Shown here: piece by piece, positions 1-34,245 of the stretch
How positions within the stretch are numbered: position 1 is the stretch's first letter
How the letters are laid out: each line of letters opens with the position of its first letter
From: Candidatus Shapirobacteria bacterium
Lineage (GTDB): Bacteria > Patescibacteriota > Microgenomatia > UBA12405
Direction of reading: 5' to 3'
DNA: 34,245 bases
Assembly (NCBI GenBank): GCA_023245435.1
Contig: JAHFKH010000004.1
Location: forward strand, 3,714-37,958
Made by a program: the position numbers and the translations under genes
The notes under the pieces: model-generated
What the model saw: only the letters and a program-made list of their open reading frames with translations
What the model was told of the DNA's origin: nothing
Database searches by the model: none

Positions 1-2
1 AA

Positions 3-521
3 GCGATAGAATTGGTTAAAACCACTTCTCTTTCCAAATTTGATGGCAAAATTGAAGCCCACATTTTGGGTTTCGATATGGGAAACATTGGCGAAATCGC
101 TTTCCCTCACCTCGAATTAGGTAAAAAGAAAATCGTCATTTTAGACGACAAAATTTTAGCCGAAATCAAAGATGGTAAAGTTAATTTTGACATTTTAATT
201 GCCACTCCTGTCACCATGCCAAAATTATTACCATTTGCCAAAATTTTGGGTCCAAAAGGTTTAATGCCCAATCCTAAAAATGGCACCTTAACTGATAAAC
301 CAGAAGAAGCAGTTAAAAGATTGTCGGTTGCCAAAACCATGATCAAATCTGAGAAAAAAGCTCCTGTTATTCATCAAGTTGTTGGTACAGTTTCTCAAAA
401 AACTGAAGAAATTATTGCCAACATCAATGAATTGATCAAAGTGGTCAAACCCATCAAGATCAAAAAATTAGTTCTCTGTGCCACCATGGGTCCAGGAATT
501 AAGTGTGAAGTTTTAAAATAA
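3..521 (+). CDS. rplA: 50S ribosomal protein L1, 5' end cut by window edge
   Basis: Frame is open from nt 3 (AIELVKTTSLSKFDGKIEAHI...). Shows the L1 motif ATPxxMPKLxPxAKILGPKGLMPNPKNGT. Hairpin plus T-run follows. Confidence 0.9.
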   Translation, partial: AIELVKTTSLSKFDGKIEAHILGFDMGNIGEIAFPHLELGKKKIVILDDKILAEIKDGKVNFDILIATPVTMPKLLPFAKILGPKGLMPNPKNGTLTDKPEEAVKRLSVAKTMIKSEKKAPVIHQVVGTVSQKTEEIIANINELIKVVKPIKIKKLVLCATMGPGIKCEVLK

Positions 522-538
522 ATAATTTAAAAACTTTA

Positions 539-567
539 ATCTCCCGATGCACATCGGGAGATTTTTT
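539..567 (+). terminator. Rho-independent terminator after rplA
   Basis: atctcccgatg / catcgggagat inverted repeat followed by tttttt. Confidence 0.8.
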
Positions 568-575
568 GTTATAAT
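567..575 (+). promoter_or_regulatory. Extended -10 box TGTTATAAT upstream of the Hsp70-like gene
   Basis: Exact TGnTATAAT 20 nt upstream of the ATG at 596. Confidence 0.5.
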
Positions 576-595
576 AAAAATCTATTTAACCCTCC

Positions 596-1963
596 ATGTC
601 CAAAATCAAAAACAATTTCCACTGCGGAATTGATTTTGGAACTACCAACTCCTCCCTCGCCATTTGTACCGACAATAATACAAAAGTAATTCCTATAGAC
701 AGGCAAAATCCTAACAATAAAATTTTAAAATCCTTAATTTATTTAAATCCCAAACAAGAAATTGCCATTGGTCATGACGCCATCAACCGATATTTAGACG
801 ATTTAAAAAATCTCCCCTCTGTCCCTCTTCGGTTGGAATTTACCGGTCGCATGATCAAAACTTTTGGTCCCTCCACTGGTGGTGGAGTAGGTCCTGTTAT
901 TTTTGTTCCCGAAATTGTCGAAGTTGACGATAGTGGTCGCGGTCGATTATTACAATCTTTAAAATCAGTTTTAACTAGCTCCACTTTTACTGGCACCAAT
1001 ATTTTTGGCAAATTTTATAGTTTGGAGGATTTATTAACTTTATTATTAAAAGAAATAAAAACTAGAGCGCAAACAGAAATTGGTTACGAACTAACCTCGG
1101 CCGTCATTGGTCGACCAGTCAAATATGTGGGGACATCAGAAAACAAAATTGCCCTCGACCGAATGCACACTATTGCCAAAAACGCTGGTTTTAAAGAAGT
1201 TCAATTCGAATACGAACCAGTTGGTGCCGCTCTTGATTATGGAATTAATTCCACCACTTCGCAAAAAGTTTTAGTTTATGATTTTGGCGGTGGAACATTA
1301 GATATTTGTATAATGGAGCTCCCCAGTAAAAAAATATTATCGGTTTCCGGTCGTGGTCTGGGCGGTGATTTACTAGATTCTCATTTAGCACTTAATAAAT
1401 TAGCCCCTCATTTTGGGCTAAATTCAATTATTAATCACAAAATGCCATTTCCCCGCTATTTATTTTCCACCTTTACCTCATGGTACATGGCTACCCTCCA
1501 AAAAACTGTTAAAAATCACGACACTTTGGAAGAACTGGCTGTCAAATCATCACAACCCGACCAAGTTCGTAATTTAATTGCTCTAATTTTCAATGATTAT
1601 GGTTTTGAATTTTTTCAAACCTTAGATCAATCTAAAATAAATTTATCAACTCAAAAACTAACTAATTTTGTTTTTAATCGACCAAATTTATCTATTACAG
1701 AAAATATTTCTGTAAATGATTTTGAAACTGCTATTATTCCCGATTTAGAAACTTCGCAAGATTGTATCAATGAGGCTCTAAATTTAGCCAATTTAAAACC
1801 CAATCAAATTGATAAAGTAATTTTAACTGGTGGTTCTTCCCAAGTACCCATTTTTATCAAACAACTATCTGACATCTTTACTTCTGATAAACTGACAATC
1901 TCGAGTCATTTCACTTCCGTCGCCTCCGGTCTCGCCCTGCGAGCCGAACAATTATTTATGTAG
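596..1963 (+). CDS. Hsp70/actin-fold ATPase, YegD-like (nucleotide-binding domain only, no substrate-binding domain)
   Basis: N-terminal phosphate-1 motif GIDFGTTNSSLA, phosphate-2 VLVYDFGGGTLD, C-terminal ILTGGSSQVP; the ~455 aa length is typical of YegD-type proteins. Confidence 0.8.
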   Translation: MSKIKNNFHCGIDFGTTNSSLAICTDNNTKVIPIDRQNPNNKILKSLIYLNPKQEIAIGHDAINRYLDDLKNLPSVPLRLEFTGRMIKTFGPSTGGGVGPVIFVPEIVEVDDSGRGRLLQSLKSVLTSSTFTGTNIFGKFYSLEDLLTLLLKEIKTRAQTEIGYELTSAVIGRPVKYVGTSENKIALDRMHTIAKNAGFKEVQFEYEPVGAALDYGINSTTSQKVLVYDFGGGTLDICIMELPSKKILSVSGRGLGGDLLDSHLALNKLAPHFGLNSIINHKMPFPRYLFSTFTSWYMATLQKTVKNHDTLEELAVKSSQPDQVRNLIALIFNDYGFEFFQTLDQSKINLSTQKLTNFVFNRPNLSITENISVNDFETAIIPDLETSQDCINEALNLANLKPNQIDKVILTGGSSQVPIFIKQLSDIFTSDKLTISSHFTSVASGLALRAEQLFM

Positions 1964-2216
1964 TCAAACCCGCTCTAATGTAGGTTTTTATTAATGATTG
2001 ATATGGAATATTTGATTCGTTAGCTTTTTCTTTAATCCGGCTCAACATAAATTTTGGTAATCGAATTGAAATTGATTCTGAAGTTGGCTTTAAATTAGGA
2101 AAACTAACTTTTTCAAAATCACTAGAATCAAAATAATCAGCCAAAGAAATTTTTGACCAAAAGTTCCTCTCAGCATCTTCGTTTTTAAATTTGGGAATTT
2201 TAAGCATTTTCTTCAT
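1956..2216 (-). CDS. BrnA-like / CopG-type antitoxin (RHH), with no adjacent toxin
   Basis: KFKNEDAERNFW...SFPNLKPTSESISIRLPKFMLSRIKEKANESNIPYQSLIKTYI matches the BrnA antitoxin pattern. AAGGAG Shine-Dalgarno overlaps the ddl stop codon. Confidence 0.7.
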   Translation of the reverse strand: MKKMLKIPKFKNEDAERNFWSKISLADYFDSSDFEKVSFPNLKPTSESISIRLPKFMLSRIKEKANESNIPYQSLIKTYIRAGLTT

Positions 2217-2231
2217 ATAATTTTTTCTCCT

Positions 2232-3095
2232 TTATTCTAACGCCAAATCAATAATTTTATCCAACAATTGCGAATAACTTATTCCAATTACAGAAGCTTC
2301 TTTGGGAATTAACGAATGTGACGTCATCCCCGGAAGCGTATTAATTTCCAAGATATATGTTTTATTTTTATGAATTATAAAATCAATTCGAGCATACCCT
2401 CTAGCTTTTACTGCCAAATAAACCTGTCTTGCTAATTCCTGTACCTCTTCCGTTAATTTTTTACTAATTTTAGCAGGACAATTATATTCCGACTTATCAT
2501 CACTATACTTTGCTTCATAGTTATAAAACCCAACCTTAGGCATAATTTCTACTACAGGTAAAACAATAATATCTTTATTGCCAATGACCCCACACGACAG
2601 TTCTATTCCTTCCAAATACTCCTCAATCAACACTTCGTCATCATATTTTTTGGCATTTTGGATAGCTTTAGATAAATCATTTTGCTGTTTTACAATGGTT
2701 ACCCCAATACTTGATCCACCATTAACGGGTTTTACCACGCAAGGAATTTTATTAGTCAATTTAGCCATAGGCAATTTTAATCTCTCCATTACCCATCGAA
2801 AAATCATTTTATCCATACCAACAGCCGAGGCCAAAACCCCCGATCCGGTATATTTTATTCCCTTGGTTTCCAAATACCCCTGAATTTGTCCATCCTCTCC
2901 CCCTTTTCCATGTAAAGCCAACAATGCCACATCACAACCATCAATTTTATTTAAATCTTTTGGTAAATCCACTTTAACAACTTCATATTTATTCAAATCT
3001 AAATGTTTAACCATCTCGTTCCCTGTCATCAGTGACACTTCCCTCTCCGAGCTTTCTCCCCCCATCAACACGGCCACTTTTAGTTTTTTGTGCAT
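2232..3095 (-). CDS. ddl: D-alanine--D-alanine ligase
   Basis: KVAVLMGGESSEREVSLMTG start, HGKGGEDGQIQG, ATP-grasp core, C-terminal EINTLPGMT motif. Confidence 0.9.
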   Translation of the reverse strand: MHKKLKVAVLMGGESSEREVSLMTGNEMVKHLDLNKYEVVKVDLPKDLNKIDGCDVALLALHGKGGEDGQIQGYLETKGIKYTGSGVLASAVGMDKMIFRWVMERLKLPMAKLTNKIPCVVKPVNGGSSIGVTIVKQQNDLSKAIQNAKKYDDEVLIEEYLEGIELSCGVIGNKDIIVLPVVEIMPKVGFYNYEAKYSDDKSEYNCPAKISKKLTEEVQELARQVYLAVKARGYARIDFIIHKNKTYILEINTLPGMTSHSLIPKEASVIGISYSQLLDKIIDLALE

Positions 3096-3100
3096 TATCT

Positions 3101-3108
3101 ATTATAAT
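3101..3108. promoter_or_regulatory. Palindromic -10 element ATTATAAT in the 20-bp ddl/murF divergent spacer
   Basis: Reads TATAAT on both strands. It lies 7 nt from the murF GTG (3116) and 5 nt from the ddl ATG (3095). Confidence 0.5.
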
Positions 3109-3115
3109 ATAGTCA

Positions 3116-4315
3116 GTGAAAAAATATTTATCGCTCCTTTTGCTTTACTATTTCCGGTTTTTTGCGAGACTCCAGCTTCTAAAAAACCGAAAAATGACCA
3201 TTGTCGGTGTCACAGGCTCGGCTGGTAAAAGCTCGGCTATCAGTGTTTGTCAAGCTGCCTTAGGTTCAAAATATAAAATCAAAACCAATAATGGCACCAA
3301 TTCTGAATCTGGCATTCCTTTTGCCATATTGGGCATAAAAATTTCTGGTTATTCCCCTATAGATTGGCTAAAATACATACTCTTGGCACCAATACAGTTA
3401 ATTTCTAACTGGCAAAAATATGACATTTATTTGTGTGAAATGGGCGTCGATGGACCCGATTCGCCCAAAAATATGTCTTTTCTTCTTACAATTATTAAGC
3501 CCCAAATTGGTATTTTTCTCAATGCTAATTTGTCTCATTCCCAAAATTTTGACCAAACTTTACCCACCGACCAAATCCTATTAAAAATCGGATTAGAAAA
3601 ATCAAAATTAATCACCTCTCTCCCCTCCACTGGTTTTGCCCTTATCAACAACAATGATCCAATTGTTGCTAAAACCACTCAAAATACTTTGGCCAAAAAA
3701 ATATATTTAAAACCAATTCATATTGATTTTTCCAATTTTGCCACTCCCCAAAGTTTTGATGTTTCAATTTCGGCCGCCATTAACTTAGCTCAAATTTTTA
3801 ACATCAATCAAACCGAGGCTATAAATAATATAAAAAATAATTTAATCCTTCCTCCCGGCCGCTGTTCTATTTTAAATGGCATTAACAATTCCACTATTAT
3901 TGATAGTTCTTACAACTCCTCCCCCTTGGCTTGTAGTGAAATGTTGGATATCTTAAAAAAATATCCATCACCACGAATTGCCGTTTTGGGTGATATGCGC
4001 GAATTGGGTCTTCAATCAAAATCCGCCCATCAAAATATATATCAACTCGCTTTAAAATCGGCTGATACTATTATTAGTATCGGAACTGATACCAACAAAC
4101 ACTTTGGTGATAAAGCTATAAAATTTTTAAATTATTCTGACGCCTCAATATACCTCATCAAAAATTTACCCAAAAATGCCACTGTTTTAGTCAAAGGTTC
4201 CCAAAATACAATTTTTCTCGAAGAGTTAGTTAAATCAATTCTTAAAAACCCCGCCGACGCAAATAAACTTTGTCGTCAATCCCCCTATTGGCTAAAAATA
4301 AAATCTGTTCATTGA
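3116..4315 (+). CDS. murF: Short-form UDP-MurNAc-tripeptide--D-Ala-D-Ala ligase (Mur ligase family, lacks the N-terminal domain)
   Basis: P-loop GVTGSAGKSS at residues ~32-41, DSSYNSSP and LGDMRELG MurF-type motifs; divergent neighbour of ddl; GTG start. Confidence 0.75.
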   Translation: MKKYLSLLLLYYFRFFARLQLLKNRKMTIVGVTGSAGKSSAISVCQAALGSKYKIKTNNGTNSESGIPFAILGIKISGYSPIDWLKYILLAPIQLISNWQKYDIYLCEMGVDGPDSPKNMSFLLTIIKPQIGIFLNANLSHSQNFDQTLPTDQILLKIGLEKSKLITSLPSTGFALINNNDPIVAKTTQNTLAKKIYLKPIHIDFSNFATPQSFDVSISAAINLAQIFNINQTEAINNIKNNLILPPGRCSILNGINNSTIIDSSYNSSPLACSEMLDILKKYPSPRIAVLGDMRELGLQSKSAHQNIYQLALKSADTIISIGTDTNKHFGDKAIKFLNYSDASIYLIKNLPKNATVLVKGSQNTIFLEELVKSILKNPADANKLCRQSPYWLKIKSVH

Positions 4316-4332
4316 TACCATCTCAAAAAACA

Positions 4333-4338
4333 TATAAT
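4333..4338 (+). promoter_or_regulatory. -10 box TATAAT 8 nt upstream of the ATG at 4347 (leaderless-type arrangement)
   Basis: Exact hexamer; no Shine-Dalgarno between it and the start codon. Confidence 0.45.
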
Positions 4339-4346
4339 ATCTTTAT

Positions 4347-5444
4347 ATGTTTAATCTATTTTCCAAAAAAGAACCAGTTACTGTTGCCCCTATTAAAGTT
4401 GAACCAAAACCAAACACCAATGGTCAACTAAATATTGACAAAGAAGCTTTAAAAAATATTAAATTGGTCACTGTCGCCTACTCTCACGTCGAACGCGACA
4501 TGTTTCCTACTCAAGATGCCTACGATGCCGAAATTGAAGTCGAAGACCGCGCCAAAGAAGTCGCCGATGTCATCAAAGAATTGGGCATCGAAGTCAAACT
4601 AACCCCCGGCAATCAATATTTATTAACTACACTATTAGTCGACAAACCAGATGTGGTTATCAATTTGGTCGACACTCTTCGGGGCAAAGACCGTCTGCAA
4701 ACTTCTGTTCCCGCCTCACTTGAATTAAGTAATATCCCCTACACTGGTGCCGGTATGGAAGGATTAATTATTGGTAACGATCGTAATTTAACCAAAAGAC
4801 TATTAATTGCCTACGACATTCCCACTCCTGCTTTTCAATATATTCGTCGTGCTGGCACTGCTATTCAAGAAGATTTGGGTTTGCCCTTGATTGTAAAACT
4901 TTGTGGTTCCGGTGGATCTGTTGGTATTGACAATCACGCTGTCAAAGAAACCATTAAAGAAGCTCAAAATAAAGCTGACAAAATGCTTAGTGTATACAAA
5001 ATGCCTGTTATTGTTGAACAATTTGTTGATGGCCCCGAAATTACAGTTTGCATTTTTGATGATGGCATCAAAAATCATGTTTTTATGGCTCAAAAAGTTT
5101 TCCGCAAAAAACCCGATGGTAAACATTATTTTACCAGCATCGAATCGTATGAAGATGCTCGAGCCTACACCTACACTCCTGTCGAAGAACCAATTCAAAC
5201 CAAAATTTCGCGACTGGCCATTCGCGCTTTTAATGCTCTAAATCACAAAGATTACGCCAAATTTGATATTCGTTACAACGAAGCCACCAATACCCCCTAC
5301 TTTACCGACAGTAATCCTAATACTGCTTTTGGTCCTGATATGGGATTGCCATTTACTGAAGTTGCCGCTATGTATCATGTCAGTTTTAAAGACATTGTTG
5401 CTTCTATGCTCAGTAAATATGGTAAACAAATTTCCAAATCTTAA
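4347..5444 (+). CDS. ATP-grasp enzyme of the D-Ala-D-Ala ligase family (second paralog, ~45-aa N-terminal extension)
   Basis: Ddl-like layout: LVDTLRGKDRLQ, NDRNLTKRLL, LPLIVKLCGSGGSVGI, VIVEQFVDGPEITV, FDIRY...TPYFTDSNPNTAFG. Confidence 0.75.
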   Translation: MFNLFSKKEPVTVAPIKVEPKPNTNGQLNIDKEALKNIKLVTVAYSHVERDMFPTQDAYDAEIEVEDRAKEVADVIKELGIEVKLTPGNQYLLTTLLVDKPDVVINLVDTLRGKDRLQTSVPASLELSNIPYTGAGMEGLIIGNDRNLTKRLLIAYDIPTPAFQYIRRAGTAIQEDLGLPLIVKLCGSGGSVGIDNHAVKETIKEAQNKADKMLSVYKMPVIVEQFVDGPEITVCIFDDGIKNHVFMAQKVFRKKPDGKHYFTSIESYEDARAYTYTPVEEPIQTKISRLAIRAFNALNHKDYAKFDIRYNEATNTPYFTDSNPNTAFGPDMGLPFTEVAAMYHVSFKDIVASMLSKYGKQISKS

Positions 5445-6006
5445 ACGAATTGCTCAAATAAATAGTTATTATTGTGGCCCGGCCTCGCTACAAATGTTGT
5501 TTAGTTTTTACAATGTTGACATTGAACAACAGCAAGTTGTCGATTATTTAGGTATTAACGACAAAATTATAAACTTTGGGACCACCATTCAAGAATTAGG
5601 TACTTTTGTCAAAGATTTATATCCCCAATATCAATTTTGGTACAAATTAAATTCTTCAATTACTGAATTATCACAAATAATAAACGAGTATAAATACCCT
5701 GTTGGCGTTGAGTGGCAGGGAGTTTTTGATTATCCCGACGAGGAAAAATCAGAAGACGAAGATGATGACCCAGGTCACTTGGCTGTCATTACTGAGATAA
5801 ATACCAGTAAAAATTATATTTATATTGCCGATCCGGATATACATTATGCCGGTAAAGACCGAAAATTTTCTATTCTTCAGTTTGAACGTCGTTGGTGGGA
5901 TATAAATGTTATTAACCATCAAGAAATTGATGATTATCACGGGCTTTTTTTTATTTCCCCTCAAAATATTTCCTTCCCCCCAGAATTTCAACTTCTCAAG
6001 CCTTAA
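5419..6006 (+). CDS. Papain-like cysteine peptidase, C39-like (Peptidase_C39_2-type)
   Basis: QINSYYCGPASLQMLFSFY (catalytic Cys context), PGHLAVITEI (His), IADPD (Asp). The ATG at 5419 is preferred over the track start 5263, which lies inside the ATP-grasp gene. 26-nt overlap with the upstream gene. Confidence 0.6.
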   Translation: MVNKFPNLKRIAQINSYYCGPASLQMLFSFYNVDIEQQQVVDYLGINDKIINFGTTIQELGTFVKDLYPQYQFWYKLNSSITELSQIINEYKYPVGVEWQGVFDYPDEEKSEDEDDDPGHLAVITEINTSKNYIYIADPDIHYAGKDRKFSILQFERRWWDINVINHQEIDDYHGLFFISPQNISFPPEFQLLKP

Positions 6007-6571
6007 ATTCTTTTTCTTTTTTCATTTCCCGCTCAATCAAATTTCTCAAAAACACCGATCGAGGAATCATTCTCTTTTGCGCCACCCAATCCAAATAACT
6101 CAAAATTTTGGGTGAGACAAAAAAATTAAAACGGACATCACTATTTTGCTTGGCCGCTTCTACCGCTTTAATTAATTCATCGTGTAAATTATTTTTATTG
6201 TAAGCCACCCAAATTACTTTTTCGGTACTAACCCCTTTAAACAACATTGGTTCTTTACCTTCCTCATCTGAATACATCACAATCACAGGTTTACCTTTTT
6301 CAATTGCCAAAGTTATTTCGTGTCCAATATGAAGAGTTGAAGGGAAAGAAGCTTCAAATACTGAGAAATCGCTTTTGTCGAGTGATTTAACTATTTCTTT
6401 GTGAAAATCAAATTTTTGAATCGCCGACAATTGTTCTTTTCCCTTTGCCCATTTATCTATTGTATTGTCGATAACACTGTAACCTTCATCCTTTAAAAAA
6501 CCCACTATTTTTTTATATACCTCACTATATTGGTCTCGGTAAAAACGTGATCCGGAAAAATATACTTTCAT
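5996..6571 (-). CDS. Nucleoside 2-deoxyribosyltransferase-like domain fused to a C-terminal ribbon-helix-helix domain
   Basis: MKVYFSGS start, SDFSVFEAS...GHEITLAIEKGKPVIVMY (NDT-like fold pattern); C-terminal RFNFFVSPKILSYLDWVAQKRMIPRSVFLRNLIEREM looks like beta-alpha-alpha RHH; TATAAT 8 nt upstream of the ATG. Confidence 0.5.
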   Translation of the reverse strand: MKVYFSGSRFYRDQYSEVYKKIVGFLKDEGYSVIDNTIDKWAKGKEQLSAIQKFDFHKEIVKSLDKSDFSVFEASFPSTLHIGHEITLAIEKGKPVIVMYSDEEGKEPMLFKGVSTEKVIWVAYNKNNLHDELIKAVEAAKQNSDVRFNFFVSPKILSYLDWVAQKRMIPRSVFLRNLIEREMKKEKEFKA

Positions 6572-6580
6572 ATTTCTGTA

Positions 6581-7120
6581 TTATATCAGTAAATCTATCT
6601 TTTCATACAAATCTATCCTATTTGCACATGGATAGATATCCGATTTACTATTATATTTTTTTACTATTTTTTTAAAAAATTTTACAGTTGGATAATCAAT
6701 TCCTACTCGTCGATAATAATCACGAGGATTGTAATATTGATTAATAATAATTTGGGACAAAATTAAATTATGCTTAAAACCAAATCTAACTCTTTCAACT
6801 GGGTCGGTAAAATAACGTTTCCATTGCCAAAATATTGTCTGCCATATTGGTTGGATCACCAATATAATTAAATCAGCCTTATCAAAAATTTCTTCAACCT
6901 TATAAATTCCTTCCATGACCCAATTTTTCTTTTTAAAAACTTTATTCAAATCACTCATTATCTTTGAATTTTTATACAAAGGTATTTTATTTTCAATAAT
7001 ATTTGAATAATCTACAAACACATCGTCAAGATCTACATAAGTTAATCCGTATCTATCGGCAATCATTCTTGCCAAAGTACTTTTGCCTCCACCACATGGT
7101 CCAATAATACTTATCTTCAT
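6581..7120 (-). CDS. P-loop NMP-kinase-like ATPase (adenylate kinase / topology-modulation FlaR-like)
   Basis: MKISIIGPCGGGKSTLARMIA Walker A. The ATG at 7120 is preferred over the TTG at 7129 because TATAAT lies 11 nt upstream of it. Confidence 0.7.
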   Translation of the reverse strand: MKISIIGPCGGGKSTLARMIADRYGLTYVDLDDVFVDYSNIIENKIPLYKNSKIMSDLNKVFKKKNWVMEGIYKVEEIFDKADLIILVIQPIWQTIFWQWKRYFTDPVERVRFGFKHNLILSQIIINQYYNPRDYYRRVGIDYPTVKFFKKIVKKYNSKSDIYPCANRIDLYEKIDLLI

Positions 7121-7144
7121 AAAATCCAAGTATTATATCAATAT

Positions 7145-8098
7145 TTACCAAAAAATTCGATACCACTTTATATCGTTTTTCACTGCTTCATCCCAACTTC
7201 CTTTTAAATTATGATCTGCCCCATCATAAATTTGTAACTCTACATCTTTATTTAATAATTGTAAATTATTAACTACCTCAGTTTGCCATTCAACTTTTAC
7301 CTGGCTATCAGCTGTCCCCTGCTCAATCAAAATAGGAGCATTGATCCATTCATAATAATTTTCAAACGCATAACGCCTACCATCATAATATTTTAAAAAT
7401 AAATTGACAAAATCAGTTGCTTTTTGTTTTTCTTCTCCTTCGTCGGCAGTATCAATTAAACTTTGAGGAAATGGATTTGTCATTGGGGCCCACAACACCG
7501 TCGGGTATTTTTCCCCCGTGATTTCTAATACTGACAAGGCAATTTGCCCACCGTTACTATGCGCCCAAATCCCAATTTTATTTTTATCCACCCACGGCAA
7601 TTGTTTGACAGACTGTATCAAATCAAGTACTTCTATAACTTTGTGAAACCTTGCCTCCAACACATCGCTCGATTCATTATCACTATTTCCATAACCCAAA
7701 AAATCCAAACTTATTGTGGCATACCCAGCCCGAGCCAATTCGTCCGCCACTTTCCATGTCCCCGACCCCACATAATACCCTTCTTTTTCTGCATACCCCC
7801 GAATCATGATAATAATTGGTTTATTATATTTACCATCCCAATTTAACATCCCCGATACTTTTTTGCCATCACTCACAAAGCTAATTTCCCGACCTTTTTT
7901 ATTATCAATTTGTTCTGAAATAACTATTGTTGAGCCAACTCCCTGCCTTTTTGCCAAACTATCAAAATCATATTTTTCTAGGCTTTTTTCACTAAATTTT
8001 ACGTTTACCAGCGGGCTTATTACCCCCCGTGGCCAAAAAAAATATATACCAATACTTAAAAATATTACAATCAAAATTAATCCAATCAGCTTCCTCAC
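7145..8098 (-). CDS. Membrane-anchored alpha/beta hydrolase (dienelactone hydrolase / S9-like)
   Basis: N-terminal TM helix, nucleophile elbow GIWAHSNGG, later GTADS and GADHN (Ser-Asp-His order). Confidence 0.7.
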   Translation of the reverse strand: MRKLIGLILIVIFLSIGIYFFWPRGVISPLVNVKFSEKSLEKYDFDSLAKRQGVGSTIVISEQIDNKKGREISFVSDGKKVSGMLNWDGKYNKPIIIMIRGYAEKEGYYVGSGTWKVADELARAGYATISLDFLGYGNSDNESSDVLEARFHKVIEVLDLIQSVKQLPWVDKNKIGIWAHSNGGQIALSVLEITGEKYPTVLWAPMTNPFPQSLIDTADEGEEKQKATDFVNLFLKYYDGRRYAFENYYEWINAPILIEQGTADSQVKVEWQTEVVNNLQLLNKDVELQIYDGADHNLKGSWDEAVKNDIKWYRIFW

Positions 8099-8295
8099 AC
8101 TTCCATTCTATCTCTTGTTTCAAACATTTCTCTTAATAGTTTTTGGTCTTCTTCAACCGTTTTTCCCAAAAACAAATCTTTATTTTCCACACATTTAACA
8201 AACAATTCTCGTGTCAAAACAGGTTCTCCCAAACCTACGTCAAAAACCGCCCGTAAAATATTTAATCTATCCGCTCCTTTAAAAATCCTTGCCAT
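8095..8295 (-). CDS. Hypothetical small protein (66 aa)
   Basis: ORF with 4-nt overlap onto the downstream hydrolase gene; TAGAAT 6 nt upstream of the ATG; no recognisable motif. Confidence 0.4.
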   Translation of the reverse strand: MARIFKGADRLNILRAVFDVGLGEPVLTRELFVKCVENKDLFLGKTVEEDQKLLREMFETRDRMEV

Positions 8296-8383
8296 CCTTT
8301 AATTCTACTCACCTAATCGTCCTTGCCAACCCCCCAAAAATTGTGACTAAATACCCATAATATTTTACCTTTAATAAATACAG

Positions 8384-8392
8384 TGATATAAT
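8384..8392 (+). promoter_or_regulatory. Extended -10 TGATATAAT, 9 nt upstream of the ATG at 8402
   Basis: Exact TGnTATAAT. Confidence 0.45.
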
Positions 8393-8401
8393 CACTGCAA
8401 T

Positions 8402-8764
8402 ATGACAGAAAATACAGATAATAACCCTATAGAAGAAATTATGATGCCGACAGCGTCAGAAATAAATGAAAAATTAAAAAAAGCAGGTATTTTAGGTATG
8501 GGTCGTCAAAATGATAGTTTCCTTAATAAATATATTAAACTCATTGCTGGCAAAAATATTTGTGGTGTAGAACTAGCCGTAAATTGGATGCTAACACTTA
8601 ATGAAAATGATTTAGCTCTTTCACTAGAAGAACAAGCAAAAATTGATAGTAAATTTGGTCAAGTTATTGACTCTTTAATTTCAGATCCAAGCATTACTGA
8701 GAGTGCAAAAATTATGAATATACTAACAGGACCTTCACAATTAATAAGAATAAGAAAAACCTAA
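8402..8764 (+). CDS. Hypothetical protein (120 aa)
   Basis: ORF only; no recognisable motif. Confidence 0.45.
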   Translation: MTENTDNNPIEEIMMPTASEINEKLKKAGILGMGRQNDSFLNKYIKLIAGKNICGVELAVNWMLTLNENDLALSLEEQAKIDSKFGQVIDSLISDPSITESAKIMNILTGPSQLIRIRKT

Positions 8765-8785
8765 TCCACATTTTTATTATTTTTC

Positions 8786-8897
8786 TGTTATAATCACATC
8801 TGTCCTACCGAAGACAGCAGGCACTCAAATAAGTCCCGCCGAGGAAAAAACTTAGATTTACTCAATCTTTGCCTCGATTTTCGAGGCTTTTTTTATT
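8786..8897 (+). promoter_or_regulatory. rplJ promoter (TGTTATAAT) plus L10-leader-like 5' UTR with terminator/antiterminator potential
   Basis: Extended -10 at 8786-8794; hairpin ctgtc-ctaccgaa-gacag at 8800-8817; ccgagg (8838-8843) can pair with the left arm of the 8871-8887 hairpin. Confidence 0.5.
8871..8897 (+). terminator. Intrinsic terminator-like hairpin immediately upstream of rplJ (attenuator)
   Basis: gcctcga-ttt-tcgaggc followed by tttttttatttt, ending 10 nt before the rplJ ATG. Confidence 0.6.
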
Positions 8898-8906
8898 TTA
8901 AAAAAT

Positions 8907-9425
8907 ATGTCAATCAATAAAACTAACAAAATCAATCAAGTTGAGACTGTTTCTCAATCCTTAACTTCAGCCAAATCAGCCGCTCTATTACAATATCAAG
9001 GTTTAACTGCCGGTGATATTTCTACTCTCCGCGACAAAATTCGTGCCAGTGGTGGCCGTCTTGAAGTTGTCAAGAACTCATTAATTACCCGAGCTTTGGC
9101 CAAAATTGGTATAAATTTACCCACGACTCTAACTGGTCCTACTGCCATTGCCTTTTCTGACAATGACGAAATTGCCCCCTTAAAAGAAATTGAAACCGTT
9201 AACAAATCCAAAGAAAAAACCTTTTTCAAATACGGTATTTATGGTGGCAAATTGTTATCAGCCGAAGATCTAACTAAATTTTTATCACTCCCTTCCAAAT
9301 CTGCTCTTATTTCCCAATTATTAGGTGGACTCAAAAACCCATTACAACGTATGGTTTATGCCATGCGCTATAACCAAACTCAATTGGTTCTCACATTAAA
9401 AGCTGTCAGTGAGAAAAATAAATAA
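8907..9425 (+). CDS. rplJ: 50S ribosomal protein L10
   Basis: L10-like sequence (LLQYQGLTAGDISTLRDKIRASGGRLEVVKNSL...) directly upstream of L7/L12. Confidence 0.9.
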   Translation: MSINKTNKINQVETVSQSLTSAKSAALLQYQGLTAGDISTLRDKIRASGGRLEVVKNSLITRALAKIGINLPTTLTGPTAIAFSDNDEIAPLKEIETVNKSKEKTFFKYGIYGGKLLSAEDLTKFLSLPSKSALISQLLGGLKNPLQRMVYAMRYNQTQLVLTLKAVSEKNK

Positions 9426-9433
9426 TTTTATTA

Positions 9434-9456
9434 GCCCCGCCGGCGAGGCGGCCCCG
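9434..9456 (+). repeat. Isolated GC-rich mini-hairpin in the rplJ-rplL spacer
   Basis: gccccgccggcgaggcggccccg; ccgcc/ggcgg stem with a 5-nt loop inside otherwise AT-only spacer. Confidence 0.4.
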
Positions 9457-9494
9457 ATTTATTACATTATTAATTATTAATTAAAAATAAAAAT

Positions 9495-9881
9495 ATGGAT
9501 AAAAAATTAGAAAAAATCCTAAATGACATTGCTGAATTATCAGTAATGGAACTCTCCGAGTTAGTTAAAGCTCTCGAAGAAAAATTCGATGTTAAGGCTG
9601 TCGCCATGGCTGCCGCTCCTGCTGCTGGTGCAACTGGTGCTGCTGCTCCTGCTGCTGCAGTTGAAGAAAAGACCGAATTTGATGTCGTTATCACCAACGC
9701 TGGTGCTAACAAAATCGCCGTTATCAAAGCTGTTCGTGAATTTAAACCTGAATTAGGTTTGAAAGAAGCCAAAGATATGGTTGACGCATGTCCTGCCAAC
9801 CTTGGTACCATGAAAAAAGAAGCTGCTGCCGAAGCTAAAACCAAGCTTGAAGCCGCTGGTGCTCAAGTTGAGCTCAAATAA
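9495..9881 (+). CDS. rplL: 50S ribosomal protein L7/L12
   Basis: N-terminal dimerisation helix, Ala-rich hinge, C-terminal [25 protein letters not shown]. Confidence 0.95.
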
Positions 9882-9885
9882 AAAC

Positions 9886-9920
9886 GTCATTGCGAGCAAT
9901 ATTTTTTGCGAAGCAATCCC
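9886..9920 (+). repeat. Short imperfect palindromic motif cattgcgagc...gcgaagcaatc
   Basis: gtcattgcgagcaatattttttgcgaagcaatccc; attgc/gcaat arms; lies between the rplL stop and the terminator. Confidence 0.3.
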
Positions 9921-9926
9921 GTAAAA

Positions 9927-11651
9927 TTAAATCCCCCTTCGGGGGGATTTTTTTATACTAGCTTTAATAAATTCTACAAAAATCGGGTGGGGTGAAAGAG
10001 GTCGGCTTTTATATTCTGGATGAAACTGGGTGCCCACAAAAAATGGATGAATATTTTTTGGCAATTCAATTGCCTCCACCAATTTCCCATCTGGGCTCGT
10101 TCCCGATATTATCAACCCGGCCTTTTCTAAATCTTTTCTATAAAAATTATTTACCTCATATCGATGACGATGCCTTTCCTGTACAATTAAACCCCTCCGG
10201 CCTTCGGCCACCTCCCCTTGACAAGGGAGGTCAAAAACCCTTGCCCTGTCAAGGGAAAGGGTAGGGTTAGGGTTTGAATATATTTTATTTAATAAACTAT
10301 CCTTTTTTATTTTACATGGCCACGCCCCTAAACGAATTGTTCCCCCATATTGATGCAATTCCAAATATTTTTTTTGATCGGGCATCACATGGACTACTAA
10401 ATGCTTTGCTTTGGGATCGACCTCCTCCGAACTAGCATTTTTTAATTTACAAACATTTCGTGCAAACTCAATCACCGCCATTTGCATTCCAAAACATAAC
10501 CCAAGATAAGGAATTTTATTTTTTCGCGCTATTTTAATTGCCTCAATAATTCCCTCTGTCCCTCGACTGCCCCACCCTTGAGGTACTACAATTCCATCAT
10601 ATTTTTTTAGATTTTTTTCATCAATTTCTGTCGATTCAATTGAATCAATTTTAATATTTACCCCATTGGCTATTGCGCCATGTTTCAAAGCTTCTAACAC
10701 CGATACATATACATCAGCGTGCTTACCCTTACCATGATTAACATATTTCCCTACCAATGCAATCCTCACCAGCGCCCCTTGCGGGCGCGCCATTAATTGT
10801 TTCCATCCTTTTAATTTTGGTTTTAAGTTTTTAATTTTAAAAACTTTTGCAATTTTTTTAAGTATTCCCTGATTTTCTAACACCAATGGCACTTCATAAA
10901 TCGACCCACAATCGGCATCATCAAAAATTGCATCATCATCTAAAAAACACCGTTTGGCCAAGGTTTCTCGCCGTGGCAAATCCAGTCCAATTTCACTTCG
11001 AGTAATTAAAATATCGGGAGTAATTCCCGTCGATCGCAATTCCGAAATTGCGTGTTGCGTTGGTTTAGTTTTTAGCTCTCCCACATTTTTTAAATAGGGC
11101 ACATAAGACACCAACACATACATTGCTTTTCGTTCACGACCCATTTCCCGAGCCGCGTACAAAAAAGGTAAGTTTTCAATATCACCCGTTGAGCCTCCGA
11201 TTTCCACCACCACAAAATCAAAACCGTTTTCCACTTCATAAAACCGCCTTTTCACTTCATTTGGGACATCAGGAATCATTTCTACATCACGACCTTCATA
11301 TAGGAAGGCGCGTTCATCCTCGATTATTTTTTTATAAATTTTACCCGAGGTAATATTATTATCCTTGGAAAAATTTTGATTTAAAAAACGTTCGTAATTT
11401 CCCAAATCCTGATCAATTTCCCCCCCATCCTCAGTCACAAAAGTTTCCCCGTGTTCTTGCGGTCGCATTGTTCCCGCATCAACATTTAAATATGGATCAA
11501 TTTTAACCATATTAACTTTAAAACCACACGATTTGAGCAACATTCCAATTGACGATGCCACAATCCCCTTACCCAAACCCGATACCACCCCACCCACTAC
11601 AAAAATATATTTCATAATCCTCATTGTGGACCCACTTGTCAATTTATTCAA
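9927..11651 (-). CDS. pyrG: CTP synthase, probably starting at the MKYIFVVGG Met (nt 11615)
   Basis: YIFVVGGVVSGLGKG, GLCFGMQ, ERHRHRYEVN glutaminase motifs; two GC-rich in-frame blocks (listed separately as repeats). Confidence 0.95.
   Translation of the reverse strand: MNKLTSGSTMRIMKYIFVVGGVVSGLGKGIVASSIGMLLKSCGFKVNMVKIDPYLNVDAGTMRPQEHGETFVTEDGGEIDQDLGNYERFLNQNFSKDNNITSGKIYKKIIEDERAFLYEGRDVEMIPDVPNEVKRRFYEVENGFDFVVVEIGGSTGDIENLPFLYAAREMGRERKAMYVLVSYVPYLKNVGELKTKPTQHAISELRSTGITPDILITRSEIGLDLPRRETLAKRCFLDDDAIFDDADCGSIYEVPLVLENQGILKKIAKVFKIKNLKPKLKGWKQLMARPQGALVRIALVGKYVNHGKGKHADVYVSVLEALKHGAIANGVNIKIDSIESTEIDEKNLKKYDGIVVPQGWGSRGTEGIIEAIKIARKNKIPYLGLCFGMQMAVIEFARNVCKLKNASSEEVDPKAKHLVVHVMPDQKKYLELHQYGGTIRLGAWPCKIKKDSLLNKIYSNPNPTLSLDRARVFDLPCQGEVAEGRRGLIVQERHRHRYEVNNFYRKDLEKAGLIISGTSPDGKLVEAIELPKNIHPFFVGTQFHPEYKSRPLSPHPIFVEFIKASIKKSPRRGI
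9929..9954. terminator. Bidirectional terminator between convergent rplL and pyrG
   Basis: aaatccccc-TTCG-gggggattt with T-run on the + strand and A-run/T-rich on the - strand; overlaps the last pyrG codons (SPRRGI*). Confidence 0.8.
10189..10275. repeat. GC-rich double-hairpin element embedded in frame in pyrG
   Basis: ggcc-ttc-ggcc, cctccccttg-a-caagggagg and cccttg-ccctgt-caaggg hairpins plus a gggttagggtt tail; encodes NPNPTLSLDRARVFDLPCQGEVAEGRRG just before ERHRHRYEVN. Confidence 0.7.
10767..10792. repeat. GC-rich hairpin block in frame in the pyrG interdomain linker
   Basis: caccagcgccc-cttgc-gggcgcgcc; gcgccc/gggcgc stem; encodes ARPQGAL with GC-rich codons unlike the rest of the gene. 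Confidence 0.5.
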
Positions 11652-11705
11652 TTGATATCTTTTATTTTTTATTTATAATATCTTTATTCCCACCCCAAAT
11701 TAATT

Positions 11706-12731
11706 CTACTTTAATTTTTCCGGAATCTGGCCTACCTTTCCCGACATCGATTTTGGACAAATCAACAAACCGTTAGGTGAATCAATTACTACCAAATCTG
11801 ATAGACCAATTATTGCCACAGTTTTATCAGACCTAACAAAATTATTTTGACCTTCAATTTCAATCTGCTTGTCTTTATTTAACAAATTATTATCTTCCAA
11901 ATATTTATCTACCGACTCCCACGTTCCCAAATCTACCCAATCAAAAGGCAATTCCACCATTATTCCCTGTCCGCTTCGATGTAGCAACGGCGTCACTTCT
12001 TCTTGGGCTCCCTTTGCCATCTTCAAAAAATTTTCATCAACTGGCCCTCCATTTACTATTTCCGTCAAAGGTTCATACCAATCTTTTCGATACTTTTCAT
12101 AAATTTTTAAATAATTATTTGGCGTTATTGTTGTATGATTACAATGAATCATCAAACCATCTGTCCCCATATATTTTTGCAGTTTTTCTTCTTCGCTTCG
12201 ATCAATATAATCAGCCACTTCATATACATTTATTCCGTTTTGATTGTCAAGTAATTTTCCTTTAACTAAATAATCCACTCCTCGAACAATTCTATCGGGT
12301 TTTATACAACCAGTAATATATTTATCGCTATTCAAAGCATACTTTTCCAAAACCTGAGCCATATCAAACAATCTCTCAACCGGTTTTCGCAAATCATCAG
12401 CCTGAATCAACATAAAAGGTTCGTCACCAAAACCTTTCTTGGTCAATAATGCTGCCGTCAATCCAATTGCCGGACCAGTATTTCTTGGTTCTGGTTCAAG
12501 TAAAATATTATCTTTGCTAATTTCTGGTTCTTGTTTTAAAGCCAATTCAGCTTGAATCGGATTGGTCTGTAAAAATATATCAGCGGCATCAATTTTTTTT
12601 CGCAAATCTTCCCAATTTATTTGAAACAAAGATTTACCAGAAACTAATGGTAAAAAATGTTTTGGCATCGTTGGACTACTTTCTGGCCACAACTTTGCCC
12701 CCACTCCTCCACAGATGATTACATATTTCAT
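11706..12731 (-). CDS. manC: Mannose-1-phosphate guanylyltransferase-like nucleotidyltransferase
   Basis: MKYVIICGGVGAKLWPESSPTMPKHFLPL N-terminus. The ATG at 12731 is preferred (TATAAT 9 nt upstream at 12741-12746) over the TTG at 12749. Confidence 0.7.
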   Translation of the reverse strand: MKYVIICGGVGAKLWPESSPTMPKHFLPLVSGKSLFQINWEDLRKKIDAADIFLQTNPIQAELALKQEPEISKDNILLEPEPRNTGPAIGLTAALLTKKGFGDEPFMLIQADDLRKPVERLFDMAQVLEKYALNSDKYITGCIKPDRIVRGVDYLVKGKLLDNQNGINVYEVADYIDRSEEEKLQKYMGTDGLMIHCNHTTITPNNYLKIYEKYRKDWYEPLTEIVNGGPVDENFLKMAKGAQEEVTPLLHRSGQGIMVELPFDWVDLGTWESVDKYLEDNNLLNKDKQIEIEGQNNFVRSDKTVAIIGLSDLVVIDSPNGLLICPKSMSGKVGQIPEKLK

Positions 12732-12751
12732 AGTGACTTCATTATACAAAC

Positions 12752-12769
12752 CAATTCACCTTTTGCAAA
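12752..12769 (+). repeat. 18-bp direct repeat, copy 1 (caattcaccttttgcaaa)
   Basis: Perfect match to 13074-13091. Confidence 0.9.
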
Positions 12770-12805
12770 TAGAAATCCAATTAATATCATAGTACAATCA
12801 CCATT

Positions 12806-13069
12806 ATGACAACAGAAATAAAAGGTTTGGGACATAAACGAAAGATTAATCATGGCCAAACAGATTTTAGAGACGGCGTCAATACCAACTATGTTGTCGA
12901 AGATTTTGGAATAGGCCCAAGAACATTTATTCCAGGTTTTTCAATTACAAAATTTGTTGAAACTAAACCCGGAGAAATAATCTATTGCTATCCTTTATTG
13001 AATCCCAACCCAAACACTGAAATAAAATTATCTAGTAAAACAGTAAGAGTTTCCTTTATTTCAGACTAA
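12806..13069 (+). CDS. Hypothetical protein (87 aa) inside the repeat-flanked cassette
   Basis: ORF with TACAAT 7 nt upstream of the ATG; no recognisable motif. Confidence 0.45.
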   Translation: MTTEIKGLGHKRKINHGQTDFRDGVNTNYVVEDFGIGPRTFIPGFSITKFVETKPGEIIYCYPLLNPNPNTEIKLSSKTVRVSFISD

Positions 13070-13073
13070 TCAT

Positions 13074-13091
13074 CAATTCACCTTTTGCAAA
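13074..13091 (+). repeat. 18-bp direct repeat, copy 2 (overlaps the last codons and stop of the dehydrogenase gene)
   Basis: Perfect match to 12752-12769; the reverse complement reads TTT TGC AAA AGG TGA (FCKR*). Confidence 0.9.
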
Positions 13092-14070
13092 ACGTATTTA
13101 TATTTTCAATTGTCGTTTTGACAATTCTCCCTATCGCTTCTTTAGTATTAAACGCGTTATGTGGAGTAAAAACCACATCATCCCTATCGCGCAACAAATG
13201 ATAACTTAACACTTCTTGTAAATCATCCTTTGTTGGCCGAGTCGTTGCCACCATCGACACGCTTTCAACCAATTCTTCATCTTCGGTTACATCTAACCCC
13301 GCTCCCCACAAAATTTCATTTGCCAAACCATAAATAATCGCCTCGGTTTTTACCACCTTTCCGCGCGAAGTATTTATCAAAATCGAACCAGGCTTCATCA
13401 ACTTAATATTTTTCATATTAATCAAATGACGTGTCTCGGGAATTGCCGGCACATGCAAAGTCAAAAAATCACATTGTGCCATACATTCCTCCAAACTAAC
13501 ATATTTAAAACCCAATTTTTTGGCTAATTTTGGCTCAGGATTACGTTCGACAGCCAATATTTTCAAACCCAAACCCTTAGCCATCTTTACTACATTTTGT
13601 CCAATTTTACCCACTCCCACTACTCCTAACGTCTTACCAAATATATCAATTCCCGTTAACCCTTCCGGTGAAAATTCGCCCTCCTCCACTGATTGATGTG
13701 CTGGCACAATTTTTTTGGCCACTGCCAATAACAATGCCATTGCATATTCAGCTACAGTTGTTGCTCCATAGCTTGGTACATTCATCACCTCAATATTTCT
13801 TTTTTTGCACTCAATACCATCAACATGATCAATTCCTGTTGATCGTGTGGCAATCATTTTTAAATTAGGTAATTGATCTAATACTTTTTTATCTAATCTT
13901 GAATAAACAAATATCGATACAATATCGTATTGTTTTGCCAATTCAATATTTTCCTGCAATTCTTCAGTAAATATTCCTACTCCGGTTGCCTCTAAATTAA
14001 TTATTTCTCTTTCAATTATTTCCCGCTCCCAACTTTTTACTCCAAAAAACGCAATTCTATATTGATCCAT
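13078..14070 (-). CDS. D-isomer-specific 2-hydroxyacid dehydrogenase, D-lactate dehydrogenase-like
   Basis: FSPEGLTGIDIFGKTLGVVGVGKIGQ NAD-binding region, LINTSRG, GLDVTEDE, TPHNAF; TAGAAT 5 nt upstream of the ATG. Confidence 0.8.
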   Translation of the reverse strand: MDQYRIAFFGVKSWEREIIEREIINLEATGVGIFTEELQENIELAKQYDIVSIFVYSRLDKKVLDQLPNLKMIATRSTGIDHVDGIECKKRNIEVMNVPSYGATTVAEYAMALLLAVAKKIVPAHQSVEEGEFSPEGLTGIDIFGKTLGVVGVGKIGQNVVKMAKGLGLKILAVERNPEPKLAKKLGFKYVSLEECMAQCDFLTLHVPAIPETRHLINMKNIKLMKPGSILINTSRGKVVKTEAIIYGLANEILWGAGLDVTEDEELVESVSMVATTRPTKDDLQEVLSYHLLRDRDDVVFTPHNAFNTKEAIGRIVKTTIENINTFCKR

Positions 14071-14305
14071 AATTTATTCTATATTAAAACTACCTTGTAA
14101 TCCAATAAAATACATTAATTCTAAAAAAAATATAATCCCTTCCGCTTTGAATAAGTTTATTATAATTTTTATTAAATAAATTTCCTTTCTCCCCATTTTT
14201 CCTTATTAACTATAAATATAAAAAACCATCATATTGACCCATTAGTATGCTGTATGTTTTAATGAATATAATTAAAGATTAATCTGATACAAGAGGAGCC
14301 ACCAA

Positions 14306-14563
14306 ATGGACTATCAAACAACAACAGAAGATAAACCTGTATCTCAGAAATCTGCCCAAAAAAAAATTAATGGTGTCAGTATCGACAACCTTCCCGATCT
14401 TTTAACCGTCGCCGAAGTTGCCGACTTACTCCGTGTTTCCAAACTCACCATCAAACGATGGGGTAAACGAGGAAAATTAGCTGCTATCCGTATCAATGCT
14501 CGAGGGGACAGGCGCTATCGCAAAGAAGCTGTCTTGTGGCTATTAGGCATTCAAGCCGAATAA
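14306..14563 (+). CDS. Excisionase/MerR-type helix-turn-helix DNA-binding protein
   Basis: LLTVAEVADLLRVSKLTIKRWGKRGKLAAIRI...RRYRKEAV; one of the few genes here with a clear AGGAG Shine-Dalgarno. Confidence 0.7.
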   Translation: MDYQTTTEDKPVSQKSAQKKINGVSIDNLPDLLTVAEVADLLRVSKLTIKRWGKRGKLAAIRINARGDRRYRKEAVLWLLGIQAE

Positions 14564-14597
14564 AATTTTGTTCCTGCCCAAATTGATTTGCTTAAAG

Positions 14598-14627
14598 GCG
14601 GTCAGATTAATTTCTGGCTGCTTTTTT
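14598..14627 (+). terminator. Rho-independent terminator after the HTH gene
   Basis: gcggtcaga ... tctggctgc stem (two G-U pairs) followed by tttttt. Confidence 0.6.
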
Positions 14628-14629
14628 GG

Positions 14630-15583
14630 TTATACTGTCACTCGTCCTCGTGGTGTCCTTTTAATTAATCCTTTTTTCATTAAAAATGGTTCATAAACGT
14701 CAGTAATCGTTCCCACATCCTCGGTCAGTGCTGCCGCAATATTTTCAACCCCAACTGGTCCCCCATTATATTGATTTTTGACTACATCTAAATACCGTCT
14801 ATCTGCATCAGATAAACCTAAATCATCAACCCCCAATTTTATCAGTGCTCCTTTGGCTTCTTTTAAATTTATTATGCCATCACTATTTACCTGTGCATAA
14901 TCCCGCACTCGTTTTAATAATCGATTAGCAATCCGTGGCGTCCCTCGTGCCCGTTTTGCAATTTCCTCCGCAGCGTCAGAGTCTATGACTGTCTCCAACA
15001 CTTTTGCCGTTCTTTTAACAATTTCTGTCAAATTTTCTTCATCATAAAAATCAATTTGTTGTACCAATCCAAATCGATCACGCATTGGACTTGAAATTAA
15101 ACCAATTCGAGTGGTTGCTCCCACAATGGTAAATTTTTGCAATTTTAAACGGACTGAACGCGCCGATGGTCCTTTACCTAGCACAATATCCAAGGCATAG
15201 TCCTCCATTGCACTATAAAGCGTCTCCTCAACAATTTTATTTAACCGATGAATTTCATCAATAAATAAAAAATCTCCCTTTTTAAGACCAGTTAAAATCG
15301 ATGCCAAATCCCCTGCTCGTGTCAACGCCGGACCAGAAGTTATTTTAATATTTGACCCCATTTCTCCCGACAATAACATTGCCAAAGTCGTTTTTCCTAG
15401 TCCCGGTGGACCATAAAATAATATATGGTCAAGTGATTCACCCCGGGCTAGGGCCGCTCGAATAAAAATATCTAGCTGATCCTTTAATTTTGGTTGACCA
15501 ATAAATTCACTTAATTTTTTAGGCCGAATTGACAAGTCAATTTCTTTATCAATTTTATTTAATTTTGGATCAAGTGGTTCCAT
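14630..15583 (-). CDS. ruvB: Holliday junction branch migration helicase RuvB
   Basis: [12 protein letters not shown], Walker [36 protein letters not shown]. Confidence 0.95.
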
Positions 15584-15590
15584 TATCTTT

Positions 15591-16163
15591 TTATCTGCCT
15601 AAATTTTGTAAACACCATTCTAATTGTGCCTCTAATTCTAATAATTCTTTTGGTAATTTTTTGGTTACATTTTCAATTTCTTTTCTATCAAATCCTAATT
15701 GTTGCAAACTTAAAACAAGGTCATCCTCCAGTAACGGCAGACTATCACGCAAATCAAGTTCTCCCAACCCACCAATTTTAGATTTTAAGTCCACAATAAT
15801 TCGCTGAGCCGTTTTTAATCCAATTCCTTTAATTTTTTTAAAAAAATCAACATCAGCATCACCAATTGCCTTAATAATTTCTAAAGAACTTTTCTCTCCA
15901 ACTATTCCCATGGCTGTTTTTGGCCCAACCCCCGATACAGTTATCATCATTTTAAATAAATCCAGTTCTTCCACCGTTTTAAACCCAAACAAATTAATAC
16001 TACTATCATTCATTGAAGTGTAAATAAACAATTTTATTTCTTCTCCAATTCGTAATTCGTAATTTTTAATTGATAATTGAACTTCATAACCAATACCATT
16101 CACTTCGACTTCAATATAATTTCCAAAAATTCGTGAAACGGTTCCTCTCAAACTACTAATCAT
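15591..16163 (-). CDS. ruvA: Holliday junction DNA helicase RuvA
   Basis: MISSLRGTV..., GIGYEV, HhH motifs VSGVGPKTA and [12 protein letters not shown]; sits between ruvC and ruvB. Confidence 0.9.
16048..16068 (+). repeat. ATTCGTA heptamer array inside ruvA (encodes NYELRI)
   Basis: attcgta attcgta attttta. Confidence 0.7.
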
Positions 16164-16193
16164 AACCCATCATATCACGACCAAAACCCGAAT

Positions 16194-16652
16194 CTATATT
16201 TTCATTGTAAATCCATGGGTCAAGGCCACCGCCACCGCATCGGCCGCGTGCGACGGGGTGATTAATTTTTCCAAATTTAAACTGTCTCGCACCATTATTT
16301 CCACCTGTTCCTTTTCTGCCCTACCATACCCCACCAAAGCTTGTTTTACTTGCAATGGAGTATATTCAGCTACGGAGAGTCCATTTTTCTGTCCACAAAT
16401 TTTAATTACCCCAATTGCCTCGGCCACTTTTAATGCCGATTTGGCATTTTTGGCAAAAAATAAAGTTTCAATCGCCATTTCCCCTACCCTAAATTTTTTA
16501 ATAATTTTTTCTAATTCACTATAAATTTTCCCTAACCTATCGACACTACTATCTTTTTTACTTGTCACTATTACACCACAAGCAACTAATTTTTCACCTT
16601 CAATTATTCCATAGCCAGTATTTTCTAAACCAGGGTCAATGCCTAATATCAT
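16194..16652 (-). CDS. ruvC: Crossover junction endodeoxyribonuclease RuvC
   Basis: MILGIDPGLENTGYGII, AADAVAVALTH C-terminal motif; TATAAT 5 nt upstream of the ATG. Confidence 0.9.
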   Translation of the reverse strand: MILGIDPGLENTGYGIIEGEKLVACGVIVTSKKDSSVDRLGKIYSELEKIIKKFRVGEMAIETLFFAKNAKSALKVAEAIGVIKICGQKNGLSVAEYTPLQVKQALVGYGRAEKEQVEIMVRDSLNLEKLITPSHAADAVAVALTHGFTMKI

Positions 16653-16772
16653 AACCCATTATATACTACTAATAACTATAGGATATGCCAAGTTTTCCAC
16701 ACTTATCCACATTTTTTCCCATATTATTTTTAACCTTGATATTTATTATCAAATTCACCCATCTTACCAATA

Positions 16773-16807
16773 ACTCGTAATTGACAACTCGTAACTGTTA
16801 ACTGTTA
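16773..16807 (+). repeat. ACTCGTA/ACTGTTA heptamer array (5 units) abutting the murB -10 box
   Basis: actcgta attgaca actcgta actgtta actgtta; 29/35 identical to 22250-22284. Confidence 0.8.
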
Positions 16808-16813
16808 TATAAT
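16808..16813 (+). promoter_or_regulatory. -10 box TATAAT 6 nt upstream of the murB ATG
   Basis: Exact hexamer; no Shine-Dalgarno. Confidence 0.45.
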
Positions 16814-16819
16814 GTACTC

Positions 16820-17830
16820 ATGGACACCAAAATCCAACAAAACATTCCCCTAGCTCAATATACAACCTTAAAAATTGGCGGTCCGGCTGACTATTTTATC
16901 GAAGCTAACTCAACCGACGAATTAATTGAAATTTTAAGTTCAACTGATATCAAACCCATTACTGTTTTAGGCAACGGCTCTAACGTTTTAATTTCCGACT
17001 CAGGTATCCGGGGATTGGTCATAAAAAATAACTCAAAGGATATCAAAATACTAACTAATACACCAAACACATCTATAAAATTCACCAAAACTTACACTCA
17101 ACGCCAAGAAAACGAACCCGATAAATATTTAGACTTTTCCAAAATTGATTATGACGAATCGGCTCTACCCACTTCAAAAGTAGAAATATCCTCGGGATAT
17201 CCCCTACCTCAGGTTATTAATTGGTGCTTAGACCACGGTTTAACCGGTCTTCAGTGGTTTGCCTACATTCCCGGGACGATTGCCGGCGCAATTGTTCACA
17301 ACATTCACGGTGGCTCCTATCACATCGCTGATTACCTTGAATCGATTAAATGCTTTGATTTAAACACCAAACAAAAAAAAACATATAACAAATCAGATCT
17401 TAATTGGCAATACGAACAAAGTTTCTTTCTTCAAAATCCAAATTTAATCGTAATTTCTGCCATTTTAAATCTTTTCCATGGTGATACTACCAAAGCCAAA
17501 TCAGTCAAAGATGCTTGGATTGCTCAGAAAATTAAAGTTCAGCCCATGAATTCCCCTGGTAGTGCGTTCCAAAATCCCAGTTTAGATATTTGTCAAAAAA
17601 TTTGGGGTGAACAAAAATCGGCCGGCTGGATTATTGATCATGAGTTAAATTTAAAAGGTTTTAGTATTGGTGATGCCCAAATTTCCTTGCAGCACAGTAA
17701 TTTTTTTGTTAATAATGGTCACGCTACTGCCACCGATTATAAAAAACTAATTGAATACGTCCAAGATAAGGTCAAAACCAAGTTTGGCTTCGATCTAATT
17801 CCCGAGATTAAGTTTTTGGGTAAATTCTAA
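16820..17830 (+). CDS. murB: UDP-N-acetylenolpyruvoylglucosamine reductase
   Basis: PLAQYTTLKIGGPADYF, VLGNGSNVLISD, GSAFQNP, GDAQIS..HSNFFVN. Confidence 0.9.
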   Translation: MDTKIQQNIPLAQYTTLKIGGPADYFIEANSTDELIEILSSTDIKPITVLGNGSNVLISDSGIRGLVIKNNSKDIKILTNTPNTSIKFTKTYTQRQENEPDKYLDFSKIDYDESALPTSKVEISSGYPLPQVINWCLDHGLTGLQWFAYIPGTIAGAIVHNIHGGSYHIADYLESIKCFDLNTKQKKTYNKSDLNWQYEQSFFLQNPNLIVISAILNLFHGDTTKAKSVKDAWIAQKIKVQPMNSPGSAFQNPSLDICQKIWGEQKSAGWIIDHELNLKGFSIGDAQISLQHSNFFVNNGHATATDYKKLIEYVQDKVKTKFGFDLIPEIKFLGKF

Positions 17831-17921
17831 ATCACCCCCTAACCCCCTCTTTGACCAAAGAGGGGGGAAAATATTAATAATATTTATTATCCCTCTTTTT
17901 CAAAGAGGGATTTAGGGTGAT
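17831..17921. repeat. Inverted pair of GC-rich palindromic units between convergent murB and the wecG-like gene
   Basis: Left unit atcaccccctaaccccctctttgaccaaagaggg. The reverse complement of the right unit is atcaccctaaatccctctttgaaaaagaggg. AT-rich spacer between; each unit has its own ccctcttt/aaagaggg hairpin. Confidence 0.8.
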
Positions 17922-18733
17922 TTCAACACCATCCACACAAATTTTGGCAATTCGAGTTGACGTTTCCATCTTTTTGGCTCGACAAACAAGCTAAACAACC
18001 ATTCAAAACCAATTTGTTGTACCCATTTTGGAGCTCGGGGCAAATCGCCCGAGTAATAATCAAAACTCCTCCCCACCCCCATCACTAATCCCACTTTTAA
18101 TTTATCAAACCTTTCTTCAATCCATTCCTCCTGTCTTTTCATTCCTCGCGCCACAAACAAAAAGTCGGCTTTTATATTTAAATCAAAATTTTCCGCTTTA
18201 AACCCGGCTATTTTTAGCTTTGGATACTTTTTGGCAAAATATTTTGCCGTTTTTTTAGATCTATCCTTCCACCCTCCAAAAAAATAAACCGATTTATTGT
18301 TTTTTTGTGCCATAGCGCACAAATCGTCCATCAAATCTGCCCCGGTAATCAAATTCTCTCGATGTCCCCCTCGCAAAATTTCTATACCCACCTTTAAACC
18401 CGACAAAAAACTCTTGGTTTTCAATCCCCAAATCAACCCTATCCCATCTATCACATTGTAAGTCGTTTTAGTCCTTAGTATTTCCCCAAAATGACCATCT
18501 TTTAAAGCCGCCATCACAAATTCCGGATTTACTGTCGCAATCCATATTTTCTTCCCTTTTTCTATATCAGACTCTATCAACTTTAGCAGAGTCAATTTAT
18601 TACTGCCAAATAGTTGAAAACCGTACTTTGTGCCAACAGTTAGGCTGTTTTTACTATCAACCCTGGTTATTTTTTTAGTTTTCACTTCCATTATTTTAAC
18701 AAAAAAATCCAATAAACAATGACCCAAACCCAT
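17912..18733 (-). CDS. WecG/TagA/CpsF-family glycosyltransferase
   Basis: IWIATVNPEFVMAA, VYFFGG, AKKYPKLKIAG, LFVARGMKRQEEWI pattern typical of the family; the last codons (SP*) come from the palindromic unit. Confidence 0.7.
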   Translation of the reverse strand: MGLGHCLLDFFVKIMEVKTKKITRVDSKNSLTVGTKYGFQLFGSNKLTLLKLIESDIEKGKKIWIATVNPEFVMAALKDGHFGEILRTKTTYNVIDGIGLIWGLKTKSFLSGLKVGIEILRGGHRENLITGADLMDDLCAMAQKNNKSVYFFGGWKDRSKKTAKYFAKKYPKLKIAGFKAENFDLNIKADFLFVARGMKRQEEWIEERFDKLKVGLVMGVGRSFDYYSGDLPRAPKWVQQIGFEWLFSLFVEPKRWKRQLELPKFVWMVLKSP

Positions 18734-18886
18734 TTTTATACCTTATATCACCTTACTACAAGACTAAAACACCAACTATATCAATCTTAAAATGTTTATT
18801 TTTTATAAGATAAATATACAAAAATATACAATAGGCTTAATTTAATATAATTGAACAATATTTATACTCAGAATTATCCCCTATTT

Positions 18887-18927
18887 ATTCGTTATAATTC
18901 GTAATTTGTAATTTGTAATTCGTAATT
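18887..18927 (+). repeat. ATT(C/T)GTA heptamer array, intergenic
   Basis: attcgtt ata attcgta atttgta atttgta attcgta att. Confidence 0.8.
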
Positions 18928-18963
18928 ATTTTTCTCACTCTTATATTGTCTAAATTATTATTT

Positions 18964-18990
18964 AGTTTTAAGTTTTAAGTTTTAAGTTTT
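18964..18990 (+). repeat. AGTTTTA heptamer array, intergenic
   Basis: agtttta agtttta agtttta agtttt. Confidence 0.85.
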
Positions 18991-19021
18991 CAAAAAATAT
19001 AGGTTATTTTTTTGAAATATA

Positions 19022-20020
19022 TCATCTCAATGACTGTCGATACAAATCCCAGTTATCAATTACCATTCCCACCCCTCGTACCACACAATATTCTGGTTCA
19101 CCCGCCACATGGACCGGTATCCCAATTTCGCGCGATAACCACAAATCCATTCCCCTAGTTTTTGCATAAGCCCCTGTCAAAATTACTCCTCGATCCAAAA
19201 CGTCTGACACTAACTCGGCTGGAGTAATTTCCAACACCGATTTCATTAAACCAACTATTTTTTCCATCTCCTGATGAACCAACTCAAAAATTTCAGTTGA
19301 TGACAAATTAACTCTTTTGGGTAAACCATTTAAAACATCTCTTCCACCAACTTCTAAAAACTCTTCTTTTTTTAGCTTGACAGCCGACATTAGCTTCATT
19401 TTTATCTCTTCCATCACTTGTCGGCCTGCTACCAAAGAATGTTGTGAAGCTAAATATTCACCAATCAATTCATTAATCGACCCACTCCCCTGGCGAATTT
19501 GCTTTACTTTTACAATTCCCCCGGAAGCAATTATGGCCACTTCAATTACTCCTCCACCTAAGTTAACAATCATATTTCCAAAAACGTCTGATATTGGCAC
19601 CTTGGCCCCAATTGCTGCCGCCAAAGGCGAATCTATTAAATACACTTTTCGTGCCCCAGCTTCTAGTAAAACGTCAATTACTGCTCTTTGCTCTACTTGA
19701 GTATTACCCGAAGGTACGGCCGTTACTACTTCTGGACCAATAAACCAATTTCTTCCCATTACAATTTGTAAATAACTTTTTAACATCAACTTTGCCCCTT
19801 CAAAATCAACAATCACTCCCGATTTTATTGGTTCAAGCACTTCAATATATCCTGGTTGTCGACCCAACATTTTTTTAGCTTCATTACCGAGAGCTACTTG
19901 TTTTCTGTTTTCAATATCAACCGCCACTAACGATGGTTCCCTTAACACTATTTCACCATCCCTTAGGATAGTTATTTCCGAAGTCCCAATATCAATTGCT
20001 AACATCTTAAGATTAAGCAT
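19022..20020 (-). CDS. mreB: Rod shape-determining actin homolog MreB
   Basis: LAIDIGTSEI, PSLVA, VVTAVPSG.T.VE.RA, IVNLGGGVIEVA; TAGAAT 5 nt upstream of the ATG. Confidence 0.9.
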   Translation of the reverse strand: MLNLKMLAIDIGTSEITILRDGEIVLREPSLVAVDIENRKQVALGNEAKKMLGRQPGYIEVLEPIKSGVIVDFEGAKLMLKSYLQIVMGRNWFIGPEVVTAVPSGNTQVEQRAVIDVLLEAGARKVYLIDSPLAAAIGAKVPISDVFGNMIVNLGGGVIEVAIIASGGIVKVKQIRQGSGSINELIGEYLASQHSLVAGRQVMEEIKMKLMSAVKLKKEEFLEVGGRDVLNGLPKRVNLSSTEIFELVHQEMEKIVGLMKSVLEITPAELVSDVLDRGVILTGAYAKTRGMDLWLSREIGIPVHVAGEPEYCVVRGVGMVIDNWDLYRQSLR

Positions 20021-20096
20021 AGTTTATTCTATCAGTCAAAACCAGTATAATATATTTATCACTACAAAATATTCAGGCCAAAAAAATGCCATTATC

Positions 20097-21143
20097 ATGT
20101 TATTGGTCGTAACTTCTATCGTATTAACTACATTTATCATTAGCATTTTTGCCCGCGGCTATATCCCTCAGTACGACAACGGTTTAAAAATAACGGCCAC
20201 AGGCTTATTATCGGCCAATTCTTTACCCAAAAACGCCAGCGTCATTATCAACGACAAACTTTATACCACTACCGACGACTCAATTAACCTTGTCCCCGGG
20301 GATTATCAACTAAAAATCGTCAAAGAAGGCTATTTACCTTGGAATAAAAAAATTACGATTCAAAAAGAAATGGTTTACCAAGCTGAAGCTGCTTTATTTA
20401 AAACCAATCCCAAACTAACCCCCCTAACCACCATTACCGCTTTATTTCCCACTTCAAACCCCGATCATACTCAAATAGTTTTTATTGCTCCACCCTCCAC
20501 CTCAAGCTATAAACCTGGAATTTATTTAGTTGAATCAAGTTACTATTTTACTCCTATCTTAAGCCGATATGAACCAAAATTTATTGCGACCAACCCCTAT
20601 TCTTTCAACGACAAAACTCTTAGTTTTACCTTTTCTCCCAACTCCAAACAAATAATTCTCAAATCAGGCACCAAACGCAATCAATATTTAATCGATTTGA
20701 CCACCAATAACATTAGTTTACTCAACGAAAAAAACAATCTCAATTGGGAACAACAATCAAAAGAAATAGAGACGGTTAATTTAAATAAACTTCCCAAAAT
20801 ATTTACCAATACAGTCGCCACCAATCCTGCCTCAATTCAGTTTTCCGGCGATGAAAATAAATTTTTATACCTATTTAACGACCAATATTATACTTATGAC
20901 TCTGAAAAAAATTTAAATTATATTTTGGGCAAACGGTCTGATATTATTAACCCTTTTTGGCTACCCAAATCAAATAGTATTATTTATACCAACAACGGCA
21001 AAATAAAATCGATTGAATTTGACGGGACTAACAACAATACTATTTTTTCCTCGGAATTATACGTTAAAACCATAATACCTCAATTTGACGGTGAAAAACT
21101 TATTATAACCTCCGACAATATTTACAACCTAACTATCAGATAA
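20097..21143 (+). CDS. Membrane-anchored PEGA-domain protein with a beta-propeller-like C-terminal region
   Basis: N-terminal TM helix; NASVIINDKLYTTTDDSINLVPGDYQLKIVKEGYLPW is a PEGA-type motif. Confidence 0.6.
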   Translation: MLLVVTSIVLTTFIISIFARGYIPQYDNGLKITATGLLSANSLPKNASVIINDKLYTTTDDSINLVPGDYQLKIVKEGYLPWNKKITIQKEMVYQAEAALFKTNPKLTPLTTITALFPTSNPDHTQIVFIAPPSTSSYKPGIYLVESSYYFTPILSRYEPKFIATNPYSFNDKTLSFTFSPNSKQIILKSGTKRNQYLIDLTTNNISLLNEKNNLNWEQQSKEIETVNLNKLPKIFTNTVATNPASIQFSGDENKFLYLFNDQYYTYDSEKNLNYILGKRSDIINPFWLPKSNSIIYTNNGKIKSIEFDGTNNNTIFSSELYVKTIIPQFDGEKLIITSDNIYNLTIR

Positions 21144-21144
21144 C

Positions 21145-21471
21145 TTATCGACACCTTCTTGATTCAAAGCTATCAATTTGAACATCAATATTAGCTTTCT
21201 CTGCGGCAGTTATACTACTAATCTTTTTTTCGTCATTTAAAAACAAAATCACCTTATCAACATACTCATTTGTCAAACAGCTAGAAACAGAATCAATTTG
21301 ATCATAAGGCGCTTCTAATTTTGGCTCAGAAAAACTAATCGAGTCACCCAACACCGTGGCTTGACCACCATAGTTGCCTACTTCAACAAATCGTAGTGGC
21401 ACCAAGACCATCAAGGCAAAAACAAAACTAACAATCAGGGTTCGTGTATTTTTATTAAATTCTTTTTCCAT
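21145..21471 (-). CDS. Hypothetical membrane-anchored protein (108 aa)
   Basis: ORF with one N-terminal TM helix (LIVSFVFALMVLVPL). Confidence 0.45.
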   Translation of the reverse strand: MEKEFNKNTRTLIVSFVFALMVLVPLRFVEVGNYGGQATVLGDSISFSEPKLEAPYDQIDSVSSCLTNEYVDKVILFLNDEKKISSITAAEKANIDVQIDSFESRRCR

Positions 21472-21514
21472 ATAATCAGTCTAAAACATTTGCCAAATTT
21501 GTCAATCGAACAAT

Positions 21515-21523
21515 TGGTATAAT
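21515..21523 (+). promoter_or_regulatory. Extended -10 TGGTATAAT upstream of the tRNA pair
   Basis: TGnTATAAT ends 8 nt before tRNA-Pro position 1. Confidence 0.5.
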
Positions 21524-21531
21524 AGCAGCGA

Positions 21532-21604
21532 CAGGGACTAGTTCAATTGGTAGAGCGCACGGTTCGGAACCGTGAGGTTACGGGTTCGAATCCCGTGTCT
21601 CTGA
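21532..21604 (+). tRNA. tRNA-Pro (anticodon CGG)
   Basis: Hand-folded cloverleaf: acceptor cagggac/gtctctg with the C1-G72 pair typical of bacterial tRNA-Pro, D arm gttc-aattggta-gagc, anticodon arm cacgg-ttCGGaa-ccgtg, T arm acggg-ttcgaat-cccgt; no encoded CCA. Confidence 0.9.
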
Positions 21605-21614
21605 CAAAAATCAC

Positions 21615-21686
21615 GTCCTCATAGTTCAATGGATAGAACGAGGGTTTCCTAAACCCTAAATCCAGGTCCGATTCCTGGTGAGGACA
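21615..21686 (+). tRNA. tRNA-Arg (anticodon CCU)
   Basis: Acceptor gtcctca/tgaggac, D arm gttc-aatggata-gaac, anticodon arm agggt-ttCCTaa-accct, T arm ccagg-tccgatt-cctgg (non-canonical C at position 55); no encoded CCA. Confidence 0.85.
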
Positions 21687-21691
21687 CAATA

Positions 21692-21804
21692 TTTACCGCA
21701 ATTTACTAACCCAATATCCTACTTTTTACCGCAATATTTAACCAATACTCCGTAATATTTCCGCAGAAATTTACCTATTTTTAACATTCTATACATTTAC
21801 CGCA
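21692..21804 (+). repeat. Four iteron-like direct repeats TTT(A)CCGCA in a ~440-nt non-coding AT-rich region
   Basis: tttaccgca at 21692, 21725 and 21796; tttccgca at 21758; spacing 33, 33 and 38 nt. Confidence 0.7.
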
Positions 21805-22125
21805 TAATATACAATTATTATAATAATTAATATACAAAATATATCTATTCAAATCATTTAAAACGAATTTGCCCAAAACTATACAATTTAATATATTAAA
21901 AATGCTTCATCTTTCTCTAATTTTATCCCCTCATTTATGCTTCAAAATATATCACCAACACTATCACAAAATATATCAACAAATAATTAATTTTTAAAAA
22001 ATATTGTTTAAATAAAATACCATCAACCATACTTTAATCAACTAAAATAATCACATTATTAACCTATTTGTCTGTACAAACCGATATCATTACCTACCTA
22101 GCAGTTATTAAGTTACTTTGCCAAT

Positions 22126-24501
22126 TTAGCCTTTAACCACCAAATTTATCATTTTTCCCTCGACATATATTTCTTTTATTATGGTCTTACCCACTAACCA
22201 TTTCTTCACATTTTCTAATTCCTTTGCCATAGCCACAACATTTTCTTTAACTCGTAACTGTTCACTCGTAACTGTTAACTGATCTCTAACTTTTCCATTA
22301 ATTGCCACTGGTAACTTCACCACCTCGTCTATTAAGTACTTCTCCTGTGCCACCGGCCATGATGTGCTGTGTATTGAATTATTATTTCCCGTTTGGCTCC
22401 ACAACTCCTCGGTTATATATGGCGCAAAAGGGGCTAATAGCTTCAACAATACTTCTATCGAATTTTTATCTATCTTAATTTTTTCTAAATCGTTTAATCC
22501 TCCCATTAATTTAGCAATTGCTGTATTGTAACCAAATTCATTTATATCCTTGGTTAATCCAAATATTAGCTTGTTTATTACCAAATTACAATCATCATTG
22601 CTAGCAGATTTATTATTAATCTGATTAATTATATATTTCTCGAATCTATCTAAAAATCTTTTTACTCCCATTAAAGTATTTTCATTCCAAGCCATTGTTC
22701 CCTCAAATGGTCCCATAAACATCATATACATTCGCACTACATCAACTCCATATTTATCAGCCACTGTCTCAGGCACTATTACGTTCCCTTTTGATTTACT
22801 CATTCGATTATTATCGGGTCCTAATATTACTCCATGCGACATTCGCACCGCATATGGTTCAGGTGTTGGCACCACTTTTAAATCGTACAAAAACTGATGA
22901 ATAAATCTAGAATATAGCAAATGCAGCGTATTGTGTTCATCACCACCAATATAAACATTAACTGGCAACCATTTTTTAAGTGTATCAAAAGATGCCAGTT
23001 CTTTATTATTATGTGGATCACAATATCTCATAAAATACCAATCGCTACCTGCCCAGTTGGGCATGGTGTCAGTCTCCCTTTTGGCCACCCCTCCACACTT
23101 GGGACACGTACAATTTACAAAACTTTCAATTCGTGACAGTGGACTTAAACCATCATCAGTTGGTTCGTACGCTTCAACCTCAGGCAACACAATCGGTAGG
23201 TTTTCTTCCTTCTCAGTTACCCAGCCACATTTTGGACAGTTTATCATTGGTATTGGTTCACCCCAATAATGTTGGCGACTGAATATCCAATCGCGCAAAT
23301 GATAACTGCTCGCCCCTTCCCCTATTCCCTTATTTATTATTAATTCAATTGCTTTTTTAACTTCTTCAGCAACATTTACTTTCTTTTCATCATCATAAAC
23401 ATTAATAATTGGTAAATTAAATTTTTGGGCAAACTCCTTATCTCGCTCATCATGTGCCGGCACCGACATAATTGCCCCTGTTCCGTAACTGACCAAGACA
23501 AAATCAGATATCCAAATTGGAATTTCTTTGTTATTAATAGGGTTAATGGCATACAAACCCGAAAACACTCCTGTTTTTTCTTTATTTAATTCCGTTCTTT
23601 CCATTTCCGACTTCTTCCGTGCCTGTTTTACATATTCCTGTATTTTTTCTCGTTCCTCATTCGTAATTCGTAATTCGTAATTATCAATTATTCCATTTAT
23701 TAATTCATGTTCTGGTGCCACCACCATAAATGTCGCCCCAGATAAAGTATCGGGTCTGGTTGTAAACACCTCCAATTCTTTTATCTGAGATCTGACATCT
23801 GAGATCTGAAATCTAATCTTCGCTCCTTCCGATTTACCAATCCAATTAATTTGTGCTTGTTTGACCTTATCAATAAATGAGGTGTCTTTTAAACCATCAA
23901 TCAACCGATCGGCATATTTGGTTATTTTAACTACCCATTGTGAAATATTGCGTCGCGACACTTCACTCCCACAACGTTCACATTTACCATCAACCACTTC
24001 TTCGTTTGCTAAACCAATTTTGCAACTAGGACACCAGTTAATCGGCATTTCTTTTTTATATGCCAAACCAGCTTCAAATAATTTAATAAATATCCATTGC
24101 GTCCATTTGTAATATTGTGGATCAGTGGTATTTATTTCTCGCTCCCAATCAAACGAAAAAGCTAATTTTTTCATTTGATTTCTAAAATTATCCGTGTTTT
24201 CTTTGGTTACCTCTTGCGGTTTTCGCTTCATTTTAATCGCATAGTTTTCCGTTGGCAAACCAAATGCATCCCACCCCATCGGATACAACACATTGTTTCC
24301 CCGCATTCTCATAAACCGAGCATAAATATCTCCCCCCGTAAAAGAAAAAGCATGGCCGACATGTAAACCCGAGCCTGACGGATATGGGAATTCATTCAGC
24401 ACATACACTTTTGGCTTATCACTTTTATCATCCGCCTTATACAAATTTTTATTTTCGGCCCAAATCCTCTGCCACTTATCTTCAATTAACTTAAAATCCA
24501 T
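22126..24501 (-). CDS. leuS: Leucine--tRNA ligase
   Basis: FPYPSGSGLHVGH (HIGH), TTRPDT editing-domain motif, RMSKSKGN (KMSKS); full length, 791 aa. Confidence 0.97.
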   Translation of the reverse strand: MDFKLIEDKWQRIWAENKNLYKADDKSDKPKVYVLNEFPYPSGSGLHVGHAFSFTGGDIYARFMRMRGNNVLYPMGWDAFGLPTENYAIKMKRKPQEVTKENTDNFRNQMKKLAFSFDWEREINTTDPQYYKWTQWIFIKLFEAGLAYKKEMPINWCPSCKIGLANEEVVDGKCERCGSEVSRRNISQWVVKITKYADRLIDGLKDTSFIDKVKQAQINWIGKSEGAKIRFQISDVRSQIKELEVFTTRPDTLSGATFMVVAPEHELINGIIDNYELRITNEEREKIQEYVKQARKKSEMERTELNKEKTGVFSGLYAINPINNKEIPIWISDFVLVSYGTGAIMSVPAHDERDKEFAQKFNLPIINVYDDEKKVNVAEEVKKAIELIINKGIGEGASSYHLRDWIFSRQHYWGEPIPMINCPKCGWVTEKEENLPIVLPEVEAYEPTDDGLSPLSRIESFVNCTCPKCGGVAKRETDTMPNWAGSDWYFMRYCDPHNNKELASFDTLKKWLPVNVYIGGDEHNTLHLLYSRFIHQFLYDLKVVPTPEPYAVRMSHGVILGPDNNRMSKSKGNVIVPETVADKYGVDVVRMYMMFMGPFEGTMAWNENTLMGVKRFLDRFEKYIINQINNKSASNDDCNLVINKLIFGLTKDINEFGYNTAIAKLMGGLNDLEKIKIDKNSIEVLLKLLAPFAPYITEELWSQTGNNNSIHSTSWPVAQEKYLIDEVVKLPVAINGKVRDQLTVTSEQLRVKENVVAMAKELENVKKWLVGKTIIKEIYVEGKMINLVVKG
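22250..22284 (+). repeat. ACTCGTA/ACTGTTA heptamer array inside leuS (encodes QLTVTSEQLRV on the coding strand)
   Basis: actcgta actgttc actcgta actgtta actgatc. Confidence 0.8.
23659..23682 (+). repeat. ATTCGTA heptamer array inside leuS (encodes NYELRITN)
   Basis: attcgta attcgta attcgta att. Confidence 0.85.
23783..23817 (+). repeat. ATCTGAG heptamer array inside leuS (encodes RFQISDVRSQI)
   Basis: atctgag atctgac atctgag atctgaa atctaat; reverse complement of the 33956-33983 family. Confidence 0.85.
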
Positions 24502-24608
24502 ATACTTCTATTTTATCTCAAAAATACACAAAATCTATCATCAACCATATTTGTTGCAAATATCACATTATTATTGGATAATAATTTGTTACTCTATACT
24601 CACCAAAC

Positions 24609-24962
24609 ATGTCATTAAAAATCCTCATTGTCGAAGATGATTTATTTTCCGCCAATATTTATCAAAACCACTTAACCAAAGCTGGTTATATTTCCAAAAT
24701 TGCCACAGATGGTCGTACCGCCTTGGATTTAGCCGATTCATTTCACCCCGACTTAATAATTTTAGATTTAATTCTTCCCAAAATTGATGGTTTTACTCTA
24801 ATTCATTTATTTAAAAAAACTCCAATTATTATAGTTTCTAATCTCGATCAAGATGACGACATTGAAAAATGTCTTAGTACCGGCGCCAAGCTGTTTATCA
24901 CCAAAGAATCAATTAACTACGACAAATTAATCTCCGAAATCAATAAATTACTCGATCACTAA
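24609..24962 (+). CDS. Stand-alone response-regulator receiver domain (CheY-like)
   Basis: KILIVEDD, DLIILDLILPKIDG (phospho-acceptor Asp context), no output domain; TATACT 8 nt upstream of the ATG. Confidence 0.85.
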   Translation: MSLKILIVEDDLFSANIYQNHLTKAGYISKIATDGRTALDLADSFHPDLIILDLILPKIDGFTLIHLFKKTPIIIVSNLDQDDDIEKCLSTGAKLFITKESINYDKLISEINKLLDH

Positions 24963-25661
24963 ACTCCCATTAACATCAGTCCTTAACACCGACGTCCCCA
25001 CTCCCAACACTCGTCCCAAAACTTCGCTACTCGGGTGACCATAATTATTTTTACCTACCGATACGACCGCAAAATTCGCATTTATCCGCTGCAACCACGC
25101 CTGTGAATTCCCCGTTTTTGATCCGTGGTGCGACAACTTAACTACATCAATCGGCTCATTTATACTATATATAATACTGTTCTCAACCAACTCATCAATA
25201 TCACCCGTAAATAAAATCGATTTATTGGCAAATTTTAATATTCCTACTACCGAATCATTATCCCGCGGGACCAATCCCACCAGGGGAAAAATCACCTCAA
25301 ATTCAAAATTATTACCCTTGACCACATCACCCTTAAACAAATCCCCCAACCCCACTATTTTTTTAATTTGATAATATTTTTTTAATTTTTCCAAAGCCCC
25401 ACTGTGATCATTATCCAGATGCGACAACATTACTATTTCCAATTTTTTATCCCCTAGCGGCAAATTTTGATCCAAACATTTTTCAATTCCCCCGGCAACT
25501 GGCCCAGTATCGATTAACATTTGAAAATAACCAGAAGTTACCAAAGCCGCATCACCTTGCCCCACGTTACAAAAAATTACTTTAACTTTATTACTCGGAA
25601 TTACCACTATCCAACCCCACATCAAATATATCAATCCCAATAAAAAATATTTTTTATACAT
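24948..25661 (-). CDS. comEC: ComEC metallo-beta-lactamase domain encoded as a separate ORF (own N-terminal TM helix)
   Basis: VIFCNVGQGDAALV, MLSHLDNDHSGAL (HxHxDH-type), LSHHGS; 8-nt overlap with the upstream ComEC membrane ORF. Confidence 0.8.
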   Translation of the reverse strand: MYKKYFLLGLIYLMWGWIVVIPSNKVKVIFCNVGQGDAALVTSGYFQMLIDTGPVAGGIEKCLDQNLPLGDKKLEIVMLSHLDNDHSGALEKLKKYYQIKKIVGLGDLFKGDVVKGNNFEFEVIFPLVGLVPRDNDSVVGILKFANKSILFTGDIDELVENSIIYSINEPIDVVKLSHHGSKTGNSQAWLQRINANFAVVSVGKNNYGHPSSEVLGRVLGVGTSVLRTDVNGSLVIE

Positions 25662-26478
25662 GCTTTTTTCTCATATAATAACCAACTCCTATTACATAAC
25701 TGGCCACCATCATCCAAACATTAAAACTAACTCTAACTTGAGCCATACTCGGCATTGATAAAATTTGCACCGTTTTTTCAATATATACCAACAACGGATA
25801 AAGTAACCACCAAATTGGATGAAAAATAATTCCTAAAAAGCCCAACACCGTAATCGTTTCCACCAAAAATAAAGTCATTAAATTTGACAAAGGGGCCATT
25901 AAACTTAAATATCCAAATTTAAAGGCCAATAATGGTAATAACCACAAATTTACTCTTAAAGTTGTTTTGATTACTCCCTCATTTGGATTTTGCGACACTG
26001 CCATAAATGCCAAAAATGACATCCAAAAACTTACTGAACTCAAAACTCGATAATCAGCCACTATCATTATCATCAAAACTAAAATTATCATTCGTAAAAA
26101 ATTTGTTTTTCGCCCCAACAATTGTCCCAAATACATAATTGTCACCATTATCACTGCTCGAGTCGCCGGAATTTGCCAACCGACCAAACTCACATAAAGC
26201 CAACCTATGGTAATTCCCAAAATTATAGACTGTTTTCGACCAAGCCACTGAGCCAACAATTCAATTAATCCTTTGACCACAATCATCAAATTTGAACCAG
26301 ACACTACCAAAATATGAATCAAACCCGTCACCACCATTTGGTTATAAAATTCTTTTGAAATTCCCGACACGTCACCCCACAACATTGCTACCAACATCGA
26401 TGCCTGCTGATTTGGTAAATATCTCAAAACTTCATAAATCAATCTTATCTTTAATATTTCCATAAATTTTGTCCCCAA
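25654..26478 (-). CDS. comEC: ComEC 'Competence' integral-membrane channel domain (no N-terminal OB/DUF4131 region)
   Basis: ASMLVAMLWGD....TGLIHILVVSGSNL motif plus multiple TM helices; start uncertain (26478 or 26463). Confidence 0.8.
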   Translation of the reverse strand: MGTKFMEILKIRLIYEVLRYLPNQQASMLVAMLWGDVSGISKEFYNQMVVTGLIHILVVSGSNLMIVVKGLIELLAQWLGRKQSIILGITIGWLYVSLVGWQIPATRAVIMVTIMYLGQLLGRKTNFLRMIILVLMIMIVADYRVLSSVSFWMSFLAFMAVSQNPNEGVIKTTLRVNLWLLPLLAFKFGYLSLMAPLSNLMTLFLVETITVLGFLGIIFHPIWWLLYPLLVYIEKTVQILSMPSMAQVRVSFNVWMMVASYVIGVGYYMRKKHV

Positions 26479-26758
26479 TTCCCGAGACTTCCTTTAACTG
26501 TTCCTTGGAACTAAATTTACCCACACTATTTCGATAATCAACAATTCTTTGAGCCATTTTGTCACCAATTGACGGCAAATCAACCAATTCCCGCACCGTG
26601 GCTTGATTGATATTTATCTTTCCCATCATCTTTTGCTCTGCTTTAACTATGGCCACTTGTTGTTCCTTAAAATTATCAGCCAATTTAACTCGCAAGCCCA
26701 CAATCATTAACACCACCCCCACGACTATTACCAAATCCCCCCAATACCGTTTAAACAT
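26432..26758 (-). CDS. comEA: ComEA-type DNA receptor (TM anchor plus helix-hairpin-helix)
   Basis: ININQATVRELVDLPSIGDKMAQRIVDYR...LKEVSGIGDKIYGNI. The Met at 26758 (MFKRYWGDLVIVVG) is preferred; the track start 26803 lies inside a GC hairpin. Confidence 0.8.
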   Translation of the reverse strand: MFKRYWGDLVIVVGVVLMIVGLRVKLADNFKEQQVAIVKAEQKMMGKININQATVRELVDLPSIGDKMAQRIVDYRNSVGKFSSKEQLKEVSGIGDKIYGNIKDKIDL

Positions 26759-26792
26759 AATCAAATAATACAACTTAATATCAATATTTATA

Positions 26793-26812
26793 GGCGGACA
26801 CATCGGTCCGCC
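26793..26812. repeat. GC-rich hairpin ggcggac-acatcg-gtccgcc in the divergent comEA / surface-cluster spacer
   Basis: Perfect 7-bp GC stem in AT-rich DNA. Confidence 0.5.
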
Positions 26813-26853
26813 CCTACAAATTAAAATCGATAATAAAAATTTATTGAATTTTT

Positions 26854-27429
26854 ATGTATAATTTTATAATGTCTCAATATATTAAAATCATATCATTTTC
26901 TGCCGCCTGTCTGATTTCCACTATTATCATTAATACCCCATTAAATTATTATTCCCCTCAAATTATTGCCCTATTATCAATCATCACTATTATTAGCTAC
27001 TTAATCAATAAAAAAATATACCTTACCCCCTTTATTTTTTTAATTCAAATTATTGTTTTTGCTACCGGCAGTCTTCAATCACCCCTTCTATTTTTAGAAT
27101 ATTTCCTTTTATTTTCCTTGGCCTTTAGGGAAACCCCCAAAATTATTCTTATTTACTCACTAATATTATCTGTATTTATTTCCCAATCCTTAAACGGGTT
27201 TTCATCACTCATTTATTTATTTTCCTTTTTATTTATTGCCCCACTAGCCTATTTTGTAACTCAAAACAATCAAGACAATCAAAAATTGTCATACAGTCGA
27301 GAGGAAACATTGCTGTGGCTAACCTTAGACTTAAAACAAAAACTCCAAAAATTATTACCCTCAAAACAAATTCAAAAAATTATCAATCACACCGACGAAC
27401 TAATCAAAGAGTTAGAAAAAAATGACTAA
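26854..27429 (+). CDS. Polytopic membrane protein, first gene of the surface cluster (alternative start at 26869)
   Basis: About 5 hydrophobic helices then a charged C-terminal tail; 8-nt overlap (ATGACTAA) with the next gene; TATAAT at 26857-26862 would make the 26869 ATG leaderless. Confidence 0.6.
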   Translation: MYNFIMSQYIKIISFSAACLISTIIINTPLNYYSPQIIALLSIITIISYLINKKIYLTPFIFLIQIIVFATGSLQSPLLFLEYFLLFSLAFRETPKIILIYSLILSVFISQSLNGFSSLIYLFSFLFIAPLAYFVTQNNQDNQKLSYSREETLLWLTLDLKQKLQKLLPSKQIQKIINHTDELIKELEKND

Positions 27430-28126
27430 AATAATTTTTCTTATTTTTCTTGTTACTAGTTTTCTGTTACCTGTTACCATTCTAGCTCAACACTTTTCGT
27501 CAAATAGCTACAATATCGATTGGGGAAATTTTAATATAACTTCAGGGCGAAAAACTTCAACCAACTATAGCTTAACCGATACTGTCGGTCAAAACGCTCC
27601 TGGTGAATATAGCAAAACTGGTGTCAAAATTAAATCTGGTTTTCAATATATTTATCCTTTTGATCAATTTTCTTTTGCCGTTGATAATTTAAGTATTGAT
27701 TTTGGTGCCCTCACTCCAGGTGTGGCTTCAACCGCGACTTCAACTTTAACTATTACTTCCCCCAGTGGTCATGGTTTTCAAATATCTAGTTTTGAAAATA
27801 CACCTCTTAAGTTAAATGGTGGCACCACTATTCCTGATGTTGCCGGCGACAATAATCTAGCCTCAGAATCAACTGCCGACTTGTGGCAAAACGCCACTAC
27901 TTACGGTTTTGGATTTAATGCTAATACTACCTATTTTACCAGTAGTAATCATTTTCGCCAGTTTGCCGATTTTTCTAATTTTGAAACTCCCCAAGTTCTT
28001 GATTCATCCAACACCCCTGTCAAAAATCATCAAACCAACATTACTTACAAAGTTAACATTTCCACAAAACAGTCAGCTGGTACTTATCAAAATTATATCG
28101 TTTATATTGCCACTCCCCAATATTAA
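27422..28126 (+). CDS. Secreted beta-rich protein with a WxL-like / pilin-like C-terminal module (small member)
   Basis: Signal peptide MTKIIFLIFLVTSFLLPVTILAQ; SxNY repeats (SSNSYNIDWGNF, STNYSLTDTVGQ); IDFGALTPG, TYGFGF, FRQFAD; terminal AGTYQNYIVYIATPQY. Confidence 0.6.
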   Translation: MTKIIFLIFLVTSFLLPVTILAQHFSSNSYNIDWGNFNITSGRKTSTNYSLTDTVGQNAPGEYSKTGVKIKSGFQYIYPFDQFSFAVDNLSIDFGALTPGVASTATSTLTITSPSGHGFQISSFENTPLKLNGGTTIPDVAGDNNLASESTADLWQNATTYGFGFNANTTYFTSSNHFRQFADFSNFETPQVLDSSNTPVKNHQTNITYKVNISTKQSAGTYQNYIVYIATPQY

Positions 28127-28129
28127 ACT

Positions 28130-28942
28130 ATGGCCAACCTTTCTATTAAACCATCTAAATTAGAAATTCAGCTTCAACCCGGAGCCAGTTATACCCAAGT
28201 CTATACTATTACTAATAATGGACAGCAGTCGGTTACCCTCAGTAGTTCTGTTGATAGTTGGGTACCCCAAGGGTCACGTGGCAACATTACCTATCTTAAT
28301 TCCCCTTCCGATATAAATTTATCTCTATCTAATTCTGATTTAAAATTGGGTCAACAATTTATTTTGTTACCCAATCAAAGCCGACAGTTAGTTTTAAAAA
28401 TTCAAGTTCCCTCTGAATTAACTAATGGCGACCGCTATCTAACCTTCTTTATCAATCAAGAAGGTAGTGCCAATCTTTCAACCAATTCAACACAGCTTAT
28501 CAGACTTGGATCACATCTGCTAATATCAGTTTCTAACACTGAACAAACTTCAACCGACTTTAAAATTATTAATTTTAAAGTCAAAAATATTTTTATTGAT
28601 ACATTTTTTTCCCCAATCAAATTTTCTGGAGAAATTCAAAATCAATCTGATTATTTTAATCAAATAGACAATTCAATCACCATTACCAAAAACAATACTA
28701 TTATAAAAGAGCTAACCATTTTTCCCGATAATGTTTTGGCTCATAACTCTCGCCAAATTCGTTGTTTAGCCGATCAATCCCCAGTTGAGTGTCAATTAAG
28801 TAAACCTCTATGGCCAGGAGTATATCAAGCTTCAATTGACAAAACTACAATTTCTTTTATTGTCTTACCATATACACTATTTATAATAATCATTTTTTTG
28901 TTTATTATATTTAAAGTAATATTTAACATCAATAAAAAGTGA
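28130..28942 (+). CDS. DUF916/DUF3324-like Ig-fold protein with a C-terminal TM anchor and no signal peptide
   Basis: LSIKPSKLEIQLQPGASYTQVYTITNNG parallels the 31919 protein; C-terminal ISFIVLPYTLFIIIIFLFIIFKVIF plus a basic tail. Confidence 0.55.
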   Translation: MANLSIKPSKLEIQLQPGASYTQVYTITNNGQQSVTLSSSVDSWVPQGSRGNITYLNSPSDINLSLSNSDLKLGQQFILLPNQSRQLVLKIQVPSELTNGDRYLTFFINQEGSANLSTNSTQLIRLGSHLLISVSNTEQTSTDFKIINFKVKNIFIDTFFSPIKFSGEIQNQSDYFNQIDNSITITKNNTIIKELTIFPDNVLAHNSRQIRCLADQSPVECQLSKPLWPGVYQASIDKTTISFIVLPYTLFIIIIFLFIIFKVIFNINKK

Positions 28943-30384
28943 AAACAATATTATTAATTCTATTTTTGATTTTTCCCCAAATTGCTTTAGCCTCCCCCAC
29001 CGAGTTTAAAGACACTCTTTCCTCCTCTCAACTTTCTTATTTTGCCCGACTCGACTCGGGAGTCAATACTGGTGATTCATTAATCAAAGTTGCTCTCAGT
29101 GGCAACCCCAGCAACAATACTAACAATCTTTTTGTCGGTGATACTGTTGGAATTGGCACTACTGCAACCAGTGGACCACTCACAATTTATACTATCAATG
29201 ATATTGGTAACACTGCTCTTTTCCAAATTAATTCAGGAATTGGTTCAAGCAACGCTTTTGCTGGTGCGGCCATCATTGCCACTCGTTCAGCTATCCATAC
29301 ATTTTCCTTTGTCCCTCAATCAAATTTTACCGGTGGATTTTGGGAATTTTTAATCAAAGCCACCGATACTTCTGGTGAAACTGGAAACGATGGTATTCCC
29401 GATACTAATGGTTTTGATTTAGGTGCTACCACCCCAAGTTCAGGCGCTAATGGCCTTGGCACTCGCTTAAAAATTACCGACGTTACTTGTCCCAATTGGG
29501 GTACCGGTACCACCACCGCCTATAGCGTTGGTACCACCGCTTTGGTTACCACTACCACTGGCACCACTACTTATCACGTTATTTCCTGTTATTTGGGTGT
29601 CGGTGGTACCAATTTAATTGGAGGTACGGGTTATACCCTAACTATAGGCAAAGATTTGGGTAGCGGTAGCCAACTTATTAACCCCAGCCCCAAAGACGCC
29701 AACCAAGGTTCAGCTGATGTCTATACTTTTTATATTCGTCACCGTGATTCTAGCTCGACTTTATTTGACTCCGACACAGTTCAAGGCAAAATTGCCCTAA
29801 TCGAGGCCGTTCGAGTCACTGCTATTGTCGATCCCACTATTACTTTTACGATTGACGCCATTGGGGTTGGTGTCGGCTCAACTGCCTGTAATTCACCTGC
29901 TTTTGGTACCAATGCCGCCAGCACCACTGCCACTCAAGTTTCTTTTGGTTCAGTTCCACTCGGTGTTGCCAATGATTTGGGTCAACGATTATCATGTACT
30001 ACCAACTCCAACAATGGTTATGTCGTCACCGTTTATGAAGACGGTAAAATGAAAAATATTAGCGACGGCATTACTATTCCCGATACCAATTGTGGTGGTA
30101 ATGGTTGTACTAGCAGCGGTGTTGGTACTAGCTGGACTTCATTTAATACTTCTGGTTGGGGTTATACCATTCAAAATTTAAATGTTGGTAATACTATTTT
30201 TAGCAATCCTAATTATCGACCTTTTGCCGATGGGTCCAGTAATGCTCAAGAAATAATGAAAAATACTGGCACTCCCACTACCACCGAACAAGCTTATGTT
30301 TGCTATCGTTTAACTGCTTCAACTACCCAAGAAGCCGGAAATTATGAAAATCGTTTAATTTATACGGCCACAGCCACCTTCTAA
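28939..30384 (+). CDS. Large secreted Thr/Gly-rich surface protein, paralog 1, WxL-like C-terminal module
   Basis: GTG start overlapping the upstream stop (GTGA); signal peptide; 8 conserved Cys; terminal AGNYENRLIYTATATF. Confidence 0.65.
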   Translation: MKTILLILFLIFPQIALASPTEFKDTLSSSQLSYFARLDSGVNTGDSLIKVALSGNPSNNTNNLFVGDTVGIGTTATSGPLTIYTINDIGNTALFQINSGIGSSNAFAGAAIIATRSAIHTFSFVPQSNFTGGFWEFLIKATDTSGETGNDGIPDTNGFDLGATTPSSGANGLGTRLKITDVTCPNWGTGTTTAYSVGTTALVTTTTGTTTYHVISCYLGVGGTNLIGGTGYTLTIGKDLGSGSQLINPSPKDANQGSADVYTFYIRHRDSSSTLFDSDTVQGKIALIEAVRVTAIVDPTITFTIDAIGVGVGSTACNSPAFGTNAASTTATQVSFGSVPLGVANDLGQRLSCTTNSNNGYVVTVYEDGKMKNISDGITIPDTNCGGNGCTSSGVGTSWTSFNTSGWGYTIQNLNVGNTIFSNPNYRPFADGSSNAQEIMKNTGTPTTTEQAYVCYRLTASTTQEAGNYENRLIYTATATF

Positions 30385-30419
30385 TTGACTTCCAAACCAA
30401 TTGTAACTATATTTAATTA

Positions 30420-31907
30420 GTGAAAAATATTATTATTATTGTAGTTCTTATTACCGTTTCTTTTATTTCTGCTATCTATTATCCTCAGCCCATAAAATCT
30501 GCTCCCCCAACCAGCTTCAAAGACACTTTATCTTCATCTCAATTATCTTATTTTGCCCGAATTGGTACTGGTGTTAGCACTGGTGATTCTTTAATCCGAG
30601 TTGCCTTAAGTGGCAATCCCACCAATGACACTAACAATCTTTTTGTCGGTGATACTGTCGGTATCGGCACTACTGGTGTTGGAGTAGGTACTAGTGGATT
30701 ATTAACTATGTACACCGTCCGGGACATTGGTAACACTGCTTTATTTCAAATAAATAGTGCTATTGGTCAAAGTAATGCTTTTATTGGTGCTGCTATTATT
30801 GCCACTCATTCGGCTATTCATACTGTTACCTTTACTCCCCAATCAAATTTTATGGGTGGATATTGGGAAATTTTAATCAAAGCCGCCAATACTACGGGCG
30901 AAGTAATAAACGACGGTATTCCTGACACTAGTGGTTTTGATTTAGGTGCCACTACCCCCACCTCGACTGCCAACGGCGTGGGTACCCGTCTAAAAATTAC
31001 CGATGTTACTTGTCCCAATTGGGGAACTGGTACCACTACTGCTTTTAGTGTTGGTACCACTGCCATCATCGCCACCGGTGTTGGTTCAAGCGGTACTTAT
31101 CACGTTATTTCTTGTTATTTGGGTGTCGGTGGCACTAATCAAATTGGAGTTGGTTATTCCCTAGCCATCGGTAAAGATTTGGCCTCTGGTAGTCAACTTA
31201 TCAATCCTAGCCCCAAAGATGCCAACGAAGGTTCTGCTGATGTCTACACTTTTTTTATTCGCCATCGTGACTCGGCCGCTACACTGTTTGACTCAGATAC
31301 CGTCCAAGGTAAAATCGCTCTTGTTGAAGCTGTCCGAGTTACCGCTACTGTCGACCCAACTTTAACTTTTACCATTGATGCAGTTGGGGTGGGTACCGGT
31401 TCAACCGCCTGCAATTCCCCTGCTTTCGGTACTAATGCTGCCAATACTACCGCGACTCAAGTTGCTTTCGGTTCACTTTCCTTAGGAGTGGCCAACGATT
31501 TGGGTCAACGATTGTCATGCACCACCAATTCCGATAATGGTTACGTCGTTACTGTTTACGAAGATGGTAAAATGAAAAATATTGCTACGGCCACTACTAT
31601 TCCCGATACTACCTGTGGTGGTACCGGCTGTACCAGTAGTGGTGTTGGTACTAGCTGGTCTACATTTAGTGCTTCCGGCTGGGGTTATACTATTCAAAAT
31701 TTGACTGTGGGTACCTCTATTTTTACTTACGGAAATTATCGACCATTTGGAGATGGAGCTGCTAATGCTCAACAAATTTTTAAAAATACCGCTACCCCAT
31801 CAACTACCGAACAAGCTTACGTTTGTTATCGTTTAACCGCTTCGACTACTCAAGAAGCTGGAAATTATGAAAATCGTTTAATTTATACCGCTACCGCTAC
31901 TTTTTAA
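30420..31907 (+). CDS. Large secreted Thr/Gly-rich surface protein, paralog 2
   Basis: Collinear with 28939-30384 over the full length; identical C-terminal 40 aa; GTG start. Confidence 0.65.
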   Translation: MKNIIIIVVLITVSFISAIYYPQPIKSAPPTSFKDTLSSSQLSYFARIGTGVSTGDSLIRVALSGNPTNDTNNLFVGDTVGIGTTGVGVGTSGLLTMYTVRDIGNTALFQINSAIGQSNAFIGAAIIATHSAIHTVTFTPQSNFMGGYWEILIKAANTTGEVINDGIPDTSGFDLGATTPTSTANGVGTRLKITDVTCPNWGTGTTTAFSVGTTAIIATGVGSSGTYHVISCYLGVGGTNQIGVGYSLAIGKDLASGSQLINPSPKDANEGSADVYTFFIRHRDSAATLFDSDTVQGKIALVEAVRVTATVDPTLTFTIDAVGVGTGSTACNSPAFGTNAANTTATQVAFGSLSLGVANDLGQRLSCTTNSDNGYVVTVYEDGKMKNIATATTIPDTTCGGTGCTSSGVGTSWSTFSASGWGYTIQNLTVGTSIFTYGNYRPFGDGAANAQQIFKNTATPSTTEQAYVCYRLTASTTQEAGNYENRLIYTATATF

Positions 31908-31918
31908 AAATTAAAAAA

Positions 31919-32893
31919 ATGAAAAAAATAATCCTACCCATTCTTTTTCTATTTACTAGTTTATTGTTACCAGTTTCGGTCAATGCACAAAGTGCTCTGG
32001 GTTTATCTGCTATTCCTCCTCGTTTAGAAATTACTGTCAAACCCGGTGAATCAGTCACCAAAACCATCAAAGTTAGAAACGAATCAAAAGTTGAAAAAAT
32101 TATTACCACCATAGTTAAAGATTTTATCGTTGTTGATGACTCGGGCACTCCAATTCAAATTGATAGCAAAGACGTCTCCAATCGCTGGGCCGCCTCTTCA
32201 TGGGTTCAGGTTTCCAGTGATAAATTAATCCTTAAACCCGGTGAAACTCGTAGTTTAAGTGTTACCATTATCGCCCCCGAAAACGCCCTCCCTGGTGGCC
32301 ACTATGCCATGATTCTTCACTCCCCCAACAACGATACCGTTTTATCCGAAACCGGTGCCGTTATTCAAACCAATGTTGGCACCTTGGTTTACATCACCAT
32401 TCCCGGCCAAATAAATGAAGCCGCTAATATCAAAGATTTTTCCGCTCCTTTCTTTTCCGAATATGGTCCCATACCTTTTAAAGCCATCATTACCAATTTA
32501 TCCGACGTTCATATTTCTCCCCTCGCCGTCATCAATGTTACCAATTTTCTTGGTTTAAAAACCGCTTCATTACCCTTAAGCAACATCAATATTTTTCCCT
32601 ATACTAGTCGAGAATATACCGCCACTTTAAATCGTCAATTAATGCTTGGCAAATTTAAAGCCCAACTTACAGCTATTTATGGTAGTACTGGTCAAATTGC
32701 TACTGGTACTATTTTCTTTTGGGTAATTCCCTGGAAGTTAATTATCACTTTAATTGCCATTGTTGTCATCATTATCCTCATGATCAAACTAAAAAAGATA
32801 TCCCAAAATGAAACAGGGCAATCAGTTCCCAAAATCGCTGAGTTAGAGCAAGAGTTAGAAACTCTCAAGAAAAAATATAAAGATCGAAGTTAA
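31919..32893 (+). CDS. DUF916/DUF3324-like cell-surface protein with a signal peptide and C-terminal TM anchor
   Basis: Signal peptide ...PVSVNAQS; LSAIPPRLEITVKPGESVTKTIKVRNES; LPGGHYAMIL; second beta domain; FFWVIPWKLIITLIAIVVIIILMIKLKK. Confidence 0.6.
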   Translation: MKKIILPILFLFTSLLLPVSVNAQSALGLSAIPPRLEITVKPGESVTKTIKVRNESKVEKIITTIVKDFIVVDDSGTPIQIDSKDVSNRWAASSWVQVSSDKLILKPGETRSLSVTIIAPENALPGGHYAMILHSPNNDTVLSETGAVIQTNVGTLVYITIPGQINEAANIKDFSAPFFSEYGPIPFKAIITNLSDVHISPLAVINVTNFLGLKTASLPLSNINIFPYTSREYTATLNRQLMLGKFKAQLTAIYGSTGQIATGTIFFWVIPWKLIITLIAIVVIIILMIKLKKISQNETGQSVPKIAELEQELETLKKKYKDRS

Positions 32894-33110
32894 TTCACCA
32901 GTTTTAGTCAGTGCCTCAATTCCCGAAAATCGTTTAATAATTTTTGGGTACACTTCACCCAACTCTCGTGTCGAACTTAGTAATCCCAATATTTTTAGTG
33001 CTACCTATAGTGACAAAGATGGTTACTTTATTTTTGATCGAATTATTATCCCCAAAGGTTCAGGTGAATATTGTTTAGTTTCCCAAGACGAGTCAAACCG
33101 CGCCAGCCCC

Positions 33111-33617
33111 GTGTTGTGTCTTCCTCCCCCTCCGGCTACCAACACTTTGACCAATATTGGTCCTATTGTTTTGGCTCCTACCTTATCTCAAGACAAAAAT
33201 TCCCAAACCTTAATTACTTCGGGTCAAAGTGTTCCCAACTCCACCGTTAATATTCAAATTTTTCAAGTCGAAAATAAACCTCAACTCATAAAACCGGTTG
33301 AGGCTTTTTCTTTACCTCAATTTTCCACTACTACTGATCAAAATGGTAATTTTAGTTTAAATTTACCCACCCAATATTCTTCCGAGTATCGATATTATGC
33401 TACCGTGATTACTCCAAAATCATTGGCTTCTGCCAAATCAAATATATTGTGGTATCAAAACCCAGGCCAATTTAACTACCTCCCCTTCATTTTATTTTCA
33501 ATTGCTGTCATAATTATGTTGCTAGTTATTTTTTATAAAAAACATAAAACCGCTCCAATTATTTACCATTATTATCCTGCTTTGCGGCCTCATTATTGGC
33601 CTCGTTCTCTCTTCTAG
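33111..33617 (+). CDS. Ig-like-repeat surface protein fragment with a C-terminal TM helix; the frame is open back to 32859 with no ATG/GTG/TTG
   Basis: Two similar beta-domains (LIIFGYTSPNSRVEL..DKDGYFIF ; TSGQSVPNSTVNIQI..DQNGNFSL), then LPFILFSIAVIIMLLVIFYKKHK. The first canonical start (GTG at 33111) falls between the domains. Confidence 0.5.
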   Translation: MLCLPPPPATNTLTNIGPIVLAPTLSQDKNSQTLITSGQSVPNSTVNIQIFQVENKPQLIKPVEAFSLPQFSTTTDQNGNFSLNLPTQYSSEYRYYATVITPKSLASAKSNILWYQNPGQFNYLPFILFSIAVIIMLLVIFYKKHKTAPIIYHYYPALRPHYWPRSLF

Positions 33618-33957
33618 GTCAATAATTTTTCAAGGCAAAGCCACCTCGACCAATTCCAGTGTTGTCAGTGTCCAAAATTCTTATTTATTTGGCTCACCCC
33701 TAACTGCCAAAGCCGATGGTCAAGAAAAAATCAGATTAACCATATTTTTATTAGATTCTCGGGGACTAGGGGTTAGTAATCAAAAAGTAACCATCATTGC
33801 TCCTCCTACACTGGTTTTGACCAACATTCAAGCCATTACCGATGATACCGGCAAAGCTATTTTTGATTCGACTTCTAATACCGCCACCACCTATCAAATT
33901 TCCGCCTCCACCGGCGATCAAATTCTCCCTCAAAAAGTTAAGATAACCTTTTATTGA
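33535..33957 (+). CDS. TM-anchored Big_1-like (invasin/intimin-type Ig) domain protein with no canonical start codon
   Basis: Frame open 33526-33957: LQLFTIIILLCGLIIGLVLSS then SVQNSYLFGSPLTAKADGQEKIRLTIFLLDSRGLGVSNQKVTI...TDDTGKAIFDSTSNTATTYQISAS. Absent from the ORF track because only ATA/ATT-type codons precede the TM helix. Confidence 0.45.
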   Translation: MKNIKPLQLFTIIILLCGLIIGLVLSSRSIIFQGKATSTNSSVVSVQNSYLFGSPLTAKADGQEKIRLTIFLLDSRGLGVSNQKVTIIAPPTLVLTNIQAITDDTGKAIFDSTSNTATTYQISASTGDQILPQKVKITFY

Positions 33958-33983
33958 TCTCAGATGTCAGATATCAGATCTCA
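33956..33983 (+). repeat. GATCTCA/GATGTCA heptamer array
   Basis: gatctca gatgtca gatatca gatctca; overlaps the TGA stop of the preceding ORF and precedes the four-helix-bundle gene. Confidence 0.85.
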
Positions 33984-34015
33984 GAAAAACAAAAAATGAT
34001 GATAAAGTTAATGTA

Positions 34016-34245
34016 GTGGAAGATAATAAATTCGAGAAACTAAAAGTATGGCAACTAGCACACGAATTAACTTTAAATATATATAAAATAACTAAAACAT
34101 TTCCTCAAGATGAAAAATATTCTTTAGTTGATCAAATCAAAAGATCATCAAGTTCTGTTCCAACCAATATAGTTGAGGGTAATGAAAGGAAAACAAGAAA
34201 CGAGTACGTTCAATTTTTATATATTGCAAAAGGCTCAATTGCCGA
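34016..34245 (+). CDS. Four-helix-bundle protein (23S rRNA intervening-sequence protein / Avd-like family), 3' end cut by window edge
   Basis: (GTG)EDNKFEKLKVWQLAHELTLNIYKITKTFPQDEKYSLVDQIKRSSSSVPTNIVEGNERKTRNEYVQFLYIAKGSIA matches the family pattern FxxLxVWQxA..L...Y..T..FP..E.Y.L..Q..R...S...NI.EG..R....E...FL.IA.GS. Confidence 0.85.
   Translation, partial: MEDNKFEKLKVWQLAHELTLNIYKITKTFPQDEKYSLVDQIKRSSSSVPTNIVEGNERKTRNEYVQFLYIAKGSIA

Follow-up and report, generated by a model that had tools for sequence, protein, structure and literature searches.

The window, that is, the whole stretch of 34,245 nucleotides analyzed here, carries ruvA, ruvC, murB, mreB, a WecG-family glycosyltransferase gene, leuS and a Big_1-type gene, and ends inside a four-helix-bundle (4HB) gene. 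Eight tandem arrays with a period of seven nucleotides were detected in it with Tandem Repeats Finder (TRF), at 16047–16064, 16770–16807, 18895–18927 and 18964–18990 in the first half of the list and at 22247–22281, 23659–23682, 23783–23814 and 33956–33985 in the second. The features are the following:

16044..16071, minus strand: AATTACG-family array in ruvA, encoding KNYELRI in a variable loop
16770..16807, minus strand: AGTTACG/AGTTAAC array (TAACTCG/TAACTGT on the plus strand) in the ruvC-murB spacer
18887..18927, minus strand: AATTACG/AATTACA array in the spacer that follows mreB and precedes the WecG-family glycosyltransferase gene
18964..18990, minus strand: perfect TAAAACT array of 3.9 units (AGTTTTA on the plus strand), also in the mreB-WecG spacer
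22247..22284, minus strand: AGTTACG/AGTTAAC array in leuS, encoding QLTVTSEQLRVK (aa 741–752)
23655..23689, minus strand: perfect AATTACG array of 3.4 units in leuS, encoding NYELRITN (aa 274–281)
23774..23817, minus strand: CAGATNT array in leuS, encoding RFQISDVRSQIK (aa 230–241)
33954..33988, plus strand: CAGATNT array, read as the 5′ arm of a 4HB cassette, overlapping the TGA that ends the upstream Big_1-type gene
34016..34245, plus strand: 4HB gene (PF05635/TIGR02436) with a GTG start, truncated by the end of the window

These arrays are real and are grouped in families. Five exact self-match runs of period 7 were counted against 0.08 expected from 50 dinucleotide-preserving shuffles, and the same comparison gave no enrichment at the other periods from 4 to 15. 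Three or four unit families were distinguished (AATTACG, AGTTACG/AGTTAAC, CAGATNT and TAAAACT), for which the chance expectation is about zero. When the window was searched for three consecutive units, allowing up to 3 mismatches, CAGATNT yielded 7 overlapping matches at two loci (0.02 expected) and AATTACG 8 matches at three loci (0.00 expected). AGTTACN yielded 8 matches (0.01 expected), five of them at the AGTTACN loci (16777–16803 and 22247–22280) and three being cross-matches to AATTACG arrays. The families are dispersed over 2–3 loci each within 34 kb and recur in syntenic relatives. The initial annotation had described recurring heptamer families, and both the eight TRF arrays and the pattern matches, far above expectation, bear this out. 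It had also pointed to the 35-mers at 16773–16807 and 22250–22284, confirmed as 29/35 identical in the same orientation, and to 23783–23817 as the reverse complement of the 33956–33983 family, which the pattern search recovered. No Rfam family was found at any array and the solo arrays of the window showed no folding; the array at 18964–18990 was left unpaired in the RNA fold of its spacer (z = 0.06). A CRISPR reading was rejected, the arrays being without spacers.

Reports of heptanucleotide repeats go back to about 1990, and such families occur in cyanobacteria, Beggiatoaceae, Bacteroidetes and Xanthomonas; the STRR of Calothrix and Nostoc were reportedly described by Mazel in 1990. To our knowledge, no function has been agreed upon for them. 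More recent examples are the TAACTGA repeats (MacGregor, 2015; PMC4679880) and the GGGAATC repeats (Rehm, 2015; PMC4692102). The earlier statement that a period of 7 is unusual for bacterial microsatellites had to be abandoned: in the summaries of Mrazek (2007) given by these two papers (PMC4679880, PMC4692102), heptamers outnumber all other long simple repeats in most of the genomes studied. The window resembles the STRR, TAACTGA and GGGAATC repeats in its head-to-tail 7-nt units beyond chance, present in 2–6 or more copies, in the several unit families and what may be many dispersed loci per genome, in the frequent inverted pairs and in the occasional in-frame copies within ORFs in the stop-free orientation. 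Furthermore, its TAACTGT/TAACTCG family carries a terminal TAACTGA unit. It differs from them in its CPR (Microgenomates-type) host, reported in none of the papers found, in units distinct from STRR1–3 and in the link to 4HB genes, which those papers do not draw. Whereas the STRR/TAACTGA class is predominantly intergenic, four of the eight arrays fall within essential genes (16048 in ruvA; 22250, 23659 and 23783 in leuS), which the initial annotation had overlooked, although arrays are still more frequent in intergenic DNA than its share of the window would predict.

A single array out of the eight adjoins a 4HB gene. As had been noticed from the sequence, it runs over a stop codon ahead of a four-helix-bundle gene: the TGA of the Big_1-type gene (33955–33957) is shared with the array, and the gene starting at 34016 matches PF05635 (E = 1.7e-28). 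Positions 33954–33988 are interpreted as the 5′ arm of a cassette made up of array, 4HB gene and inverted array that would form a stem-loop, with the 3′ arm predicted beyond the end of the window. At this very site some relatives carry the cassette and another lacks it. L135, a syntenic relative, shares this junction (...QKVKITFY stop, arm, 4HB) and also has an inverted 3′ arm; L003 represents an empty site, where the same Big_1 gene is followed directly by the next gene, without arrays. The neighboring gene was carried by one 2.7-kb Logan contig only, and the metagenome scan gave no match at 100%.

Both the architecture of the cassette and its statistics are borne out across relatives. A set of 56 non-redundant 4HB relatives was gathered from metagenomes by protein patterns only, and the arrays around them were called with TRF. 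An array was found at the start of 31/56 genes, at the stop of 33/56 and at both ends of 24/56, with about 4% expected per end (binomial P ~1e-28 for the start and ~1e-31 for the stop). Among 205 control ORFs of the same loci, the corresponding counts were 19, 24 and 3. The test for inverted arrays around 4HB genes suggested in the initial annotation was strongly positive (24/56 with both ends against 3/205). In 39/56 cases the reverse complementarity of the two flanks exceeded the 99th percentile of a shuffled null, and 36 of the 43 inverted array pairs with a gap of 250–700 nt enclosed a 4HB gene. The 5′ arms stopped 0–20 nt ahead of the 4HB start codon. In computed RNA folds the predicted stem did form, with a 37-bp stem closing the whole ORF in L128 (z = −7.7) and a z of −5.6 for the L131 cassette. 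The TIGR02436 model was also matched in relatives, related structures being PDB 2GSC and 2RLD; PADLOC gave no defence-system match for the 4HB protein, and we know of no catalytic activity for it. No second cassette family was found, since the non-4HB inverted pairs with a gap >150 nt enclose ordinary genes (rpsQ, miaA, mutL). Directly similar flanks were seen in 7/56 cassettes; a pure stem model leaves these unaccounted for.

In CPR bacteria, cyanobacteria, Bacteroidota and other groups, 4HB genes sit in hairpins of inverted heptamer arrays. Heptamer arrays stood on both sides of 6/6 annotated 4HB genes from plasmids of cultured Nostoc, Trichormus, Pseudanabaena, Picosynechococcus and Riemerella. 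The 4HB genes near AATTACG arrays in other phyla were flanked by inverted arrays in 3/3, and those in viral contigs had an array on at least one side in 4/4. AATTACG arms occurred in other phyla and in viral contigs; the AATTACG and AGTTACN arrays of the CPR sample were all solo. A tblastn search of 120 AATTACG loci with a 76-aa fragment was too insensitive, returning a single 4HB gene, and was replaced by ORF clustering and a custom HMM. The AATTACG loci comprised 417 solo arrays against 7 adjacent to a 4HB gene. No description of a general array-4HB link was found in the literature.

The free-standing arrays of the same genomes use the units of the arms. Solo arrays in coding DNA aligned end to end with arms, as was the case for the leuS solo array and the cassette arms (TTAGATCTCAG ... 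CAGATAA), and the leuS array at 23774–23817 has the structure of a complete cassette arm. Solo arrays and arms thus have both units and end structure in common. The unit was shared with local cassette arms for 45% of the solo arrays, against 8.7% for arms of other loci. All four coding arrays of the window keep the reading frame and fall in hypervariable loops, three in leuS and one in ruvA. At the position of the KNYELRI loop, the RuvA of L002 and L004 has unrelated residues in similar length, and the leuS array at 23655–23689 is within an insertion absent from most homologues. Peptides of the AATTACG type were found in LeuRS at site 1 (L211), site 2 (the window), site 3 (P0002 and P0003) and a fourth loop (L003 and P0025), and a unit family can be common to different LeuRS loops in different lineages.

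Among known systems, the rRNA intervening sequences (IVS) come close. In relatives of the window cassette, as in the ORF-carrying 23S IVS of Leptospira, Coxiella and others (PMC4990558), a long inverted-repeat stem surrounds an S23p/4HB ORF. In the Coxiella IVS the S23p ATG is immediately preceded by 3–4 GACAGAT heptamers, in strain-variable copy number and with an RNase III cut at the first repeat (PMC4990558). Its 5′ stem consists of GACAGAT units ending in GACAGAA; GACAGAT agrees in 6/7 positions with the GTCAGAT of the window, whose array ends in CAGAA. The 4HB gene of the window does encode an S23p/PF05635 protein, and the long stem is present in relatives, the 5′ arm alone being visible here as the gene runs off the end. 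Nevertheless, Rfam finds no rRNA in the window, so that there is no location in 23S helix 25 or 45. The setting of the cassette, after the Big_1-type gene, is between protein-coding genes; such cassettes are found inside cas operons in other organisms. REP/REPIN elements, MITEs and the small dispersed repeats of cyanobacteria share with the arrays short, hairpin-forming dispersed copies tied to one gene family. Unlike REP/REPIN and MITEs, however, the arms are internally periodic (7 nt), fixed terminal inverted repeats and target duplications were not detected, and the 4HB protein has no known transposase fold. The protein belongs to the same four-helix-bundle superfamily as the accessory protein Avd of diversity-generating retroelements (NF033474), but at 40.5 bits it is below the cut-off of 80 bits. 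With this score, no reverse transcriptase among the ORFs examined near the cassette and no template/variable repeat pair in the window, a diversity-generating retroelement was rejected.

We consider it probable that the arrays represent a dispersed heptamer repeat class, with CAGATNT as the inverted arms of 4HB cassettes and the others as solo copies from the same genome repertoire. The class would consist of short tandem arrays of about 4–5 heptanucleotide units, equivalent to the STRR, TAACTGA and GGGAATC repeats of other phyla, and in this lineage CAGATNT would provide both inverted arms around the 4HB gene. The cassette of the window would have been inserted after the Big_1-type gene with 33954–33988 as its 5′ arm, and the other seven arrays would be solo copies, four in leuS and ruvA loops and three in spacers. 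The coding copies would survive in frame, in hypervariable loops and only in the stop-free orientation. Arrays would pass between loci by some copying process, their unit number then drifting through slippage. We infer such a copying mechanism and, possibly, a role of the protein. Paired in RNA, the arms would form a duplex of 30–40 bp, an expected substrate of RNase III; a cut, of the kind known for rRNA IVS only, would insulate the transcript of the cassette from the surrounding operon or rRNA.

It seems unlikely that the arrays are instead ordinary microsatellites, arising independently at each locus by slippage, with selfish small genes preferring existing array hairpins. In many bacteria, no long simple repeats are as strongly over-represented as heptamers, a fact that has been attributed to polymerase slippage (PMC4679880, PMC4692102), and close relatives (L189 and L194), like the Coxiella strains, differ by whole units. 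Arrays vastly outnumber cassettes, so they may have come first, cassettes landing in their hairpins, and the 50 inverted pairs with a gap <150 nt and no gene could be empty landing sites. Unit usage is nevertheless far from random: exact three-unit counts in IMG/VR were 64 for AATTACG and 107 for TAACTGA, against 1–2 for composition-matched units. AACTTGA was dropped as a control unit, being itself a real array family. Copy number peaks at 4–5 units rather than decaying, and single-unit slippage in an essential gene would be a frameshift, yet perfect 30-nt arrays are found there. Since solo arrays agree with the arms in units, unit order and end structure, copying is favored over independent slippage; the initial annotation had argued likewise, and the end-to-end leuS-arm alignment, the unit sharing and the repeated gains in LeuRS support it.

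A function as cis-regulatory sites for transcription or translation, as proposed for TAACTGA repeats before start codons, is quite improbable. A regulatory role could be suspected from the 5′ arms ending just before the 4HB start codon and from an array that four genomes retain at the same place after mreB. In L004 the counterpart of the 18887 array (15663–15693) has identical position, unit (AATTACG/AATTACA) and orientation, and L002 and L003 have other heptamer units there. The array at 16770–16807 might even be part of a murB promoter, as it contains TTGACA (16781–16786) and abuts TATAAT (16808–16813), 6 nt before the murB ATG at 16820. The claim that this array ends at the murB -10 box holds as to the hexamer, which directly follows, but not as to a promoter: the spacing from TTGACA is 21 nt, and the promoter scan found no canonical plus-strand promoter at the array. 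In addition, half of the window arrays are within coding sequences, and arrays are equally frequent after stop and before start codons. On/off switching by unit number is scarcely credible. Contingency repeats switch a dispensable, usually surface-related gene, and copy number does differ among close relatives. Here, however, the arrays are short (3.4–5 units), those inside genes are in frame, and there is no association with surface genes, except for the neighboring Big_1 gene. Phase variation was rejected because leuS, ruvA, murB and mreB are essential housekeeping genes, where a change of 7 nt would either kill the cell or serve no purpose.

Within the dispersed repeat class favored above, a rather doubtful extension is that pentameric 4HB proteins may read the arrays sequence-specifically, one subunit per 7-nt unit, and together with host enzymes write them into further sites, loops of essential genes among them. 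The modal size of 4–5 units would then follow from one subunit per unit in a pentamer. If so, gene and arms would together constitute a selfish gene-repeat system of a new kind, one that would account for the bacterial heptamer repeats as well as for what PF05635 proteins do. The four-helix-bundle S23p ORF of rRNA IVS has been known since 1993, and we know of no function for it; this puzzle and that of the heptamer repeats may be one. LeuRS and similar essential enzymes repeatedly accept heptamer arrays in surface loops, which gives rise to insertions in CPR proteins and calls for caution in alignment-based phylogeny. The leuS gene of L212 carries two perfect AGATCTC arrays, of 4.3–4.6 units.

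The heptamer arrays reported in the initial annotation were recovered at their positions by TRF, and exact period-7 runs numbered five in the window versus 0.08 in shuffles. Among periods 4–15, enrichment in this exact-run count was confined to period 7. The recurrence of the heptamer families was also upheld, since every family lay far above chance (expected matches 0.00–0.02).

Genes of the window and heptamer arrays located by pattern search (coordinates, strand, feature)
15591–16163, minus, ruvA
16044–16071, minus, AATTACG array
16194–16652, minus, ruvC
16777–16803, minus, AGTTACN array
16820–17830, plus, murB
17912–18733, minus, WecG-family glycosyltransferase gene
18893–18927, minus, AATTACG array
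19022–20020, minus, mreB
21532–21687, plus, tRNA-Pro and tRNA-Arg
22126–24501, minus, leuS
22247–22280, minus, AGTTACN array
23655–23689, minus, AATTACG array
23774–23817, minus, CAGATNT array
33954–33988, plus, CAGATNT array
34016 (GTG start) to beyond the window end, plus, four-helix-bundle (4HB) gene, PF05635 (23S_rRNA_IVP)

The 29/35 identity of the two 35-mers was confirmed. AGTTACG, the reverse complement of ACTCGTA, is one change from AATTACG, and therefore two of the families described separately are neighbours. A CTGTTAC ×2.1 repeat on the sense strand at 27464–27478, inside the ORF 27422–28126, differs from the CAGTTAC unit by a single change and could represent a ninth array in decay.

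The association of arrays with 4HB genes was analyzed in 80 metagenome loci chosen solely by peptide patterns of the window 4HB fragment. Tandem repeats in these loci gave 215 rows of period 7, versus 52 of period 8 and 38 of period 9. Among 56 non-redundant complete 4HB genes, an array lay at the start of 31, at the stop of 33 and at both ends of 24, as against 19, 24 and 3, respectively, of 205 other ORFs from the same loci (about 4% expected per 4HB end; P ~1e-28 for starts and ~1e-31 for stops). The flanks were reverse-complementary in 39/56 cases and directly similar in 7/56, so that the test suggested initially, for inverted arrays around 4HB genes, came out positive. The gaps of inverted array pairs were bimodal (<150 nt or 330–420 nt), and 36 of the 43 pairs with a gap of 250–700 nt enclosed a 4HB gene. 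In folding predictions, a 37-bp stem closed the entire ORF at one metagenome locus (L128, z = -7.7), and another (L131) gave z = -5.6. In close relatives the 3′ arm begins within the final 4HB codons and provides the stop codon (...NYLRSEI stop).

The same arrangement was observed elsewhere. All six 4HB genes inspected in cultured organisms had heptamer arrays on both sides, and four further genes on viral contigs each adjoined at least one. A 4HB match was present in 48 of 72,556 plasmids, with hosts nearly all Nostocales or other cyanobacteria, plus Riemerella. Two of the six cultured-organism cassettes were located in cas operons, on plasmids of Pseudanabaena (cas6|4HB|cas4) and Picosynechococcus (cmr2|4HB|cmr3); the Pseudanabaena cassette is flanked by direct arrays of 10–12 units, AAAAGCT and AAAAGCC. 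A general link between 4HB genes and heptamers was not stated in the literature found by full-text search, whose coverage is incomplete, and an earlier description may exist.

At the syntenic locus L135, the Big_1-type gene (ending ...QKVKITFY) is followed by the arm TTAGATCTCAGTTTTTCAGATTTCAGATATCAG, and the 4HB gene lies between this and the inverted arm ATCTGAG ATCTGAC ATCTGAG ATCTGAT. In the relative L003 the next gene follows the orthologous Big_1 gene after 20 nt, with neither arrays nor a 4HB gene, so this is an empty site and the cassette is therefore an insertion. By sequence comparison, the window probably holds the 5′ half of the inserted cassette. A conserved neighbour gene end (...EDIEFKWWIIN), its TAG fused to the first heptamer, precedes the cassette at some loci and lies on the opposite side, reversed, at others (L126, L134 and L137 versus L128 and L129), which suggests that the cassette inverts through recombination between its arms.

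The window leuS array, the leuS and wecG arrays of the relative L002 and eight cassette arms aligned end to end, with the layout TTAGATCTCAG, 4–5 units, then CAGATAA. Solo arrays (>300 nt from a 4HB gene) matched the arm unit of their own locus, with at most one change, in 45% of cases versus 8.7% for arms of other loci, a level reached by 0/2000 permutations. This alignment and unit sharing supported the earlier proposal of copying rather than independent slippage. As far as sequence can tell, solo arrays and cassette arms are one and the same thing. Copy number peaked at 4–5 units, and arrays of close relatives differed by whole units.

In the proposed mechanism, the arrays would be a copied repertoire specific to each genome, which in paired form would make cassettes resembling 23S rRNA intervening sequences (IVS) around 4HB genes, with slippage adjusting the copy number. 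In the Coxiella IVS, GACAGAT heptamers lie directly upstream of the S23p ATG, their copy number differs among strains, and RNase III cuts at the first repeat (PMC4990558). The window array CTCAGAT GTCAGAT ATCAGAT CTCAGAA resembles it, matching GACAGAT 6/7, and by analogy the arms may be processed by RNase III. Alternatively, cassettes might merely land in array hairpins already present. The 4HB protein could, speculatively, be a reader of five heptamer units, as suggested by its pentameric crystal form (five chains in each of 2GSC and 2RLD).

Four arrays of the window are coding (one in ruvA, three in leuS), all in the sole stop-free orientation; their coding nature was overlooked initially. 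The ruvA array encodes KNYELRI, and those of leuS encode RFQISDVRSQIK (aa 230–241, site 1), NYELRITN (aa 274–281, site 2) and QLTVTSEQLRVK (aa 741–752, site 3). An alignment of 45 LeuRS homologues placed the leuS arrays in hypervariable loops, where other lineages carry different heptamer-type peptides, including ITNYELR, ISDVSSQISD, ISNDKCPIK and VDRSQISD. Period-7 arrays in leuS of relatives were confirmed at the DNA level.

Period-7 arrays in leuS of relatives
L002: site 1, AGATCTC/AGATGTC
L003: site 2, TAATGAC/TAATTAC; fourth loop (L003 12052–12076), AATTACG ×3.6, perfect
L211: site 1, AATTACG; site 3, CAGATCT type
L212: four arrays, including a pair of perfect 30-nt AGATCTC ×4.3–4.6 arrays in further loops (L212 3449–3478 and 3602–3633)

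The loop near aa 700 reads ITNYELRI, ISDLRSQIS or ISNDKYPIS among homologues; therefore, different unit families occupy one site, and with loop length identical it is as if arrays had been replaced, not inserted. Among the matches listed, the best named relatives of the window LeuRS were Candidatus Shapirobacteria and Woesebacteria (64–74% identity), which assigns the window to a CPR genome of Microgenomates type with ~35% G+C. Just downstream of mreB, an array was present in 4/4 syntenic genomes, with the window's unit and orientation in L004. RNA fold prediction gave no folding for the solo arrays of the window mreB spacer.

Period 7 had been considered unusual for bacterial microsatellites, a view contradicted by reports that, in most genomes studied, no long simple repeats are more abundant than heptamers. 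Families are known from Calothrix/Nostoc, Beggiatoaceae, Bacteroidetes and Xanthomonas; many of their arrays form inverted pairs, and some lie within ORFs (PMC4679880, PMC4692102). When 185,579 species genomes were scanned, at least 120 loci contained AATTACG ×3. Those listed included Cyanobacteria, Bacteroidota, Ignavibacteria, Acidobacteria, Chloroflexi, Planctomycetes, Verrucomicrobia and others, and were mainly intergenic and adjoining other heptamer arrays, with frequent inverted pairs; ORF clustering of these loci found three 4HB genes near the arrays, all three between inverted arrays. Unit usage was very uneven in exact ×3 counts from IMG/VR: TAACTGA 107, AATTACG 64, AACTTGA 23 and AGATCTC 2, with 2 and 1 for the composition-matched controls ATAGCAT and ACATAGT.

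Additionally, a TATAAT lies at 16808–16813, its end 6 nt from the murB ATG; should this be a genuine -10 element, murB would be translated from a leaderless mRNA. The 440-nt AT-rich non-coding stretch directly after tRNA-Arg (21688–22125), with a 33-nt repeat (2.6 copies, 21688–21773) and a 12-nt repeat (21945–21985), may have a regulatory role or be the scar of an integration event. Upstream of the cassette, the Big_1-type frame 33618–33957 has its first canonical start codon only at 33817 and overlaps the end of the ORF 33111–33617 in a different frame; a frameshift, an error of assembly or a start at a non-canonical codon could account for this. Upstream of rplJ-rplL, Rfam gave an L10_leader match at 8790–8903 (53.3 bits).

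Follow-up and report, generated by a model that had tools for sequence, protein, structure and literature searches.

Heptanucleotide tandem arrays, probably microsatellites, in leuS, ruvA, and intergenic spacers of a Shapirobacteria-like (CPR) genome

The stretch of DNA analyzed here (34,245 nt; the window) contains short head-to-tail arrays of 7-nt units in 2.6–5 copies, and the results suggest that these are probably heptanucleotide microsatellites of the STRR/long-SSR kind that are abundant in a Shapirobacteria-like lineage of the CPR. A genome-wide process makes and keeps such arrays in spacers and genes alike. The genic arrays are found only in a stop-free orientation or with single-base variants exactly at the would-be stops, only where the net change in length is a multiple of three, and only at a small number of loops or hairpins in LeuRS, RuvA, and RuvC whose structure is permissive. 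The position of the array-holding loop persists across the clade while its unit changes much more quickly than does the remainder of the gene, and closely related strains differ by whole-array replacement.

Four in-frame arrays were observed in genes of the window, three of period 7 or 14 in leuS and one in ruvA:

15591–16163, minus strand: ruvA, 190 aa (ORF; precomputed Pfam matches RuvA_N and HHH_5; matches to RuvA in PDB)
16047–16079, minus strand: ruvA array, 33 nt or 4.7 units, residues 29–39 (Q29–I39)
22126–24501, minus strand: leuS, leucyl-tRNA synthetase (LeuRS), 791 aa (ORF and translation; match to T. thermophilus LeuRS, E = 1e-201)
23783–23816, minus strand: leuS site 1 array, AGATTTC AGATCTC AGATGTC AGATCTC AGAT on the coding strand (TRF, array detection, DNA register)
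23649–23691, minus strand: leuS site 2 array with the perfect core 23659–23682, (AATTACG)3.4 (TRF, array detection, AF2)
22247–22281, minus strand: leuS site 3 array with a 14-nt superunit, CAGTTAA CAGTTAC GAGTGAA CAGTTAC GAGTTAA on the coding strand (TRF, AF2)

The original prediction had named these four arrays and their translations, and both were confirmed by the ORF list and by translation. Site 1 codes (I)RFQISDVRSQI, in which RFQISDVRSQI makes up residues 230–240 (nt 23782–23814, predicted as 23783–23817); the core of site 2 codes NYELRITN, residues 274–281 (nt 23659–23682); site 3 codes QLTVTSEQLRV, residues 741–751 (nt 22249–22281, predicted as 22250–22284); and NYELRI of RuvA makes up residues 34–39 (nt 16047–16064, predicted as 16048–16068). 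The predicted coordinates of NYELRITN were exact and the other three of the four pairs were off by 1–4 nt only. LeuRS and RuvA do share NYELRI through one repeat unit, as had been proposed, since (AATTACG)n codes the peptide in both. The description of the host genes as essential is right for LeuRS and not for RuvA, which is dispensable in model bacteria.

The complete ruvA segment Q29–I39 reads CAATTAT CAATTAA AAATTAC GAATTAC GAATT, and site 1 of leuS consists of five AGATNNN units with a weaker periodicity running on 3′ of them. The perfect cores of the arrays are flanked by further, weaker repeat units. Direct reading of the sequence of site 3 showed that its third unit carries G where T would make an in-frame TAA. 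Five arrays were located in the spacers of the window, without strand assignment:

9466–9493: AT-only heptamer array between rplJ and rplL, ATTATTA/AATAATT family (TRF, array detection)
16770–16807: array in the ruvC–murB spacer, TAACTCG/TAACTGT family (TRF)
18892–18930: array in the wecG–mreB spacer, AATTACG family, oriented like the ruvA and leuS copies (TRF, array detection)
18955–18992: intergenic array, (AGTTTTA)3.9 (TRF, array detection)
33956–33985: intergenic array, AGATCTC family, in the orientation opposite to the leuS copy (TRF)

The array at 16770–16807 has an exact 18-mer in common with leuS site 3, and that at 33956–33985 an exact 17-mer in common with leuS site 1 (2 matches in each case, with 0 expected). 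The 34 kb of genome covered thus hold AATTACG three times, AGATCTC twice, TAACTCG/TAACTGT twice, and AGTTTTA and ATTATTA. GC skew in this DNA is strong. TRF reported ATTCGTA (3.4 copies, 100% match), AATTCGT (2.6 copies, 100%), ATCTGAG (4.6 copies), and the 14-mer TTAACTCGTAACTG (2.4 copies). The window contains 6 exact arrays of period 7 against 0.27 expected and none of periods 8–15; a looser period-7 detector found 8 arrays against 0.1 in simulations, and ATTCGTAATTCGTA with at most one mismatch gave 5 matches against 0.03 expected.

The preference for seven extends to the relatives. In 1.27 Mb of Shapirobacteria-like loci, 117 lag-7 arrays were counted (9.25 per 100 kb), as against 0–13 arrays at each of lags 5, 6, and 8–11 (about 0.1–1.0 per 100 kb); 0.8 Mb of Firmicutes loci contained 0.5 lag-7 arrays per 100 kb. 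In 32 LeuRS genes there were 32 lag-7 matches and 0–4 at other lags. The census comprised about 30 families of heptamer units. After removal of duplicates, 68 of the 106 arrays were genic and 38 intergenic, with a per-base density approximately 4-fold higher in the spacers. Arrays with a unit open on at least one strand were genic in 51 cases and intergenic in 5, whereas those with stops on both strands were genic in 17 and intergenic in 33. Stop-avoiding variants stand at every third unit (GAGTGAA at site 3 of the window, GAATGAG in L082, and AATGAAG/TAATGAG in L022, L012, and L015), and the arrays were in frame in every homologue examined.

The arrays in the relatives fall at hot spots, of which LeuRS has eight (residues 229–245 in 10 genomes, 272–287 in 4, 743–756 in 5, and five further ones), RuvA one loop, and RuvC one beta-hairpin. 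The original prediction that the LeuRS arrays lie in segments variable between leucyl-tRNA synthetases was borne out at all three sites, and AlphaFold2 (AF2) models support its placement of arrays in loops for LeuRS sites 1 and 2 and for RuvA. Site 1 is placed at the end of strand 223–233 and in the hairpin loop directly before LEVFTTRPDT (modeled beta-hairpin loop, 234–241). Site 2 follows APEH in the editing domain and occupies the loop that joins helices 266–273 and 281–294 (modeled inter-helix loop, 274–280), and site 3 is in the C-terminal domain, in strand 737–745 plus a turn. In RuvA, the modeled array spans the last part of beta3 and the loop that leads to beta4 in domain I.

It had been proposed that the genic arrays are inserted repeat DNA. 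This holds for leuS sites 1 and 2, net insertions both: site 1 exceeds the repeat-free close relatives and T. thermophilus LeuRS by 3 aa, and site 2 exceeds the repeat-free close relatives by 9 to 11 aa and T. thermophilus by 7 aa. It does not hold for site 3, the length of which is equal in nearly all relatives, or for RuvA, where the segment falls 2 aa short of that in E. coli RuvA, E. coli FYEL aligns with NYEL of the window, and the gain over repeat-free CPR relatives is only 2 aa. Among array-bearing relatives the RuvA segment is always 33 nt or 4.7 units long, in at least seven unit families. Likewise, a perfect (CAATTCG)4.6 array fills the site 1 loop of L031 with its length unchanged. 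The native sequence of RuvA, LeuRS site 3, and L031 site 1 is thus overwritten or homogenized in place and not added to. The relatives show repeat-free short forms at LeuRS sites 1 and 2 and at the RuvC hairpin, with length gaps that are not whole units, and replacement instead of an empty site in RuvA and at LeuRS site 3.

The best non-self homologue of the window LeuRS is 74% identical, and the named homologues belong to Shapirobacteria, Woesebacteria, or Microgenomates. Alignment against such relatives did not support the idea that the repeats are lineage-specific, because heptamer arrays, often of other families, occupy the same sites clade-wide. In the nearest neighbor of the window, RuvA is 88% identical outside the segment and has (CAGATCT)4 in place of AATTACG, and the syntenic spacers of L230 hold arrays of other families. 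The same loops tolerate unrelated units, octamers, palindromic elements, a 51-nt repeat in one to three copies, or no repeat, and many close relatives are without arrays. At leuS sites 1 and 2 the palindromic guests are MITE-like and in frame. Since relatives hold different repeats at identical loops, the arrays are probably fast-turnover, tolerated passengers and not ordinary protein sequence.

AATTACG and AGATCTC/AGATGTC recur in Nostocales, in genomes with LeuRS only 60–70% identical, and in contigs of viruses with 23–67% GC; AATTACG is present in many viral contigs. Peptides with NYELRIT repeats are annotated in Cylindrospermopsis, Nostoc, Anabaena, Desmonostoc, Sphaerospermopsis, Tolypothrix, and a WWE3 bacterium. 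The taxonomic spread of AATTACG was judged from the peptide search and the viral contigs.

At the strain level, contigs L134 and L135 are 99.9% identical and differ almost only by swapped array cassettes, with the frame kept: 107 of 12,347 columns differ, and 96 of the 107 lie within two array patches. In these patches a heptamer array in one contig stands against an octamer array in the other, with the direction reversed between the two loci; L136 carries the L134 allele. Approximately 28 nt of non-repeat sequence beside the array differs as well, and in RuvC the peptide that it codes is still homologous, in keeping with divergent alleles that recombination has shuffled. No copy-number polymorphism of ±7 or ±21 nt was seen in heptamer arrays among the few near-identical contig pairs. 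L162/L163 and L164/L165, considered as further cases, were identical or differed at scaffold gaps only, and their gene-length differences were due to gene calling.

The explanation that we favor is that slipped-strand mispairing or misaligned repair, with a preference for 7 nt, creates and homogenizes the arrays; for heptamers, Mrazek et al. 2007 put forward polymerase slippage with a 7-nt footprint, according to the summary in PMC4679880. Array alleles would be shuffled between strains by homologous recombination, and those in genes would be filtered by stop-codon avoidance, reading frame, and loop tolerance. NYELRIT, SDVRSQI, and QLTVTSE would then be passenger peptides with no function of their own, and the shared NYELRI a by-product of reading one DNA unit. 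Several results sit uneasily with slippage. Local slippage alone leaves the recurrence of canonical units in distant genomes, Nostocales, and viral contigs unexplained, and it does not account for an array more conserved than its flanks (RuvA of the window and L084 have an identity of 0.91 in the segment and 0.65–0.69 in the flanks). Length-neutral overwriting in RuvA, at LeuRS site 3, and at L031 site 1 is not expected from simple expansion. The few near-identical pairs showed wholesale swaps and no copy-number variants of heptamer arrays, and the exact 17–18-mers of non-identical units common to genic and intergenic arrays of the window look like copying.

Knowledge of heptanucleotide repeats dates from 1990, and reports that they form the commonest class of long SSRs date from 2007; new here is the CPR/Patescibacteria as host phylum, with a unit in common with Nostocales. 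No paper on heptamer repeats in CPR bacteria was found in the literature searched. STRR heptanucleotide sequences were reportedly described by Mazel et al. 1990 in heterocystous cyanobacteria, the group in which such microsatellites are known best. The present arrays are similar to them in the 7-nt unit, the short head-to-tail arrangement, and the several dispersed families, and the AATTACG unit itself also occurs in Nostocales, in the ORFs with NYELRIT repeats. They are different in that the host belongs to the CPR/Microgenomates and is not a heterocystous cyanobacterium, that more arrays are genic than intergenic and stand in frame at recurrent hot spots of conserved housekeeping enzymes, and that no inverted, hairpin-forming array pairs are found within the window. 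The canonical STRR1–3 units were absent from the census of relatives. STRRs are also said to lie inside the gene for RNase P RNA in heterocyst-forming cyanobacteria (Vioque 1997); those are reportedly likewise heptamer arrays tolerated in a structurally variable element of an essential gene, but that is an RNA gene without a frame, whereas the present arrays must avoid stops and keep the frame. In filamentous cyanobacteria, STRRs are usually 7-bp repeats of unknown function (PMC2670836).

Heptamer direct repeats TAACTGA occur in marine Beggiatoaceae, cyanobacteria, and Bacteroidetes (MacGregor 2015, PMC4679880), and the TAACTGT/TAACTCG family of the window is one or two bases from this unit. 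As in our case, one heptamer is found across distant phyla with no evident transfer mechanism, and only the stop-free orientation, in which TAACTGA codes LSVISYQ, occurs within ORFs (PMC4679880). The Beggiatoaceae repeats are mostly located just upstream of start codons, and control of translation or stability was proposed for them (PMC4679880). Those internal to ORFs mostly affect hypothetical proteins or protein termini, whereas ours occupy internal loops of LeuRS, RuvA, and RuvC at clade-conserved positions. In the survey of prokaryotic long SSRs by Mrazek et al. 2007, as relayed in PMC4679880 and PMC4692102, heptanucleotides were the most abundant class, over-represented among 5–11-nt repeats, and units divisible by three were the likeliest in coding regions; G-rich heptamers are under-represented there (PMC4692102). 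In contrast, the present unit is not divisible by three and yet is common in coding regions. Borg elements have tandem repeats that are pervasive, evolve rapidly, and give rise to disordered regions in proteins (PMC9879509). In both systems proteins gain new peptide segments from tandem repeats in fast-evolving DNA, but here the repeats are short 7-nt arrays in chromosomal housekeeping genes.

The LeuRS, RuvA, and RuvC loops with their different units per genome constitute a natural experiment: as the same loops of universally conserved proteins hold different units, turnover is measurable against a well-aligned background. Stop avoidance, frame, and loop tolerance are direct signs of a selection filter, and whole arrays are exchanged between 99.9%-identical contigs. 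In practice, the arrays create spurious peptide sharing between unrelated proteins and inflate apparent divergence in CPR marker-gene alignments, and they mark insertion-tolerant loops that are usable in protein engineering.

It is doubtful that canonical heptamer arrays are written or replaced by an active, sequence-specific process, for which the candidates would be mobile or templated systems such as a Y1 transposase or a reverse transcriptase, or else ectopic gene conversion from master copies. This is closest to the original prediction, in that genic arrays would be true insertions or replacements by preformed repeat DNA. In its favor, identical units appear in loci, genomes, and phyla that are unrelated, viral contigs of high GC among them; exact 17–18-mers of mixed units occur in both genic and intergenic arrays; the array is conserved above its flanks; and strains that are 99.9% identical have whole cassettes swapped. 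In the closest relative, L161, ruvC adjoins a Y1 (IS200-like) transposase gene, and a 21-nt GC-rich palindromic mini-element is inserted within arrays of relatives; the L230 copy follows AAATTAC, as an IS608-like TTAC target would predict, and other copies are in non-TTAC contexts. Nostoc punctiforme reportedly has SDRs, 21–27-nt hairpins found within tandem heptamers (Elhai et al. 2008), which the mini-element resembles by description; it is a secondary element and not the arrays themselves. Against an active process, the arrays have no defined ends, inverted termini, or target duplications. The reciprocal heptamer/octamer swaps argue against a strain-specific writer, and the differing 28 nt beside them fits recombinational shuffling of divergent alleles. 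The lack of any detected transposase or reverse transcriptase in the window is a weak objection, as several ORFs are without a Pfam match; a search of the window for a causal gene turned up, by Pfam, nothing but housekeeping and competence genes and one Avd-like fragment. A discrete mobile element (MITE or transposon) was rejected, since conserved flanks, terminal inverted repeats, and target duplications are missing and the edges fade into degenerate units. It is unlikely that the CPR, the Nostocales, and some of their viruses share one unrecognized, sequence-specific system, enzymatic or recombinational, that writes and rewrites canonical heptamer arrays (AATTACG, AGATCTC, and others), including those in loops of essential proteins; such loops would then be hypervariable sites of a cassette type.

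It is improbable that the arrays are kept for a function, as DNA or mRNA sites or structures (translation or stability control, DNA-uptake-like tags) or as useful flexible loops. Unit sequences are conserved across distant genomes, spacer arrays lie near start codons (that at 16770–16807 ends 13 nt before the murB ATG), and the competence genes comEA and comEC adjoin leuS. However, the same loop works with any of the unrelated guests listed above or with none, and many close relatives lack arrays. Single units outside arrays are barely enriched: the window has 12 copies of CGTAATT, 7 of them inside arrays, against 3.1 expected, which leaves 5 against about 3, and isolated AGATCTC shows no excess. 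A single motif of the DNA-uptake type (USS/DUS) was therefore rejected. The arrays of the window also have no significant fold (z-scores –1.7 to +0.8), and on this basis hairpin or cruciform potential was rejected as a general property of arrays. Inverted AATTACG pairs do form hairpins in viral contigs of other hosts.

It is very unlikely that the arrays are phase-variable contingency repeats, with leuS or ruvA turned off and on through slippage by a single heptamer, and we disfavor this explanation. A 7-nt unit does shift the reading frame, and phase variation driven by heptanucleotide repeats is reported in Haemophilus (PMC8262952). The hosts here, however, are housekeeping genes (LeuRS, RuvA, RuvC) and not surface, virulence, or dispensable contingency genes, and loss of LeuRS would be lethal. 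The arrays are short (2.6–5 units) and interrupted, none of the homologues examined is out of frame, and the strain differences, in the few close pairs, are frame-preserving cassette swaps.

Chance likeness or an assembly artefact, for which only the AT-rich composition speaks, is practically negligible, as chance is excluded by the shuffle controls, the phenomenon recurs in many independent assemblies (NCBI, JGI, ENA, Logan), and the ORFs are all intact.

The original prediction, that heptamer arrays lie in frame inside two essential genes and give shared peptides, was confirmed as an observation, and its reading of the arrays as insertions tolerated in surface loops was partly supported. TRF and translation recovered all four arrays and their peptides in LeuRS and RuvA; one of the four predicted coordinate pairs was exact and three were shifted by 1–4 nt. 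The genes and arrays (LeuRS sites numbered from the N-terminus) are:

22126–24501, minus strand: leuS, encoding LeuRS (791 aa)
23783–23814: leuS site 1, ATCTGAG x4.6 (TRF), coding strand RFQISDVRSQI
23659–23682: leuS site 2, ATTCGTA x3.4 (TRF), coding strand NYELRITN
22247–22280: leuS site 3, 14-mer TTAACTCGTAACTG x2.4 (TRF), coding strand QLTVTSEQLRV
15591–16163, minus strand: ruvA, encoding RuvA (190 aa)
16047–16064: ruvA array, AATTCGT x2.6 (TRF), coding strand NYELRI
9466–9493: spacer array
16770–16807: array in the ruvC–murB spacer
18892–18930: spacer array
18955–18992: spacer array
33956–33985: spacer array

Six exact period-7 arrays were found in the window versus 0.27 expected, and the same scan gave none at periods 8–15. 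With at most one mismatch, ATTCGTAATTCGTA matched five times (0.03 expected), and a looser period-7 detector returned eight arrays versus 0.1 in simulations. A chance origin of these arrays is excluded. Among about 34 genes only leuS (three) and ruvA (one) carried arrays, and a further five or six lay in spacers. An exact 18-mer of non-identical units was common to leuS site 3 and the ruvC–murB spacer, and leuS site 1 had an exact 17-mer of this kind in common with the 33956 array; no match was expected in either case.

The window has a GC content of 33–41%, and its closest non-self LeuRS is 74% identical; the LeuRS relatives that carry a name belong to Candidatus Shapirobacteria, Woesebacteria or Microgenomates, i.e. 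CPR/Patescibacteria. Array density was compared between two sets of loci that surround relatives of LeuRS and RuvA. The 114 Shapirobacteria-like loci (1.27 Mb) contained 117 arrays with 7-nt spacing (9.25 per 100 kb) and 0–13 with spacings of 5, 6 and 8–11 nt; the 45 Firmicutes loci (0.8 Mb) gave 0.5 per 100 kb. The distribution among relatives was uneven: some loci had 7–8 arrays in 7–14 kb and many had none. The top families in the Shapirobacteria-like loci were AATTACG (16), AGATCTC (14), AAAAATT (11), AATAATT (10) and AAAATTG (7); the two main units of the window are therefore the commonest of the clade.

When 32 LeuRS genes were mapped to the alignment, they yielded 32 period-7 matches (0–4 at other spacings), clustered at eight positions, given here as window residues with the number of array-bearing genomes:

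~26: one (the relative L015, two matches)
229–245: ten
272–287: four
427: two
496–501: three
625–633: three
672–681: three
743–756: five

In RuvA, the interval from GYEV to GEE was exactly 33 nt (4.7 units) in all array-bearing relatives, while the units varied:

AATTACG: peptide NYELRI
CAGATCT: peptide ISDLRSQ
GAATTAG: peptide GIRNEEL
CAAACTT: peptide TSNFNLQ
AAGATCA: peptide KDQRSK
AAATGAC: peptide QCQMT

Nearest neighbours by similarity outside this segment shared the unit family in 31 of 51 cases (0.28 expected at random), and switches of family were seen even at 88–92% protein identity, one of them between the window and its nearest neighbour. Nucleotide identity of the window ruvA to that of the relative L162 was 0.42 in the segment and 0.81–0.86 in the flanks; to that of L084 it was 0.91 and 0.65–0.69, respectively. 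Segment identity is thus decoupled from flank identity. Relatives showed a comparable hot spot at the first beta-hairpin of RuvC, the window's own RuvC being a short, repeat-free form. The syntenic mreB–wecG and murB–ruvC spacers of L230 also contained arrays, of unit families other than the window's.

The predicted insertion into variable loops held for LeuRS sites 1 and 2, with a net gain of residues, but not for site 3 or RuvA. Site 1, located in an AlphaFold2 model (mean pLDDT 80.8) at the end of strand 223–233 and in the hairpin loop preceding strand 242–247 (LEVFTT), was 3 aa longer than in both Thermus thermophilus LeuRS and repeat-free close relatives. Site 2, the loop 274–280 joining two editing-domain helices, was 7 aa longer than in T. 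thermophilus and 9–11 aa longer than in repeat-free relatives. Site 3, spanning strand 737–745 and the next turn of the C-terminal domain, differed by +2 aa from T. thermophilus and by 0 aa from most relatives. The RuvA array encodes Q29–I39, where beta3 ends and a loop leads on to beta4, and was only 2 aa longer than the non-repetitive WVGKKNY-TEGQE form of CPR relatives. The prediction had itself named non-inserted positions in distant orthologs as counter-evidence, and this is what RuvA gave: the segment was 2 aa shorter than in Escherichia coli RuvA, whose FYEL aligned to the window's NYEL. In L031, LeuRS site 1 was filled by a perfect (CAATTCG)4.6 array with no change in length. In RuvA, at LeuRS site 3 and in L031, periodic DNA has overwritten native sequence with length held constant.

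In a heptamer array each base of the unit falls in turn on all three codon positions, so a strand can code only if the seven cyclic triplets are stop-free. After de-duplication, units open on at least one strand accounted for 51 genic and 5 intergenic arrays, and units with stops on both strands for 17 genic and 33 intergenic arrays. As ~88% of bases lie within ORFs, open-unit arrays are distributed roughly in proportion to coding DNA; stop-containing units are largely kept out of genes. Where these did occur in genes, the unit in the dangerous phase had a single-base change: GAGTGAA at window LeuRS site 3, GAATGAG in L082 RuvA, and AATGAAG or TAATGAG at LeuRS site 3 of L022, L012 and L015. 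These variants suggest a homogenising force on the units, countered by purifying selection.

The polymorphism that the prediction asked for among related genomes was found, as cassette replacement and not as heptamer presence or absence. Between the 99.9% identical contigs L134 and L135, from independent assemblies, 107 of 12,347 aligned columns differed, 96 of them in two patches. In the RuvC patch L134 (whose allele L136 shares) had an octamer array (CCTGTCAG/CTCATCAG) and L135 a heptamer array (AGATCTC/AGATGTC); in the second, in another ORF, the assignment was reversed. Both patches preserved the frame, and to one side in each, ~28 nt of non-repeat sequence had diverged as well. In five contigs at least 99.4% identical (L087, L090, L092–L094), the RuvA loop that holds the window's heptamers contained a 51-nt repeat, VGAHGNAPVQSGCGEIS, which was present once, twice or three times and includes the palindrome GGGCGCAT...ATGCGCCC.

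The (NYELRIT)6 search matched 130 short ORFs; those named were from Cylindrospermopsis, Nostoc, Anabaena, Desmonostoc, Sphaerospermopsis, Tolypothrix and Pseudanabaena, with a single WWE3 (CPR) bacterium and a single Tannerella in addition. (AATTACG)3 occurred in 64 IMG/VR contigs of 23–67% GC, frequently as inverted pairs with predicted hairpins. Vioque, in 1997, reportedly described short tandemly repeated repetitive sequences (STRRs) inside the gene for RNase P RNA. Filamentous cyanobacteria have 7-bp STRRs of unknown function (PMC2670836). According to Mrazek 2007, as quoted in PMC4679880 and PMC4692102, heptanucleotides are the most abundant class of long SSRs, and polymerase slippage was proposed. 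TAACTGA repeats are common to Beggiatoaceae, cyanobacteria and Bacteroidetes, copies inside ORFs being in the stop-free orientation only and chiefly at protein termini (PMC4679880). In our literature search, no paper described heptamer arrays from CPR genomes, nor in-frame heptamer hot spots that recur in conserved enzymes.

The most likely account, and on balance a probable one, is a process that generates heptanucleotide microsatellites of the STRR kind. Arrays would arise by this process, those in genes would survive only if they pass the filters described above, and arrays would then turn over in place and recombination would shuffle their alleles. A rival that seems unlikely, an active, sequence-specific mechanism that writes or replaces the arrays, draws support from four observations: identical canonical units are found in several phyla, an array is sometimes better conserved than the sequence on either side, native sequence is in places overwritten by an array without a change in length, and near-identical strains have swapped whole cassettes. 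Other readings were rejected: a discrete mobile element (the arrays lacked conserved flanks as well as inverted termini and target duplications), single-motif enrichment (units outside arrays barely above expectation), self-structure (no significant fold in window arrays), and phase variation, against which the in-frame state of every homologue examined argues.

Other repeats were also observed. At L134:5689–5750 and 9032–9120, set against L135, octamer arrays (CCTGTCAG/CTCATCAG/CTTATCAG) and heptamer arrays are alternative alleles, and L033 (Woesebacteria) had seven exact period-8 arrays in 22 kb. LeuRS sites 1 and 2 held other in-frame repeat DNA in relatives (L002, L004, L005, L006, L008, L012, L017, L020, L045, P0003, P0020, P0024, P0048), including short palindromes (AGAGACG...CGTCTCT, giving SRDVxxxVST) and longer MITE-like elements of ~75–100 nt (giving ...SSSH...AACGRK... 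or KNPLSAEADISLQ...GQKGF). A dispersed GC-rich palindromic mini-element of ~21 nt, gccatgCCTGCCGGCAGGcag, which we take to resemble small dispersed repeats of Nostoc, lay in frame right behind AAATTAC within the RuvA heptamer array of L230 (3100–3125), adding AMPAGRQ, twice within octamer arrays of L033 (16659, 18440), within LeuRS of L021 (5880, 10529), and at L138:8148, L018:8566 and L002:8153. Within the window's long AT-rich spacer ahead of leuS, an imperfect 33-nt tandem repeat (AATATTTACCGCAATATTTAACCCAATATCCT x2.6, 21688–21773) lay immediately downstream of tRNA-Pro(CGG) and tRNA-Arg(CCT).

Window LeuRS has 791 aa versus 878 aa in T. thermophilus, whose residues ~593–637 had no aligned counterpart, and confidence of the AlphaFold2 model was lowest at residues 560–574. 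The leucine-specific insertion thus seems to be shortened or missing. Directly adjoining leuS (24948–26803) are comEA (HHH domain), comEC and an MBL-fold part of ComEC, a synteny also seen in L231.

Pfam searches of the window gave neither a transposase nor a reverse transcriptase; several ORFs had no Pfam match. The contig L161, whose RuvA is the closest (86% identical), has a Y1 (IS200-like) transposase directly downstream of ruvC (1648–2286; Y1_Tnp, 37 bits, cutoff 23), which has no counterpart in the window. Positions 33111–33957, also without a Pfam match, comprise an ORF (33111–33617) and an open frame to a stop at 33957 with no good start before 33817, and may be one frameshift-broken gene or two genes. 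Just downstream of the 33956 array, 34016–34243 (plus strand) encodes a 23S rRNA-intervening-sequence/Avd-like four-helix-bundle protein (PF05635, E = 1.7e-28); the window ends inside this gene, and the rest of the locus lies beyond. Avd-like genes are frequent companions of diversity-generating retroelements.

Plus-strand GC skew was strongly negative throughout the window (1–34245; -0.08 to -0.41 in 2-kb windows) regardless of gene orientation, a very large strand asymmetry. For a complete Microgenomates genome, one study (PMC7143001) has reportedly described an unusual disparity in strand composition.

Follow-up and report, generated by a model that had tools for sequence, protein, structure and literature searches.

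The eight-gene cluster at positions 26854-33957 of the window (the whole 34,245-nucleotide stretch of Candidatus Shapirobacteria DNA analysed here) is probably the Pam pilus operon, specific to CPR bacteria, in a divergent Microgenomatia (Shapirobacteria-type) form. The Pam pilus of Candidatus Mycosynbacter amalyticus is a chaperone-assisted, usher-less donor-strand-exchange filament whose gene set comprises the PamA and PamB pilins, the PamT tip, the anchored chaperones PamC and PamD, PamE and PamR, and PamA-like proteins have been reported in Microgenomatia (Troman et al., bioRxiv 10.64898/2026.03.03.709456). We favor this assignment because the subunit families match the NCBIfam models NF058579 and NF058581 family-wide, the architecture corresponds, the distribution is that of CPR bacteria and the gene order is conserved. 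In the layout below, which gives the basis of each assignment in brackets, a tip-like subunit is joined by a tandem pair of PamA-like pilins, two chaperones with membrane anchors and a PamR-like candidate tether.

26854-27429, + strand: polytopic membrane protein, the opening gene, 191 aa (ORF analysis)
27422-28126, + strand: PamT-like single-module subunit, 234 aa, with signal peptide (ORF and NCBIfam)
28130-28942, + strand: anchored chaperone-like protein 1, 270 aa (ORF and paralogy to the 324-aa protein)
28939-30384, + strand: PamA-like major pilin copy 1, 481 aa, with signal sequence (ORF and PamT-family HMM)
30420-31907, + strand: PamA-like major pilin copy 2, 495 aa (ORF, AlphaFold and NF058581)
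31919-32893, + strand: anchored chaperone-like protein 2, 324 aa, with signal peptide (ORF and AlphaFold/Foldseek)
32883-33617, + strand: PamR-like candidate tether or terminator, ~244 aa (open frame and homologs)
33535-33957, + strand: small membrane-anchored Big_1 (invasin/intimin-type Ig) protein, ~140 aa (Pfam Big_1)

All eight ORFs are co-directional on the + strand, and the first six are separated by overlaps of 8 and 4 nt and gaps of 3, 35 and 11 nt, in agreement with an earlier reading of the same DNA made from the sequence only. Translational coupling joins the subunit genes to the chaperone genes, and the gene for the polytopic membrane protein, whose ORF shares 8 nt with the PamT-like ORF, is likewise coupled to the tip gene.

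The ~150-aa C-terminal module that the sequence-only reading had recognized in the 234-, 481- and 495-aa proteins is statistically real. The 234-aa and 495-aa proteins are 29% identical over 150 aa (BLASTP, E 9e-16), and the family HMMs cross-match at E 5e-21 to 1e-23. The PamT-like subunit, in which the module spans residues 88-234 (nt 27683-28123), aligns end to end with NF058579 (CPR_pilus_PamT; residues 4-234 against model positions 6-241 of 241) at 45 bits and E 6.5e-12, and this model is matched by 51/52 of the PamT-like homologs with a best E of 1.2e-15. NF058581, which describes the Pam pilin C-terminal domain, also matches the subunit at 34.6 bits (E 1.8e-8), below its 55-bit cut-off, as well as 48 of the 52 small-subunit homologs. 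All NCBIfam Pam matches in the cluster are significant, yet they lie under the curated cut-offs. Because its 45 bits compare with an equivalog cut-off of 240 bits for NF058579, the 234-aa protein appears from its sequence to be a remote full-length homolog of PamT and not an equivalog by NCBI's criterion. PamT is a tip pilin of a single domain with no linker strand (bioRxiv 10.64898/2026.03.03.709456), and the window protein is a putative pilus tip or initiator subunit; in one PamT-like relative, P0390, a ConA-like lectin domain interrupts the module, a hint that would fit a tip adhesin.

The matches to NF058579 and NF058581 support one of the two interpretations originally offered for the cluster, that of an usher-less donor-strand fiber. 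The other, in which the module echoed a WxL domain, was not borne out, as the window proteins and 52 homologs produced no Pfam WxL match at E<=1 and a motif scan of the module found no W-x-L motif, ruling out this identity.

The two large pilins are 79% identical to one another. Copy 1 consists of a large beta-rich N-terminal domain followed by a conserved linker strand at residues 285-299 (nt 29791-29835) and a C-terminal module at ~332-481, which the PamT-family HMM matches over residues 332-480 with E 1.4e-23. In copy 2 the linker strand IALVEAVRVTATVDP occupies residues 299-313 (nt 31314-31358) and the C-terminal module residues 344-495 (nt 31449-31904); the AlphaFold model of this copy (pLDDT 85.9) is all-beta after an N-terminal helix, with long strands that span 289-302 and 315-320 and the C-terminal domain at 344-495. 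NF058581 matches copy 2 over the same residues 344-495 (model 2-148 of 148) at 18.1 bits and E 0.002, below the cut-off, while copy 1 by itself gave no match to either Pam model; 27 of 61 large-subunit homologs match this model. Within the pilin family no other 15-aa segment is as conserved as the linker, with a mean column identity of 0.90, and a further conservation peak lies in the C-terminal strand. In the Pam pilins, too, conservation is highest in the linker and groove (bioRxiv 10.64898/2026.03.03.709456).

Foldseek matches of the copy 2 model include the TasA fiber, CfaB (probability 0.99), SafD and CsuE, and the whole-chain list consists mostly of generic Ig-rich proteins such as integrins, FnBPA and ClfB at low TM-scores. 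This last feature would suit a set of unrelated secreted or anchored Ig-fold surface proteins, serving as adhesins or an envelope layer and involving no strand-exchange assembly, but we consider such an explanation very unlikely given the specific family-wide HMM matches to Pam models, the concentration of conservation on the linker and C-terminal strand, the translational coupling of subunit and chaperone genes and an operon order that is fixed over about 80 species. The TasA match (8aur_A, probability 1.00, E 1.5e-3) raises instead a chaperone-free, self-assembling matrix fiber of the TasA/camelysin or archaeal thread type, with the anchored Ig proteins as unrelated adhesins. Usher-less donor-strand fibers do exist in monoderms and archaea, and the Bacillus subtilis TasA/TapA fiber resembles the system proposed here in being a monoderm usher-less donor-strand fiber. 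Nevertheless, the TM-score of this match is low (0.20/0.36), the SCPU and TasA/camelysin (Peptidase_M73) Pfam families, both named in the sequence-only reading, gave no match at E<=1, SipW and TapA are lacking, and the anchored proteins of the window resemble dedicated pilus chaperones whose genes are tightly coupled to those of the subunits. We therefore regard a TasA-type fiber as very unlikely.

The 270- and 324-aa proteins (chaperones 1 and 2) are paralogs, as had been proposed (24% identity, E 2e-7; profile E 1.4e-15 over the full length), and both close with a TM helix followed by a basic tail. Chaperone 1, which starts 3 nt past the PamT-like stop codon, has two Ig-like domains and a net charge of -0.4 before and +3.5 after the TM helix. 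Hydropathy, by which signal peptides were judged here, reveals none at its N-terminus. A C-terminal TM is found in 66/72 homologs and any N-terminal hydrophobic segment in 5/72, such that the absence of this segment is itself conserved (67/72 genomes). The confident AlphaFold model of chaperone 2 (pLDDT 79.5), a structural check that had been suggested, shows a pair of beta-sandwich domains, then a TM helix spanning 272-299, beyond which lies a near-invariant cytoplasmic helix (residues 304-321) with invariant tail residues.

In Foldseek searches with this model the best match was the Enterococcus faecium WxLIP 9i25_C (E 1.3e-11), together with 9i1y, followed by the chaperone CfaA (4ncd, E 1.3e-10, TM 0.56) and then CsuC, FimC, YadV, CupB2 and DraB, the chaperone matches ranging from E 1e-10 to 1e-8. 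Pfam WxLIP_PGBD (PF06030) matches are sub-threshold at E 1.1e-3 for the 270-aa and 0.026 for the 324-aa protein, and recur, again sub-threshold, in 44/49 members of the chaperone 2 family (best E 8.8e-6). The DUF916+DUF3324 architecture initially ascribed to these paralogs thus appears to hold in its DUF916/WxLIP part but is not supported in its second, since neither the window proteins nor the chaperone homologs match DUF3324. Neither PapD_N nor PapD_C of Pfam was matched among the window ORFs scanned or the chaperone homologs, no WxLIP was among the PDB sequences matched by profile search, and at the level of sequence nothing ties the chaperones to the Pam models of NCBIfam.

These results bear directly on a WxL/Csc-like, non-filamentous surface complex, in which WxLIP-like anchors would complete the beta-sandwich of the subunits without polymerization. 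WxLIP, both alone and in complex with a long WxL protein (9i1y, 9i25_C, E ~1e-11), provides the best PDB as well as the best Pfam match of the 324-aa protein, whose homologs include 44/49 that match WxLIP_PGBD/DUF916 below threshold and none that match PapD_N. In its composition the window cluster equals a canonical WxL cluster: the small subunit is nothing but the shared domain, the large subunit bears this domain at its C-terminus, and an anchored protein combines two Ig domains with a TM helix at its C-terminal end. For WxL systems, a strand of WxLIP has been predicted to close a gap in the beta-sandwich of the WxL partner (PMC10599100). However, the window module matches the Pam pilin domain and is not WxL by HMM or motif, DUF3324 gave no match, and the pilin linker is the most conserved segment, as would be expected of a polymerizing donor strand and not of a monomeric surface protein. 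WxL proteins are, moreover, described as surface proteins bound to peptidoglycan and not as filaments, and their clusters are confined to Lactobacillales and Bacillales, taxa other than the host of the window. Taken together, we judge a WxL/Csc-like complex to be unlikely.

Chaperone-usher pili (class 5 CFA/I, archaic Csu, Fim/Pap) share with the window proteins the two-domain chaperone fold (TM up to 0.56), the pilin-like Ig module that CfaB matches, an aromatic residue that is invariant at the C-terminus of the subunits and an invariant Arg opening the first chaperone strand, which we liken to PapD Arg8 by our own comparison and not by a structural test. They differ in that the window system has no usher or outer membrane, its chaperones are membrane-anchored, its pilins are two-domain proteins and its donor strand would be an inter-domain linker, as opposed to an N-terminal extension. 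No usher-like ORF occurs in the cluster or among the window ORFs scanned, Pfam found no sortase among the latter, and the subunits carry no LPXTG with C-terminal anchor as in sortase-dependent pili. The cluster indeed lacks sortase, LPXTG, usher and SipW, as the sequence-only reading had it.

Likeness to the M. amalyticus Pam pilus was judged from the preprint description and the NCBIfam models. [quoted passage not shown] By contrast, the window proteins are only remotely similar in sequence to Pam proteins (sub-threshold HMM scores), and a single pilin type, tandemly duplicated, takes the place of PamA, PamB and PamE, with no PamB- or PamE-like shorter pilin within the window. All Pam components of M. 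amalyticus have signal peptides (bioRxiv 10.64898/2026.03.03.709456), whereas chaperone 1 and the PamR-like protein of the window have none. The window operon also begins with a conserved polytopic membrane protein and ends with a Big_1 protein, and its conserved neighborhood is comEA/comEC, not ATP synthase.

The order of the genes recurs in about 80 species-level Microgenomates genomes. Judged from named homologs, which are labeled Shapirobacteria, Woesebacteria, Microgenomates or Patescibacteria apart from a few MAGs with other labels, the system is restricted to CPR. It can no longer be called undescribed, as had been suggested: a description appeared in 2026, with homologs noted in Microgenomatia, and NCBI has models of it. 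To this already described Pam-type system the window cluster would add a divergent Microgenomatia copy.

The seventh and eighth genes are real although they lack ATG, GTG or TTG starts; the two reading frames run without a stop from about 32883 and 33526, and homologs elsewhere, of 229-244 aa and 139 aa, have canonical starts. The PamR-like frame is kept open from 32883 in the window and in the loci L007 and L008 of relatives, and the gene likely starts at an ATC at 32883, 8 nt 5' of the chaperone 2 stop codon; the first canonical start in the frame is a GTG at 33111, and homologs of 229-236 aa begin with ATG or GTG. PamR resembles RbmA, its tandem FnIII domains being accompanied by a strand at the N-terminus and a TM helix at the C-terminus (bioRxiv 10.64898/2026.03.03.709456). 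In the window protein, a conserved strand at the N-terminus appears to be followed by two beta-sandwich domains of transthyretin/CarboxypepD_reg type, and the chain closes with a TM helix and basic tail; both domains are detected weakly, and the Pfam matches, to NOMO_3rd and CarboxypepD_reg, are weak. It matches no Pam HMM of NCBIfam, and hydropathy indicates no signal peptide in the window protein or in many of its relatives. The gene lies 3' of the second chaperone gene in 18/37 loci with room.

The relationships of sequence and fold given above are what this analysis shows; from the M. amalyticus work and the biology of chaperone-usher pili we infer the functional steps of an usher-less donor-strand-exchange pilus in this lineage. 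The PamT-like subunit, the two PamA-like pilins and chaperone 2 would be exported by Sec through their N-terminal signal sequences, and the incomplete Ig-like C-terminal module of each subunit would first be capped by a strand of an anchored PapD/WxLIP-like chaperone. The PamT-like protein, having the module without an N-terminal domain and linker, would act as a strand acceptor only, and we propose that it starts the fiber and sits at the tip because strand acceptance is all that is possible for it. Pilins would then join at the membrane-proximal end, without usher or sortase, as the inter-domain linker strand of each is inserted into the module of the previous subunit, and the two-domain PamR-like TM protein may contribute the last N-terminal strand and tether the fiber to the membrane. 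Such a pilus would likely serve to adhere to a host cell or to reach out to one.

Two further proteins flank this set. The opening gene encodes a polytopic membrane protein, as first described, with ~5-6 hydrophobic TM segments and a C-terminal helical tail in the hydropathy profile; the start chosen by gene callers is internal and yields 186 aa. The protein matches no Pfam or NCBIfam family, residues Q36, S76, F84, P130 and K161 are conserved in 63 homologs, and its gene lies directly 5' of the PamT-like gene in 65/76 species loci with room. At the other end, the Big_1 protein scores 49.8 bits against Pfam Big_1, above the cut-off of 34.9. Its gene has no canonical start 5' of 33817 and likely begins with an ATA at 33535 or 33544, inside the 3' end of the PamR-like gene; in a Woesebacteria locus, a 139-aa homolog with a GTG start occupies the same position.

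The eight-gene cluster on the plus strand (26854-33957) most probably belongs to the Pam donor-strand pilus system as a divergent member from Microgenomatia; this kind of system was described only recently, and the cluster adds a few variant features to it. The C-terminal module proposed from the sequence alone for the 234-, 481- and 495-aa proteins was recovered on comparison (29% identity over 150 aa between the 234- and 495-aa proteins, E 9e-16), and the profiles of the module families cross-match at 1e-21 to 1e-23. In NCBIfam, where every Pam-model score obtained here lies under NCBI's curated cut-offs and the database homologs are for that reason all labelled "hypothetical protein", the 234-aa protein matches NF058579, "CPR-type pilus protein PamT", end to end (E 6.5e-12), and the modules of the 234- and 495-aa proteins align over the full length of NF058581, "Pam pilus system pilin subunit". 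The PamT model is matched by 51 of 52 small-subunit homologs, and the pilin-domain model by 48 of the same 52 and by 27 of 61 large-subunit homologs. NCBIfam returned zero matches for the two chaperones, the membrane protein and the PamR-like protein.

Both models derive from a 2026 preprint, in which PamA and PamB were identified by cryo-EM of filaments of the Saccharimonadia parasite Candidatus Mycosynbacter amalyticus (10.64898/2026.03.03.709456). In the Pam pilin a linker strand joins a beta-sandwich N-terminal domain to a C-terminal domain of truncated Ig-like type, and assembly is by donor-strand exchange; PamT, the proposed tip, has the C-terminal domain only; PamC and PamD are PapD/FimC-like chaperones with a C-terminal TM helix; and PamR, the proposed tether, combines tandem FnIII domains with a TM helix, in an operon that also encodes PamE, contains no usher and has a tail-fibre-like neighbour (10.64898/2026.03.03.709456). 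Accessions given there are WP_260763287.1 and WP_260763280.1 for PamA/PamB, WP_260763277.1 and WP_260763284.1 for PamC/PamD, WP_26076385.1 (as printed) for PamE, WP_260763289.1 for PamT and WP_260763282.1 for PamR (10.64898/2026.03.03.709456). PamA-like proteins of Microgenomatia were found there by language-model search at about 21% identity (10.64898/2026.03.03.709456). The pilins of the present cluster show the same conservation pattern in the linker and C-terminal strand as Pam pilins (10.64898/2026.03.03.709456): the inter-domain linker IALVEAVRVTATVDP is the most conserved 15-residue window of the family, followed by the mature N-terminus and the C-terminal strand. The predicted structures of the 495-aa pilin and the 324-aa chaperone fit the Pam description as well. 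That of the pilin (pLDDT 85.9) comprises an N-terminal helix, an all-beta N-terminal domain, long strands at 289-302 and 315-320, and a beta domain at the C-terminus. Its whole-chain Foldseek matches were noisy, led by integrins and MSCRAMMs at TM < 0.2 and including the TasA fibre, CfaB, SafD, CsuE and FimH; searches of PDB sequences with the 234-, 481- and 324-aa proteins and with family profiles A3 and A4 gave nothing meaningful, the Pam structures being absent there or too distant. Membership tests ruled out an SCPU identity, and likewise a TasA/camelysin fibre, a sortase pilus and a classical chaperone-usher pilus, whose defining features were missing.

The 481- and 495-aa pilins are tandem paralogs (79% identical); such duplication is rare, with a single further genome showing it besides the window. 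The pilin family keeps a P-x4-S-A-P-P-T-x-V-K-D-T-L motif behind the hydrophobic signal segment (N-termini at 28939-29030 and 30420-30520 in the window). A Pro immediately after the apparent A-x-A-type site would be unusual for signal peptidase I, and the pilin processing site is uncertain. GC content stands at 0.43-0.45 across both pilin genes (29000-32000) against about 0.33-0.36 in the flanks, a rise that probably reflects Gly/Ala/Thr-rich composition and not foreign origin. Among the proteins from the profile search, P0390 (479 aa), a PamT-like relative, carries within the module an inserted lectin domain of Laminin_G_3/ConA-like type, which fits a tip adhesin; P0458 (2559 aa) bears the module at its end.

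The gene order was surveyed by tblastn across 80 species-level loci; the nearest genomes are Candidatus Shapirobacteria of the Microgenomates group. The order that recurs is comEC and comEA on the minus strand, then the membrane protein, the PamT-like protein, chaperone 1, an insertion of 0-5 kb, a pilin, chaperone 2 and the PamR-like protein, so that the expectation of a unit conserved among relatives was upheld.

Gene-order features in related loci, counted only where enough flanking sequence is available
Membrane protein immediately 5' of the PamT-like gene: 65 of 76 loci
Chaperone 1 immediately 3' of the PamT-like gene: 65 of 68 loci
comEA/comEC upstream and divergent: 49 of 58 loci
Pilin and chaperone 2 inside 8 kb: 26 of 37 loci

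The conserved neighbour is comEA/comEC, whereas that of the published Pam operon is ATP synthase. The full profile search yielded 2,031 protein clusters at 50% identity, and the genome scan for Pam-type loci returned the Microgenomates type only. In the window, comEA and a split comEC (24948-26803, minus strand) adjoin the cluster divergently; comEC is divided into two overlapping ORFs, with a Competence domain of 274 aa and a Lactamase_B domain of 237 aa, and the same split is called in two relatives.

Six clear plus-strand ORFs lie exactly where the sequence-only reading had placed them, with overlaps of 8 and 4 nt and gaps of 3, 35 and 11 nt, and its genes seven and eight are real as well; other genomes carry homologs of both that are full-length and begin with canonical starts. 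The seventh gene product, the PamR-like protein, has two weakly detected beta-sandwich domains and a TM helix; the eighth is a Big_1 domain protein with a hydrophobic segment at its N-terminus. Neither gene has an ATG, GTG or TTG start; the open reading frame runs from about 32883 for gene seven and from about 33526 for gene eight. Gene seven shows an ATC at 32883, 8 nt ahead of the upstream stop codon, which is conserved also in two related loci, L007 and L008 (region 32862-32960). The start of gene eight is likely the ATA at 33535 or 33544 (region 33526-33620), and from such a start the gene overlaps the 3' end of gene seven by about 80 nt. This placement of the two starts suggests termination-reinitiation coupling. 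A frameshift fusion of genes seven and eight is not favoured, since the homologs are separate genes, each with its own start. A promoter and terminator scan of the AT-rich window DNA gave nothing informative.

Unlike the published Pam operon, the one described here opens with a conserved polytopic membrane protein that belongs to no known family. This 191-aa protein (26854-27429, plus strand) has about 5-6 hydrophobic segments and invariant Q36, S76, F84, P130 and K161, and a Pfam search with it was empty. Its gene, always the first in the cluster, overlaps the start of the PamT-like gene by 8 nt and is translationally coupled to this putative tip-subunit gene. Also close by, at 24609-24962, is a solitary gene for a response-regulator receiver.

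The two anchored proteins of 270 and 324 aa, referred to here as chaperones 1 and 2, are homologous over their full length as had been surmised (BLASTP E 2e-7, profile E 1.4e-15), and both do end in a TM helix and a basic tail; the signal peptide attributed to the 270-aa protein is not present. Chaperone 1 (28130-28942) lacks one in 67 of 72 genomes (homologs in related loci L003-L086), which distinguishes it from the published Pam chaperones. Its C-terminal TM helix is followed by a strongly basic tail (net +3.5), and the charge distribution predicts an N-out, C-in topology with the Ig domains facing outward, as in the signal-peptide-bearing paralog. Usually 0-3 nt separate the PamT-like stop from the start of chaperone 1, which suggests coupled translation and a dedicated pair. 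The two genes share a reading frame in the window, and readthrough of the PamT-like stop codon was considered as the cause of the absent signal peptide; this is ruled out by the frame relation over 72 genomes, which is random (22/23/27). Chaperone 2 differs from its published counterparts in a cytoplasmic tail, PKIAELEQELETLKKKYKDRS (residues 300-324, window 32818-32893), that is almost invariant among 49 homologs (E310, L313, L316, K317, K319, Y320 and D322). Such invariance hints at a binding partner in the cytoplasm, and we know of none for classical pilus chaperones.

A typical WxL cluster encodes a small WxL protein, a large one with a C-terminal WxL domain, and one WxLIP (DUF916, DUF3324 and a TM helix). 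Pfam gave no confident match for the proteins of the present cluster, only weak WxLIP_PGBD (DUF916) matches on both anchored proteins, and nothing for the chaperone-1 homologs of two other genomes. In the predicted structure of the 324-aa protein (pLDDT 79.5), two beta-sandwich domains are followed by a TM helix and a short helix on the cytoplasmic side; its best Foldseek matches in the PDB are the Enterococcus faecium WxLIP 9i25_C and 9i1y (E about 1e-11), followed by CfaA (TM 0.56), CsuC, FimC, YadV, CupB2 and DraB, and also RbmA. The analogy with WxL loci that had been drawn from the sequence held for the anchored proteins, Pam-type chaperones whose best matches in both Pfam and PDB are WxLIP, but not for the shared module, which contains no WxL domain by HMM or motif. 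By its defining features the locus is not a WxL cluster; a DUF3324 match was likewise lacking. In WxL systems, WxLIP is predicted to contribute a strand that closes a gap in the WxL beta-sandwich (PMC10599100), and WxL goes unmentioned in the Pam preprint (10.64898/2026.03.03.709456). The analogy is more than a coincidence of architecture, and the Pam and WxL systems may share deep homology, though this is unproven. More speculatively, and with the balance of probability against it, the Pam pilus of CPR bacteria and the WxL/WxLIP (Csc) clusters of Firmicutes could have branched from a single ancient monoderm machinery, with a membrane-anchored two-Ig-domain chaperone that may strand-complement small and large subunits. 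The Microgenomatia branch would perhaps have added new parts: a chaperone that may reach the outside without a signal peptide, a polytopic membrane protein that may serve as export or assembly platform in place of an usher, and a chaperone tail that may couple assembly to a cytoplasmic partner.

For the Pam-type pilus that we favour, Sec would export the subunits and chaperone 2, and the anchored chaperones would cap the incomplete C-terminal module. With the module but neither N-terminal domain nor linker, the PamT-like protein could only accept a strand and would form the distal end of the fibre. Pilins would then add by insertion of their linker strand into the module of the preceding subunit, and the PamR-like protein, which unlike its published counterpart bears a signal peptide only in part of the genomes, would terminate and tether the fibre.

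A large part of bacterial diversity belongs to the CPR, whose members apparently live attached to other cells; to our knowledge, little has been established about their means of attachment. Across Microgenomates (Shapirobacteria and Woesebacteria) a syntenic counterpart of the newly described Pam pilus is conserved, and the locus offers a defined set of genes on which annotation transfer and structural work can draw. The published Pam model leaves unexplained the signal-peptide-free chaperone, the membrane protein coupled to the tip gene and the invariant chaperone-2 tail. This locus connects the Pam chaperones with WxLIP proteins from Gram-positive gut bacteria, a link that may help to interpret both systems.

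The remainder of the window is ordinary chromosome, with genes for LeuRS, MreB, RuvABC, CTP synthase, Mur and Ddl enzymes, MurB and ribosomal proteins L1 and L10 besides comEA/comEC. At 2232-6006 a Mur ligase gene lies between two genes of the D-Ala-D-Ala ligase family, and a Peptidase_C39-like protein comes next; these D-Ala-D-Ala ligase and Mur ligase genes, with MurB and MreB elsewhere in the window, are consistent with a peptidoglycan-bearing cell. At the window end (34016-34243) stands a partial gene for a 23S rRNA-intervening-sequence (four-helix-bundle) protein (PF05635, E 1.7e-28). Downstream of the cluster in two relatives (loci L003/L004, 16482 to end; L005/L006, 14912 to end) we observed a small Phage_int_SAM-like ORF and a giant protein, of over 1,100 to 3,190 aa, with a Peptidase_S74 tail-fibre-type domain.
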